Under the pieces are notes generated by a model, which did not search any database, was not told where the DNA came from, and saw nothing but the letters and a program-made list of their open reading frames with translations. From NCBI GenBank assembly GCA_965649765.1, contig OZ287752.1:26102001-26166000 (forward strand): a DNA stretch of 64,000 nucleotides, in the 5' to 3' direction. Made by a program: the position numbers and the translations under genes. This document shows positions 1 through 64,000 of this stretch, one piece after another (positions within the stretch are counted from its first letter, which is position 1; the number at the start of each line of letters is the position of its first letter). The DNA is from Bispira polyomma (Eukaryota).

Positions 1-524
1 ATATAAATGTTGTATAATAATAATATTGAAGACTGGTCTTGGCCTAAGTTTTGGCTGAGTCTAAGACCTTTTGTAAATACCGCCTCTGCTGATTCATTCA
101 GTGCATGAAGTAAAAGTGCTAATCACCCAACCAATACTATGTATCAACTTGTGTTTCAGGTATGATACACAGATGCCTATGTCTATCTACTCAGTAAATG
201 TTACAGAATTTGGCAAACAGTGATGATCAAAACTTAACACCCATTGACCAAGTTCCTTTCAAAATACTGTCATAGTTTTGTGATAATATACTTTTTATTT
301 GCAAAGTTTATTGGCCAGATATTGATATGTTGTAAAAGCAGATTATAATTTCGCGTTTATACATTTGATAGCTGCACTAATGCTAATTTACAGTTTAGTC
401 AGAGATGGAGTTTTCTCTATACAATAAAAGAACTTTGCAATAAACTTATTTTCAAAGTAACTATTAGGGCCATACTTGTCTCCAATGAAACTATTTAAAA
501 CCGTTATTTATTACATTTTAATGT

Positions 525-1941
525 CTAATGATAGATATTTAATTTGCAATTAGACTCAAAATATAGCAAAGTTAAAAAAGCATTCCAAAATCCAAAACCT
601 AGTACTAAAACGCAATACCAAAAAAATACCTTGTACTTCACCTTCCACTTGATATGCCTCAACAGGCTCATAATATATGTTAAACATATCAAAAAGAAGC
701 TCTGTAAAACTAGTGAAAACATCACAGAGAAACCAAAAGTGATACAATCAGTTTTACTTGGTGGTTCCCTCTCCTTATTTGCTGCATATATATAAGCAAA
801 CAAAAATACACAGCAATAAGTCAGTAACATAACAGCACACGTTTGTCCATTCACAGAGTTTATAACTTCAATGTTTGACTCCATATCAAGGCCTTGTTCC
901 AATTCAGTCGAAGTACCAATCTCACATTTGCCAGAAGACAAATAACCGCCAACCAATTCTTTCTCAGCGTCGACTATAGCATCAATGTCATCAGTATCAA
1001 TGTTTACCTCTTCTGAACTCAGAGCCACAGTTTTTGCATCCAGTTCCTGCAAGGACTGTATGACATATTTCAGTGGACTTCTGCCTAATGTTTCCAATTC
1101 TGCCTTTAAGGTATCAATCCTGTGCAACTTATCTTGTACTGAAGCTTTCACTGGGGAAATCAAGTCCTTCTTTTCTTGTAAAAATGTTCCAATATCCTCT
1201 TTTAGAAGTTCTAAATTTTCCTTCAACTGAGCCAACAAGGAGAGTCCTTGTCTTGTAATCTCTTGTGACTTATGCTCTAAAATCTCATATTTACTTTCAA
1301 ATTTTGCTTTATGCTGGCTTAGATTTATCAGCACATCGTGTCATAAGTTCTTCTCTCCTTTCCTGAAGAGACCACACCAATTCCCTGTGTCCAACATGTT
1401 TCAGGGACACCATACATTTCACACATACTGCCATATTACACACTTTGCAATACATTTTCTTGAAGACCCCATTGTGCTTCTCGCATAGACTGTACTCCAT
1501 TTGATTGATCTGTTGGAATTTCTCTTCATCATCCAGTGAAAGGATGAGTACCTTGTGTTGCAGGAAGTCACCTGTCTCTGAATGTCTTATATGACATGCT
1601 ACACATAGCAATTCAAAACAATTTTCACAGAAGTAAACAGAGTCAGTGATACAGTGGGAACAACTGTACATGTCTGACGTCGCTTGTAACTCATTGATCT
1701 TCTCAATAACATCTGTCAAAATCCAGTTATCAGCCAGATTTGTACCATTGTTGTGCTCTGCTTGGCAGAGTGGACATTTGAAGGAGCCCGTATTGTAAAC
1801 TGTACTTTCACAGATATGGTTTTGGATGCACTCTTGGCAGAATGTATGGCCACAGGGAAGCAGTTTTGGTACTGTGAAAACTTCCATACAGATGGGGCAC
1901 TCTAAGTTTTCCTTTACTGTCCGAAACATCAGGGCAGACAT
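525..1941 (-). pseudogene. TRIM-family E3 ligase (RING, B-box x2, coiled coil, ~3 C-terminal TM helices) split by a single frameshift near 1324-1326; frameshifted allele, pseudogene or assembly error
   Basis: ORF 1309-1941 has a C3HC4 RING (CPICMEVFTVPKLLPCGHTFCQEC...CPLC), B-box1 (CSHC...FCENCFELLCVACH...H) and B-box2 (CEKH...YCKVCNMAVCVKC...H..H). Overlapping ORF 525-1334 has a coiled coil and 3 hydrophobic helices. Deleting one A from GAT-AAA-TCT gives a continuous 471-aa protein. A splice acceptor (tttatttcag|TCAACATG) lies just upstream of the ATG. Confidence 0.85.
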
Positions 1942-3078
1942 GTTGACTGAAATAAAGCAAATGTCAAAACCAATATGTTACTTTACTTGTGGTCAACATT
2001 TTAAGGTGGCATTTTGTTCTTACTGATGTATATTAGTGGTTAACATTTATATTTTGATAATAAATTATGTAGTGACAGATATAGCTAAGTTATTTTTAAG
2101 AACAATATTTCTGGCAAGTATTCTGGATAGAGAATATGCATACACAAAATAAGAATATATTAGTAAGATGTACTAAATTAATACAGAAATCCCCTTTACC
2201 TGTACTAAGGAGAGATGAAAAGCATCAATATACAACTGCTGCTGTATTTATTGTAAATACAGATCAGGCCTGGGTGGATTTGTGATTTTATTTTTGGGGT
2301 TTAACGTCGCTTTCAGCACATTGCATGGGTCATATGAAGACCAGCAGTTCAATAGTGGAGGAAGTCAGTTAATACTAATTTCTACTTGGTTAACATTCTA
2401 CACTGGCACTTCACTGCCAACTTTGCCACTTAACGCCCTGGTTGAGATTTTAACCAGAACCGTAGAGGTGGGAGGCTAGTGTGTTAGCACTGCAACACCG
2501 AGGCTCCAGCCTGATATGGATATGTTTGCCCTACAAGCATTATTAATCATCATCATACGATGGACAATATTGTGGAATGTAAGGTATTGTTTGACCTAAG
2601 GTACTATTATTATTGGACTGGAGGTTGGCCATTGGCATTGGTATTACAGCATCTATGTGTTTCCTCAGTTTCACTTGTAACTTTGGAATTGCAGGATATC
2701 AGTGGGATATATTGATTGACTTTTGCATTCACAGTATATAGGCAAAAGATGCTGGTTATCCTGGATTTGACCTTAAACTTCACAAATACAGCTCTATGGG
2801 TTTGAGGTATTGCTTAATTTCAGATTGGCCATTAAATTTGAAATTGTAGCCAATGGTTGCAGGATTTTGTTTTGGCCTCTGTATAAACTTTGATTTGGAA
2901 TTGTTTTGATGTAAAATATTAAACCAGGTGTAGGGTTTATCTAAGCTATTTTCAATACAGTAAACTAGAATATTAAATTGACATAAATCATGCTTTCAAT
3001 TTTGAGAGTATCAACAACAAAGGGATAAATACTGCCATTTACTACTTCATATATTACACAACATAGTATATATATATA

Positions 3079-4091
3079 TGTTACAGTAAATATGTGAAAT
3101 CAGTAAAACGAGTATTTACTGAAATTTTTAGTAAATACGCGTATTTACTGATTTGGTCAGTAAATACGCGTAATCCCTAAAAATTTCAGTAAGAGAGTTT
3201 GTTGAGTTAGTATGCTATGTGGACTGCTATATTGTGAAACACTTTATTTCTGTGTCAAGTGGATATAAACAGGTTATTATATACATTTTGTTGAACTCAT
3301 TGGCGTGAACTGGATATAAAGTTAAGGATTTACCGGAGCGTGGAACTGCTACAATTGGATATTGTTTGCATCCCGGACTGGATAGCTCAGTTGTGCAGAC
3401 GTTCTGGATATATACATTTTGTGTTCGTGGACACCAAACAGATAACAGAATACAGGCATTGTGTGTTAGTGGACACCGAGCGGATCTCAAGACAGATTGC
3501 TGGATACAGTGGACAAATTTGTTTAACTGTTAATAACGTAGATAGGATTGTGGTCAGGTCAGATTGGTTTCATTATCGTATTATTGTATGAACTATTAAG
3601 AGTATCTCAGTTGACTGTATTTGTTATTTTAATTGTTAAACAAATTTGTTAAGTGAAACTTTTTGTTTTTTCCTGTTACAACTAAAAAGCAACCGGTAAT
3701 TGCTACCGCGCTTGCTCCCGTGACCGTGACATAGACTTTATTTAATAAAATAGTAATTTAAAATTATATTTAATTTTCACAGTTTTATATTTATTCACTT
3801 TTAAATGTAAAACAAATAAGATTGTTCAATTTGTATATAATATGTGTAAACATATATTTTGACAACCCTTGTGTAAATGGACAATAATGTAAATACAAAA
3901 TACATGTGATGTAGCATGTTTTAAAGTGACCTAACTAAATCCAGACACTTTAAAAAGTTTAAACACAAACCACCAAATAATACTACATGTATATCATATG
4001 CATGAGAAAGACTAATGAATTCACAAAACATTGATATTTATCTTTTAAATGTCAATAAAACCCTTGAATTAAATTTTCACATATTTACTGT

Positions 4092-4095
<4 letters not shown>
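3079..4095. mobile_element. Non-autonomous TIR element (TGT...ACA termini) inserted in a (TA)n microsatellite
   Basis: Perfect 21-bp inverted repeat TGTTACAGTAAATATGTGAAA (3079-3099) / TTTCACATATTTACTGTAACA (4075-4095), with TA repeats on both flanks. Confidence 0.7.

Positions 4096-4161
<66 letters not shown>
4095..4161. repeat. (TA)n(GA)n compound microsatellite
   Basis: Direct reading of the sequence. Confidence 0.95.
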
Positions 4162-4354
4162 TATTTAATACCTAATACCTAATATGACATACAGGTAGTG
4201 AATGGAGTGTAGGGTATACTATATGGAGATATGCAAATAGACTTTGGTCTATATCCCTACATAGTAGTCATTTATTAATTATAAGGTTCCTTCTTCTTAA
4301 TTTTAAAAACGTTAATCAATAGCTTGATATATAGGTATTAGTGACATTATGCAG

Positions 4355-4461
4355 GGGCCGTATTCACGAAGGGACTTAGCCAGGTCTTAGGCTTAAATCA
4401 GTATACTTTTTTGCTAGATTTAAGCCTAAGACCCGGCTAAGTCCTTTCGTGAATACGGGCC
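4355..4461. mobile_element. Palindromic MITE, PIF/Harbinger-like
   Basis: ~45-bp near-perfect TIRs (GGGCCGTATTCACGAAGGGACTTAGCC...), 3-bp TSD CAG; sister copy at 53011-53117. Confidence 0.8.
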
Positions 4462-6959
4462 CAGGGATTCAAAGTACTACATATATTTATCTATTTCTAC
4501 GCTACTTCCTCACTAATTATAGTTGGTAACTAAGCATGAACAAATTGAAATTTGATTTTCTATAACCCCCATTTTAGATTACATTAGTTCTCTTACATAA
4601 ATAAATGTATACCAATAAAATATCAAAATTACCTACCACTTGGGTGTGTAAATATAGTTCTGCTCTTGTAGTTTTTATTCCAAACTGAATACGCAAAACA
4701 AAGTTAAATATGTCTTCGACACTAACTTTGTGGGTATCAAAACAGGTACTCTAAATACACATTGAATAGAAATTGATCAGGGCAAAGGGTTTTAGTTATT
4801 GATCTGGTCGATAAGCATGTTAAAAATACTAAAAAAAAACAGCATGCGTGTAAGTGGTCTTGTTCTCGTATTTGGTGACATGATCAATACACACACAGCC
4901 TAATACATTTTACACCTTTTTATATGTAATATAGTTGTGTCAAAATATTTGTTACAACTAGGTTTGACTGGTAAAACACTTGTTCAGGTTTTCTGTGTAA
5001 ATATTAGTCAGTGTTCTCTCTATGAAAATTGAGCACATTTTGCTAGGATGATATTTTTTCTGAAAATTGAAACACAAATGATGAAAGAAATGATGCATAG
5101 ATACTAATATCATGTCTTTAGAATTAAGAAAAATTTAACATTTAAATGTTTGGTTAAAATTTAACATGACCACCAATGCCTTGACTGAGGACATGATTTA
5201 GTTTAAATTGCATTTGCAATTTGCAAATACGAACACTTCACTGGCATTATATTGGTGTCTTGCCTCCCAACTTTGCAATTGTGGGCAGAATTTCTGTCAC
5301 ATCCTGTTTGTAAGAAAGTTGGCACTGAAGTTGTTGGTCAGTCGATTTTTGCTCTATCAATATATTTCCTGTTGCGATATAAATATGCAGTTCTTCAAAG
5401 CACCATTTTGGTCAAAATAAATAAATCCAAGATGGCTGTCAAAATAAGAGTATATTCTGAGGATTCTTGCAATTAGGAGCTTTAGTAGAGCTCAAAAATA
5501 TTAAAAAAACTAAGATTAATGTTTTCAAAACACTGCTAGTAAATTCAAGGTAACCTTCATGGGTTTAAAATGAGCATAAGCAATTTTTGAAATTCACTGT
5601 AACTGCCACAATATAAAATAGAAACCAGATGTAATTTCTAAAATGTAAGTGGCAAACTTTCAGTATGGCTATCTTCCATTGTGGTCTTGTGGGTAACACA
5701 CTCGCTTAGAAACACAGGGGCCCTGGGTTCCATTCCAGCCTGGGACGACCAGATATACGGACAAATACACAGTGGCTCCGATGACAACTTAAAATGACCA
5801 TCCCGATTCCATGGGTCCTACACCCAGTGGAGGTTTAACGAACCTTGGATGGCGTTGATCAAAGGTCATTCTCAAGCCTCTTTCTCTTCAGTATAAGGAA
5901 TGACAATAGTAGGCCATTCTTAGAAAGTCAAGGAGAGATAAATAAGTGCTTTAAATAACAGATAAAGGTCTAAAAATGGGCTGATAATGAAATCCTGTAC
6001 CTGTCATTATACCTAAATCCACTGCAAAATTTAATAAATTCTTTTGAAGCTTATGTTCCATTCCTCTAGCAAATCTGACATAAAGCAGTACTTCCTATGT
6101 AGTACTGGTGACAAACAAACTGACACAGGCCAAAACATAACTCATTGACAGTGGTAAAAATGTAAGGTGTGTATGTGCAATTCATGAACATTAAACTAGC
6201 TCTTTTCAAAATGAGTGCATTGTGACTTTGATCAACAACCAAATATAATGCACTCATGTAAGTTACTGCTTGCATTTTGCACGAGTGTGGAATTTAGATG
6301 AAACCAGAATCAATCGTGCAAACAAATGGGAAATAAAGTAATAAATAAGTAAATAAACCTTTTGCTTCAGGATATTTTACAGATAATAATAGACAGAGCT
6401 ATGGTGAGGACAATGGAAAAGTGGTGAAGACGTGTTAAATGTGTATATCAAGACAACAGAGCAGTCTCATTGAAGTACCTTTTAACTTTGTACAAAAGCA
6501 CCTGCTGTAAATCTGTAATTACAAATTAAACAAAGAAATCCTTTTTCGTGCAAAACTCTCACGAACTGGCCGTTTATGAGTTTACTGTCTAATAAATCCA
6601 GTTATTATTATTTTCCTGTTTATCAAAGCAAGAGAGAAGTCACTGGTTGCAACACTTGTACAGCTTAAAAAGATTAGTGCCTTACTTTTTTACTGCTTCT
6701 CATTAGAACTATGCATGATATATCCAGATGCATCATTTGGAAATGTCTGTTTTTCCTCAAGGTATAATAAGTGAAGACATTTTTGAGGGGGAACATGTGT
6801 GCTGCCATAAAAAAGGGGTGTGGAATGCTTTGTTCATGGATCAATTTGGAGAGCAAACAAACGTAAGATATAGGAAAGGCAAGGGGGTTCTTGTTTGAAA
6901 AAGCCTTTGTGAAGAACAATTAGCTGGGCTGTACAATATCTAATCATCTTTGCAATACG

Positions 6960-9900
6960 TTTTCTCTGGTGTATTATAAAATGTTTGAGGAGTCCCCTGA
7001 AGGATCTAACACAGAAACCCACAAGGAAGAAGGGCTATGGCGAAAGCAATTAGATGCTTTAGACAGAAGTAAAATCTTCGCAGCAGTTATGGAATGCACA
7101 AATCCACTGTCAACCAAAGAACAAGATCCACTTATAAATGTTGTGACAGGTGGTGTGTCCCCAGAGATAGTAAATGTGGAATATGCACTGGTAATTGGTG
7201 AATCAATGGCAGATAAGTTTAGTTCTACCCTTCCGGGAGGTTCTATTCACCGTTAAGAAAAAGTGTGACAACAATGGAAGTAGTAAGCAAAAAGAGTTTG
7301 GAGGTTGGAGCAGGGAAAACGTAAGACATGGAAAAACTCTATACAAGGCTATTGGGAATTTCTCAAAAAAAGAGACATAAACTTATAAGACCGATTTAGG
7401 TATGAACCTTCTCCTGTGCCTTCATCTTTATTTGCTGAATACAGGGAAATAAGAAAAGGAGGAAAGCATACTTCATTGAGAAAATTTGGCATGCTTTGCT
7501 GCAACCCCTATGTTGCTAGTAGATTTAGAAATTATAGATAGTAATGAGGCATTATACCGTGTGGTTTGGCCCAAAATAGGCTCTGTGAAGAACTTTAATG
7601 AGTTTTATATGCTTTCCTTGTCAAAGAAATACGTCGCTTATGTTATTTTTGACAAATATTTGCCAAATTCAAATAAAAGTCATAAACGAAGCAGGCGTGC
7701 TGGTGGAATTGTACCACAACAAAATAAACTAAGTCTTGATACACATTTTTCCCCGCAAGATGTCATTATGAAGAGTGACTTTAACCTGACAGTTAATTAA
7801 CCTACTTAACAGTTGCAAGACTGAACACCCTCTTCTGTACTTAATCGGTGAAGATCAGTGACGTTAGATGTTATTATTATTAGCTACCTTCTCTGGTTTC
7901 ATAATAATTTCAAATATGTTCAGATTACAGATGATGACACACACATTTTTATCTTATTGGTGTACTTTGTTTGGAAATATGATTTCAAGATCCAAATCTC
8001 AATGAAAAAGCATGCCAGGAAGATCATTAACATAAATGAATCTGCAACAAAGCTTGGCTCAAATGTGAGAATTTGATGCACCTCCATGCATTAAAAGTTG
8101 TGACAGTGTTTTATATTATTTAAATTATGAATTTTTAACACGTTTTATTGATGCTAGGCATCTTCTAAAGCACAACAGCAGAATCATTGATCCAATCGTG
8201 AAGTCGATGGGCATAGCAAATTCGTAAGGAAAGAAGTGGGAGCTTGCATGAAGGAAGCTAAGGTGGGTAGGCAAGGTTAAAAAGATAGCTTTTAAGCTTT
8301 TTCCTAAAACTGATGAGTGTATCAACTGATCTGAGGTCAACTGGGAGAGTGTTCCATAACAAAGGAGCTGCAATGGGAAAAGCTCTGGATCCCGCCTTCC
8401 TGATGGGTCTGACCGAAGAAACAGAGAGTCTGTTGCCTCTCTTACGGTTATTGAAGGAGAGAAGGGAAGTAAGGTATTGCTATTGGAAGTAAGGCTGTTG
8501 AGTGACTACAGCCTTAAAAGTGGTAACGTGAATTTTGAACAAAATTTGAGACTGAATGTGGTGCCAGTGTAATTTTTTGAGGTAAAGAGTGACGAAAAAT
8601 CACCCTGCATAGGTAGTTTTGAATGGGCTGGAGCTTGTTAATATGTGACTTGTTTACTCTGAACAAAAGAGAATTGCAGTAGTCGAGGCGGCTGCTCACA
8701 AGGGCATTAGCCACAGTTATTGCAGTGTCTATTGACAGGTGGTTTTGGATTCTTTTAATGTTGCGTATATGGTAATAGCAGGAGCGACAGATGTTGGCAA
8801 TATGAGTGTCAAACAAAAAAGCTGAATTAAAAGTGACACCCAGGTTATTGGCATTTTCGGAAGTAAGTATGTCTCTTCCCAGAAGGTAAATGGGAAACAA
8901 AGATTTAAAGAATTCACTGTTTCTTGTTTCCAATGAGAATGAATTCCGTTTTGTCCTGGTTTAGTTTTACTTTGAAGAAGTTCATCAAAGCCTGGACAGA
9001 CAGTCTGCAAGTAGGTCAATATTTTTTTTGCATTTGGCGGGTTGAGAGAGACATAGACTTGAGTGTCATTGGAGTGTTTTATATTATGATTATTGATGAC
9101 AGTGCTGAGAGGATATGTATAAAGGGTGAAAATTAGAGGCCCAAAGACGGATCCCTGGGGTACTCTGTATGGTAGGTTTGTGGAAGATTATAGGTAATCA
9201 TCTAATTTAGTTCTTGTGCTCTAATAGTGAGGTAAGATCTGGTTCATTCAAGGGCACTGCCATTTATTCTAAACCACTGCTTGAGAGTGTCGCAGAGCAG
9301 GCCATGATCAATAGTGTTGAATGCTGTTTAAATATCTAGAAGGGTGAGCGCCAATGTTTTATCTGTTTAGGTTGTCAGAAATTTGTTGTGCTACAGCTTT
9401 CTCGATAACTTTAGAGACAAAACTGAAGTTTGACATCAGTCTGTAGTTTTCGAGCTGGTTCTTATCGAGCCCTTGTTACATTTGCAGTCTTGAAACAGGT
9501 CGAAAAAATGGGTGAGACTAGAATGTTTTAGAACATCCTGCTCGGACAGTGTGCAGAAATAGAACAGGTTAGAAACCTTATAACCTGGGGTTGGAGGACA
9601 GAAATGAATGTTGCTGATTTTATCAATGAAAATTTTTCAAAATTTATCCACTGAAAATGTAAGACAGTAATTTATGGGGAGAATTTTCTCGGATGTTCGA
9701 TGCAGAATTTGGTTAATGGAGGCCCATAGCCTTTTGGGATTGTCTTCATTGTCACTGATGATGGAGTCGTAGTGCTTCCTTTTGGCACTAGATATTAACC
9801 TGTTTGAATTGTTTGTGGCGATGCGGTAATGGCTTCTATCAAAAGAGGATTTGGTACGACGCCATGGACGTTTGAGTTGGCATTGATGTCTTTTAACCTC

Positions 9901-10785
9901 TGTGATGGCGGCATTTGTCCATTTATTGGGGTTTGTTGGGAGAAAGGGTTTTAGATACCCATGGAGCATGTTTATTAAGGATAATAGAAAGGCTGTTATT
10001 GTATTGTAAGTTGAGGCTATCAGCATTAATATCAGGCTATATCCTTTTGGAAAGGAAAAATTTTAATTTCACAGATTTTTCAAACTTTCAAACTCTCATC
10101 TGGTGCCCTACATGCAGTAATAGCCCTCTTGATATAGATGTAACAAAATTTGGATGGGAGAAGAGAGATCAAGATATTCTCTATCCAGTGTATGGATCAG
10201 CTATTGTTGCACCACCAAGCCTCCAACAAGTTGTTGCTTGTTCAGTTTTTCTGAAACTCCATGCAGCAGTAATCGATGTAGTTGTCACAGAGCCAGATTA
10301 TCTTGTACATCCTATTGTCACTGTAAGGCTGAAAACAAATGTGCCAATAAAAACACTACCCCATCCACCTGTACTTAAAGAATCTGATGATGAATAACTA
10401 TATATACATACATGTTGCATTGCAATTGACACTTTGCAAAAAATGACAAGGTCATTTCTTGCTAGGGTTTGTTGCTTTTATATGGTAGTCATCTTAAATG
10501 TGCCTAATATCTTATAAATGTTGCAGGAATGTATTAGAGTGTAACATTCTGAAGTAAATGATATATTACACTTAAAAATTTACAAAGAAATAACGATTTA
10601 ATGAGCATTTTCGATATACTAGGGTCTGTATGGCGGCCATCTTGAATTTCGGTGAATAAAAAAATGCTCACCAATGCCAGAGTGACAGCCGTCAGATTAT
10701 TGATCTAGATCTTCTAAAGATTTTATTTCTGCAAAAACACCTTGTTCATACTAAATTTCACGCTTTTCACATTTCTACTGGACTA
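6960..10785 (+). mobile_element. Decayed Academ (AcademX-like) DNA transposon with XPG/PIN-like nuclease and C-terminal Cys-rich finger, interrupted by a LINE
   Basis: Frameshifted fragments: LINVVTG, YEPSPVPSSLF, IIDSNEALYRVVWP, YVIFDKY, DDDTHIFILLVYF, LHAL.(G)CDSVLY|PFGK, FGW, VVACS...CSSNRCSCHRARLSCTSYCHC...C.N. Right end ...TTCTACTGGACTA ends in CTA as expected for Academ. Left terminus not located. Confidence 0.65.
8117..10037 (-). mobile_element. 5'-truncated, degraded CR1/L2-group LINE (RT and 3' end) with TATAT target-site duplication
   Basis: Motifs PQGSVFGPL, NLGVTF, HIANICRSCYYHIRNIKRI, ALVSSRLDYCNSLL, PKRLWASINQILH; TATAT at 8112-8116 and 10038-10042. Confidence 0.85.
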
Positions 10786-12662
10786 TTAATGATACTACAC
10801 TATGAGAAGGGTAGGATAGTAGGCGTGGTGTTTATACTTCATGATACACACACACACTGGGTGTACATCTATATGTTAATTGGTTTACAAACCTTTATAG
10901 GAACTACCAAATAGGGAAAAGGTAGCAGTTTTTATGAATTTTGAAAACCATTAACATATTTCTCTGTGCCAGCCTTTAAATACATACATGTATATGTACG
11001 AGTATACATATTGGTAAGCTGGCAGCCGTGGTCCATTCAGAAGTCTCTTTTGCTATAATGACTCAGTCGTGTTGAAGTGTATAATTAAATCTCCAAATTA
11101 CAGCCTAAAATAACACCAACAAAGAAAAATTATGTAAAAGTCCTTCTCAATACACAATAACTTACCAATTGTGATCGAAAATCCCTTAAGACAATGCCCA
11201 TTTTGCTAACCACAGACTCCATTGTGTGAGCCTGTACATTATATGTGTGTGCATTGGTAATTAAAATGGCTCAACCGTGACTGATCAGTACATTTAATAC
11301 TCCTTCTCTTGTTTGGCGATACTCCTTGGCTAAATGCACAAGGCACCCTTAATAAATTCTGTAAAACACAATGCATTCATAATAAGGGGGGGGGGGGGGG
11401 GGATTTTAACGACATGATAAACCACTTACATATATTTAGGACAGATTTGGAAAAAAATTCTTCTCACTGATAAGGTTCTATAAGATTTACCATGAGTTAC
11501 ATATGTGGTACCACGGCATGTGTAATACTCTCAGCACACAGAGAAGAATGCGGGCCTTTTGTTATGGATAAATAAATCTATATATTATCTCTACATATTT
11601 GCACAGTTATTCTCAATCTAATTGGGCCAGTGAATAGTGCATATGGGGGAGAGAGAGGAATATATCTTATTGTTGACCTTCTTACACATAGGAAATGATT
11701 TGGTCCAAATAGAATTGGTAAACATCAGCGCCGTGGAACGTGTTTGCTTTTAATTTATAGTCACACCCTCCACTTCCCTATATGTGAAGATTAGGATATT
11801 CAAAAAAAAAAGTTGGATTTAAAGGGATTATATAATTAGTGTGTGGAACTTTAAGATTAAACCAGGTTTACATTGGTATTTGAGAAGGTAGCAAGAAACA
11901 TTTTTGTCTTTAAGATGATTTATGTGTACTATACTACCAGATATTTTATTAGAGAACCGGCGAAGGCATTTGACAAAGTTTGGACACACAGATATATTTA
12001 TATATAAGAAGTTCTCTTTTACCAAATACACAAAGAATGCCGTCATACACAAGTGATTTATATGGGTGTATATGCATGTTTCGTAGATAATATTTTAGTG
12101 AAAGGCGAGAGCTTGCTACATTATTTGGAGCTAGGGTGTGTGTGTTGTGTATAATATCCTCACCTCCTTCTTCGTTTATAAGGCCAAATGCGTGCATTGT
12201 GTTTACCTTCCATCTCGTCACACTTCAAGGAGTTTGTTTATGAGTCATCATTACATGTGTGTTTTGAGAGAGAAGGGAGAAACGTGTATGTCATAGAGTG
12301 AACAGAAGATGTCATATAGGAGGTGGACCAATGACAGAATGAATATATAATATCTTTTACCTATAGTGTGTCATATAGTAGTCGTATATACTGTAAACGA
12401 TTTTAAGTGAATTACAACATTCTCTAGCTCTGTGTAGAAAGAAGCATATTAGTTTTTATATAATTCAAGGATATATATTATGATTATTACAATTTCCATA
12501 TCTACCTGTATTTATACAATGTATATCTGGTGAATCTAGTTACGTGTACATTAAATAATGGATCGAGTGAATGGTGGGGGACATGATTATGTCAGTTAAA
12601 TTAAACAATGTAATTTAGTGAACTTTATGAAAAGTTTCTGTACTAATTTTACATGGATATGG

Positions 12663-13003
12663 ATAATGGATGTATACAGGATACAATTTAAACATCTTGT
12701 GATATATACTAGTACAGGGAGTGTTTTTCTTAACATCAAATTAGCAGTTGATTAACCTTTAATTACCCCAAGGATTCACCATGGCAAAGTTTCCTATATT
12801 CAGTAAGCTGCACAGTCTATAATGGACGTATACAGGATATAATTTAAACATTGTGATATATACTAGTACAGGTATTGTTTTTGTTATTATCTACTAAGCA
12901 GTGAATTAAGGGTACGGATTAAGCTTTTATTACATATTTAAAACATCCCAAGGATTCATCATGGCAGAGTTGGCTGTATTCAGTAGGAAGCTGTCCAGTC
13001 TAT
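12663..13003 (+). repeat. Diverged tandem duplication of the start region, creating uORF 12781-12822
   Basis: ATAATGGA.GTATACAGGATA...CCCAAGGATTCA.CATGGCA.AGTT occurs twice; the upstream copy reads MAKFPIFSKLHSL*. Confidence 0.85.
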
Positions 13004-13496
13004 CAAGGATATCTTCTATATTTTATATGCTGATGACACTACCGCTACTCTATCGTGAAATCTCTGCCACAGGACAGTTGTATTACCCGCCGTTCATTAA
13101 CCTAGCCCTAGACAAGCCAGTAGAACTCTTCCCTGAAAATGCTATATGCGGGTTAGAGCAGGCCTCGGAATTTTGTGAGAGTCGAACCCAGCAACAAAAC
13201 TTGTGCGACAAACTTGAGTGTCATGTGTCCTGTGGTGGTTCCGTTGACCTTCCTCATCATGACAATCTGTTTGAAGTACTCAACAATACACTTCCAAAAG
13301 AATGCGGCATACAGCGCAGTGCTTTTCGAGCTCCAGGGTCATCGCAGGATTCCTACGAGTTCCTATCTACAAACTCCTCTAGTGCGTGCTCTCTAAGTCT
13401 GTTAAAGAGCTCATTACTATTGCTATGGCTTCAGTCCAGCTGGAGTAAGACCTTAACGTTCTGGATCTGGAATGATCTGGAGGATTTACAGCAAGG
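12961..13496 (+). CDS. Receptor exon 1: signal peptide and usherin-like N-terminus
   Basis: ...ISATG|[36 protein letters not shown] resembles the usherin N-terminus; donor GG|gtaggt. Confidence 0.85.
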
Positions 13497-16400
13497 GTAG
13501 GTATACACACAGTAAGGGGGGTCACCCTAAATGAAGAAAACAGTCCAATTTTGATGAAAACAGGTCAAATTTGAGACACTTTAATGAAAAATGGGCTGTT
13601 TTCTTCACTTAGGGACACAGCACATTGAAGATGTATTATGATAATATACAAAATGAGAAGATGAATATCTATCTTGCACAATACAAATGTATCAATAATA
13701 ATTTATTTAAAAAAAGTTGAACCCCAATAGTCAGAATTTGTACTATCTGAATATTCAGTTTTATGAACTCTATTTCATTTCTGGTAAGATTATAGGTTCC
13801 GCTCTGTTTTATCCTTAGTTTGTACCTCTTCTATATTAATAACAACTTTAATTACTGGCATAGATTGTCACTCTCCAAGTGAGTGTGGATAACGGGGGCT
13901 ATGAAGAAAGACCCTGTTGCTTTGTAAACCTCTTAAGTTCGATCAGTCATGTATTTTGTTACACAATGAATGTATCCTAAAGGTAAGTTTTCTGCATATC
14001 TGGTTAAGGGCATTATAACATGTGTACACTATAAATTAAGGGCATAGAGTCTAAAGGTTATTTGAGAACATAACCTAGATACTGTGTACATACTTTCTGT
14101 CAGCTTTTAAACCATTCCTCTATATTTTCTACTTTCTATGCTTCCGCAAACATAGTGTGACCAACAGAGGTGGCACAATTAGAAAATGCATGTATGTGTG
14201 ATCAAAATCCTTTAAGTAAAACTCTGATAAGTGGACTTACCTGTTAAGTAAAAGTTATTATAAGGCCCCCTTGCTGCATTTCTAATTGCAATTGACCCTG
14301 TAGTTAAATTTCTGTCAAGTAGAACACTTTTTTCTGGTGCCTTAAGATTTGACCTAATTGACTTATAACGGTTCCACTATATATATGTCGTGACAGAAAA
14401 ACTCCAATCTGACAAGATTTGAAATTCTGTCCATAGAAACTCCAATCCTAGTTTATTCATTACTATGTGCATGATTAATGAGGATTGAAAAATCTTGCTC
14501 TTCTAACGTGTTTGTATAATAAAGGTTCTAATGTATAGCCTATTTTGACTTCTCTCCATTACAGGACTATGACTGAGATTGCCAGTACTGAAAATGTGCT
14601 GCTATTGAAAGTATTCAGATAACAGAGGTCCTACTGTTTAACATACATGACTTCTTTATTCCTATTAATGTACAGGACTGTGGCTGAGATTACCAGTGCT
14701 GAAGATGCTGTGGTATTGAAAGTGTTCCTCCGTGGACATCAGCTCATGTTGATGTCTGGCAGTGATTTAGTCAAAGAACCAGCCTGGATTGTTCCTAGGC
14801 AACAGTGGAACCATGTGACATTACAGGTAAGATCATGTGACATACCAGGATTTGAAGTTATTTAGGTGTGTTTTTAACACACTCCCCTACATATCCCACT
14901 CTGCTACTCTAATATCAGTATATGTGGGCTTTGATAATGAAAGGAGACGCTAAGAACCACTGGGCCATCACGGTCTTGTTTTGATATCATTCAGGCTTGT
15001 TGAAAGTGACCTTGAACCCAACTTAAAGTACAAATGTACATAAAATAATCAATAATGTTTAATGTATATTTTTTAGTACATTTCTACATTTATAAAGTGA
15101 AACTTGTATATAAAACCATCCAAGGGAACCCTCAAAGGTAGCCTTTTTTGATAGGTGGTCTTTTTATATAGAAGTTGAACAGGTAGTCCTTATACATAGG
15201 TGGTCTATGTATAGAGGTGGTCACTTGAGCAGGTTTATGCACTGTACATCTATTTCTTGCAGATCTACGAAGGTACCACATCGTTATTCCTGAATGGCTC
15301 CCTGGTGACTCCCTCCCAGTACGGTGCTACAAGATCAGTCCCTGGATTGACTAATTCTTTTGTCATAGGAGACAGTCACTCAGGTAAAACACAGCAAAAC
15401 TTTTTCTTTCTAAAAGTTCTGGTGTTAAACTCCATACTTTAATTGGACACGGCATAGACAGCCATATCGAAAAGAGTTTATACTACTATCACAGCCTTTT
15501 ACAGTTCAGTGACATCCTTAAGATTCAGCGTTTTGTGTTCATATGCCAAAATCCAACATGGCCGCACTCTGTCCACTAAATTCTAGAATCATTCCAGGGC
15601 ACTTTCAAACCAATAACTAGAAGGGTATTGGTGTGTATACATGCACTAAAATGGCACAGTGCCAAAAAGTAAATTTGTTAATCCACAAATTGTATTGGAT
15701 TCTGGTCTTGGTCCTTACCCGGTCGGCCATCCCTCTACTGGATTTCATGTCAAACTCCTGGTTACTTTTAAACTGACAGGACCAACCAACGGACACGGGT
15801 GAAAACATAACCTCCTTCGAACTCTATTCTTTTTGATATAATCTAATCAAACTTTTATAGCGCTTATTATCTCTTCATCATGGTTAATGCTAAGGCACAT
15901 ATATATCATGTGTATTCTCTGTTTTATCTTGAAATCATTATAATGTGTTTTATTGGGGTATGTTCTTCCAAAGTGAATTGCTAAAAGCCAGGGTAGGGGC
16001 TATTCAAAGGTCTGTAGCTGAGAGGAGTTTCTGACAAAATTCACCAGAATTTATACAATTTACAATTGGCAATCTTATACTGAGACAATATTTATGAACA
16101 GTGGACCTTAAAATTTTTACCAAAACATTGGACATATTAGATTTTACATGACAGAGTAAATATTGTTCTGTACATGGAACACTTCTTACAGTAACAAATT
16201 CACAATGTGTTGTGTATGCTCTCTGTGTGCGCTCTCTACCCAGGTATATAAATGGGTACCTGGCTGCTAGTGTGTGTGTTAGTCTGTGTGTGCCGTATGT
16301 GGCAGCACAGCTTTTATGTTTTCTGAGGGAGCTGAAACTGAACAATTGTTTTGACAAGTAGAAGAACCCAGCTAGCCTGGGGGTGTAAACTGTGTACAGT

Positions 16401-19400
16401 GCTTTGGAAAAAAACTAATTAACCCATATAAAAGCAAATTTACACTTAAATTTATGTCAACCTGTTTAATGTTGTTCACTTGTCTTACACACACAGGAGG
16501 AGAAAGGTTTGTGGGATTTCTAGATAGTATGGACCTTTACTACACGAGTGTCTCAAACAGGTGAGCTTCATCACGGACAATAATGATCAGACAAAGAATA
16601 TTTAGTAAATTTAAATTAGTGTTTAGTAAATTAAACTTAATGTTTAGTAAATTTATATTTAGTAAATTAAAATAATGTTTAGTAAATGTTAAACAGCTAA
16701 AGAAATTATTAGTTTGGCTACATTGATTAACAATTAAATACCTAGTACATGTGTATCATTCTCCTGTTTAACCCCTTTTTGTATCACTACATCTAATACA
16801 TAATTGTTAGCCTTCCCCTTTCTAGGATAAATTGACAACCCCCCCCCCCCCCCACTTTCCCTTTTTGGTAGGTTTACATGTCATAAATAATTTGTTTGTT
16901 TTTTTGTTTTTTTTTTCTCAGGGAAGTGATTGAAATCTTCACGGGTACCTTGCCCGAGACGAGAGTACTTTCCAATTGTCGCTGTAAGTCGGAGTACCCT
17001 GCCTTAAAAGACTCTGATATGTCATTCTGTGTACAAAATGAAGGGGAAGGACAGTCCACCTTGGAAACCTACAGGATAACTAGGTAAGTGTCTGGGACTT
17101 AAGGACTATACCATGACAAACAAGGGGTTTACAGGGGGGAATGTTATGTAGGACCACAAAGGTGAAGTCCAAGAGTGCTAAAATACCCTGTGTATAGCCC
17201 TGGCTTGAAATGGGGAAGTGTCTGTGAATTAAGGACTATACCATGACCAACACAGGGATGCTCGGGGAGGAATGTTACCATGATTGGAGGTGTAGGATCA
17301 CAAAGGTGAGGTTCAAGAGTGGTCAAATTACCTTAATAGCCATGGTTTGGAATAGGTGTCTGTGAATTAAGGACGACTATACCATGATAAACACAGGGAT
17401 GTTCGGGGGAGGAATGTTACCACGATCGAAGGTGTAGGATCACACAGCTGACTTACCTGTATGCCCCTGGTTTTAGAATGGGTTACTCTGATATATTTAA
17501 CATCTCCTTCTTTACTGGGAGAAAACAACTGAAGGAAATCTTTTGGCATGAGGTTACAGATAGCTGAAGTCACTAAAACACACACCACAAACTACTACCA
17601 GCATTCAATAACAACCTCACATACAATTTTTTTGAATGGGGAAGTGTGCTGTACTAACAATTTCCTACTGCAAGGAACTAAAGAAAAATAAAATAATATT
17701 ATGGTGTGTTGACTGCTTCCCGTTAGACATAGGTCCTGGGTGTAACAATTAATTGCCATGCAGTGACTGCTTGTCGACACACATGGGGGGTTGAAAGGCT
17801 TTATATATTACCTAAAAATGTTGCTGCATTTGAAAGTTATTGTATTGTATTATACATGTTTCTGACCAAACTATGTTAAAGAATAACTCTTTGTAAACTC
17901 GTATATTTCAAAACTTGTGGTAGAAAAGGTCCTAGTATTACTGCACAACATTAATTGCTTGTAAAGTTTGTTGTATTCTTTATATATCACCAGGAACTCC
18001 TACCCTATTGAATATGTCAATGATGGTAAACTGGACACACAGTGGATCTCTCAGCCTCCTACAGCCAGTAACAATGCACCCATACAGGAAACCCAGATTG
18101 TCATAGATCTAGAGCAGGAATATGAGGTAAGTACATACTATAGAAGGCCATTCAGTGGAGTGCATATCTCCACTAAGGTGACACAACAGTGTCAAATATT
18201 GTTTTTTTTTGTTTGAAAATCCTGGATCTGCCATTCCAAGCATATCTTCTCCCAAAGTTATAAGGCATTGTCTTCCTAATTAGCCCATGCCCCAGGGTCA
18301 ATTTTCATGTGAAATTTTGGTTCAGTTGTTTTTTGTGTAATCCTGGTGACAAAACAAACAAATTCATTTCACTTTTAACACTATCTTCAAATATGAAGTC
18401 AGATTTTACAAATATGTACTAATTTATCCAGAGGTATTAAAGAATTCAGATTTCAGCTGAGTATATGTTCGATAATATCAGCCTAAAAGTTTAGATAACA
18501 AAGGTAGTACTGTTCTTTGTTCTCCTGTAGGTCAGACATGTCGAGATCAAGTTCTACAGTCCCTACCCTAGTGTGATTACCATAGAGCGGCAGATGTCAG
18601 ACGGCGACAACTTTGAATATTGGCAGTTTTATTCCTCTGATTGTGAATCTTACACTAGTATCCCACCTAATGAAGTCCTCTCATCATCGGACGATGTGAC
18701 GTGCAGGCTCTTAGTAGAGTGAGTATTGTAGTAAGCAGTGTGAATTGTTAGCTTCTGGTGGAGTGAGTATGGCAGTAAACAATGTGAATTGTTAGCTTGT
18801 AGTAGAATGAGAATGGGAGTAATCAATGTGAATTGTTAGCTTCTAGTAGAGTGAGTATGGCAGTAATCAATGTGAAATGTTAGCTTTTATTAGAGTTAGT
18901 ATGGCAGTAATCAATGTGAATTGTTAGCTTCTATTAGAGTTAGTATGGCAGTAATCAATGTGAATTGTTAGCTTCTAGTAGAGTGGGTATGGTTGATATA
19001 AATGAATTTTTGAGCTTCTAACAAAGTGAATATGGTAGACATGAATGTAAATCTTGAGCTTCTAGTAGGGTGGGTATGGTAGTCATAAATATAAATATTG
19101 GCTTCTAGTAGAGTGAGTATGGTAGTTATAAATGTAAATATTGGCTTCTATTAGAGTGAGTATGGTGGGCATAAATGTAAATATTAAGGTTCTAGTAAAG
19201 TGAGTATGGTAAACATAAATGTAAATATTGAGTTTCTAGTAGAGTGAGTATGTTAGCCATAAATGCAATGTTGGGTTCTAGTAGAGTGAGTATGGTAGTC
19301 ATAAATAGAAATGTTGTCTTCTGGTATAGTAAGTATTGTACACATAAATATAGGCTTCAAATAGAGTCAGTACAGTAGACATAAACCCTGGCTTCTAAAA

Positions 19401-22400
19401 TAAAGCCAGTACAGTAAACATAAATGTAAATGCTGGCTTTTAGTAAAGAGAGTACAGTAGATATAAATGTAAATGTATGTGTTTTCAGTTGAACCTGTTA
19501 AGGTAGAACTCTGTTAAGACAATTTAGCCTTTATGTAGATAAACAATTACAGTCGTACAATTGAAAGGCATTTTCTTTAAAATCTGCCCTGTGGTGAAGG
19601 GGAAGTCTTCCTTAAGTAGAGGTATTTCTTGTGGTCCTTGAAGTTCTGCTTAAAGGGGTTTAACTGTATGTGTTACAGTGTTACCCATTTAAATCAGCTC
19701 TAGACAAACCATTTCTCTAAATTTTTACTTTGCTGCTCTAAATCCTGCTTAAACAGAGATATATTTGTCAGTTAAAATCATAGTGCCTTGTTTTAGATAA
19801 TTTTATGATAATTTAGCACAGCTGAAGATGTAAATATTATTGCTATGATTTATTTTAATGTTAAGACACCCCCCACCCCCCCCACCCCCCACCCCCCTAT
19901 CTCCTTGGAAAATGCAACCCCTGGGGCATTTATAACATAACATACAGTATATTTATTCCATTCTAGAGCCAATGAGGTGACCCCTTACACAGATGGGGAG
20001 AAAAAATTTGACCTTCTAAAAGGTCGGCCTGGACAGTCTGTTAGCGGAATGTTCACTCCTCTACTCAGGGACTTCATGAAGGCCAGACGTGTGAGGGTGA
20101 CCTTAAAAGGTCATGAATACGTCTCATTTGCAGAGCATAAATATCACAGTGTGTACGAAATCAAAATAAATGGAACGTAAGTAAATTGTATGGATTTCAT
20201 ATGATGGAAATGAATTAATAAATAACAACTGTTGACAAACCAGACTTATTATTCCTTTGAATACACACTTCAGTTCTTCTTTTAAATATACAGTGGAAAT
20301 TCTATCGTCCAAATTTCTTTTATTCGAATATTTGATTTTATGGCACCAGAGGGATTATTCTGAAGGGATGCTCCAGTTTAACACTCAACTATGACTCACA
20401 TAACTATTATTTAAAATACTAAAGTTATATATTGTGGTCCTTTTTGTTTGATGTACTCAATAAATATCTTTGAGATAAAATCACGACACTTGTATCATCC
20501 GTTTTCTCTTTCTCTAGGTGTGACTGTTCAGGACACGGTGTAGCCTGTGACACTTCTCTGAACCCCTATCAGTGTACCTGTGCTAACGACTCCTACACAC
20601 AGGGACGTCAGTGTGACCAATGCGTGGACAACTCCTACAGATTGCCAGACAAGGACCTCTATGATCCGGATTACTGCCAGCCATGTAACTGTCACTTGGA
20701 CGGAACTGATGGAGCTGATCCGGACTGTAATATTGTAAGTGATGTTACAGTAGTTTTATGTCCTCCAGAAAGTTAGTTATGTTGGTTTATTCATTAGCAG
20801 GATTATGCAAAAAAAATAAGAACTACTTGACTGATTTTAATAGATTAAACTAGGATCATTCGAGCCACTATGTATCTGCTTGTACCTGAGAGCCAAGACT
20901 TAGATCAAACTCAAGTCTTCTGTGTTCTTATGTCAGTGTGTTAGCCACTAGGAAGAGGACTAATCTATATGACCAAATGTAACATAGGGACCAGCCAATA
21001 TCAAATTTAAAGGTCATCAAGATTTTAGGTGATTTAGCCGCATCTTCTTCTCTGTTAGAGGAGTAAACGCAAGTTGTCTTGATAGATTGCTAGGGTTGTA
21101 TTCACAAACATCCTTAGAATGCAATTCGTAGAATTTTCTTAGGCTCGACCAATCAGATTGTTCCAAAATACGCTTTCAGCTCATCAAATTGGTTAAAATA
21201 AAAGACTAAGAATAAGAATCTTTGTGAATACCAGCCCTGGGCATCATTTCTGAGTGTGTTTCTTGTTTATATTAGGGAGAATTAAATCTGCCAAATCACA
21301 TATAAATCCCAATTGAAATACAGTAGAACCTCTATTGTCCGAACTTCTGTTATCAAATATTTAATTTTATTAACACATTTTGACTTTCCCACATTCATGT
21401 TTTCCTATTTCGTTACAATAAAATACCTCTTCTATTTAATGAACCTTCTATTATCCCATTTACTCTCACAACATGTTCTAATAATAGTGGTTCTACTGTA
21501 CTAATGACCAGCCCCAATGCAAGGTGTTCCTTACATTTCAGACTACTGGCCAGTGTAACTGTAAGATGAATGTAGCCGGGCTGATGTGTGACATCTGTTC
21601 ACCTGGACATTTTAACTTATCCAGCTCAAATCCAGAAGGTTGTCAGGCCTGTGACTGTGATATTGAAGGTAAATTATTTCTTTACCGTTTTACCTTTCTT
21701 TACATGTTTGAAACATACTTGTAAAAAAAAGACAATTACTCCACTGAACAACATTTCCAAGAGCAATTCTAACGAAATTTTAACAAGATTTTGCTTACAG
21801 CCAATAAGTGATCCCCCCAAAAAAACAAACAAACAAACACCCTAATGAATTGTTTGAAATTAAGTTTGTAATGAATCATTGACATTTTAATTATGTCCAC
21901 CCCAGTGGGGGTGGACATATTATTTTTGCTTTTTCCGGCGTCCGCCGTCCGTCACGCTTGGTTTCCGGTCATTTTAAGGAAAAGTATTTATTCTATGTTT
22001 ACCAAATTTGGTATGGGTGGTTATTGGGTTAATAGCTTGCATGGGATTGCTTTTGGTGAAGATAGCTCCATAGCTAACTGAGTAATAGCTACTTACTTAC
22101 TTTTATGTACTTCTTTTGTTTTCGGGCATTTTAAGGAAGCATATTTGACATATCTTTACCAAATTTGGTATGAGCAATAGCTAGGTCAATAGCTTGCTTG
22201 GGATTGCTTTTAGTGATAATAGCTATAGAACTGACTGAGTAATAGCTACTTAGCTACTTTGAGTAGCTTTTTTATTTTAAGCATTTCAAAGGAAAACAAT
22301 GTTTTCTAGCTTCACAAAAATTTATATGAAAGAAAATTGTGTCAATAGTTTGGCCAGGATAGCTTTTGGTTGGTGATAGCTTTGTAACTATAGCTAAGTG

Positions 22401-25400
22401 AGTAATAGCTACTTACCTACTTTTGTGTACTCCTTTCGTTTCCGGGCATTTCAAGGAAAAATATTTGACATATCTATACTTTGAGCCTACTCTGAATTGC
22501 ATTTCTGTTTTCACTCTTTTGAAGGAAACATATTTAACTCGTCTTTTTAAATTTGGTATGAAGGTTTATAGCGTCAATTGCTTGCTTGGTATTGTTGTTG
22601 GTGGTAATAGCTTTAACCTCCTGAGTAATAGCTACATAGCAAAAAACATTAATATGTCTATCTCCTAAACCGTGCGAGATAGAGCGATTTCGTCGAAATT
22701 TTCGACCCTGAGGGTATTTAAGCAATGTACTCTTGGCAATTTTGAAAAAAAATTTACTCTCCCCAAAAATGGCGACCATTTTTAATTTTTACCAAAAATG
22801 GAAAAACCTAAATTTGCTTCTATCTTCTTAATCGTGCGAGATAGAGCGATTTTGTCAAAATTTTTGACGCACAGGGTATCTAAGAAATGTACTATAGGCA
22901 ATTTTCAAAAAAAATTCCTCTCCCCAAAAATGGCGGCCATTTTAAATTTTCAAATTTTTGCCAAAACTGGAAAAACACAAATTTATTTCTATTTCCTTAA
23001 CCGTGCGAGAAAGAGCGATTTCGTTGAAATTTTAGACCCACAGGGTATCTAATCAATGTACTCTTGGCAATTTTTAAAAAGTTTTCCTCTCCCCAAAAAT
23101 GGCGGCCATTTTGATTTTTCGAATTTTTGCCAAAAAAAACAAAACAGTCCTGTAAGACTACTGTGCAATTGTTCGAAAAGGTTCATGGGGTGGACATTAC
23201 ACATACTCTTAACAGGGCGTCCTATTTCTAGTTGTCATTTAATTTTATTTTACCACAAAATATCCCGGAAACCAAAATTTATACCCATAATCAAAAGAAG
23301 AAACTATCCCATTCCCAATGGTACATTTTATACTCTTATATAATGTGTACAATAGGAGTGTAACAACCCAGTCTGTTATTGATGCATTTCCATTTATATA
23401 TTATAAGTGCAACCCTGTGTGCATTTATAATTGATAATTTTTGTAACAACCCAGTAAATGTTATTTAGTTTATTCCATTGGTCTATACATTATAAGTGCA
23501 ACATTTTGCTCATTTATTGATTTTTTTACCGCACAGTTGTTTATGGTTGTCAGTGTATTAATGTGCTTGCTCTTTTCTTGTAAAATCCACCCTGTTGTGT
23601 GGAAATTTCTCATTAAGTGGAGGTATTTATTCTGGTTCCTTGAGGTTTTAATTAAAGGGGTTCAACTGTATAAATAATTGAAATGAATTTTAGTGCAAAT
23701 GTAAACTTAGCCTACGCTTCCTTTCAGCCGACCACGACATAGGCCGATTTATTAACATTTAAGCTGTTTCCATGTCTGCCAATGTAGTGCTTTCTTTCAT
23801 CCAATATGTGATGAATATTCATTGGATGTTGATGGTCAAACAGTGTGAGAAAGCAATTTTTTTCGCTCCCAGACCGATAACATCTAAAGTTAGAAGAAGC
23901 ATCTGCCGACATGAGATCGGATATGACAAAAATCAGATGAAAGGAAGCACTTTATCATAACATCAAATAGTGACGGATAAATTTGGCCGACATCGGCCAG
24001 CAAAAATCGGCTAAAACGAAGCGTAAGCTGAGAGCTGTTTTTAATTTTTTATACTGTTTTTTTAAACTTTAGGTGTGTACAATATGAGTGCAATGTGCCA
24101 TGAATTAACTGGACAATGTCAGTGCAAGGACAACGTGGAGGGAGATCGTTGTGAGAGGTACAATAGTAGTTTCTATATCTGAGAAATAATATTTTTATCA
24201 GGCACAGCCTGGTGCCATTAAAAAAGGCGCTGCCATCTTAGAAGTAATATGTAAGGCCTTCATGGATTGGTTGGAAGCAATCCACCTGTCCAAACTGAGA
24301 GGTGTCAGATTTATAGTATCAGACACAGCCACCATGTTGGAAAATATATTTAAGGCCACAATGGATTTGTTGGACTGAGGGGTGTCAGTCACAATGTACA
24401 CCAATGTGTTTTTGAAAAGACAACTACTTAACACAATCCCATGGATATGCTTTTAAAAATGTATATAAAAGTAAGATTAATAATTCCAGTGGTGAGAGGA
24501 TGCAAACATAGAGTGTTTTGCATCCTATTTATTGAAACGCAAGAACTAATTCATTAAGATGGTATTGTGACCTGGTTTCTGAGATGACATTATAATAAAC
24601 ACTGCATCTCATTAGGGTGTTTTTGACCAAGTCCCTTTTTGTGGTAGTTTGTAACACTACAAGGGCGGTCGTAATAGTGTCTGGGTCATAATATTGGCCG
24701 ACGCACGTTTTAATGTATGAAACGTAGATTTCTCAAAAATTAAATATATTATTCTGTAATTTAATTCACAGGTATAAAGTAGCATGTGTTTTCAATATTG
24801 ATTTCCGTCAGTAAGGGTGAAAGAGAGTTGCGCCCCTTGCCGCCGGACGCTACAGGTTGGGTTAACACCCCCGTCTGGTTGCTTTTTCATTAACCAGCTG
24901 TTAACGCCACTACCCTTACGACCTTGCTATGCCCATGGACTTTATGATTGGATCACTGATTCTGCTGTTGCGCTTTAGAAGATGCTTTAGAAGATGCCAT
25001 TATTATGACCTGGACATTATTCTGACCACCCGTGTAATAGCTGTAAAGTTGACCACTGTGTTTTATCATTTATATATAGCTGTAAAGTTAATCACCATAT
25101 GGTTTGTGTTTCATACATACAGCTGTAAAGTTGAGCATTGTATTTTGTATTTCTTATATAGCTGTAAGGTTGAGCACTACAGTCTATCAGAAGATAACCC
25201 CCTGGGCTGTACACCATGTGATTGTCATCCCTCGGGGGTCAAGGACAGTCGCACCGATTGTGATCTCAATACAGGACAGTGTCTCTGTAAAACTTTAGCT
25301 ACAGGTATGATATGATAAATTTGAACTTGTACCTGCTTTGTGACTGTATACATGGCGTACAGTTACGTTAATTGATTCAACACTTTAAAAAAGACTACAT

Positions 25401-28400
25401 ATATGTAGTTTATGGAAATAACCCACAATTGTGATGCAACATTGAGCACCAAATATGCAGGCAGATAATCTTTACCCGAATTCCTTCTTGTGAGAGATAT
25501 ACTGAAACTTGGAGTTGAGTTTGAGTTATTTTGATACTGTTTTGATACTATGGCCAGTTTTGATCAGTGTGTCTTCTGACATTTAACATTAAGAATATAC
25601 CAACCTACAAAAATCTAATAAAAAAATTATTTTTTTTATTCCCATACTAGATTTACAGTGCGATAAATGTGAACCAGGTTACTATGACCTAGATTCCACC
25701 AATGAGGTTGGTTGCTCTCCCTGTAACTGTAACCTTGATGGCTCCCACAATTCCTCATGTGACCTTGAAACCGGTCAGTGCTTCTGTAAGCCAAACATCA
25801 TCGGCCTCTTGTGCGACCGATGTGACAGTAGCTTTTTCGCCCTGAATAATGAGGACTTTATCGAATATGGCTGCAGCCACGCCTGCAATTGTGATGGCAA
25901 CGGAACAATAGGTGGTAGTACAGAATGCGCGGAAATTGGCGGAAACTGCCAATGTCGTCCAAACACCAAGGGCCGGCAATGTGACCAATGCAAGGCGCTG
26001 ACCTATGGTTTCGGCTCGTCAGAAAATAACGGTTGCCGAGCCTGCGACTGCGACACTCGTGGGACGGAGAATGGCGACATCGGCTGTGACTCTACAACGG
26101 GCCAGTGCGAGTGTAAGCTGTACACTACAGAGAGGAGATGTGACACATGTCTGACTGGCTATTATAACGAGACTAAGGAGAATGCCCAGGGTTGTACTTA
26201 CTGTGACTGCTACCCTATAGGGTCAACACAAGATGGGGACTGTGACGAGGTGACTGGGCAGTGTGTGTGTAAAGACAATGAAGGAGACTCGACACTAGGG
26301 GGAAGACAGTGTGTATGTATATAGTTATTATCCACTATGGTATGTACATATATAAGCAAGGAAAATCATAGACCAGGGAACAGTTTTTCTTCATATCCTC
26401 TGCCACCAGTAAAAAATGTATTTGAAAAGTGTAGTATTTCACTGATATTTACAAGGATGTAGTCAGGGTTTTTTGGTGGTTTTTTTTTGGTCGCTATAAT
26501 ATTCAACAGAGAAATCTAACAAAATTCTTTGAAATATATAATACAATAAAACTTTCATTTAATGCCTTCGAATAGTAAACATTTCTCTCTTATGTAATAC
26601 TCAGTACTTTAGTCCATTGAAATTTTACATTATACAGTCCAACCACTTAAGTGGAACTCTGATAAGTCGATTTTCCTGTTATGTTGAAGTAAACCTCTGG
26701 TCCCAGTATGGCATTTTCTTTTAAAATCTACCCTGTTAAGTGGAAGTCCTGCTTAAGTAGAGGTAATTCTTCTGGTCTATTGAGGTTCTACTTAAAGGAG
26801 TTTAACTGCATATGAGCTGAAGGGGACCATGCCTCAAAGTATTTGTTTTGGCTCACTGATCTTACAATGCACACGTGTAGGGTATTCAATTTACATCTAC
26901 AATGCACACATATTCCATGTACAGTACAATGATGAACAATTTTTCCCAGTCCTTTTTTTGCCACCATTAAATTGTACAGTACCTGTGAATAGTAAACATC
27001 TCTTTGTAGCTTTTAAATACACATAACAATTAAAAACTTTTACAGTAACTGTATATACTACCTTTTTACTTATGATCAGTCATATATATAAATATATGTT
27101 ACAGTGAAGCTGTGTAATCACTGATTATGTGTAATTTTTATCAAATACACATAATCTCTGAACTTTAAGTGCCCAAATTTAACAACTTTGCTTAAAGTAG
27201 ATTCAGTAAATAATTTTTTTGTGAAAGAGAAAAATAACTGTTAAATATTTTTCTATTTCTGTTTTTACCAACTTTCTACTATCTCAACAACATCTTACCT
27301 CTTCAAACATGTTTTGGATGTTACAGTTTCCACTGTACGTGTTATATCCTATTTCATATTTTATTTCATTATTCTTTTTAATTTCAGAATGCTTACATCA
27401 CTTCCATTATCCCTAACCGGGGGCCCGAGTCAGGTGGTACAGAGATCACAGTGAGGGGAGGGTACATGGGGAACTCCACTGCTACCATGGTAACCATAGG
27501 AGACATGGACTGTCCTATAGTGGAGGAGAAAAGGTGATATATTTTTTTCAGCAAAAGTGGAGCCAATATTAAAGAAACCAATGTTAATACATTGTGATGT
27601 AACATATATTGTCAAAAAAAATATAATAGTAATATATTAAAAAGTTGAACGATCTACAAAATAATCTGTGCCAGTATTCACAAAAGGGCTGAGTCTAGAA
27701 ATTGTCCTAAATCTAGCACCAAAGTGTACTAGATCTAAGACAATGCCACCACTTAGCCCTGTATTCTTAACTATGGGTCAATGCATTTACATGCAGAGCT
27801 ACTTTATCATACATTACTATCTAATACATGTCACAATTTTAACATTTTTAAAACTGCCTAAAGAAGAGATGTAAAAATTTCCCATCATATTTTTGTGTAA
27901 TACCTGCTAAAATATTGGCATTTAGTGGTCTGAGAATCTCTTTTCAAAAAGGTGACTATAATTAGAGAGGGAGCCTTTATTATGGAAAATACTGTAATAA
28001 AAAAACTATAAAAACGCAGTCACATGATAATGGTTCAGAAATCTGTCATGAGCTTTTTACAACTAATGAAAAAGACCAAAAGTGTGCAGTGAACAGTGCA
28101 CCAGTTGTACGCATACATTATCTTGAGAGTCTATAATCTAATCTAATCAATTCTGTGATGGCGCTTATTCTTCATACTACATGTAGTGGATTCTAAGGCG
28201 TAATAATCAAAATCATCGTTCAGTAGTCTTGTTGTGATGGGCAGAGAGTCATTACCAGAAGCTAATCTCATGCCAGTAAAGTATAATTGATCCGACAGTT
28301 TTGTGTATTTTGCATTTGTTGTGTAGGTCAGCCACCTCAGTGACTTGTATCAGTAGCAGACTAAATGGTACGGACACAGAGTTCCTAGATATACCACAGC

Positions 28401-31400
28401 CAGTGCTGGTCACACTGCCAGATGGACGGGTTATAGACTACAGCTTTGAGTTCACATTTAAACATGACCCAGTCATTCAGACAGTTAAGCCATTGTCTAG
28501 TATACTGAGGTAAGTACATAGGTAATCCATAGTACAGTAGAACCTTTATTATACGATCTTCTATATATTAAACACGACCCAGTCAGTCAGACAGTGAAGC
28601 CACTGTCTATTTTACTGAGGTAAGTTTATGTCATGTAAAGATATCATCTTTGGATACACATTAATATAGACAGCCATTATGAACCTTGTCAGCTAATGGA
28701 TAAATTTTTTGTTGAGCAATTAATTACAATGAAAATTTAAGGGTCTTTATTAGGAGCAAAGGACTGTTTCTAAAGTGGGGGGTAGGGGAGATCTTTTTGA
28801 AAAGAAGTGGAGAGTCTGGAAACAAGTATTCCAGTTTATGTAATCCATAATAATGTAGGACCAAGCCTCCTCTGTCCAGTATACTGAGGTAAGTTAATAT
28901 ACATACAGTAGAACCTCTACTATTCAAACTTCTATTGTCAGAACTTTTGGTTTTAACTACTTTCCAGTCTCCTAAATTTTCGTTTTCCTGTCATTTTATT
29001 CTAAAATACCGGGGCATCTCTTCTTTTTTATGTACCTTCTATTATCCAAACAAAATCTTGGTTTCCAAAGATGTTTGTATAATAGAGGTTCTACTGTACT
29101 TCATACATTTCTCACTCTCAAGTTATACTTACAATGACCTGTATATTTTGTTGTTTGTTTTACAGTGGTGGGATTCCCTTGACAGTAACTGGCATCTTTT
29201 TAGATTCTGTGGCATTTCCTTATTTGGAAATTACCATGGTCTACACCCCAGAGACTGGGCCCATAGAAGAGGCCATGTTTGACACAGTAAGTTTGGTTTA
29301 ATTACATAAAAGACACACACATGGCTATAATAGGACAAAGGGGCATGTACATTGCAATTTTTTGGTTAAGTATTATTTGTAAACAGAGTTTGGAATTGTG
29401 ACTAGTATATTTTAAATGTATCTTCCTTAATTGCAAGCTTTGAAAATAGGAGTTGCTCTTCATAATATGTGGTTTTAATTATTTTCTGTAATGCTAGTAT
29501 ATTTAATTGAGTGGAGTTACGAGAACTTGTGAAATATATATAATTTACTCACTGTCTTAAACTTTTGTCTCAACCAATTTGGTTAGCTGAAAATATTGTT
29601 TTAATAAATTTGATTGGCTGAGACTAAGCAAATTATAAGAATTGTATTCTAAGAATGTTTGTGAACATGGCCCCCTGGTTTTATCACTAGGCAGGTGTTT
29701 GTTTGCTTTTTATGGTCACTATTTGGCAAAAATGCCATCTATTTACTGTAGTGTAAAGGAGCTTTATTGGTGCAGTACTACAACACTCACCTCCCACCTC
29801 TAATGTCCTGGTTCAAAACTCGGCCAGGCTTTAAGTGGGAAAGTTGGCACTTTTACCGATGGTCGCTGGTTTATAGTGTAGAATGTTGACGACCTAGTAT
29901 ACTCTGGTTTTCTCCAGCACTCCAACTGCCCATCGTAATGTGACCTATACAATGTGTTAAAAGCGATGTTAAATCTAAAATTAAAAAACAATACACAATG
30001 TAAACTGACATGGTGTTAGACACAGTTTAATAATTTGGGTAAAAAATTTATAGTCGATTTAGACACGTACAAATATAATTATTATTGCCTTGTAAATATT
30101 AATATAATGAAAATTAAAGTTGTATTTTAATCAACATGTGTTAAAATAGGATTTTGAATTACAGGAGACATTTGATTGATTAAATCAGATGGCCAATATC
30201 GAATTTAAAAGGTTATTGAATCAACAAGAACCAACTGCAGGCTTTGTGCAATTATTAGTATAAGTGTAATACATTATTTTATAACATTGCAGACTAGGTG
30301 TGGCTTTTATCTCAATTCTAACTTAACTTCACAATTAATACTTATGCCTAAAATTCATAATGCAGAACATTTACAAAATATCATAGAGGGTTGTATGCAT
30401 ATGATATATAGGCAGCCAGTGTGCATTATCGTTTCAGATGAATGTGTGCGTATAGACCAGAAAAGCGGCATTTCTACGCAACTCATTATGTTAGAATGTA
30501 AAACATAAGAACATTTTATCAAATAAATACCTATTTATTTTCCAGCTCTGTGCTGTGCAGTCAAACTTCGAAATGATCTGTCCCACCCCAAACATCACCT
30601 TACCTGAGAATTATAGAGCACCTGCAAGGAGGAAGCGTCAGACTGATACAACAGCCAATGAGTTTAAACTTAACAGTGACAGTTTGGAGTTTCTGATAGG
30701 CTTTCGACTGGATGGTGTAACAGACTATTTAGACTTAACCAGTCTCAGACCGGAATACAGTATTTTAACTGTGTATATCAATCCAGAATTTGAATCCTTT
30801 GAAGGAGATGGAATCAAAGTCTACAGACCGTACTGGCCATTTAATGATGACCATATTGCAATCAAGGTGGATTGAGATTTACATATTTTTGTCTGGGTAG
30901 CATGCTAACATTAATACACAATAGACCTTGGTTCGATCCCAGCCTGGCGCAACCCGGTTACAGGCAGAGGCATAGTGACTTGAATGACCACTAATAATTG
31001 CTAGTCCCCTGTCATTGGGTTATACCCCCAATCGCAGATGGTCATAAATGGTCATCCTAAAGCCTCTTTTTGCAATTAAAAGAATGACTGTTGTTTCTGG
31101 TTGACTGTACTTGGGCATTTTAAAAAAGGTGAATTAGTGCTTTAAATACCAGAGAAAGGTAGACGAATGCACTGAATATAAAATGGAATACAATACAATA
31201 CCAAATTATTGTGGGAGTTTAACTTTTAATAAATTTGTATTGTAATGTCATGATAGACATTATATTGGTGGAGAAAAGCGAAACAAAAAGTAGATTTTTT
31301 AAAACACCAGCCTTCACTAATTCTACAGGAACCTTCCCACATACATACTGTGGGTGAGATTAGAACCCACAACTGCAGAGGCTTCACTTCATCATTAATT

Positions 31401-34400
31401 GAAGCTTGCTATTATTTATCCTGTCACAAAATACAATATGTTTCTGTTGTCTAAACCTTTGTTATCTAAATATTTATTTTTAAGAAGATCCACAGATCCA
31501 CAACTTTATAATGGCGTTGTTTTATAAGTACATTAGTGATAATTAAAACACATAAATGTACACATTGTTAAATAGCTAAATCTTGTCCTTTTTAATACAG
31601 GGAGAAAGGCTTAACTACGGGGCTACAATGAGTGACTATAAAGTGACTATTGGAGATGCTGAGTGTACAGGTTTAGAGCTCACAGAGAACAGGATCTACT
31701 GCATCCCTCCAGACTCACAGCCAGGCATGTCAGAGTACGGAGACAAGGACGGGGCACCTGCATTTCTGGTAAATACATTGTACACTAAAGTTGATATATT
31801 GATTTAAACTTGTACTCGCAATGATTGACCCTTGTCTGGTACTTCAATTCTCACATGACACTGCTAGTGCTATATTACATGTAATTTATAAAAGAAGGTT
31901 CCAATATTTAGCTTCATATATGAGAAGGATGTCTTTAAATATTTCCCTATTTAGACCCTTATTCTCAAATTCATACTTGGCTTAAGTACATCCGGAGCTG
32001 TCTTCTCAAATCCAGACAATACTCAATTAGGGCAATGTATAAATTCCTCTATTTGGACAGAACTGATCACTCATTTTAATAATAGTGCTTTCATTGCTAA
32101 ATTCAAATACAGTCAAACCTCTTTAAGTGGAAATCTGATAAGTGGAATTACCTATTAAGTAGAAGTTATTGCAAGGTCCCAGTGCTATATTTCTAATTAA
32201 AATTTACCCTATTGAGTAGACTTTCTGTTAAGTAGAACAAAATGTTTATGGTCCCTTCAGATATAACAGGGTTTCACTGTGTGTAGTTAGATTTCACTTT
32301 ACATCCCTCTAGCCAGAGATAAGGACACCTTATATATAGAGTTCAATCTCAGTATAAGTTTGACTGGAAATTTTTTAGAGAAAATGGCCACTGTTTTTAC
32401 GGAAAGGCAAGCTACCACTCAGTGAACCATAGACTAAACCCCCCAAATGTTTTTTGGGTATTTTTATATTACAGATCAAAGTAGGCAACATCAAACACTT
32501 GGCCGGCTATTTAAAGTACGAGACGTCTTTCTGGGAGAATACAGTATTTCGTTGGAGTGTCGTGGGAGGCCTTATCTTGGTTGTCTTGATCATTGTCATC
32601 ATCATTATTGCCTGCTGTGTGTCCAAACACAGAAAGAATAAGGACAAAAGTACCAAGGAGAAAGAGCACCCCAAAATACTGGATCAGTTTGACCATTTCG
32701 ATCACTTTGACAACCACATTGGTAATGGACTGAACAACGGAAATGTCAACATCGCCATGCAGGAGAACCAGTACGTCACTGACCACTCAACGACGCTTCC
32801 AATGCCACCGAAAGCTGCCAGCAACGCATACACGGCTCCACCTCCATCCAGTTTCCAGCCGACCACTTTACCGATGCCACCTCGTAAGCACGAGTTCACT
32901 GCACCACCACCAGTAGCAGCTAAAAAGCCTCACAGGAGGGAGCAAGGTAAAGCCGGAGTTTTAACAGCTGAAGTTGTGATTTGTCTCCTAGCTTGTTTGT
33001 TAGCAGGTTTACGCAAAAACTTTATTGCGAATATTGAAGTTAAACTATTGTGATTATGTTTATACCATGTTTTCATCAGCTAATCTAAATATAACATGAA
33101 CATGTATTGTATTCTTCTCTAATTTACTAGTTTTAGAGAAATTCAGTGGAATTAATTTCACTATTGGTCATTTTTTGTGTTAAAATATTACTACAAATTA
33201 GAATTTTCACTGAGAATTAATTTTCACTATCTAAGGCCATTAGGCTAAAAATAGCTAAAACTAATTCCTCCTAGTAAACCTTGGGGGTCGCGATGGCCTA
33301 GTGGTTAGCAAATATTGCATTTCACAATTACTGGTCTCTCACCTCTGGGATCGGCTGGCATGGGTTCGACTCCCGACGATACCTATGTGGGAAAGGTGGT
33401 AGTTCCTTACTGTTGACTGCTGGTTTCAGTGCAGAATCTTGATCAACTGTATGCAATGTTTCCTCCAGCATTTCCAACTACCCGTCCCAATATAACCTAA
33501 ACAGGTACTAGAGTGGACGTTAAATATCCCAATTCAAAAAATAATTCCTGGTGAACCTTATACCACTTTAATAGAGCTGTTTCTCCCTTGTACGGTCTTT
33601 ACGCTTTCTGCGTTTAGACATATGTTTTGCACATGTATTACGGGATCAACATTTTTGTAATTAATTTTGAAAATTACTACTTAAACAGAGCTGTTTATCC
33701 TTAGTACTGTCTTCGCTGTTTCTATGTTTAGACATAGTGGACGTTAAATATCCCAATTCAAAAAATAATTCCTGGTGAACCTTATACCACTTTAATAGAG
33801 CTGTTTCTCCCTTGTACGGTCTTTACGCTTTCTGCGTTTAGACATATGTTTTGCACATGTATTACGGGATCAACATTTTTGTAATTAATTTTGAAAATTA
33901 CTACTTAAACAGAGCTGTTTATCCTTAGTACTGTCTTCGCTGTTTCTATGTTTAGACATATGTTTTTCATATTGTATTATAGGGTCAACTTCTTCCTACT
34001 TAAACCCCATGATGACACCGCAGATATTTGAAGTTATTACAGCAGAACTCAAGTACAAAGTAGATCAGGTTTCTGTGGAAGCCAACCGGTTGCAACTGGG
34101 CAAGGTAGTTCAACAAGGTAATGCATATACTGTGTAACCATCAAACTTTGCCACTGTATCTGAAATTTGCCACCTAGATATTGTGTTTTGTTTGGTAGAA
34201 TTGTAGATAACATTTGCTAAAACTGGAATTTTTGTGACTATTTTTGCCTTACTTACCTAAATCCCAGTTCTTTTTCGCCAGTTTTTTTTTTTATTGATTT
34301 TGGCTTAAATGTTAGATGTGGCGTATTTTAGATACAGTGGCAAATTTTAGATTCCTTACTCTATCACATAAAATGTTGTTGGTTCTTTTGCCTACACCTC

Positions 34401-37400
34401 ATATCTTGAATGGCATATAATAAAGAATATCTAGAAAACAAAATTTCAAACTTTGTTAAGTTTGATTCAGTGGATGCATATATAATTTCTGAATACTTGG
34501 CACAGACTCATATTCCCTACCCAAGGCCATGTTAAGGTTATTGTACAATTTGTTATTTCAATAACCAAAGTCATCGCCTTAAATATTTTATAATGTTTGG
34601 CGCATAATATTATTGAATAATATCATATTAGTGGTTGTGTAAAATAGGTGATATGTTAGCAACAGTTGAATTTAAATTTCATTATTGATCACTAAATGAA
34701 TATAAACATAACTATTTATTTTAAATCAATCTATATTTGTTTGTTTATTTCAGGCAAAGTTGGTCAGATCTGCACATGCATGTTTCTGGATAAATACCGT
34801 TCCCAATCCAAGCCTGTGTTAGTGAAAACATTGTCGGGTAAGAATATTATATTGGAGAGAGTAGATTAAAGATCACTAAAATACAGTTCAAACCTATAGT
34901 TAAAACCCAAACTTAACCCTTTGACCCCAAGAGAAATCTATCACCAAGAACTGAAGGATATTTTGGAGGGTAGTTGCTACAGATAGCTGGAGTTACTAAA
35001 ACATACACCACAGACTACTTCCGGCATTCAATAATTGTTTTTTTAACCGAGAAGTCTGCTGTAATATCAATTTCCTATTGCCAGGAACTGAAGGAAAATA
35101 AAACCTGTCGGCAAACAGGTTCTGGGAGTAGGAACTTGCTGACAATCTAGGGATCAAAAGGGCCAACCTCTGTAATATTGCAAATTCTAAGGCACGTTGT
35201 AGTAGATTTAATATAACGGTGCAGCTTTTTTTGTCGTTGTATAAAAAGTAGAACTATTTTTGAGGTTATAAATATAATGTACTACATGCTTCCATAGTAT
35301 TTTAAATAAATAATCGTTACATTTCTAAAGCTTAAAAATATGAATTTTTGCATAGAAACCCAACCCCCCAGTTTTTCTAGGTGGATAACACAACAGACGT
35401 CAGAAATTATCATGGAAATTTTATTGTAATTAGATTCTTTTTCTCAAATTTTTGTGTCTTGATCATTTCAATTAGTTGAAAATTATTATTGTTTCAAAGA
35501 ATCTGATACAATCGAAGTCTTCTTTTTTTTTACAGAAAGTGGAATGGTGCCTCGAGAAATCCAGCACTTTCTAGAAGATTCCATCATGCTGAGAGCACTG
35601 CACCATCGTAATGTGGTGGGATTACTAGGTATTATAGTGGAGAACAACCAAGTCTACTCAATATCACCTAGTATGGAGAATGGGAACCTGAAGACTATGA
35701 TTACTAATGAAGAAAATGTAAGTACACTTTAGTAACCTTAAGAGAGGCAATAGACTCTCTGTTTCTTTTGTTAAACCCTCCAGGAAGGCTGGATCCAAAG
35801 ATTTCTCCATTGCAGCTCCCTTCTGATAGAACAGTCTTCCAGTCAATGATCAGATCATCAGACACACTTATCGGTTTTAGGAAAAAGCTTAAAACCTATC
35901 TTTTTAACCTGGCATTTCCACCGTAGTTTTCCCCCTATACAACCCCTGCATCCTTCTTGTGACCTTGCCATGTCCATGGTTCACACGATTGGATCAGTGA
36001 TTCTGCTATTGTTTTTAAGGAGACGCCTAGCATCAATAAAGACATGTTAAAAATGCATAATAATAATAATAATATGTGCATATTGTTACATTAATTTTAT
36101 GTGAAAATGACTTTTATTCCTTCTACATATTCGCTGAATTTGTTTCAGTGAATAAATGTAACAACTATCTAATAATATGAGGGAATGTATGTATTCCCTG
36201 ATTACACATACTCACTGTAACATATATATAGGATGATTGGATGTGTTAACATAGATAATTACAAAAATTACAGTAGTGAAACCTCTACTTTTTGAATATG
36301 CTTGGTGAGAAAGAGCTTGTTTAGTCCTAAGATAGGACCTTATGTCTTTTCCAGCGGTTAACCGTTGACATGACGTTAGTGTGCAGATACGCAATTTTTC
36401 ACTGAGGTCCCTATTTTAGGGCTAGAGCTTGTTTGGATAATAGATGGTTCATAAAATATAGAAGATGTATTCCTGAATAGAACAATAGCAAAACAAAACA
36501 TTTGGGAGACCGAAAATGGGTTGATAAAATTGAATATTAAGACAATAAAATTTCAGATAATAGAGGTTCTGCTGCCTTGCACTAGTTGATACATGTACAG
36601 TAGAACCTCTATTGTCTGAAGTTCTACCATCTATATCTATATGTATTTGATTTTCCGAATTACCCTATTGATCCCTAGGGGCCGCGGTGGCCTAGTGGCT
36701 AGCAAGCATTGCGCTTCACAATCACTGGTCTCTCACTTCTGGGATCGGCTGGCGTGAGTTTGACTCTCATCGATGCCTATGTGGGAAAGGTGGTAGTTCC
36801 CTACTGTCGGCCGCTGGTTTCAGTGCAAAACCTTGATCAATTGTACGAAAATGCTTTCTCCAGTGTTTCCAACTACCCATCCCGATATAACCTAAACAGG
36901 TGCTAGAGTGGATGTTAAATATCCCAATTCAAAAACATTCAATTCCTATTGATCCCTAGGTTGTTGGCAATCAATCAAAAGCATTGAATTATTTGTTACT
37001 CTCACAACCTATGTCTGTTGGCAAACAGTCCACACCCCAAAAATATTACATTTTTCTTAAGCTCCTCACAATTAGAAAATTGTTAGTACAACAGACACAT
37101 TTGTTCAAAAAAATTGTATGTGATCCTGTTATTGAATGCTGAAAGTATATCTGAAACCTATTCCTGAAAACATTTCCTTCAATTCCTGGCAATAGTTTTC
37201 TCTTGGGGTCAAAAGGGTTAATATAGGCATACAATATGATCTACACCCTCCCCCCCCCCCTCCTCCCTGTGAACTTCTTCTCTGTTTCTTTGTGCTTTAG
37301 AAGATGCCTCGCATCAATAAGGCACATCAAATTGTTGTATAAAATGCATGTACATAATGTACTCATAGAAATGCCCACAATATATTTTTAGTCTGAAATC

Positions 37401-40400
37401 TTGTTTTATTTAACTCGTGTCTACTATGCACTCACTAAATTATTGTCTAAATTTGTTGCCAATGTATAATGTACTCCTACAGATGCTGACTGTTGGCGAA
37501 CTAATACAGATGGCTCTACACATATCTACCGGTATGGCCTTCCTCTCAGACTCCAAGGTTGTACACAAAGACTTGGCAGCCAGAAATTGTGTGTAAGTAA
37601 AGTGGTTTACTGGGATCATGAATTATCAAGTTGGTAATGTTTGTTTTTGGATTTTTGTGGGATCGTCATATTGGCTCAAATTACCACTTAAGATGGATGT
37701 CCTCTGTCATTGCAACCTATCACCAGAGGCAAGCCAAAGAACATTGGAGACATTTATATTTATACATGGTGTCATCATCAAGCCTCTTTCTCTTCAGTTA
37801 GAGGAATGACAGTTACTAGTGCTGCTTCACTGCTTAATTTAGCAGTCAAGAAAAGATTAATCTCTAACATAAATACCCAATAAAGGTAGACAAATATGTT
37901 GAGTATACATTTGAATACAATACAAGATGTAACATTTACAGGGTTGATAAAGACTTAGTGGTCAAAATCAGTGACAGGGCCCTGTCACGTGACCTCTACC
38001 CACAAGCTTACTGGAAAGGTGCAGATATGAAGCGACCAATGCCAATACGGTGGATGTCACTGGAAAACCTAGAAATAGATGTGTTTACCAGTAAGAGTGA
38101 TGTGGTAAGTGGCTGCCATTTTATCGTAGATTCAGATTTGTACCTACTTTTATCTTTAATTTCTAAAGTTAAAGTTTTAATTTATATTCTGCCCCTATGT
38201 TATGGAATAGTCTCCCAGTTGAGATAAGATCCCTAGAAACACATTCTGGGTTTACAAGAAAAGCTAAAAACCCATCTCTTTAATCTCGCCTATTCCCTTT
38301 CATTTCCACATCCTTCCTTATGACATTAGCTGTGTTTTTGGACTTGTCTATTGGCTCACTGATTCTGTTGTTGTGCTTTAGGAAATGCCTTGCATTAATA
38401 AGGCAAGTTAAAATTGCGGATTACAATACAATATTGTGAACCATTTATGTAGCAGTAACTTTGTTCAAATAGATCCTTTATGGTGCTTGTTCTCTGAAAG
38501 ACAGTATAGTATCGCATGAACAAAGCATGGGTTGTCAGTGCAAGAAAATCGTCAAAAAGATCGTGGAAAAGATTGTGGCCTCTGTGGCCTAGCGGTTAGA
38601 TTGTCAGACTTGAGGGATCTGAGGGTCCCAGGTCGATCCTCACCGCAGGCCTGGAAATTGTACCCTCGGACAAAGTGCTTTACACAAAGTTGTCCCTCTC
38701 TGCCCGGGTGTTTAAATGGCTAACTTGCCTCTAATGGGTGTTAGTATTTATGCAGCGTATGTAGCAGCACAGCTAAGTATGCTTCCTGAGGGAGCTGCGA
38801 CTGAAAAATTTGTTAACAAGTGGAAAAACCCAGGCTGGGGGTGTAAATTGTCAAGTCGGATGGGACCTCAATAAAGCTGATATCAGACTATAAAACTAGA
38901 CACATTTACACATTCACAATTGAATTGTGTGGTTGACAGTTAGTCTTCTATCTAGTGTAGTTGAATATTGACTATATTTCAGTGGGCATTTGGAGTGACT
39001 CTGTGGGAGTTACTAACCAGAGGTTGCACACCTTACCCTGACATCAACACTAATGGGGTCAAGAACTTCCTCCTCTGTGGAAACAGAATGGACCGGCCTG
39101 ACTTCTGCCCAGAAGACTTGTAAGTACAGCTGTACTTTAGTTACACAAAGCTTAGGTACATAAATAGTAAATGCCAGTTTTAACAAGAAAAATGTAAATT
39201 AATCTATCCACTTTTATTTGCACAGGTTTTACTCGATATTAAAAGCAAAGATTGTTGATATGTTCATACCTGAAAAAAATGACATTGCTACCCATTCATT
39301 ATCAAATTCTGTTTGAAATCTGTGTCATAACTTTCACAGCTGTTGCCTATTACTAGCTCACCTACCCTTGCTACAAGCTTGTCTTTCTCTCAGTAATCTC
39401 AATATGTTTGATACAATAGGGATTATACTGTATTTTATTTACATGAATTCTAGCATTAGTTCATCAGTATTAACTGTAAATTTAAAATGAGAAATGTAGA
39501 AAACAGTCTGTTTACTTAAAGTGGTTCGTAAAAGGATTTATGAATCATCATAGATCCACATGTAGGGGAATCCTGCAGTTGCTTAGTTGTTAGCAGTTAG
39601 CGTTCCTCTACAAACATTTGCCCTCTCACCCATGTAGATTTGAATCCCATTAGTTCCTTCATGTGGGACAGTTTGTCAGGTACTTTTACCGGTGGTTTTA
39701 CATTGTTTTAGTACTGGTTTTGTCCACCGTTAAATGACATAGGGATGTGTTGAAAGTGACGTAAAACTCATTAGATTCAAAATTATTAAAGAAAACAAAT
39801 GTTGATATGTGGATGAGTAACATTTTTAATAGGTGAGGCTAGCAAGGCTAGTCTAAGGCTAGTCTCACTTATTGATGGGGTGGTGCGGATTTCGTGTTGC
39901 GACAGCATTTACGTGAAATTGGCCCGAAAATTTCACTTTATGCTTACAATGTATTCTTTTATAATTCTAGGGATAATGCAGTCGATTTGTTTTCTTAATA
40001 AAAAATTATAATAATCGTCTAAAAATACTGACCTAGGTTGACATGGGTTTGACCTATATAGTCACAAAGCTCATTTCCTAGGCTTGCTAAAGGCCCATCA
40101 TTTTTCCGTGTTATAAAGGGCCGCATATTGGCGAATAATCAATGTCGATATGTGGATGAGTAACATAATTTTTTTAAATTAAGTGTAATAAGTGTGTAAA
40201 TTTATGAACTATCCAAAGATATATCTGGGAACTTAACCATATGTGGAAGCAATTTACAGGCTGATCTAAAAATTATCACAATTATTCAATATAAGTCACT
40301 ATTTTAACATTGCCACCACATTGCTTAGTGCAGGGGAGATTTACGTATTAGTTTCCATTATATTTATCATGTAGTATAACCAACCTGGCCTCTAATGGGC

Positions 40401-40886
40401 TTTAGTCCTTGTGCGTCGCATGTGGCAGCACGGCTAGTATGCTCTCGAGGGAGCTGAGACTGAACAATTGGTGACCAAGTAAAAGAATCCAGGCTGGGGT
40501 GTAAACTGTACAGCGCCTTGTGAAAAAAAGCGCTTTATAAATTTACATTTACATTTAGTATACGTGCTACAATATTGGCATTTTACTGATCTAAAAATTA
40601 ATTAAAAAAGACAAAACAATTAGACAGGGGCGTGCCTTTATTACAGGAAATATGGTATATGTTTTATTATTTTTTGGTGTTGTTTTTTATCAAAAGGTAC
40701 ACTTTGATGCTGAATTGCTGGCACGAGTCTCCACGGCAACGACAAGGGTTTCACGAGATCACCGACAATATACAGAGATATTTAGACTTACAGAACACTA
40801 AGACTAACCTGAGGAAGAAGTCCAGTCAACAAGTGCCCAGTGCTAGGATAAAAGGCAATAACCACCTGCATCTCTACAACTTCTAA
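12961..40886 (+). CDS. Usherin-ectodomain / IPT / MET-RYK-like (pseudo)kinase receptor, 26 coding exons, 1736 aa
   Basis: join(12961-13496,14676-14826,15263-15383,16497-16560,16922-17083,17994-18126,18531-18718,19967-20176,20518-20734,21542-21668,24073-24157,25162-25304,25651-26312,27388-27533,28327-28509,29166-29286,30546-30866,31601-31768,32475-32946,33983-34117,34754-34837,35536-35717,37483-37592,37942-38104,38983-39119,40697-40886). All introns GT-AG with compatible phases; total 5211 nt; no internal stops seen. Confidence 0.88.
14676..14826 (+). CDS. Receptor exon 2 (LamG-like)
   Basis: tacag|G TVAEITS...QWNHVTLQ|gtaaga. Confidence 0.85.
15263..15383 (+). CDS. Receptor exon 3 (LamG-like)
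   Basis: [12 protein letters not shown]...[10 protein letters not shown]|gtaaaa. Confidence 0.85.
16497..16560 (+). CDS. Receptor exon 4 (end of LamG-like domain), absent from the ORF track
   Basis: [21 protein letters not shown]; acacag| and |gtgagc. Confidence 0.85.
16922..17083 (+). CDS. Receptor exon 5
   Basis: [26 protein letters not shown]...FCVQN, matching the usherin CRCP..HP...C linker. Confidence 0.88.
17086..17450 (+). repeat. ~130-140 bp tandem repeat, about 3 copies, starting at the exon 5 donor
   Basis: GTGTCTG.GA.TTAAGGACTATACCATGA...GAATGTTA...GTAGGA.CACA repeated. Confidence 0.8.
17994..18126 (+). CDS. Receptor exon 6 (laminin N-terminal domain)
   Basis: [19 protein letters not shown]...[10 protein letters not shown]|gtaagt. 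Confidence 0.9.
18531..18718 (+). CDS. Receptor exon 7 (laminin N-terminal domain)
   Basis: [21 protein letters not shown]...[11 protein letters not shown]...DDVTC. Confidence 0.9.
18709..19476 (+). repeat. ~43-44 bp minisatellite (about 17 copies) built from the exon 7 splice donor
   Basis: Unit AGCTTCTAGTAGAGTGAGTATGGCAGTAATCAATGTGAATTGTT. Confidence 0.92.
19967..20176 (+). CDS. Receptor exon 8 (laminin N-terminal domain)
   Basis: FDLLKGRPG...[14 protein letters not shown]...[11 protein letters not shown]. Confidence 0.9.
20518..20734 (+). CDS. Receptor exon 9 (laminin-EGF 1-2)
   Basis: [35 protein letters not shown]. Confidence 0.9.
21321..21498. mobile_element. Tc1/mariner-type MITE
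   Basis: TA|CAGTAGAACC...GGTTCTACTG|TA; relatives at 28906-29096 and 41686-41875. Confidence 0.75.
21542..21668 (+). CDS. Receptor exon 10 (laminin-EGF)
   Basis: [39 protein letters not shown]. Confidence 0.9.
21888..23232 (+). mobile_element. Helentron/HINE-like non-autonomous element with two internal tandem-repeat arrays
   Basis: T-rich start, 5' palindrome ATGTCCACCCC-AGTG-GGGGTGGACAT, GTCC motif, 3' subterminal IR GGGGTGGACAT (23187-23197), terminal CTAG followed by TT; ~140-bp and ~165-bp internal repeats. Confidence 0.75.
23709..24029. mobile_element. MITE with ~23-bp imperfect TIRs
   Basis: AGCCTACGCTTCCTTTCAGCCGA / TCGGCTAAAACGAAGCGTAAGCT. Confidence 0.6.
24073..24157 (+). CDS. 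Receptor exon 11 (laminin-EGF)
   Basis: [20 protein letters not shown]. Confidence 0.9.
25036..25180 (+). repeat. Four tandem copies (39/43/39 bp spacing) of the exon 12 acceptor
   Basis: AG|CTGTAA(A/G)GTT with AG ending at 25040, 25079, 25122 and 25161. Confidence 0.88.
25162..25304 (+). CDS. Receptor exon 12 (laminin-EGF)
   Basis: [25 protein letters not shown]...TGQCLCK. Confidence 0.9.
25651..26312 (+). CDS. Receptor exon 13 (laminin-EGF 4-8, last repeat truncated)
   Basis: [11 protein letters not shown]...GGRQC|gtatgt, phase 0. Confidence 0.92.
27388..27533 (+). CDS. Receptor exon 14 (IPT/TIG 1), absent from the ORF track
   Basis: [28 protein letters not shown]...VTIGDMDC, the canonical IPT P..GP.SGGT.IT..G pattern. 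Confidence 0.9.
28327..28509 (+). CDS. Receptor exon 15 (IPT 1-2)
   Basis: SVTCISS...[19 protein letters not shown]. Confidence 0.9.
28906..29096. mobile_element. Tc1/mariner-type MITE
   Basis: TA|CAGTAGAACCTCTA...TAGAGGTTCTACTG|TA. Confidence 0.75.
29166..29286 (+). CDS. Receptor exon 16 (IPT 2)
   Basis: [19 protein letters not shown]. Confidence 0.9.
30546..30866 (+). CDS. Receptor exon 17 (IPT 2-3, RRKR site)
   Basis: [15 protein letters not shown]...ARRKRQ...IGFRLDGV...VYINPEF. Confidence 0.9.
31601..31768 (+). CDS. Receptor exon 18 (IPT 3)
   Basis: [22 protein letters not shown]...IYCIPP. Confidence 0.9.
32475..32946 (+). CDS. Receptor exon 19 (transmembrane helix and Pro-rich juxtamembrane)
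   Basis: IKVGN...[30 protein letters not shown], basic stop-transfer KHRKNK. Confidence 0.9.
33283..33540 (+). mobile_element. tRNA-derived SINE (family A)
   Basis: A box TGGCCTAGTGG, B box GGTTCGACTCC, shared body TATGTGGGAAAGGTGGTAGTTCC; copies at 36678 and 62606. Confidence 0.85.
33513..33960 (+). repeat. Apparently identical 224-bp tandem duplication
   Basis: 33513-33736 matches 33737-33960 by eye. Confidence 0.9.
33983..34117 (+). CDS. Receptor exon 20 (juxtamembrane and kinase start)
   Basis: STSSYLNP...[11 protein letters not shown]|gtaatg. Confidence 0.82.
34754..34837 (+). CDS. Receptor exon 21 (kinase subdomains I-II)
   Basis: GKVGQIC...PVLVKTLS. Confidence 0.88.
34913..35165. 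mobile_element. piggyBac-like MITE remnant
   Basis: TTAACCCTTTGACCCC terminus and inverted GGGATCAAAAGGG; related pieces near 17500-17770 and 37150-37221. Confidence 0.5.
35536..35717 (+). CDS. Receptor exon 22 (kinase subdomains III-V)
   Basis: [26 protein letters not shown]...PSMENGNLK. Confidence 0.9.
35731..36073 (+). mobile_element. LINE 3'-end fragment with (TAA)n tail, same family as 8117-10037
   Basis: Reverse-complement similarity to 8120-8460 (AAAAGCTTAAAA.CTATCTTTTTAACC); TAA tail; smaller pieces at ~24915-25000 and 38190-38420. Confidence 0.75.
36678..36945 (+). mobile_element. tRNA-derived SINE (family A)
   Basis: GGGGCCGCGGTGGCCTAGTGG...; flanked by the direct repeat CCTATTGATCCCTAGG, a probable TSD. 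Confidence 0.85.
37483..37592 (+). CDS. Receptor exon 23 (catalytic loop)
   Basis: [36 protein letters not shown]. Confidence 0.93.
37942..38104 (+). CDS. Receptor exon 24 (activation segment)
   Basis: [18 protein letters not shown]...PIRWMSLE...FTSKSDV. Confidence 0.93.
38572..38912 (+). mobile_element. tRNA-derived SINE (family B)
   Basis: GTGGCCTAGCGGTTAG...GGTCGATCC head and ACATTT tail; 3' parts recur at ~16220-16450 and ~40378-40556. Confidence 0.7.
38983..39119 (+). CDS. Receptor exon 25 (kinase subdomains IX-X)
   Basis: [21 protein letters not shown]...[14 protein letters not shown]. Confidence 0.93.
40697..40886 (+). CDS. Receptor exon 26 (kinase subdomain XI and tail)
   Basis: [21 protein letters not shown]...HLYNF*. 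Confidence 0.9.
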
Positions 40887-43479
40887 GCCTGGCTATTTAC
40901 TTTAATGACTGTCCCAACATGTTTAGACAAGAGATTGGGTTACTGCTGTAGATGTTACACTAAATTTGTGTAGTCAGAAAAATATATGGGAAACACATTC
41001 AAGAGTCAATTCTGAACGATCAGAAATTCTGATTGCTTTCTGATAGTATGTGTCCTCTTATGTACAGTAATATACCATATTTTGCCTAAAAATGGACATA
41101 TATGTGCAATTAATGATGTGTAAATGTTGGTGTTAAAATTAGGCAAAATAATTGAACATTACAGTACTAAAAACATCTTTTACTAATAATTTCAATTATT
41201 CAGAATTGCCGACTGCCGTTCGAAATGGCTGTGTAAATGATTACACATCTACAGTTTTATGCCTTTAATACATGTAATAGTATTTCACATAAGATTCACA
41301 TCAAATAAAGTAGAATGAATAGTTTAAGTATGATGTGATAGATTTTTAATGCACCAAATTAATGCCAGGCACCTCAAGCGCAACATTATTGGCAAAGTTG
41401 TAAAAATCATTGTTTCCAAAGCAAATTTGTGATTGGGGTGACATGGAGGAGAAAGATGTCTATGGAGGGTAAGCGAGGGTGAAGAGATGGTAAATTACTC
41501 CATAGGGTAGGTGCTAAAGCAGAGAAGGCATATGATCCAATTTGTTTACTGGTTCTGGTATCAGAGACTGAAATTCTGTTTCCCTTGGTAAACCTGTAGG
41601 ATATATGATGTATTATATGTGGTTCATGTTTATATTAAAACTCATTTAAACATTAAAAGTCTGATAACTGTAATAAATACAAGTACAGTAGAACCTCTAT
41701 TATCCGACCCTCTGTTATCCAAATATTAAAATTTATGAACTCATTTTTATTCTCCTAAATTTGTGATTATATTATTATTTTGTACTAAAATACCTCGTTT
41801 TATTTTAATCAACATTCTATTATCTGAACAAAAATCCTACTCTCCCAACATGTTTTGATAATAGAGCTTCCACTGTAGATTTATATACTCTTCAATTCAC
41901 TTTCAAAGCTTCTGCAATAATGTGAAAGGGATTTGAAATAACTGGTAGATTTTACTCAATTTTTAACTTGCTGTTTTTAGGATATTGTTATTTATTGTTG
42001 ATTTTTTGTTAGAGTCACTACAGTGGTTTAGTTTTTGATAATTTTAGTCTGTAGAATTGATTGTTTGAAGTAATTGTTAAATACTGAAAGTTACATTGTT
42101 ACATTGTTTGTGTAAATACAAAATGTTATAACCATTAATGTATATTGTAAAAAAAAACAAGATATACTTCATATATATTGCTATATATAAAAGTAGTTAT
42201 TATATAACTAAACAATTCAAGATAAAGTAAATAATTGTATATCATTGTTCAAATTTTGAATAGACACAAAATAAACAAAATATATATTGCAATATGTTTT
42301 TTTGGGGGGATTTTTTAAATGTAAGTCTAAATCCACATGTATTCTATTTACTTTCTCCTAGTACAAGCTCAAACTCGCCAACTGCCTCTACAATCCTGGA
42401 CCGAATCTTGGCCTCAAGTGGCAAAGTTGGCAGTTATAATCATTGGCAGTGTATAATCATGACCAACTAGTATACACTGGTTTCCTCCAGCACTAAATCT
42501 GCCCGTCACAATATGACCTATACAATGTATTGAAAGCGACATCCCCAAGAATATTTAATCTGCCACTGAAGCTGATAAGTACTTCGTGATAGAGGACCGC
42601 CATTTTAAGTGGTCACCCGAGCCACTAGGCAAACTTGCGTTCACGTCTTGCCTAAGAATGTTGTCCCACCAAATGAAACTAGAGGTCGGTACTAGGAACT
42701 GAACCGGGGACTTAATTATTATCAGGTGAACACCCTAACCACTAGACCACCATAAATATTTCATATATATATAATGATCAATATTGGGAACCGATGAGGT
42801 TTTTATAGAAATCTTAAGAAAAGCAGGCTGTATAATTAGTCTTAATATGTATTTGAGAAGCTGGTACCTCAGAATTGACACATTAAGAAATATAAAGGGT
42901 ATGCTGAATAGATTTTGAAAATCATAAAATTACTTTGTTCATTGTGTTCTTTTTGTATTTTTTTTTCATTTAACTATACATAAAAAAACTAAATTCATAT
43001 ATTGTGATAAACTTGTGATTATTTTATAGTGTACTATGTGCATGTTAATAAATAAATAATACTAACAAACCATGTCTTACAAAATGGCAAACAGATGTAA
43101 TCTTTATTAACAAGGATAAATGTGACCTCTATGCTGACATCATCTGCAGCAATTCAGCTGATTCTAAAGTCGTATGGCGTGAACTAAAACATGTGCTGTC
43201 TAGAAAACCAGAGCTTCCATTACCTGACAGACCACGTGTCCCTTTGGCCACCACGTTTAGTAAGTTTTCAAAACTAAAGATTGTGAAGATTCATTAACAG
43301 TTTTCCTGCATCAAAAGTCTAAACATTCTGTAAGTTTGAATAAGTTACAGAAGATCATGTGAAAAAAATGTAACCCCCCCACCCCCCCAACTAAATTTTG
43401 CCTGCTTGATTCCTGGCCTAATTTGCTTGATTCCTGGCCTAATTTCCTTGTAGTATTAGAATGTACAGACATTCTTCTC

Positions 43480-44170
43480 CATTTAGGAACAAAATAGGGT
43501 AAATCTCTTACTATCTGTGTCTTCGATCCCTCGAGTCTCAACAAAGCTGTTGTAACTGCCCTTATTAAGACGTCTTCATTACCAAGAATGAACTTAAAAA
43601 AATGATTGGCCTGTTTCAGGATCGTGTTTCACCTCTAAATTGATAGAACTGGTAGCCTTGGTAGCCAGGTATGGCAAATGGCATTGAAAACATCTACCAA
43701 TCACCATTCTACAGAAAAGGCCATATTTAATTCAACAAGTGATACTTATACAACTGTATCAAAGGGAGTTTCTAATATAGTTGCACTACTGTACCTGTCA
43801 GCATTTTTTGACACTAATGATCACGATATTCTTAACAACCATCTTCAAACATGATTTAGTCTCGATACTTTGCAAATAGTTTGTACCCTATTTGGCTGGC
43901 AGGTATCAGTCTATTAAAATTAGCAATATTCTTCTGTCAGACCCAGAGTTGCTAAAATTTGGTGTGCCCTAAGGGGACGAATTTTGTTTTCCCTCAGTAA
44001 AATTACATCCTCCAATAGTTCATTAAAGTATCATTTGTATGCTGATGACAGACATGTTTATGTGCATCTTACCCCTGCTACTTCAGCTGGTGTCTTTGTG
44101 AACATTTTATAAAATGCTTGGCAGATGTTCAGAACTGGATGGCCTCAAATAGGCTCAAGTTGAACTCAAT
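43480..44170 (+). mobile_element. Highly degraded LINE RT fragment
   Basis: Remnant DLSA.FDT..H, GVP.G, LYADD, WMASNRLKLN. Confidence 0.75.
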
Positions 44171-44532
44171 ATTACAGCCAGAGTGTCTCGTAGAGCCTTA
44201 ATGTTGTTCTCAGATCAACTGTTAGAAGTGTAAGTGTTTGCTTAATCTTCAGGGCTTCATTCCCTACATGAATGTGGCAATACGTTTCCCTACTTTACCA
44301 TATGGGAATATGGCGTTATTTTCATCATTTTAATCATGATGTGACTACATTTTGAAGAGAGTTTTAAATGTTAGCATGAAAAGGCCTGTTAATTCTATGA
44401 CAGGAACATTCTCAAAAAGTTGTTGTCTAAGTACCCACCAATTCAAAATCAGTTCATTGCAACTTTGAAAGACATAATTCGACAGTTTATTTCAGCTTTC
44501 AATCACTTCCAACATGTTTGGTCATATTGTGA

Positions 44533-44760
44533 GGGGCTGCAGTGACTCAGTGGTTATAAGCATCTCCTTTGAAAAGCACTGACCTCTTACCTCTGGGGAT
44601 CGAATCCCACAGATGTCTTCTTCATGTGAGAAAGTTTGTCAAGTACTTGCTGTAGGTCGGTGGTTTATAGTGACTTTAGCACTGGTTTCCCCCACTACTA
44701 TTCCTGGCTGTCGCAATATGATCATAGCTGTCGAAAGCAATGTAAAACCCAAATAAATAT
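44533..44760 (+). mobile_element. tRNA-derived SINE (related to family A)
   Basis: GGGGCTGCAGTGACTCAGTGG...GGATCGAATCCC...ATGTGAGAAAGTTTGTC; similar copies at ~39565-39780 and ~63672-63910. Confidence 0.7.
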
Positions 44761-46037
44761 ATTCAAACCGATAAAATGGTGACAGCATCTTTTAGTTGAG
44801 GAAAACCTACATGGGAAATAACCCTATGACAATTATCTTTACAAACTTCCTGATAGTGGAATTCAAATACCTTTTCAGCAGAGGCAAATATCAAGTGATG
44901 GCGAAGCAAATTCATCTGTGTAGGAGAATTGTCGAGAATCAGGAGTTACTCTTTAAAATTACTGATTCGAGTCAAATGCGAGGACAATTCATTTGACTAA
45001 ACTACTGATTTGAGTCAATTCTCTAATTTAAACTGCTGAAATCTGTGAGCATACCAACTTGTATTTTTAAGCCATTCCAAGTACTCATACAACCAATATA
45101 GATATAAATACGGGTTATTCGATAGAATGCTATGTCAATATAATTTTATTGAATGATTTTAATGAATAAATGTAATATACATTTGCATGTTACTGGATAT
45201 GATATAACAATCTAAACTTAACTGGATAATATATTGAATAAGGTCATTAATTAAATTACTTAATTAATATAAATACACTGATCTGACAGCACAGAAATGG
45301 AACAACAGTAGAAGCGATACTGGACCCCTCTATACCAATAAAATTGTTCAATATCAAAGTATTTCATTTTCGGAAATCAATTATATGTAAGCTACAAAGA
45401 ATGTTTTACAACCCAAAATGTATTTATGAGAGCTTGGAGAGTGAGAGGGCTAAAGGTGTAGCAATTTTTTTACTTAATAATGGAGATGAAATATTGACCA
45501 GTAAAATAAAGCAGGCCATCGCCCTCAGTATTCGAATATATAGGATCAGGAATAAGTAGCTTTGAGGCAAGGTGGCACAGTAATTGTTAAAACAAAAAGT
45601 TTGGATAATATAAGATCATGAATTAGTTTATAGCTGTAAAGCAATTGGAGCCCAGTAATTTATTTTTAAAAATCACACATTTAAAAAAAATAAAGGATCA
45701 TGAATTGGTTTATAGCTGTGAGGAAAATGAAGCCCAGTAAAAATCACAAATTTTGGAAACTAGTTTTGTTGAATCGTGTACTCATAAACCTTCGACACAA
45801 TGGTTCACAAACAGTACATTCTTTAAAAAGGAACTATTGTTTTAAACAAGAGGTATCGCACAAACATCAGTCCAAAAGCATGTGGGCCACCATGGCCTCC
45901 CTCAAGACAGTGACGTTTTAATCCCTATACCTTATTTGATTTCAAATAAAGTAGTTCATACTGAATGTGACTCTCCTATAAGTTTTTTGTTTTTATGAAG
46001 TTTTTTGTGCACATTTGTTGTACCTTTTTTTTGTATT

Positions 46038-46562
46038 TGTCATGGGAGAAAGTCCAATCTGGTAGAATTTGAATTTCTACCAGTAGAAACTCCAATTGGA
46101 CTTTCCACCAGTGGCAAGTCCAAATATGTTTTTTATAAGAAAAAAAAAGTCAAATTGTATTTTACATTACTGACTCTTTTTATGATAAATAACATCACTT
46201 TGTCAAATATATCTCATATTTTACTGACAAATATATCAGTAATCAGAATAAAAATACTGGAAATCTTGCTGTTTTCCGCAGCGTTAATATGACAAGATAG
46301 TTGATGCAATTGTTGCCAAAATATACTCTGTACAACTATGTAATACAAAACAAATACGCAAACATCAATAATTATTTAAGGTATCTTTTTGTATATAGCA
46401 ATGTACTGCATCTTTTAAAATAATAAAACATAAATCACAGGTTGTGTTTTCTTTTTATTTCTTCAAATTTTCCAAATTGGACTTTCTACCCGTTGAAAGT
46501 CCAATTGGAGTTTCTACCGGTAGAAATTCAAATTCTACCAGATTGGACTTTCTACCATGACA
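46038..46562. mobile_element. MITE with long (~80 bp) TIRs, TGT...ACA termini
   Basis: TGTCATGGGAGAAAGTCCAATCTGGTAGAATTTGAATTTCTACC... / ...GGTAGAAATTCAAATTCTACCAGATTGGACTTTCTACCATGACA. Confidence 0.85.
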
Positions 46563-47219
46563 TATATGTTTAATGAAGCTAAAATGAAATGTTAAAAAGG
46601 AGCAAAAAAAACCAGAAATACGTGACTACAATAGTGATTTAAAATCCATGACAATTGCAAGGTACATTGTGTATCTAATCACGTTTAGACAATATTTGAT
46701 TTGAAGAACAAAAATGTTTTCTCAGATGGCTCTCTGTTGTGTCTTTGTTAAACTAGAGTGTTCATTGGTTCAGTCTGGTTCACCGAAAGTCAAGGCGTTA
46801 TGCATTCTCTAGTCATATATTTTGCTTGTATTTGAATTGTTTTCAGTTGCTTGGCATTACAAGATTCTAAAGTTAGAAGAACTACAACACTGTGGCCAAT
46901 TACACCATCATTATTGTATCACATTGTATTTATAATATTAGACTTTTATTGATTCATTAAGTTAGGTTTAAGGATCTTTCGGACGTTGAGCCAGTGAGTC
47001 CAGTGAAATAAATTTCCAATCTGCATATGCCTGTTGTATAGGTATTTTGAGTGACTTATAAGCCCACCAGAGGGCTGGGTAACATTTGTTTTGCTATTTT
47101 GTATCACCTGTATTAATGTATACTTGTCACTATAGTAAAATAAAATATACATATATATATATATATTATTAATGAAAATAATAACTCCAAAAATGTTTTT
47201 GCTGTTATAATTATTATTA

Positions 47220-61112: not shown

Positions 61113-61711
61113 ATGTTAACACTTTGTATATGCTAGCAGCCCCTGGGCTTGTGGTGAAGGACAATTGTGTTCTTGTTTTTGGAGGAAATAAAGAAGGGAA
61201 CATTGTGTATAATATATTAGTGGGAGTACTGATTAGCAGAGACTAATATAGTGCGGGCAAAGGATTATCAGAGGATAAAATAGTGCGGGCAAAGGATTAT
61301 CAGAGGATAAAATAGTGCGGGCAAAGGATTAGAAGAGACTAGTATATCTGTGGACACAGCAAACACATCAATGGACGCGATCGTTAACGAGAACAAACTT
61401 CTACTGTATACATAATACTGAGGAGAACATTGATATAACCAAAAACTATAAAAGTGAACACTTACTGTGGAGAGGATTATGCTGTATATAAATAGGGCTG
61501 TAATGCAGGATTTTGACACACAGCAGTACAAAAGTGTGTTGCCATTGGCAACAAACCGCTATAAACCAGAGACAGTAAAAAAAAATGCTACTGGATGACA
61601 GAAAACGAAAACAACAAACCAACAACAACAAACCGAGAGATATGCTAGTGGACTGCAGCCTTGATGTGGAACCATATGACACACCTCTTCTCTAGAGTCG
61701 ACTCCAAGGGG

Positions 61712-61944
61712 GGAGAGCCAGTGTACAAGCTTCATCAAGAATGAAATTTCAGGTAAATAGAGGAATAAAATTCACCACCCCTAAACTTTAAGCCAGGATT
61801 TAGGTAAGGCAAAATGTAGTGACTGGGGAGAGCCAGTGTACAAGCTTCATCAAGAATGAAATTTCAGGTAAATAGAGGAATAAAATTCACCAGGCCCTAA
61901 ACTTTAAGCCAGGATTTAGGTAAGTAAGGCAAAATGTAGTGACT
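61712..61944 (+). repeat. ~115-bp tandem duplication containing a splice-donor-like CAG|GTAAAT
   Basis: GGGAGAGCCAGTGTACAAGCTTCATCAAGAATGAAATTTCAGGTAAATAG... occurs twice. Confidence 0.88.
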
Positions 61945-62605
61945 AAATTTTGAATTTCATTAAATATTACCCCACAATTCTTATCCAAATACCCATTTTT
62001 CCAAATAACATTTTCTGGGTGGCGAATTTCAAATACAGGGGTGAATTCTATATGTTACTAAGCTGTATATACAGGTTAAAATCCTTTTTAAGTGGAATCC
62101 TCGAGGAACCAGTAGAAATACATCTCTACTTGAAATCAGAAATTTCCACTTGACTGGGTAGATTTTTACAATATAAGACTACTTGTAAAACCCTTAGAAA
62201 AAATAGGTTTCTTATTTAGTCTGTATTTATGCTCATTTTTCTCACCAGAGAAAGCCTATTGTAGCCATTTGTTTTTTGCTTGATGCCACGATTGTGGTTA
62301 TTTTAATCAATATATAATTATTTGTCAAAGTTAGTTTACATTTCAAATGTTAAAATTCTTGTGTCTATGTTCTTGTTTTAAACTTCACGCCAGACTAATA
62401 GTGTTTTTTCTTGTAATCTTTCAGTACTGATGCTCACACTTACTGGAGGGGGTTGTAAGAAGTTTTTAACAAGTGAATTGGATGATCACCCCAGAAATGG
62501 GCTACTGTTTATAAACTGGTAAGTGAATGTTGTTTGTACAGACAGTCAGTCTGTAAGGTAAGGAGTGGTCATTATGGCCTAGTGGTTAGAAGTTCCTGCT
62601 TAACA

Positions 62606-62866
62606 GGGGCCGCGGTGGCCTAGTGGTTAGCAAGCATTGCGCTTCACAATTACTGGTCTCTCACCTCTGGGCGGCGTGAGTTCGAATCCGGTCGATGCCT
62701 ATGTGGGAAAGGTGGTAGTTCCTTACTGTGGGCCGCTGGTTTCTCTGCAGAACCTTGACTGACTGTATGCAGTGTTTCCTCCAGCGTTTCCAACTACCCG
62801 TCTCAATATAACCTACTAAAAGGTACTAGAGTGGATGTTAAATATCCAAATTCAATTCAATTCAAA
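62606..62866 (+). mobile_element. Well-preserved tRNA-derived SINE (family A) nested in an older SINE
   Basis: Intact A box TGGCCTAGTGG, B box GTTCGAATCC, (AATTC)n tail; host SINE head at ~62562-62605 and body at ~62870-63020. Confidence 0.85.
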
Positions 62867-64000
62867 TCCTTGTTGGTTTTCTTCATTTTGGAAAGTGTAT
62901 CAGGGACTTGGTTGGTGGTTTACCGTGGCTTTGGCACGGGTTCTTTCCACAATTAATTCTGGCTGTCATGATATGACCTAAGCTGTTGAAAGCGATGTAA
63001 AACCAAACTATAAATTCAAATTCAAGTTGTCTAAAGATGGATCAATTCCACAAAGCAGTATTTTCTGTCATAAGGATATCAACATTAGGAATGAGCATTG
63101 TGCCTGAAAAATTTATGATGTTTAAATCATATTCCCAACATTGTACTCCAATAAATTCGATCATATTTAAGCGAGACATTTTACAAAAATAGAAGCAAAC
63201 TTCAAACCCCAATGAGTTTCAGCCCATGTGTACAATGTAAATTTATAATTTTCTCCATTATATTTTTCAGAAAATCCAGTAAACCCGACTCTGGCACTAG
63301 GAATACAACACAAGCCAAGGAGTCCCTGATGTACTGAGATGACCTTTAGTGCATTGAGCCATTGACTCATCCCTACTTTGAGTGAGTATTGTGTTATTAA
63401 TAGAGTAGGGAATCTAAAATTTTCCCCCTAGAAAGTGCTGTTTTGGTAGAATTGTGGGTAATATATTTGCTGAAATTGAGATTTTTGTGACTATTTTGCC
63501 TAAATTTAAGTTAATTTTTGTCCAGTTGTTATTGACTTGGCTTCAATTTTAGGGGTGGCGAATTTTATAAACAGTGGGGAATTGTATATTCCTTACTCTG
63601 ACTTTGTTGGTTTTAAGTGTACAATTGCAATAAACTTTTATGTCTGTTCCACATGGAGATAAATACTAACAAGGGGCTGCGGACTGGTCCAGTGGTAAGA
63701 AACACATGCTTCCCAATCACTGGCCTCTCACCAATATGGGTTTGAATCCTGTTTGTTCCTTTAGTGGGAAAGTTTGTCCGGTACTTGCAGAAGGGCGGTG
63801 GTTTGCAGTTCTTCAGTACTGGTTTCTTCCACCACTAGTTTCTTCCACCACTAAACATGGCCATCACAATATGACCAAAATTGTTTGTAAAATGAGGTAA
63901 AACCCCAAATAATTTAAAATTTACAAGACCAATTAAAAACAAAGGCTTCTTCAGTTTTCTCTGTTTTATGACATTTACAGAAGACTTTGTACAAATTAAG

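What the first reader, a model, noticed from the sequence alone, without database searches (positions are those of the whole stretch)
12961..40886. Chimeric receptor: usherin-type LamG/LamNT/laminin-EGF ectodomain fused to a MET-like IPT-TM-tyrosine kinase module
Seen: 26 GT-AG exons join in compatible phases into one 1736-aa ORF: signal peptide, LamG-like, laminin N-terminal, 7 full plus 1 truncated LE repeats, ~3 IPT, TM, kinase. Established: this N-terminal order with the CG....FC and CRC...P....C motifs is characteristic of usherin (USH2A), which continues into FN3/LamG repeats and has no kinase. IPT-TM-kinase is the C-terminal part of MET/RON, which normally has Sema-PSI at the N-terminus. 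Inference: exon shuffling replaced the Sema ligand-binding module with a laminin/netrin-like module, giving a receptor that could sense basement membrane or act in ciliary/mechanosensory links. I do not know of a described RTK class with this architecture, but cannot search to confirm.
Basis: partly seen in the sequence, partly recalled or inferred. Interest (0 to 1): 0.95.

Follow-up and report, generated by a model that had tools for sequence, protein, structure and literature searches.

The report
Usherin-headed MET-type receptor, likely pseudokinase
A receptor gene joins the front end of usherin (the Usher-syndrome protein) to the stalk and kinase of a MET-type receptor; a distant animal has the same gene with an intact kinase, while this copy's kinase looks switched off, and I found no description of this receptor class.

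Summary
Confirmed. 26 GT-AG exons (12961-40886) give one 1736-aa frame: usherin-type N-terminus, LamG-like, LamNT, 7 LE repeats plus a 6-cysteine partial one, 3 IPT, TM, tyrosine kinase. No RNA run exists; DNA contigs tile across the seam. The strongest evidence is a second animal (L043, 37% identical): the whole architecture lies within 18 kb, and 15 of its 18 compared introns match in position and phase, including the LE|IPT seam. Both copies share a deletion fusing usherin's LE1 and LE2. Their LamNT domains group with usherins, not laminins (100/100). The genome keeps separate usherin-like, RYK-like and PSI-IPT-kinase genes. One correction: this kinase is probably dead or weak (DFG to DRA, HRD to HKD, alphaC Glu to Asp, Gly-loop altered), resembling RYK by convergence; the orthologue and three related kinases keep these motifs. 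A paralogue carries the same IPT-TM-kinase cassette after an Ephrin_rec_like exon, with the same phase-0 intron. Ten literature searches found no description. Ligand and role are untested. Two first-reader notes on this same stretch (seam, pseudokinase) agree; the scan showed nothing similar on other DNA.

The parts
12961..13496 (+). Exon 1: ATG, probable signal peptide, usherin-type Cys-rich N-terminal segment, start of LamG-like domain
14676..16560 (+). Exons 2-4 (14676-14826, 15263-15383, 16497-16560): LamG-like domain
   Evidence: aligns to the PF13385 region of usherins P0093 and P0146
16922..20176 (+). Exons 5-8 (16922-17083, 17994-18126, 18531-18718, 19967-20176): laminin N-terminal domain of usherin type
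   Evidence: Pfam PF00055; tree
20518..26312 (+). Exons 9-13 (20518-20734, 21542-21668, 24073-24157, 25162-25304, 25651-26312): 7 full LE repeats (the first a fusion of usherin LE1 and LE2 halves) and a last repeat with 6 of 8 cysteines
26313..27387 (+). Seam intron, phase 0, between the last LE cysteine and IPT1; same position and phase in L043
27388..31768 (+). Exons 14-18 (27388-27533, 28327-28509, 29166-29286, 30546-30866, 31601-31768): three IPT/TIG domains
   Evidence: PF01833 in exons 14 and 18; colinear with L043, L046 and own C6 paralogue
30627..30638 (+). RRKR, furin-type site in a loop of the second IPT; basic clusters at the same place in L043, L046 and the C6 paralogue
   Evidence: cleavage is inferred
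32475..32946 (+). Exon 19: end of IPT3, transmembrane helix (about 32550-32618), Pro-rich juxtamembrane stretch that is longer than in L043
33983..40886 (+). Exons 20-26 (33983-34117, 34754-34837, 35536-35717, 37483-37592, 37942-38104, 38983-39119, 40697-40886): MET-type kinase domain with degenerate motifs (HKD at 37564-37572, DRA at 37973-37981), short tail, stop

Best explanation
One gene for a single-pass receptor of an old invertebrate subfamily. A duplicate of the 5' part of usherin (N-terminal segment, LamG-like, LamNT, LE repeats) was joined, at a phase-0 intron just before IPT1, to the three-IPT/TM/kinase cassette of a MET-type receptor. Shown: the frame, the domains, the conserved orthologue, the shared introns, the usherin ancestry. 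Inferred: the LE rod and IPT stalk hold the LamG/LamNT head away from the membrane, where it binds a matrix or cell-surface partner, as usherin's N-terminus is reported to (own knowledge); the stalk may be cut by furin; ligand-driven clustering switches on the kinase in species with an intact one. In this species the kinase has probably lost most or all activity and the protein would act as a co-receptor or scaffold, as RYK does, perhaps with one of the genome's active MET-type kinases.
For: Open frame with GT-AG introns. L043, on a 419-kb contig from another sample, holds exon 1 to kinase within 18 kb; 37% identity over 1352 aligned residues and 15 of 18 introns shared, including the seam. 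Shared deletion of about 68 aa relative to Patella and Caretta usherin. The last LE keeps 6 cysteines in both, so none need be unpaired. LamNT tree: window + L043 sisters 90/83, with usherins 100/100. Exon-1 tree: canonical usherin clade 99/99 holds the genome's own C2 gene and excludes this one. Own genome: usherin-like gene at C2:52.16-52.35 Mb, PSI-TIG-kinase genes at C4:43.18-43.22 and 43.36-43.40 Mb, WIF plus kinase at C10:16.50-16.52 Mb. Exon 25 is 57% identical to the C6 MET-type paralogue, 42% to the C10 RYK-like gene; MET is its best close PDB match. Degenerate motifs involve several base changes; L043, L046, L047, L049 keep HRD and DFG.
Against: No RNA across any junction. Only one other locus shows both halves; L046 starts at IPT1 and L047/L049 hold only the kinase. 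The kinase tree leaves the five family rows weakly grouped (35/40) and had no vertebrate MET or RYK in it. The catalytic Asp, the beta3 Lys and the Asp of DFG are still present, so residual activity is possible. No ligand or expression data.
Confidence: 0.8

Rival explanations
1. Two neighbouring genes: a secreted short usherin-like protein and a MET-type receptor with its own start.
For: No RNA available; intron 13 has three possible poly(A) hexamers and an in-frame stop three codons in.
Against: Same seam intron, same phase and same 6-Cys end in L043; exon 14 starts directly in IPT1 with no signal peptide; stopping in intron 13 would need the same read-through in both species.
Confidence: 0.05
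2. One gene as described, but the kinase is still active or weakly active in this species.
For: Beta3 Lys, catalytic Asp, catalytic-loop Asn and the first Asp of DFG are kept; one activation-loop tyrosine remains.
Against: Four motifs are changed at once; DxA and HKD match the RYK pseudokinase (DNA seen in 6TUA; HKD from own knowledge); the YY pair is YW; the branch is longer than in relatives (0.83 against 0.05-0.3).
Confidence: 0.2
3. The kinase came from RYK (a second shuffling or gene conversion), not from the MET-type cassette.
For: Human RYK is the best PDB match for exon 24 (36.7 bits against 33.8 for MET).
Against: The genome's own RYK-like gene is not among the 12 matches to exon 24 and scores low on exon 25; kinase introns and subfamily motifs match L043, L046, L047, L049, which have DFG.
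Confidence: 0.05
4. Assembly chimera or decaying pseudogene.
For: The only raw data are from one study and may be the source of the assembly.
Against: Short-read contigs tile 24958-27740; one X3 contig from another haplotype or repeat-bearing allele bridges the gap at 26721-26769; no stops or frameshifts in 1736 codons; independent locus L043.
Confidence: 0.02

Closest known systems
Usherin (USH2A)
   Same: N-terminal segment, LamG-like, LamNT and LE repeats in the same order; LamNT groups with usherins; several intron positions match the Mercenaria usherin locus and the genome's C2 gene.
   Different: Stops after 7 LE plus a partial repeat; lacks the FN3/LamG array; LE1 and LE2 fused by a deletion; continues into IPT-TM-kinase.
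MET/RON and Met-LP receptors (PMC6374515)
   Same: IPT stalk, TM and MET-type kinase.
   Different: No Sema or PSI; three IPT rather than four (Met) or six (Met-LP). That survey collected only Sema-containing proteins, so it could not have seen this class.
RYK / Derailed pseudokinase
   Same: DxA in place of DFG, HKD, altered Gly loop.
   Different: No WIF domain; the genome has a separate WIF-kinase gene; relatives have intact kinases, so the likeness looks convergent.
Netrin, netrin-G, laminin short arms
   Same: LamNT followed by LE repeats.
   Different: LamNT falls outside laminin alpha, beta and gamma; netrins were not in the tree; has a LamG-like domain in front, a TM and a kinase.

Membership tests
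Usherin | LamG-like, LamNT, LE order at the N-terminus | tested here: met
Usherin | LamNT groups with usherins rather than laminins | tested here: met
   100/100
Usherin | About 10 LE followed by FN3/LamG array, no kinase | tested here: not met
   7 LE plus a partial one, then IPT
Usherin | Is the genome's usherin orthologue | tested here: not met
   the C2 gene falls in the usherin clade, this one does not
MET/RON/Met-LP | N-terminal Sema and PSI | tested here: not met
   no Sema or PSI match at this locus
MET/RON/Met-LP | IPT domains before the TM | tested here: met
MET/RON/Met-LP | Kinase groups with MET-type kinases | tested here: inconclusive
   groups with the genome's PSI-IPT kinases against RET/ROR/ROS-like outgroups at 80/94, no vertebrate references; PDB ranking differs by exon
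MET/RON/Met-LP | Intact HRD, DFG, alphaC Glu and activation-loop YY | tested here: not met
   HKD, DRA, Asp, YW here; intact in L043
MET/RON/Met-LP | C-terminal two-tyrosine docking site | tested here: not met
   tail tyrosines at 1702 and 1734 lack the motif (motif from own knowledge)
RYK | WIF ectodomain | tested here: not met
   only WIF match is on C10
RYK | No catalytic activity | not testable with these tools
   needs an assay

The most novel reading that the evidence does not exclude
An undescribed, old class of receptor tyrosine kinase in marine invertebrates that couples usherin's ligand-binding head to MET-type signalling, one of several ectodomains swapped onto the same IPT-TM-kinase cassette, and which has turned into a RYK-like pseudokinase in this lineage.
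Probability: 0.6. Interest if true: 0.82.

Novelty: new variant of a known kind. Interest (0 to 1): 0.74.

Why it matters
It would add a receptor tyrosine kinase architecture missed by surveys keyed on the Sema domain. The partners of usherin's LamG/LamNT head are poorly defined (own knowledge); a natural usherin-head kinase gives a phosphorylation read-out for finding what that head binds. The pair of an intact orthologue and a degenerate copy also lets one test how an RTK becomes a RYK-like pseudokinase. The shared phase-0 intron before IPT1 in genes with different heads suggests a reusable docking point for exon shuffling.

Tried and rejected
The joined protein was not sent to any search tool; it was built only inside scripts for frame checks, pairwise alignments and trees, and searches were run exon by exon by reference. 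For that reason, and because of the length limit, full-length annotated relatives of about 1700 aa could not be seen: three homologue searches returned usherin and laminin pieces and none with a TIG or kinase part. No RNA run was found; the three runs laid were DNA. Walks from five other exon-1 relatives (L041, L042, L045, L057, L058) met no further exon within 10 kb. The intron-poor sequences P0031 and P0068 looked like family members in the exon-1 tree but fell among usherins with a long-branch warning in the LamNT tree, so I do not count them. P0056 (Mercenaria 'usherin-like') is ordinary usherin. The protein atlas gave only generic LamNT and LE clusters. Ten paper searches found no description. 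Host species of L043 and L046-L050 could not be identified. No structure prediction was run, because single exons would not test the seam.

Full report
Observation. I read the region and placed the exons by hand. The 26 exons between 12961 and 40886 join into 5211 nt with a single terminal stop, 1736 aa, all introns GT-AG and in phase. The LamG-like domain is supported by alignment to the Laminin_G_3 region of two annotated usherins. The LE region has 62 cysteines: seven full repeats and a last one with six, which keeps three of the four disulphide pairs (pairing from established LE structure). The joined protein was not submitted to any search tool.

One gene or two. No RNA run holds the sequence. 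Three DNA runs from one study tile the seam region with contigs; they may be the source of the assembly, so this is weak support. The decisive evidence is comparative. Exon 1 found about 40 relatives. One of them sits on a 419-kb contig from another sample, where exon 1, LamG-like, LamNT, LE, IPT, TM and kinase exons follow on one strand within 18 kb (L043). From LamNT to the end it is 37% identical over 1352 aligned residues, and 15 of its 18 introns fall at the same position and phase as in the window, including the phase-0 intron straight after the last LE cysteine. From LE to stop its exons also form one open frame. A third locus, L046, begins at IPT1 and shows the same IPT, TM and kinase signatures; L047, L049 and L050 show the same kinase signatures. 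Their N-terminal halves are off the contigs.

Origin of the head. In a LamNT tree the window and L043 are sisters (90/83) and join four usherins at 100/100, apart from laminin alpha, beta and gamma (one mis-cut laminin row fell inside as a long branch). Both lack about 68 residues present in Patella and Caretta usherin, which fuses the front of LE1 to the back of LE2. In an exon-1 tree 16 sequences, including the genome's own gene on C2, form a usherin clade (99/99); the window, L043's exon and about 20 others lie outside it in an unresolved group. These may be further family members, but that is not shown. The C2 gene has a LamNT exon with the same limits and an FN3 match 190 kb downstream on the same strand, consistent with a full usherin.

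Origin of the tail. The genome has at least eight kinases of MET type. Two on C4 follow PSI and TIG matches, next to a Sema-PSI gene, as expected for Met, Met-LP and a plexin (PMC6374515). One on C6 (64.78-64.80 Mb) has the same three-IPT, TM, kinase exon series, with an Ephrin_rec_like exon upstream (E 2e-10) and no Sema or PSI match. Its IPT1 exon starts in phase 0 in the same register as here. So at least two different heads appear to sit on one cassette; whether that exon splices directly to IPT1 was not shown. The kinase tree puts the window among these MET-type kinases (80/94) and groups the five family rows only weakly (35/40).

The kinase. Against L043 the window has Q for the first Gly-loop glycine and V for its Phe, VLVK for VAIK, Asp for the alphaC Glu, HKD for HRD, DRA for DFG and YW for the activation-loop YY. 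The changes take several bases each, so they are not read errors. Exon 24 matches human RYK slightly better than MET, but the genome's own WIF-kinase gene on C10 is not among exon 24's matches and is only 42% identical on exon 25, against 57% for the C6 paralogue. All four relatives keep HRD and DFG. I read this as loss of activity in this lineage, converging on RYK; about 75% likely, untested.

How it likely works. Shown: a single-pass receptor with a usherin head on an LE rod and IPT stalk. Inferred: the head binds a matrix or cell-surface partner, the stalk may be cut at RRKR (basic clusters recur there in L043, L046 and the C6 paralogue), and clustering activates the kinase where it is intact. 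In this species the protein more likely serves as co-receptor or scaffold, using its kinase fold and a Pro-rich juxtamembrane stretch that is longer than in L043. A role in ciliated sensory cells is a guess from usherin biology.

Known or new. It fails membership of usherin, MET/RON/Met-LP and RYK on defining features, while sharing parts with each. The survey that defined Met-LP collected only Sema-containing proteins and does not mention laminin (PMC6374515); a 2022 review does not mention usherin (PMC10084454). Ten full-text searches found no description, but the library lacks many subscription papers, and automated annotations of such proteins may exist that I could not reach. Host species are not given; the closest exon-1 relative (58%) comes from a marine biofilm sample, and a lophotrochozoan host is my inference only.

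Verdict. Real, single gene with high probability, conserved in at least one distant animal, apparently undescribed; this copy is probably a pseudokinase. Interest 0.74.

Noticed in passing
G000:C6:64.78-64.80 Mb (L025-L027), minus strand: Paralogous three-IPT/TM/kinase gene with intact kinase and an Ephrin_rec_like (GCC2-type) exon upstream instead of Sema-PSI; similar kinases occur in L051 and L052, so possibly a second undescribed MET-type architecture.
   Followed up: partly
G000 C4:43.10-43.40 Mb: Cluster of a Sema-PSI gene and two PSI-TIG-kinase genes, like the plexin next to Met-LP noted in starfish.
   Followed up: partly
G000 C6:46.03-46.07 Mb (L020-L022), C14:23.67 Mb, C4:68.5 Mb, C11:27.34 Mb: Further MET-type kinases with unexamined ectodomains; the C6:46 Mb one has a TM after a Thr-rich stretch and no IPT match nearby.
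   Followed up: no
window 528-1977, minus strand: TRIM-like gene (RING, two B-boxes, coiled coil) with an apparent frameshift near 1312-1340.
   Followed up: no
window 14566-14620 and 28560-28620, 28840-28895: Partial tandem copies of the start of exon 2 (with acceptor) and of the end of exon 15 (with donor) in neighbouring introns; possible cryptic splice sites.
   Followed up: no
window 8128-9640, 43050-43850, 51560-52130: Decayed LINE-type reverse transcriptase fragments.
   Followed up: no
window 47223-48257, minus strand: 345-codon open frame of unknown kind.
   Followed up: no

Follow-up and report, generated by a model that had tools for sequence, protein, structure and literature searches.

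A single gene predicted in a 64,000-nucleotide stretch of the Bispira polyomma genome (GCA_965649765.1, contig OZ287752.1, positions 26,102,001 to 26,166,000; hereafter the window) begins like usherin, the deaf-blindness protein, and ends like Met, a growth-factor receptor kinase. The locus raises the question of how two such genes came to share one reading frame, and where exactly they meet. The gene model, which like its splicing is read from the DNA alone, comprises 26 exons encoding 1,736 amino acids in one open frame; its introns are GT-AG and the only stop is terminal. Exon-by-exon Pfam searches returned, from the N-terminus on, Laminin_N, EGF_laminin, TIG and tyrosine-kinase domains (Table 1). 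A putative signal peptide is probably present at the N-terminus, within exons 1-8. We conclude that the gene is a real Met-family receptor variant and probably an undescribed one.

Table 1. Features of the predicted receptor gene, in window coordinates
Feature	Position	Strand	Basis
Whole gene: usherin-like LamG/LamNT head, seven LE, six-Cys LE, three IPT, TM, tyrosine-kinase-like domain	12961..40886	+	
Exons 1-8: LamG-like insert and usherin-type Laminin_N	12961..20176	+	Pfam Laminin_N on exons 1, 7 and 8; tblastn to the C2 usherin of the same genome (G000)
LE1-LE7 (exons 9-13), eight Cys apiece	20518..26201	+	Usherins are the top protein matches; exon 13 model folds LE-like
Six-Cys terminal LE, aa 897-933, with 13-residue Cys5-Cys6 loop	26202..26312	+	Ungapped alignment with three homologues
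Seam intron, 1,075 nt, phase 0	26313..27387	+	Donor 3.0 bits, acceptor 10.3 bits
In-frame TAG (26322-26324), then stronger cryptic donor after 26339	26322..26339	+	Splice-site scan
MITE-like high-copy repeat within the seam intron	~26630..26815		Contig depth, blastn copies
First IPT (exons 14-15), Met/plexin IPT2 equivalent, and start of the next IPT	27388..28509	+	Pfam, intron position, human MET match
IPT3- and IPT4-equivalent domains	29166..32552	+	Gene model, Pfam
RRKR furin-type site	30627-30638	+	Sequence motif
Transmembrane helix, aa 1273-1295	32553..32621	+	Sole strongly hydrophobic segment
Tyrosine-kinase-like domain, degenerate motifs	33983..40886	+	Pfam PK_Tyr_Ser-Thr; alignment

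Several exon ends are duplicated nearby and are possible decoy splice sites: part of the start of exon 2 recurs at 14566-14620, the end of exon 15 with its donor recurs twice (28575-28621 and 28870-28890), and tandem copies of the exon 12 acceptor lie at 25040-25161. Elsewhere in the window, all on the minus strand, are RING/B-box (TRIM-like) protein frames recognised by eye (528-1977), broken fragments of LINE-type reverse transcriptase (8128-10062 and 51212-52132) and, downstream of the receptor gene, a 345-aa open frame of unassigned kind (47223-48257).

The seam and its six-cysteine module

A preliminary description of this DNA had placed a fusion seam at a phase-0 intron of about 1.07 kb following an eighth LE (laminin-EGF) repeat with only six of its eight cysteines, and this holds. 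The terminal LE carries Cys1 to Cys6 at LE spacing and lacks Cys7 and Cys8, LE1-LE7 have eight cysteines each, and the intron that follows is in phase 0 and leads into an exon matching Pfam TIG (exon 14, 27388-27533, E 3e-10). The description had also seen no Sema or PSI exon within the intron. Our scan, whose splice matrices were trained on the 24 remaining introns of the model, gave 4 acceptor-like and 8 donor-like sites of at least 3 bits, which combine into three open candidate exons with phase-0 entry; all three had negative coding scores, and none held a Cys7/Cys8 pair, PSI or Sema. An Rfam search returned no match at E 0.1 or better. The repeat within the intron reaches a summed contig depth of about 58,000 as against about 15 in run X1, and blastn finds copies in many of the loci examined; the three DNA-like sequencing runs used for contig depth may be the source sample and are silent on expression.

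The same seam is conserved in all four genes in which it was found, from three genomes: the window gene, a paralog on the minus strand of C4 in the same genome (G000:C4:68510000-68570000, L015-L020), and contigs from two other animals (L200 and L202), which come from a metagenome scan that gave three loci, two of them reaching the seam. In all four the module has the spacing C-x-C-x10-C-x6-C-x-C-x13-C and aligns without gaps, the donor lies directly after Cys6, and the acceptor lies 24 nt before the IPT motif proline; intron length ranges from 1,886 nt in the C4 paralog and 1,075 nt in the window to 315 nt in L200 and 132 nt in L202, with position and phase identical. L200 and L202 encode LamNT, seven full LE and the six-Cys module followed by a canonical donor, and both contigs stop before any kinase; their identity is about 40% to the window gene and 58% between the two. 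The C4 paralog combines a usherin-like head with three IPT domains, a TM segment and a kinase, and the six-Cys module is its only LE, scoring 97 against window LE8 where the best other LE tested scored 80. The acceptor before this LE exon has been amplified as a ~31-bp tandem repeat across ~1.3 kb, and one intron of the paralog contains a 1,048-aa LINE-type reverse-transcriptase frame (L018).

Because a paralog and two other animals have this seam too, its cysteine spacing and intron phase unchanged, it is likely to be old and conserved rather than a one-off accident, and the intron does lie at the border between usherin-derived and Met-derived parts. In a tree of the IPT region, the four seam genes fall in one starred clade (95/94) that also takes in P0073 and a C1 gene bearing EGF. 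A clade of the four seam genes and P0073 that excludes the C1 gene was rejected (p-AU 0.03), which requires a later, secondary swap of the N-terminus in the C1 gene. For exon 17, at least 17 further homologues were found, all single-exon; the representative search gave 89 matches, mostly single-exon frames without context.

Cysteines of LE modules pair 1-3, 2-4, 5-6 and 7-8 as described in PMC5338690, and the same source describes laminin beta2 LE5 as a solved LE that lacks the 7-8 disulfide and packs on a beta-sandwich (PDB 5LF2). This pairing and this precedent agree with the earlier proposal that six cysteines leave three complete disulfides, which in the window module would be 1-3, 2-4 and 5-6. 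PDB 5LF2 is also the best PDB sequence match of a profile built from the four modules (E 5e-4). The likeness to laminin beta LE5 includes a natural truncation and would extend to the packing on a following beta-sandwich, but laminin beta LE5 precedes an LF insert and more LE (PMC5338690), whereas the window module precedes an IPT domain, and the Cys5-Cys6 loop of LE5 is shorter than the 13 residues of the window module. At a laminin-beta-like locus of this genome with a natural six-Cys LE (L194, G000:C4:90.55M), the exon runs on past Cys6, unlike at the seam. An AlphaFold model of exon 13 alone forms an LE array with a mean pLDDT of 78.6, in which the long Cys5-Cys6 loop falls below 50, as expected if it needs the IPT domain. 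The last cysteine of the module stands 9 residues before the IPT motif proline, the spot held by the last PSI cysteine in this genome's Met; this register, and the retention of the module as the sole LE of the C4 paralog, suggest that it is a cap in the place of PSI.

Parentage of the two sides

On the acceptor side, we compared the window gene with three genes of the same genome, for which the class names Met and Met-LP follow PMC6374515: a Met gene (C4:43.36-43.43M, one PSI seen), a Met-LP-like gene (C4:43.16-43.22M, two PSI) and a plexin (C4:44.71-44.75M). Sema was confirmed for these genes. The Met-LP-like and Met genes, separated by about 130 kb, are arranged tail to tail, and the plexin is 1.3 Mb away. 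In all three, as in the window gene and the C4 paralog, the motif proline of IPT2 follows a phase-0 acceptor at a distance of 24 nt; at IPT1 the distance from intron to motif proline is 6 nt in Met and Met-LP, and plexin has no intron there. The best stretch for exon 14 in full-length human MET is 658-699, which we take to be the second IPT-like stretch of that protein, and in each of 9 full-domain comparisons (P0091, whose motif was unmatched, left out) the IPT2-type plexin domain outscored the IPT1-type one. Scores from the first exon alone, in roughly cut slices, were mixed against this genome's Met and plexin, the window gene preferring IPT1 in two of three. The label IPT1 that the preliminary description gave to the domain after the seam is therefore wrong: the human MET match, the presence of only three IPT domains and the IPT1|IPT2 acceptor identify an IPT2-type domain. 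Reading exon 14 as IPT1, because the cysteine upstream of it is in PSI register, was ruled out by intron position and domain count. By its position, the seam acceptor is the ancestral phase-0 site between IPT1 and IPT2, and since the domain after it is of IPT2 type, the fusion removed Sema, PSI and IPT1.

Other ectodomains stand before Met-type IPT domains. In a receptor kinase gene on the minus strand of C6 (G000:C6:64780000-64801000, L088-L090), an ephrin-receptor-like (GCC) exon is followed in phase 0 by this IPT2 acceptor, and no N-terminal part before that exon was found. On C1 and C7 there are EGF-bearing genes whose acceptor is in phase 1 and lies 11 nt upstream of the phase-0 site. As read, the C1 gene and the C7 gene at 2.76M are EGF-IPT-TM genes with this phase-1 acceptor and no kinase within the stretches examined. 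About eight near-identical IPT3 matches lie on C7 at 2.42-3.34M, many of them ~72 kb apart, with copies at C8:38.18M and C1:13.96M (L157, L159, L161-L169). By eye, the Met-type IPT stalks of P0081, P0071 and P0054 follow N-termini that are cadherin-like, CUB-like or Thr-rich; P0081, from Ptychodera flava, has a kinase.

On the donor side, the N-terminal half of the window gene matches the usherin gene on C2 of this genome (tblastn). Introns 1, 4 and 6 lie, by eye, at usherin positions, and two of the seven introns in the LE region of usherin are common to the window gene, the phase-0 intron in window LE2 corresponding to that of usherin LE3 and the phase-1 intron in window LE4 to that of usherin LE4. 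These shared introns indicate that the 5' half of the window gene is a usherin duplicate. None of the seven usherin introns mapped, from the end of LamNT to LE10, follows an LE Cys6 in phase 0; the map covers one usherin gene, and its LE9 intron is in phase 2, just before Cys8. In a partial survey of 22 other LE-bearing loci, 0 of 27 LE cores had a GT after Cys6. Skipping of exon 13 in human USH2A joins Cys5 of LE4 to Cys8 of LE8 as described in PMC8353187, so the exon borders of human usherin are not at Cys6 either.

Because the resident usherin lacks a phase-0 intron after any LE Cys6, the seam donor probably arose after the fusion, although with a single usherin gene mapped, an ancestral usherin intron may have been lost. 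The comparison of introns that the preliminary description proposed therefore separates the two sides: Met and plexin genes share the phase-0 site (3/3), usherin does not (0/7). Its view of the intron as the ancestral recombination point stands in so far as the usherin/Met border is concerned, and is not borne out as regards recombination at the intron on both sides.

The six-Cys module itself plausibly derives from usherin LE9, which is favoured by its 54% identity and by its long Cys5-Cys6 loop, a longer loop being confined to LE9 in 15 of 15 usherins (15 of 24 used). Scores do not single LE9 out, with 102 for LE3, 100 for LE5 and 100 for LE9, and profile scores tie LE6, LE9 and LE10; profiles from the same 15 of 24 usherins gave no assignment of each window LE to one usherin LE.

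How the fusion arose

The shared acceptor, the usherin introns in the 5' half and the one seam in four genes lead us to think it fairly probable that this is an old chimeric gene, in which the 5' half of usherin was set on the phase-0 IPT1|IPT2 acceptor of Met with a newly recruited donor. After duplication, this usherin half would have been joined once to a Met-type half carrying IPT2-IPT4, TM and kinase; the junction would have used the acceptor already present in Met, and usherin would have been broken within a late LE exon or immediately behind it, LE9 being a plausible candidate. As the next intron of usherin is in phase 2, frame and Cys7 would have been left unmatched, and a new donor recruited directly after Cys6 would have restored the frame and left three complete disulfides, the module being retained as a compact cap where the LE rod meets the IPT stalk. 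The product would be a single-pass receptor whose LamNT/LE head binds matrix or surface partners and which would be cleaved at RRKR; the basic insert holding this site is also present in this genome's plexin and in the exon-17 homologues. The window copy would signal as a pseudokinase, and the C4 paralog keeps HRD and DFG.

This recruited donor on the Met acceptor fits the data better than classical exon shuffling, an unlikely course in which a usherin-like donor gene with a phase-0 intron after Cys6 would have recombined within two phase-0 introns, the usherin intron being lost later. Shuffling would explain why phase already matches on both sides and why the module is a separate phase 1-0 exon in L200 and L202; the C6 gene shows the same acceptor taking a GCC exon in phase 0, and intron sets vary among family members, so intron loss does happen. 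Against this weigh the absence of the Cys6 site from usherin and from the other LE cores surveyed, and the retention in the window gene of the other usherin LE introns, those of LE3 and LE4.

The preliminary description, although its observation of the seam is borne out, overlooked the weakness of the donor (3.0 bits, in a range of 2.6-11.5 over the model's 25 donors), which faces a strong acceptor. A better in-frame donor (7.2 bits) follows 26339, but downstream of the in-frame TAG, so that read-through to the TAG or use of this donor could possibly yield a truncated, secreted or NMD-targeted form. Further, the intron contains nine ATG-started frames of at least 15 aa, two of them with an in-frame donor downstream, and starts from these two are possible. 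All this would suit a gene whose two halves are, in this species, expressed mainly apart: the first as a secreted LamNT-LE protein that stops at the TAG, the second as an IPT-kinase transcript initiated internally. We hold this to be very unlikely as the main mode of expression, with a minor secreted isoform possible: the seam is kept in four genes, the donors of L200 and L202 are canonical, the L202 intron measures just 132 nt, and the read-through form would gain an unpaired seventh cysteine.

About equally unlikely is a three-part chimera of usherin head, Met/plexin IPT stalk and RYK-derived kinase. The window kinase has Asp for the alphaC Glu (35577-35579), HKD for HRD and DRA for DFG (37973-37981), motifs that are all intact in the C4 paralog, and from these changes the window copy is likely a pseudokinase. 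RYK has likewise lost DFG and other catalytic motifs, this genome's RYK having DRG where the window has DRA, and the best PDB match of exon 24 is RYK (36.7 bits, vs 33.8 for MET). The AU test does not reject a clade of the window gene and RYK (p-AU 0.54), in a tree where both are long branches, and the kinase intron positions are common to RYK, Met and the window gene. Identity, by contrast, is 38-44% to Met-group kinases vs 32% to RYK, and the best tree places the window gene with the C4 paralog and the C6 GCC gene (78/81, unstarred). RYK also has a WIF ectodomain, of which we found none in the window gene, the only genome matches being on C10, where a separate WIF-bearing RYK resides, and at C4 96.6M. 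The likeness to RYK is probably convergent. Finally, an assembly artefact fusing two genes has a negligible chance of being right: no single contig crosses the whole stretch and contigs break at the intronic repeat, but the identical seam is present on another chromosome and on two independent contigs (L200 and L202), and contigs reach into the intron from both flanking exons, overlapping in run X3, which may be the source sample.

Relation to known receptors and meaning

Compared with Met/RON and Met-LP as described in PMC6374515, the window gene has a like IPT2-4 stalk and TM, a kinase that may be of the Met group, and the phase-0 intron before IPT2, but its exons and seam intron hold no Sema, PSI or IPT1, and a usherin-type head stands in their place. 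Met/RON has four IPT domains where the window gene has three, equivalent to IPT2-4, and its catalytic motifs are intact, as are those of the C4 paralog, whereas those of the window copy are degenerate; the Sema platform for HGF/MSP-type ligands is absent from the window gene. Plexin combines a Sema ectodomain with a cytoplasmic RasGAP, present in this genome's plexin at C4 44.7M, whereas the window gene has a cytoplasmic kinase. With usherin (USH2A) the window gene shares the LamG-like/LamNT head, the LE array, several introns and the top protein matches. Usherin has ten complete LE followed by FN3, and the window gene seven complete and one truncated LE followed by IPT; the FN3/LamG body of usherin is missing, IPT, TM and kinase are present instead, and the C4 paralog retains one LE module. 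A separate usherin gene lies on C2.

We found no description of this architecture in the literature searched, and no receptor kinase with a LamNT head in the literature or annotated proteins searched; the supplement of PMC6374515 may list further Met-like proteins. Protein searches, a weak method for long proteins, gave no full-length relative for exon 17 and four plexins for the IPT exon of the C4 paralog; among the 109 proteins found with exon 13, none had LE together with TIG or kinase in its listed Pfam domains, a result that is likewise weak for long proteins.

The gene extends the Met-type architectures, Met and Met-LP, by a third, in which a laminin/usherin-type head takes the place of Sema. 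Its seam is one of the rare cases that allow the two parent genes to be compared directly with several of their descendants, and it points to a new receptor made not by a symmetrical exon swap but by reuse of an old acceptor and by trimming of a cysteine module to leave complete disulfides. More tentatively, these genes may belong to an ancient and undescribed family of basement-membrane-sensing receptor kinases, with a usherin/netrin-type LamNT-LE head on a Met stalk and an active and a pseudokinase member working as a pair, in which the Met IPT1|IPT2 intron would have served invertebrates as a reusable socket for ectodomains such as those of usherin and GCC type. Should laminin or netrin partners bind to the LamNT head, such receptors would link the sensing of matrix polymers directly to kinase signalling.

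What the first reader, a model, noticed from the sequence alone, without database searches (positions are those of the whole stretch)
33983..40886. Kinase domain looks MET-derived but carries RYK-like pseudokinase substitutions
Seen: Gly loop QQGKVG (vs GxGxxG), VLVK with Lys kept, alphaC FLED (Asp where Glu is expected), HKDLAARN (vs HRD), [10 protein letters not shown] (vs DFG), activation loop QAYW without the twin tyrosines, and no YVHV/YVNV docking tail. Established: RYK has [14 protein letters not shown] and DNALSRDLFP and is catalytically impaired; WELxTRG..PYPD is typical of MET/RON. From memory, the six kinase intron positions match MET's. Inference: either a MET-lineage kinase that converged on RYK-like inactivation or a RYK-related kinase recruited as a third module; probably a scaffold or co-receptor.
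Basis: partly seen in the sequence, partly recalled or inferred. Interest (0 to 1): 0.75.

Follow-up and report, generated by a model that had tools for sequence, protein, structure and literature searches.

The report
MET-type receptor with degenerate kinase
A receptor gene in this unnamed animal genome ends in a MET-family kinase domain whose ATP-handling motifs have decayed much as in the Wnt co-receptor RYK, so it probably signals without phosphorylating; no dead-kinase member of the MET family turned up in the papers searched, but the principle is a known one.

Summary
Seven exons (33983-40886, +) with canonical splice sites encode a complete tyrosine-kinase fold reading [32 protein letters not shown] and QAYW. 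In 108 MET-family kinases aligned here, the matching positions are invariant (G, E, R, D-F-G, Y-Y).

The domain is of MET lineage, not RYK lineage.
- Summed over exons, it is 46% and 43% identical to two MET-like paralogues of the same genome, and 34% to that genome's true RYK (a WIF-domain gene on another contig).
- Three of four per-exon trees place it with MET-like genes.
- The IPT exons just upstream match only MET-like genes.

They match RYK as well, so they decide nothing.

The changes are not private to this assembly. Two DNA samples give identical exons. Exon-sized fragments from three or four other unnamed sources are its reciprocal best matches and read DCA, DAS, DRA or DSA.

Loss of catalysis is inferred only. 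The catalytic Lys, Asp, Asn and Asp are all kept, and no RNA data or full-length orthologue could be reached. The exons were never joined, so there is no whole-domain tree or fold.

The scan's only other notes (s1-616380, s1-616415) are on this same window; nothing was noted on other DNA.

The parts
33983..34117 (+). Kinase exon A: end of the juxtamembrane region, beta1, and the first half of the Gly loop (...LQLGKVVQQ + 1 nt of Gly)
   Evidence: ORF and splice sites. The phase-1 intron in the second Gly codon is shared with METl, C6b and RYK. No Pfam or PDB hit on its own.
34754..34837 (+). Kinase exon B: G-KVG...VLVK (beta3 Lys kept)
35536..35717 (+). Kinase exon C: alphaC (FLED, Asp at the invariant Glu column), beta4-5 and hinge (SPSM where MET-family genes have LPFM)
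   Evidence: Pfam E 2.8e-7. In the PDB search RTKC8 scores 33 bits and MET 22.8. The tree pairs it with C6b at UFBoot 91. Column table.
37483..37592 (+). Kinase exon D: alphaE and catalytic loop HKDLAARNC
   Evidence: Pfam E 3.2e-10. PDB InsR 33.2, MET 30.3, RYK 30.0 bits. The HRD Arg is 108/108 in the MET panel.
37942..38104 (+). Kinase exon E: DRA (in place of DFG), activation loop DLYPQAYW, ...[18 protein letters not shown]
   Evidence: Pfam E 2.5e-10. PDB RYK 36.7, MET 33.8 bits. Orthologous fragments P0001-P0003. Tree.
38983..39119 (+). Kinase exon F: [20 protein letters not shown]... (alphaF-alphaG), the most MET-like exon
   Evidence: PDB MET 53.1 bits, above Mer 45.8 and RON 43.4; RYK is not among the 60 listed. 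It is 57% identical to the own METl gene. The tree pairs it with METl at UFBoot 88.
40697..40886 (+). Kinase exon G: ...[15 protein letters not shown]..., a tail of about 35 residues ending LYNF, and the stop codon
   Evidence: Pfam E 0.0061. The PDB search is uninformative.
32475..32946 (+). Context: TM helix (about 32559-32621) and a Pro-rich juxtamembrane exon. The 5' end is not fixed; the 3' end is at 32946.
   Evidence: ORF. Only weak TM-type Pfam hits. Donor GAG CAA G|GTAAAG.
27367..31804 (+). Context: IPT/TIG exons (ORFs at about 27367-27519, 28301-28513, 29134-29301, 30555-30872, 31583-31804)
   Evidence: Pfam TIG E 2.2e-6. tblastn to the METl IPT exons gives E 6e-12 and 4e-8. Exon 30555 hits only two MET-like genes in the whole genome. 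MET panel hits.
12961..26324 (+). Context: signal peptide, LamNT pieces, a possible LamG-like piece, and laminin-EGF repeats (ORF-level only)
   Evidence: Pfam Laminin_N at E 0.0074, 0.049 and 0.00049; EGF_laminin at 3.9e-23; Laminin_G_3 at 0.049. Laminin alpha5 LN in the PDB at E 0.0026.

Best explanation
The stretch encodes the intracellular domain of a single-pass receptor. Its membrane-proximal IPT domains, TM helix and kinase fold descend from a MET-family receptor. Its outer ectodomain is laminin/usherin-like (LamNT plus laminin-EGF) rather than Sema-PSI.

The kinase fold is intact and under constraint, but positions that are invariant in active MET-family kinases have changed:
- the first Gly of the Gly loop is Gln
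- the alphaC Glu is Asp
- the HRD Arg is Lys
- the DFG Phe-Gly is Arg-Ala
- the second activation-loop Tyr is Trp
- a Pro follows at DFG+9

Most of these are the changes seen in RYK. They were most likely reached independently.

Inferred mechanism. With no hydrophobic DFG Phe and no DFG Gly, the domain cannot adopt the active DFG-in state. It probably holds an autoinhibited-like, ATP-poor conformation. It would then signal without catalysis: as a partner that is phosphorylated by, or allosterically tunes, an active kinase (the MET-like paralogues are candidates), and through its Pro-rich juxtamembrane segment.

Shown here: anatomy, motifs, lineage, and conservation of the DFG loss in relatives. 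Inferred: loss of activity, the partner, the ligand.
For: Gene structure and motifs.

Lineage:
- In the own genome the best matches to exon F are six MET-like loci (45-57% identity). RYK ranks 13th of 19 at 42%.
- For exon E the best are C6:46.07M (54%) and C6:64.78M (49%). RYK is not among the 12 matches and is 37% identical by tblastn.
- Summed local scores over exons A-F are W-METl 548 (46% identity), W-C6b 546 (43%) and W-RYK 384 (34%), against METl-RYK 458 (41%).
- Per-exon ML trees: exon C pairs W with C6b (UFBoot 91). Exon F pairs W with METl (88). In exon E, W sits in a clade of non-DFG fragments (83) beside METl, C6b and C4:68.51, apart from RYK.
- The IPT exons are homologous to METl IPT exons (E 6e-12 and 4e-8). 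Genome-wide, exon 30555 matches only two MET-like genes.
- Human MET scores 53.1 bits for exon F; RYK falls below the 41.7 bits of the last listed row.

Not private to this assembly:
- The contig pieces listed across exons A-F show 0 differences: exons A-F in X1 and X3 (two samples), B-F in X2. All 25 substitutions and 9 indels are intronic.
- P0001, P0002 and P0003 (61-67% identical, with the same exon end) read DCA, DAS and DRA. W exon E is their best match in this genome by 12-23 bits; for P0055 (DSA) the margin is 8 bits.

Analogy: in the review's Table 2, human RYK is QXGXXG, HKD and DNA with an occluded ATP site, and HKD recurs in PTK7, ROR1, ROR2 and STYK1 (PMC13259870, passages read).
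Against: - No activity, ATP-binding or expression data exist. No RNA run holds the stretch.
- The beta3 Lys, the HKD Asp, the catalytic-loop Asn and the DRA Asp are all retained. By the strict three-residue definition this is not a pseudokinase.
- A MET-family HMM does not by itself claim the domain. W scores 105.9 bits on exons E+F, close to RYK (97.1) and to two non-MET paralogues (101.8 and 98.4). MET-like paralogues score 123-171.
- The 36-residue exon D groups with RYK, weakly (UFBoot 55).
- For exon E, human RYK outscores human MET (36.7 against 33.8 bits).
- W shares with RYK a Pro at DFG+9 that is absent from 108 of 108 MET-family sequences. This could be inherited rather than convergent.
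- No full-length orthologue was reached, so the architecture is known from one genome only.
Confidence: 0.55

Rival explanations
1. The kinase belongs to the RYK lineage. The RYK-like features (QxGxxG, D-x-A, Pro at DFG+9, loss of the second loop Tyr, HKD) would then be inherited from a common pseudokinase ancestor. The module was either joined to IPT domains later or kept them while RYK swapped them for WIF.
For: - Exon E scores highest against human RYK (36.7 against 33.8 bits).
- Exon D pairs with the own RYK (UFBoot 55).
- The Pro at DFG+9 is shared with the own, crab and human RYK, and is absent from 108 of 108 MET-family kinases and from 11 active paralogues.
- All six introns are shared with RYK.
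Against: - Identity to the own RYK is 34%, lower than METl-RYK at 41% and W-METl at 46%.
- Exons C and F pair with MET-like genes at UFBoot 91 and 88, and the exon E clade is separate from RYK.
- For exon F, RYK ranks 13th of 19.
- The own RYK has HRD and DRG, so HKD is not ancestral to RYK.
- The adjacent IPT exons are MET-type.
- The introns are shared by MET-like genes as well.
Confidence: 0.12
2. The domain is still a working, atypical tyrosine kinase. Because Lys, Asp, Asn and Asp are kept, it could phosphorylate with low or unusually regulated activity despite DRA and HKD.
For: - All four catalytic residues are present.
- The first loop Tyr and the DLY Tyr are conserved across the relatives.
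- The fold is under constraint: 24 of 54 exon E columns are invariant across the 7 sequences of alignment A1 (W plus 6 fragment sequences in 3 clusters).
Against: - The DFG+1 residue varies freely among relatives (R, C, A, S). That is not expected if a regulatory spine must assemble.
- G1, the alphaC Glu, the HRD Arg and the DFG Phe-Gly are 108/108 in active family members.
- Human RYK, with the same pattern, is listed with an occluded ATP site (PMC13259870 Table 2).
Confidence: 0.2
3. The kinase exons are a decaying relic or an assembly chimera, and not part of an expressed receptor.
For: There is no RNA evidence. Its exon E has no 100% match in the protein representatives library (best 67%), so the gene seems absent from it.
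Against: - Seven open exons have canonical splice sites and continuous phase from the TM exon onward.
- Relatives elsewhere conserve exon E and its exon end.
- The gene is single-copy in the genome.
Confidence: 0.05

Closest known systems
MET/RON (HGF receptor) family, including the invertebrate 'hepatocyte growth factor receptor-like' genes
   Same: - IPT/TIG stalk, single TM helix and kinase fold
- all six kinase introns in the same position and phase as the MET-like genes of this genome
- the WELLTRG..PYPD signature
- 36-59% identity per exon (C-G) to mollusc, tick, spider and annelid MET-family proteins
   Different: - No Sema or PSI. The outer ectodomain is LamNT plus laminin-EGF.
- Positions that are invariant in 108 of 108 family members are changed.
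- No YxxV docking tail.
RYK / Derailed (WIF-domain Wnt co-receptor pseudokinase)
   Same: - motif pattern QxGxxG, HKD (human), D-x-A
- Pro at DFG+9
- loss of the second loop Tyr
- the same six intron positions
   Different: - No WIF domain. The genome's only WIF hits lie on contig C10, next to a separate RYK gene.
- Only 34% identical to that RYK.
- A different C-terminus.
Other receptor tyrosine pseudokinases (PTK7, ROR1/2, HER3, EphB6/A10, STYK1)
   Same: HKD catalytic loop (PTK7, ROR1/2, STYK1), VLVK (PTK7), and a degenerate DFG within an intact fold (PMC13259870 Table 2). The likely mode of action is non-catalytic signalling with an active partner; that point is recalled for HER3-HER2.
   Different: A different kinase lineage and ectodomain. 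None of the eight human receptor pseudokinases listed in that review belongs to the MET family.
Usherin / laminin / netrin LamNT-laminin-EGF proteins (ectodomain only)
   Same: LamNT followed by laminin-EGF repeats. Here it is supported only weakly (Laminin_G_3 at E 0.049).
   Different: Those proteins have no IPT stalk and no kinase domain (recalled, not tested).

Membership tests
MET/RON receptor family | Sema and PSI domains in the ectodomain | tested here: not met
   Eight full-length MET-family proteins were run by tblastn against the window. The four whose rows were printed hit only the IPT and kinase exons; their N-terminal ~630 residues (Sema/PSI) match nothing at E<=0.01. Pfam finds Laminin_N and EGF_laminin instead. 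Not every ORF was scanned with Pfam.
MET/RON receptor family | IPT/TIG repeats before the TM helix | tested here: met
   TIG at E 2.2e-6. Homology to METl IPT exons at E 6e-12 and 4e-8. Genome-wide, only MET-like genes match exon 30555.
MET/RON receptor family | Kinase domain closest to MET-family kinases | tested here: inconclusive
   For: with exons C, E and F placed among MET-like genes. Against: the MET-HMM score of exons E+F (105.9) is no higher than that of RYK or of two non-MET paralogues, and exon D pairs weakly with RYK. No whole-domain tree was made, because the exons were not joined.
MET/RON receptor family | Catalytic motifs GxGxxG, alphaC Glu, HRD, DFG and twin loop Tyr | tested here: not met
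   W has Q, D, K, R-A and Y-W where 108 of 108 family members have G, E, R, F-G and Y-Y.
MET/RON receptor family | Bidentate YxxV docking site in the tail | tested here: not met
   The tail ends ...HLHLYNF. The motif is present in only 28 of the 108 MET-family sequences examined, so it is a weak criterion.
RYK / Derailed | WIF domain in the ectodomain | tested here: not met
   PF02019 matches the genome only at C10:16520858-16522615, not in this window on C5.
RYK / Derailed | Kinase domain closest to RYK orthologues | tested here: not met
   34% identity to the own RYK against 46% and 43% to MET-like paralogues. The crab RYK fragment P0020 best matches the own RYK, not W.
RYK / Derailed | QxGxxG, HKD, D-x-A motif pattern | tested here: met
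   QQGKVG, HKD and DRA against Table 2 of PMC13259870. The own RYK itself reads TEGTFG, HRD and DRG.
Receptor tyrosine pseudokinase (functional class) | Loss of at least one of the beta3 Lys, HRD Asp or DFG Asp | tested here: not met
   All three are retained (VLVK, HKD, DRA). The definition is taken from the abstract of PMC13519141 as shown in the listing.
Receptor tyrosine pseudokinase (functional class) | No phosphotransfer activity or an occluded ATP site | not testable with these tools
   This needs biochemistry or a structure. No fold was predicted, because the exons were not joined.

The most novel reading that the evidence does not exclude
This gene and the non-DFG exon fragments that cluster with it form an unnamed, multi-taxon clade of MET-derived receptor pseudokinases. 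The fragments read DCA, DAS, DRA and DSA, and more loosely DAT, DGT and DSA.

The clade would have arrived independently at the RYK solution: QxGxxG, HKD, D-x-A, Pro at DFG+9, and loss of the second loop Tyr. That would be a repeatable structural route to a closed ATP site.

In this lineage the fold is wired to a laminin/usherin-type ectodomain. The receptor could then couple extracellular-matrix contact to the active MET-like paralogues, much as HER3 serves HER2.
Probability: 0.3. Interest if true: 0.7.

Novelty: new variant of a known kind. Interest (0 to 1): 0.5.

Why it matters
Receptor pseudokinases are few. A recent review counts eight in humans, none of them in the MET family (PMC13259870). 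How they signal is still being worked out.

This would be a MET-lineage example that repeats the RYK set of substitutions, including a Pro at DFG+9. That Pro is absent from 108 of 108 active relatives. It would be a natural replicate for asking which changes suffice to lock a tyrosine-kinase fold into a non-catalytic state.

It would also be a domain combination (laminin-type LamNT/EGF on a MET-type stalk and kinase) that four literature searches did not find described.

Tried and rejected
- **Full-length orthologues were not reached.**
  - The one representatives search, with exon E, gave exon-sized fragments and canonical MET proteins.
  - The search for homologous proteins with the kinase region of a database MET protein (P0093) listed only the best 120 of 7456. 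These were canonical MET-family proteins and, by their listed names, a few other kinases (a sponge RTK, Shark, an ephrin receptor); none listed Laminin_N or EGF_laminin among its Pfam domains.
  - The same tool with the exon D ORF found no candidate. That is a blank, not evidence.
  - The JGI metagenome scan found none.
  - I considered padding an alignment with a long first row to get round the length window of the search for homologous proteins, and did not do it.
- **Expression.** No RNA run was found, and the laid runs are DNA contigs.
- **PDB.** Exon A gave no hit. Exon G was uninformative, with FGFR2 at 18.9 bits and E 0.019.
- **MET-family HMM as a classifier**. W exons C-F score 182 bits, against 152 bits for Pfam's generic model. 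On exons E+F, however, W does not stand above RYK or two non-MET paralogues. I do not lean on this test.
- **Per-exon trees**.
  - They were made only for exons C, D, E and F, with 26, 26, 44 and 35 rows.
  - Rows covering less than 80% of an exon's columns were dropped.
  - Exons A, B and G were not run.
  - Deep nodes are poorly supported (17-45).
- **C6b ectodomain.** It was not identified in the ~43 kb fetched upstream of its first kinase exon.
- **Rejected: a RYK exon acquired by conversion.** Within exon E, only the first ~15 residues look RYK-like (8 of 15 identical to the own RYK). METl matches 7 of those 15, and the rest of the exon is MET-like.
- **The joined step was left out, as instructed.** Per-exon scores were summed instead.
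- **Not checked.** Human MET exon sizes and the position of RYK next to MET/AXL on the human kinome tree are recalled only. Supplementary files of papers were not opened.
Full report
**What is there**

The window is G000:C5:26102001-26166000 of a 1.04-Gb eukaryotic assembly. On the + strand, seven open stretches between 33983 and 40886 form a complete tyrosine-kinase fold. The exons are A 33983-34117, B 34754-34837, C 35536-35717, D 37483-37592, E 37942-38104, F 38983-39119 and G 40697-40886, ending in a stop.

Every intron has an AG acceptor and a GTAAG or GTAAT donor, and the phases are continuous. The upstream exon, with a TM helix and a Pro-rich juxtamembrane segment, ends at 32946 in phase 1 and so fits exon A. 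Pfam finds PK_Tyr_Ser-Thr in exons C-F (E 2.8e-7 to 1.9e-10) and weakly in G.

Further upstream, ORF pieces give Laminin_N (three weak pieces), EGF_laminin (3.9e-23) and TIG (2.2e-6). One LamNT piece matches the laminin alpha5 LN domain (E 0.0026).

**The observation**

I aligned the exon pieces, as separate rows, to an HMM built from 45 non-redundant members of a panel of 108 MET-family kinase domains. That panel came from the database hits. In the 108 sequences the first Gly-loop Gly, the alphaC Glu, the HRD Arg, each of D, F and G, and both activation-loop Tyr are present 108 times out of 108. The window has Q, D, K, D-R-A and Y-W.

Three small corrections apply:
- One Tyr of the twin pair is kept.
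- The absence of a YxxV tail says little, because only 28 of the 108 have such a motif.
- WE.xT[RHK]G..PYP is indeed a MET-family mark, present in 93 of 108.

**Is it private to this assembly?**

No RNA run holds the stretch. Three DNA runs from two samples of one study do; one of them may be the assembly's own source.

Laid on 33950-39949, their listed contig pieces cover exons A-F with 0 differences in X1 and X3; for X2 no listed piece covers exon A. All 25 listed substitutions and 9 indels fall in introns, mostly in high-copy repeats. Exon G was outside the laid stretch.

More telling is a profile-free search of 1.84 billion representative proteins with exon E. Its best hits are exon-sized ORF fragments from unnamed assemblies. 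P0001 (67% identical), P0002 (61%) and P0003 (63%) have the same ...SDV|V exon end and read DCA, DAS and DRA in place of DFG.

Compared with the 13 exon-E pieces taken from this genome (W and 12 paralogues), W is their best match by 12-23 bits. For P0055 (DSA) it is best by 8 bits.

A second set reads DAT or DGT (P0015, P0030, P0046, P0067, P0104), and P0040 and P0064 are also non-DFG. For those scored (P0015, P0040, P0046, P0064), W ties METl (P0040) or leads by no more than 3.5 bits.

Of the 150 listed hits, 116 read DFG. My pattern failed on 25; of those, P0040, P0055 and P0064 (read by eye) are non-DFG, and the rest shown keep DFG or are unrelated.

So the loss of Phe-Gly is old and shared, and the residue after Asp varies freely.

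**Lineage: MET or RYK**

The genome has a true RYK. The WIF family matches only C10:16520858-16522615. Kinase exons 16-27 kb downstream on the same strand read TEG|TFG, VYVK, HRD and DRGLARDLFP, with the RYK-type end FAVMACCWALNPAERP.

W is a single-copy gene.

- **Exon F.** Its best paralogues are six loci that a MET-family HMM scores highly (45-57% identical). RYK is 13th of 19 at 42%.
- **Exon E.** The best are C6:46.07M ('C6b', 54%) and C6:64.78M ('METl', 49%). RYK is not among the 12 matches and is 37% identical by tblastn.
- **Summed scores.** Exon-wise local scores over A-F are W-METl 548 (93/202 identical), W-C6b 546 (95/219) and W-RYK 384 (73/214). METl-RYK scores 458.
- **PDB (human proteins), bits:**

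| Exon | Best family | MET | RYK |
|---|---|---|---|
| A | no hit | - | - |
| C | choanoflagellate RTKC8 33 | 22.8 | not among the 60 listed |
| D | InsR 33.2 | 30.3 | 30.0 |
| E | RYK 36.7 | 33.8 | 36.7 |
| F | MET 53.1 (Mer 45.8, RON 43.4) | 53.1 | below the last listed row (41.7) |
| G | FGFR2 18.9, uninformative | - | - |

  The nominal top row for exon F is an EGFR tandem construct whose 58.5 bits sum two 28-bit stretches, so it is not counted as the best family.

- **Per-exon ML trees** (LG+G4, 1000 UFBoot). Exon C pairs W with C6b (91) inside the MET-family group. Exon F pairs W with METl (88). In exon E, W joins P0003 (69), then P0001 and P0002 (74), then P0055 (94), then the DAT/DSA fragments (83). 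That clade sits next to METl, C4:68.51 and C6b and apart from RYK plus crab RYK. Exon D pairs W with RYK at a weak 55. Deeper nodes are poorly supported.
- **Upstream IPT exons.** The ORFs holding window exons 30555-30872 and 31583-31804 match METl's IPT exons in the same order (E 6e-12 and 4e-8). Genome-wide, the first of them matches only METl and another MET-like gene at C4:68.52M.
- **No Sema or PSI.** Of eight full-length MET-family proteins run against the window, the four whose rows were printed match only IPT and kinase exons.

Together this makes the IPT-TM-kinase part one MET-type block with a foreign outer ectodomain. The gene therefore has two modules, not three.

**Evidence against the MET reading, stated plainly**

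- The MET-family HMM gives W 105.9 bits on exons E+F. That is no better than RYK (97.1) or two non-MET paralogues (101.8 and 98.4), while MET-like paralogues reach 123-171.
- Over exons C-F, W gains only about 30 bits over Pfam's generic model (182 against 152).
- W and its closest fragments share with RYK (own, crab P0020, and human in the alignment) a Pro at DFG+9. That Pro is absent from 108 of 108 MET-family kinases and from the 11 active paralogues examined.
- I read this as convergence, because similarity to RYK is confined to the ATP and activation-segment motifs. A sister relation to RYK is not excluded.

**Introns**

Against this genome's METl and C6b, all six match in position and phase.

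They match RYK as well: the phase-1 split of the second Gly-loop codon, phase 1 after K-T-x-x, phase 0 before exon D (with a 7-residue insertion in RYK upstream of it), phase 2 after ...RNC, phase 0 after ...SDV, and phase 2 after ...PDE/PED.

The shared structure says that RYK and MET-like genes are related. It cannot tell them apart. Human MET was not examined.

**How it probably works**

The fold is conserved. In alignment A1, 24 of 54 exon-E columns are invariant across its 7 sequences (W plus 6 fragment sequences in 3 clusters).

The DFG Phe is part of the regulatory spine (established knowledge). Here it is replaced by Arg, Cys, Ala or Ser in different relatives. The DFG Gly, the first Gly-loop Gly, the HRD Arg and the alphaC Glu are also changed.

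A review's Table 2 lists human RYK as QXGXXG, AFVK, HKD and DNA with an occluded ATP site. It shows HKD in PTK7, ROR1, ROR2 and STYK1, and VLVK in PTK7 (PMC13259870, passages read).

By analogy, I infer a kinase fold that binds ATP poorly or not at all and signals as a scaffold or partner. It may be phosphorylated on the retained loop Tyr by an active kinase, and it may use its Pro-rich juxtamembrane repeats (TLPMPP...TAPPP, twice).

The catalytic Lys, Asp, Asn and Asp are all kept. Residual or unusual activity therefore cannot be dismissed (rival, 0.2).

**Known or new**

Four full-text searches found no receptor that combines LamNT, IPT and a tyrosine kinase, and no MET-family pseudokinase. 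The one paper holding both Pfam names lists them in separate tables (PMC4224354, two passages read). Supplementary files were not seen.

The lineage is poorly annotated: a neighbouring gene has only three unnamed homologues. An annotated orthologue may therefore simply be missing from the libraries.

I file this as a new variant of a known kind: a receptor pseudokinase-like domain, MET-derived, with RYK-like substitutions.

**Limits**

There is no whole-domain tree, no topology test and no predicted structure.
- The architecture is seen in one genome.
- No expression data exist.
- The scan's other notes (s1-616380, s1-616415) concern this same window. Nothing was found on other DNA.

Noticed in passing
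G000:C10:16495000-16523000 (loci L025-L027, L030): This genome's true RYK (WIF domain plus kinase) reads TEGTFG, VYVK, HRD and DRG, where human RYK is listed as QXGXXG, AFVK, HKD and DNA. The RYK signature is therefore itself variable between lineages. A crab RYK fragment reads DTA.
   Followed up: partly
window 37970-38000 and relatives (exon E, DFG+9): A Pro nine residues after the DFG Asp is shared by this gene, four related fragments and three RYKs. It is absent from 108 of 108 MET-family kinases. No explanation was tested.
   Followed up: partly
G000: C4:43.22M, C4:43.36M, C4:68.51M, C6:46.07M, C6:64.78M, C11:27.34M, C14:23.67M: At least seven loci carry MET-like kinase exons with HRD and DFG, which is an expanded MET-like family. 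C4:43.36M scores highest against the MET-family HMM and may be the true MET orthologue.
   Followed up: partly
L037:2946-3114 (G000:C6:46048945-46049113): The Gly-loop exon end of the C6b paralogue (...LTLGEIIGSG) appears three times in tandem within about 170 bases.
   Followed up: no
window 32700-32946: The juxtamembrane segment carries a twice-repeated Pro-rich motif (TTLPMPP...[YF]TAPPP). These could be SH3/WW-type docking sites.
   Followed up: no
window 47223-48254 (-): A 344-aa single-exon ORF has only three homologues among 5.8 billion proteins (76%, 48% and 47% identical). All are unnamed and none has a Pfam domain.
   Followed up: partly
window 525-1941 (-): Two adjacent ORFs encode a RING/B-box (TRIM-like) protein.
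   Followed up: no
window 34150-34550, 35750-35950, 36550-36950, 38150-38950: Intronic repeats have very high summed contig depth in the DNA runs (up to about 1e6 in 36550-36950) and many variant copies. They are interspersed repeats inside the kinase introns.
   Followed up: no
window 8514-10026 (-) and 51558-52876 (-): ORFs here resemble the tail ends of retroelement polyproteins. The same motif (...RIQNHLSIDTAITVANALVSSRLDYCNSLL...) recurs near the C6b locus.
   Followed up: no
window 59800-61700: An AT-rich low-complexity stretch (GC 0.24-0.30) with strong GC and AT skew.
   Followed up: no
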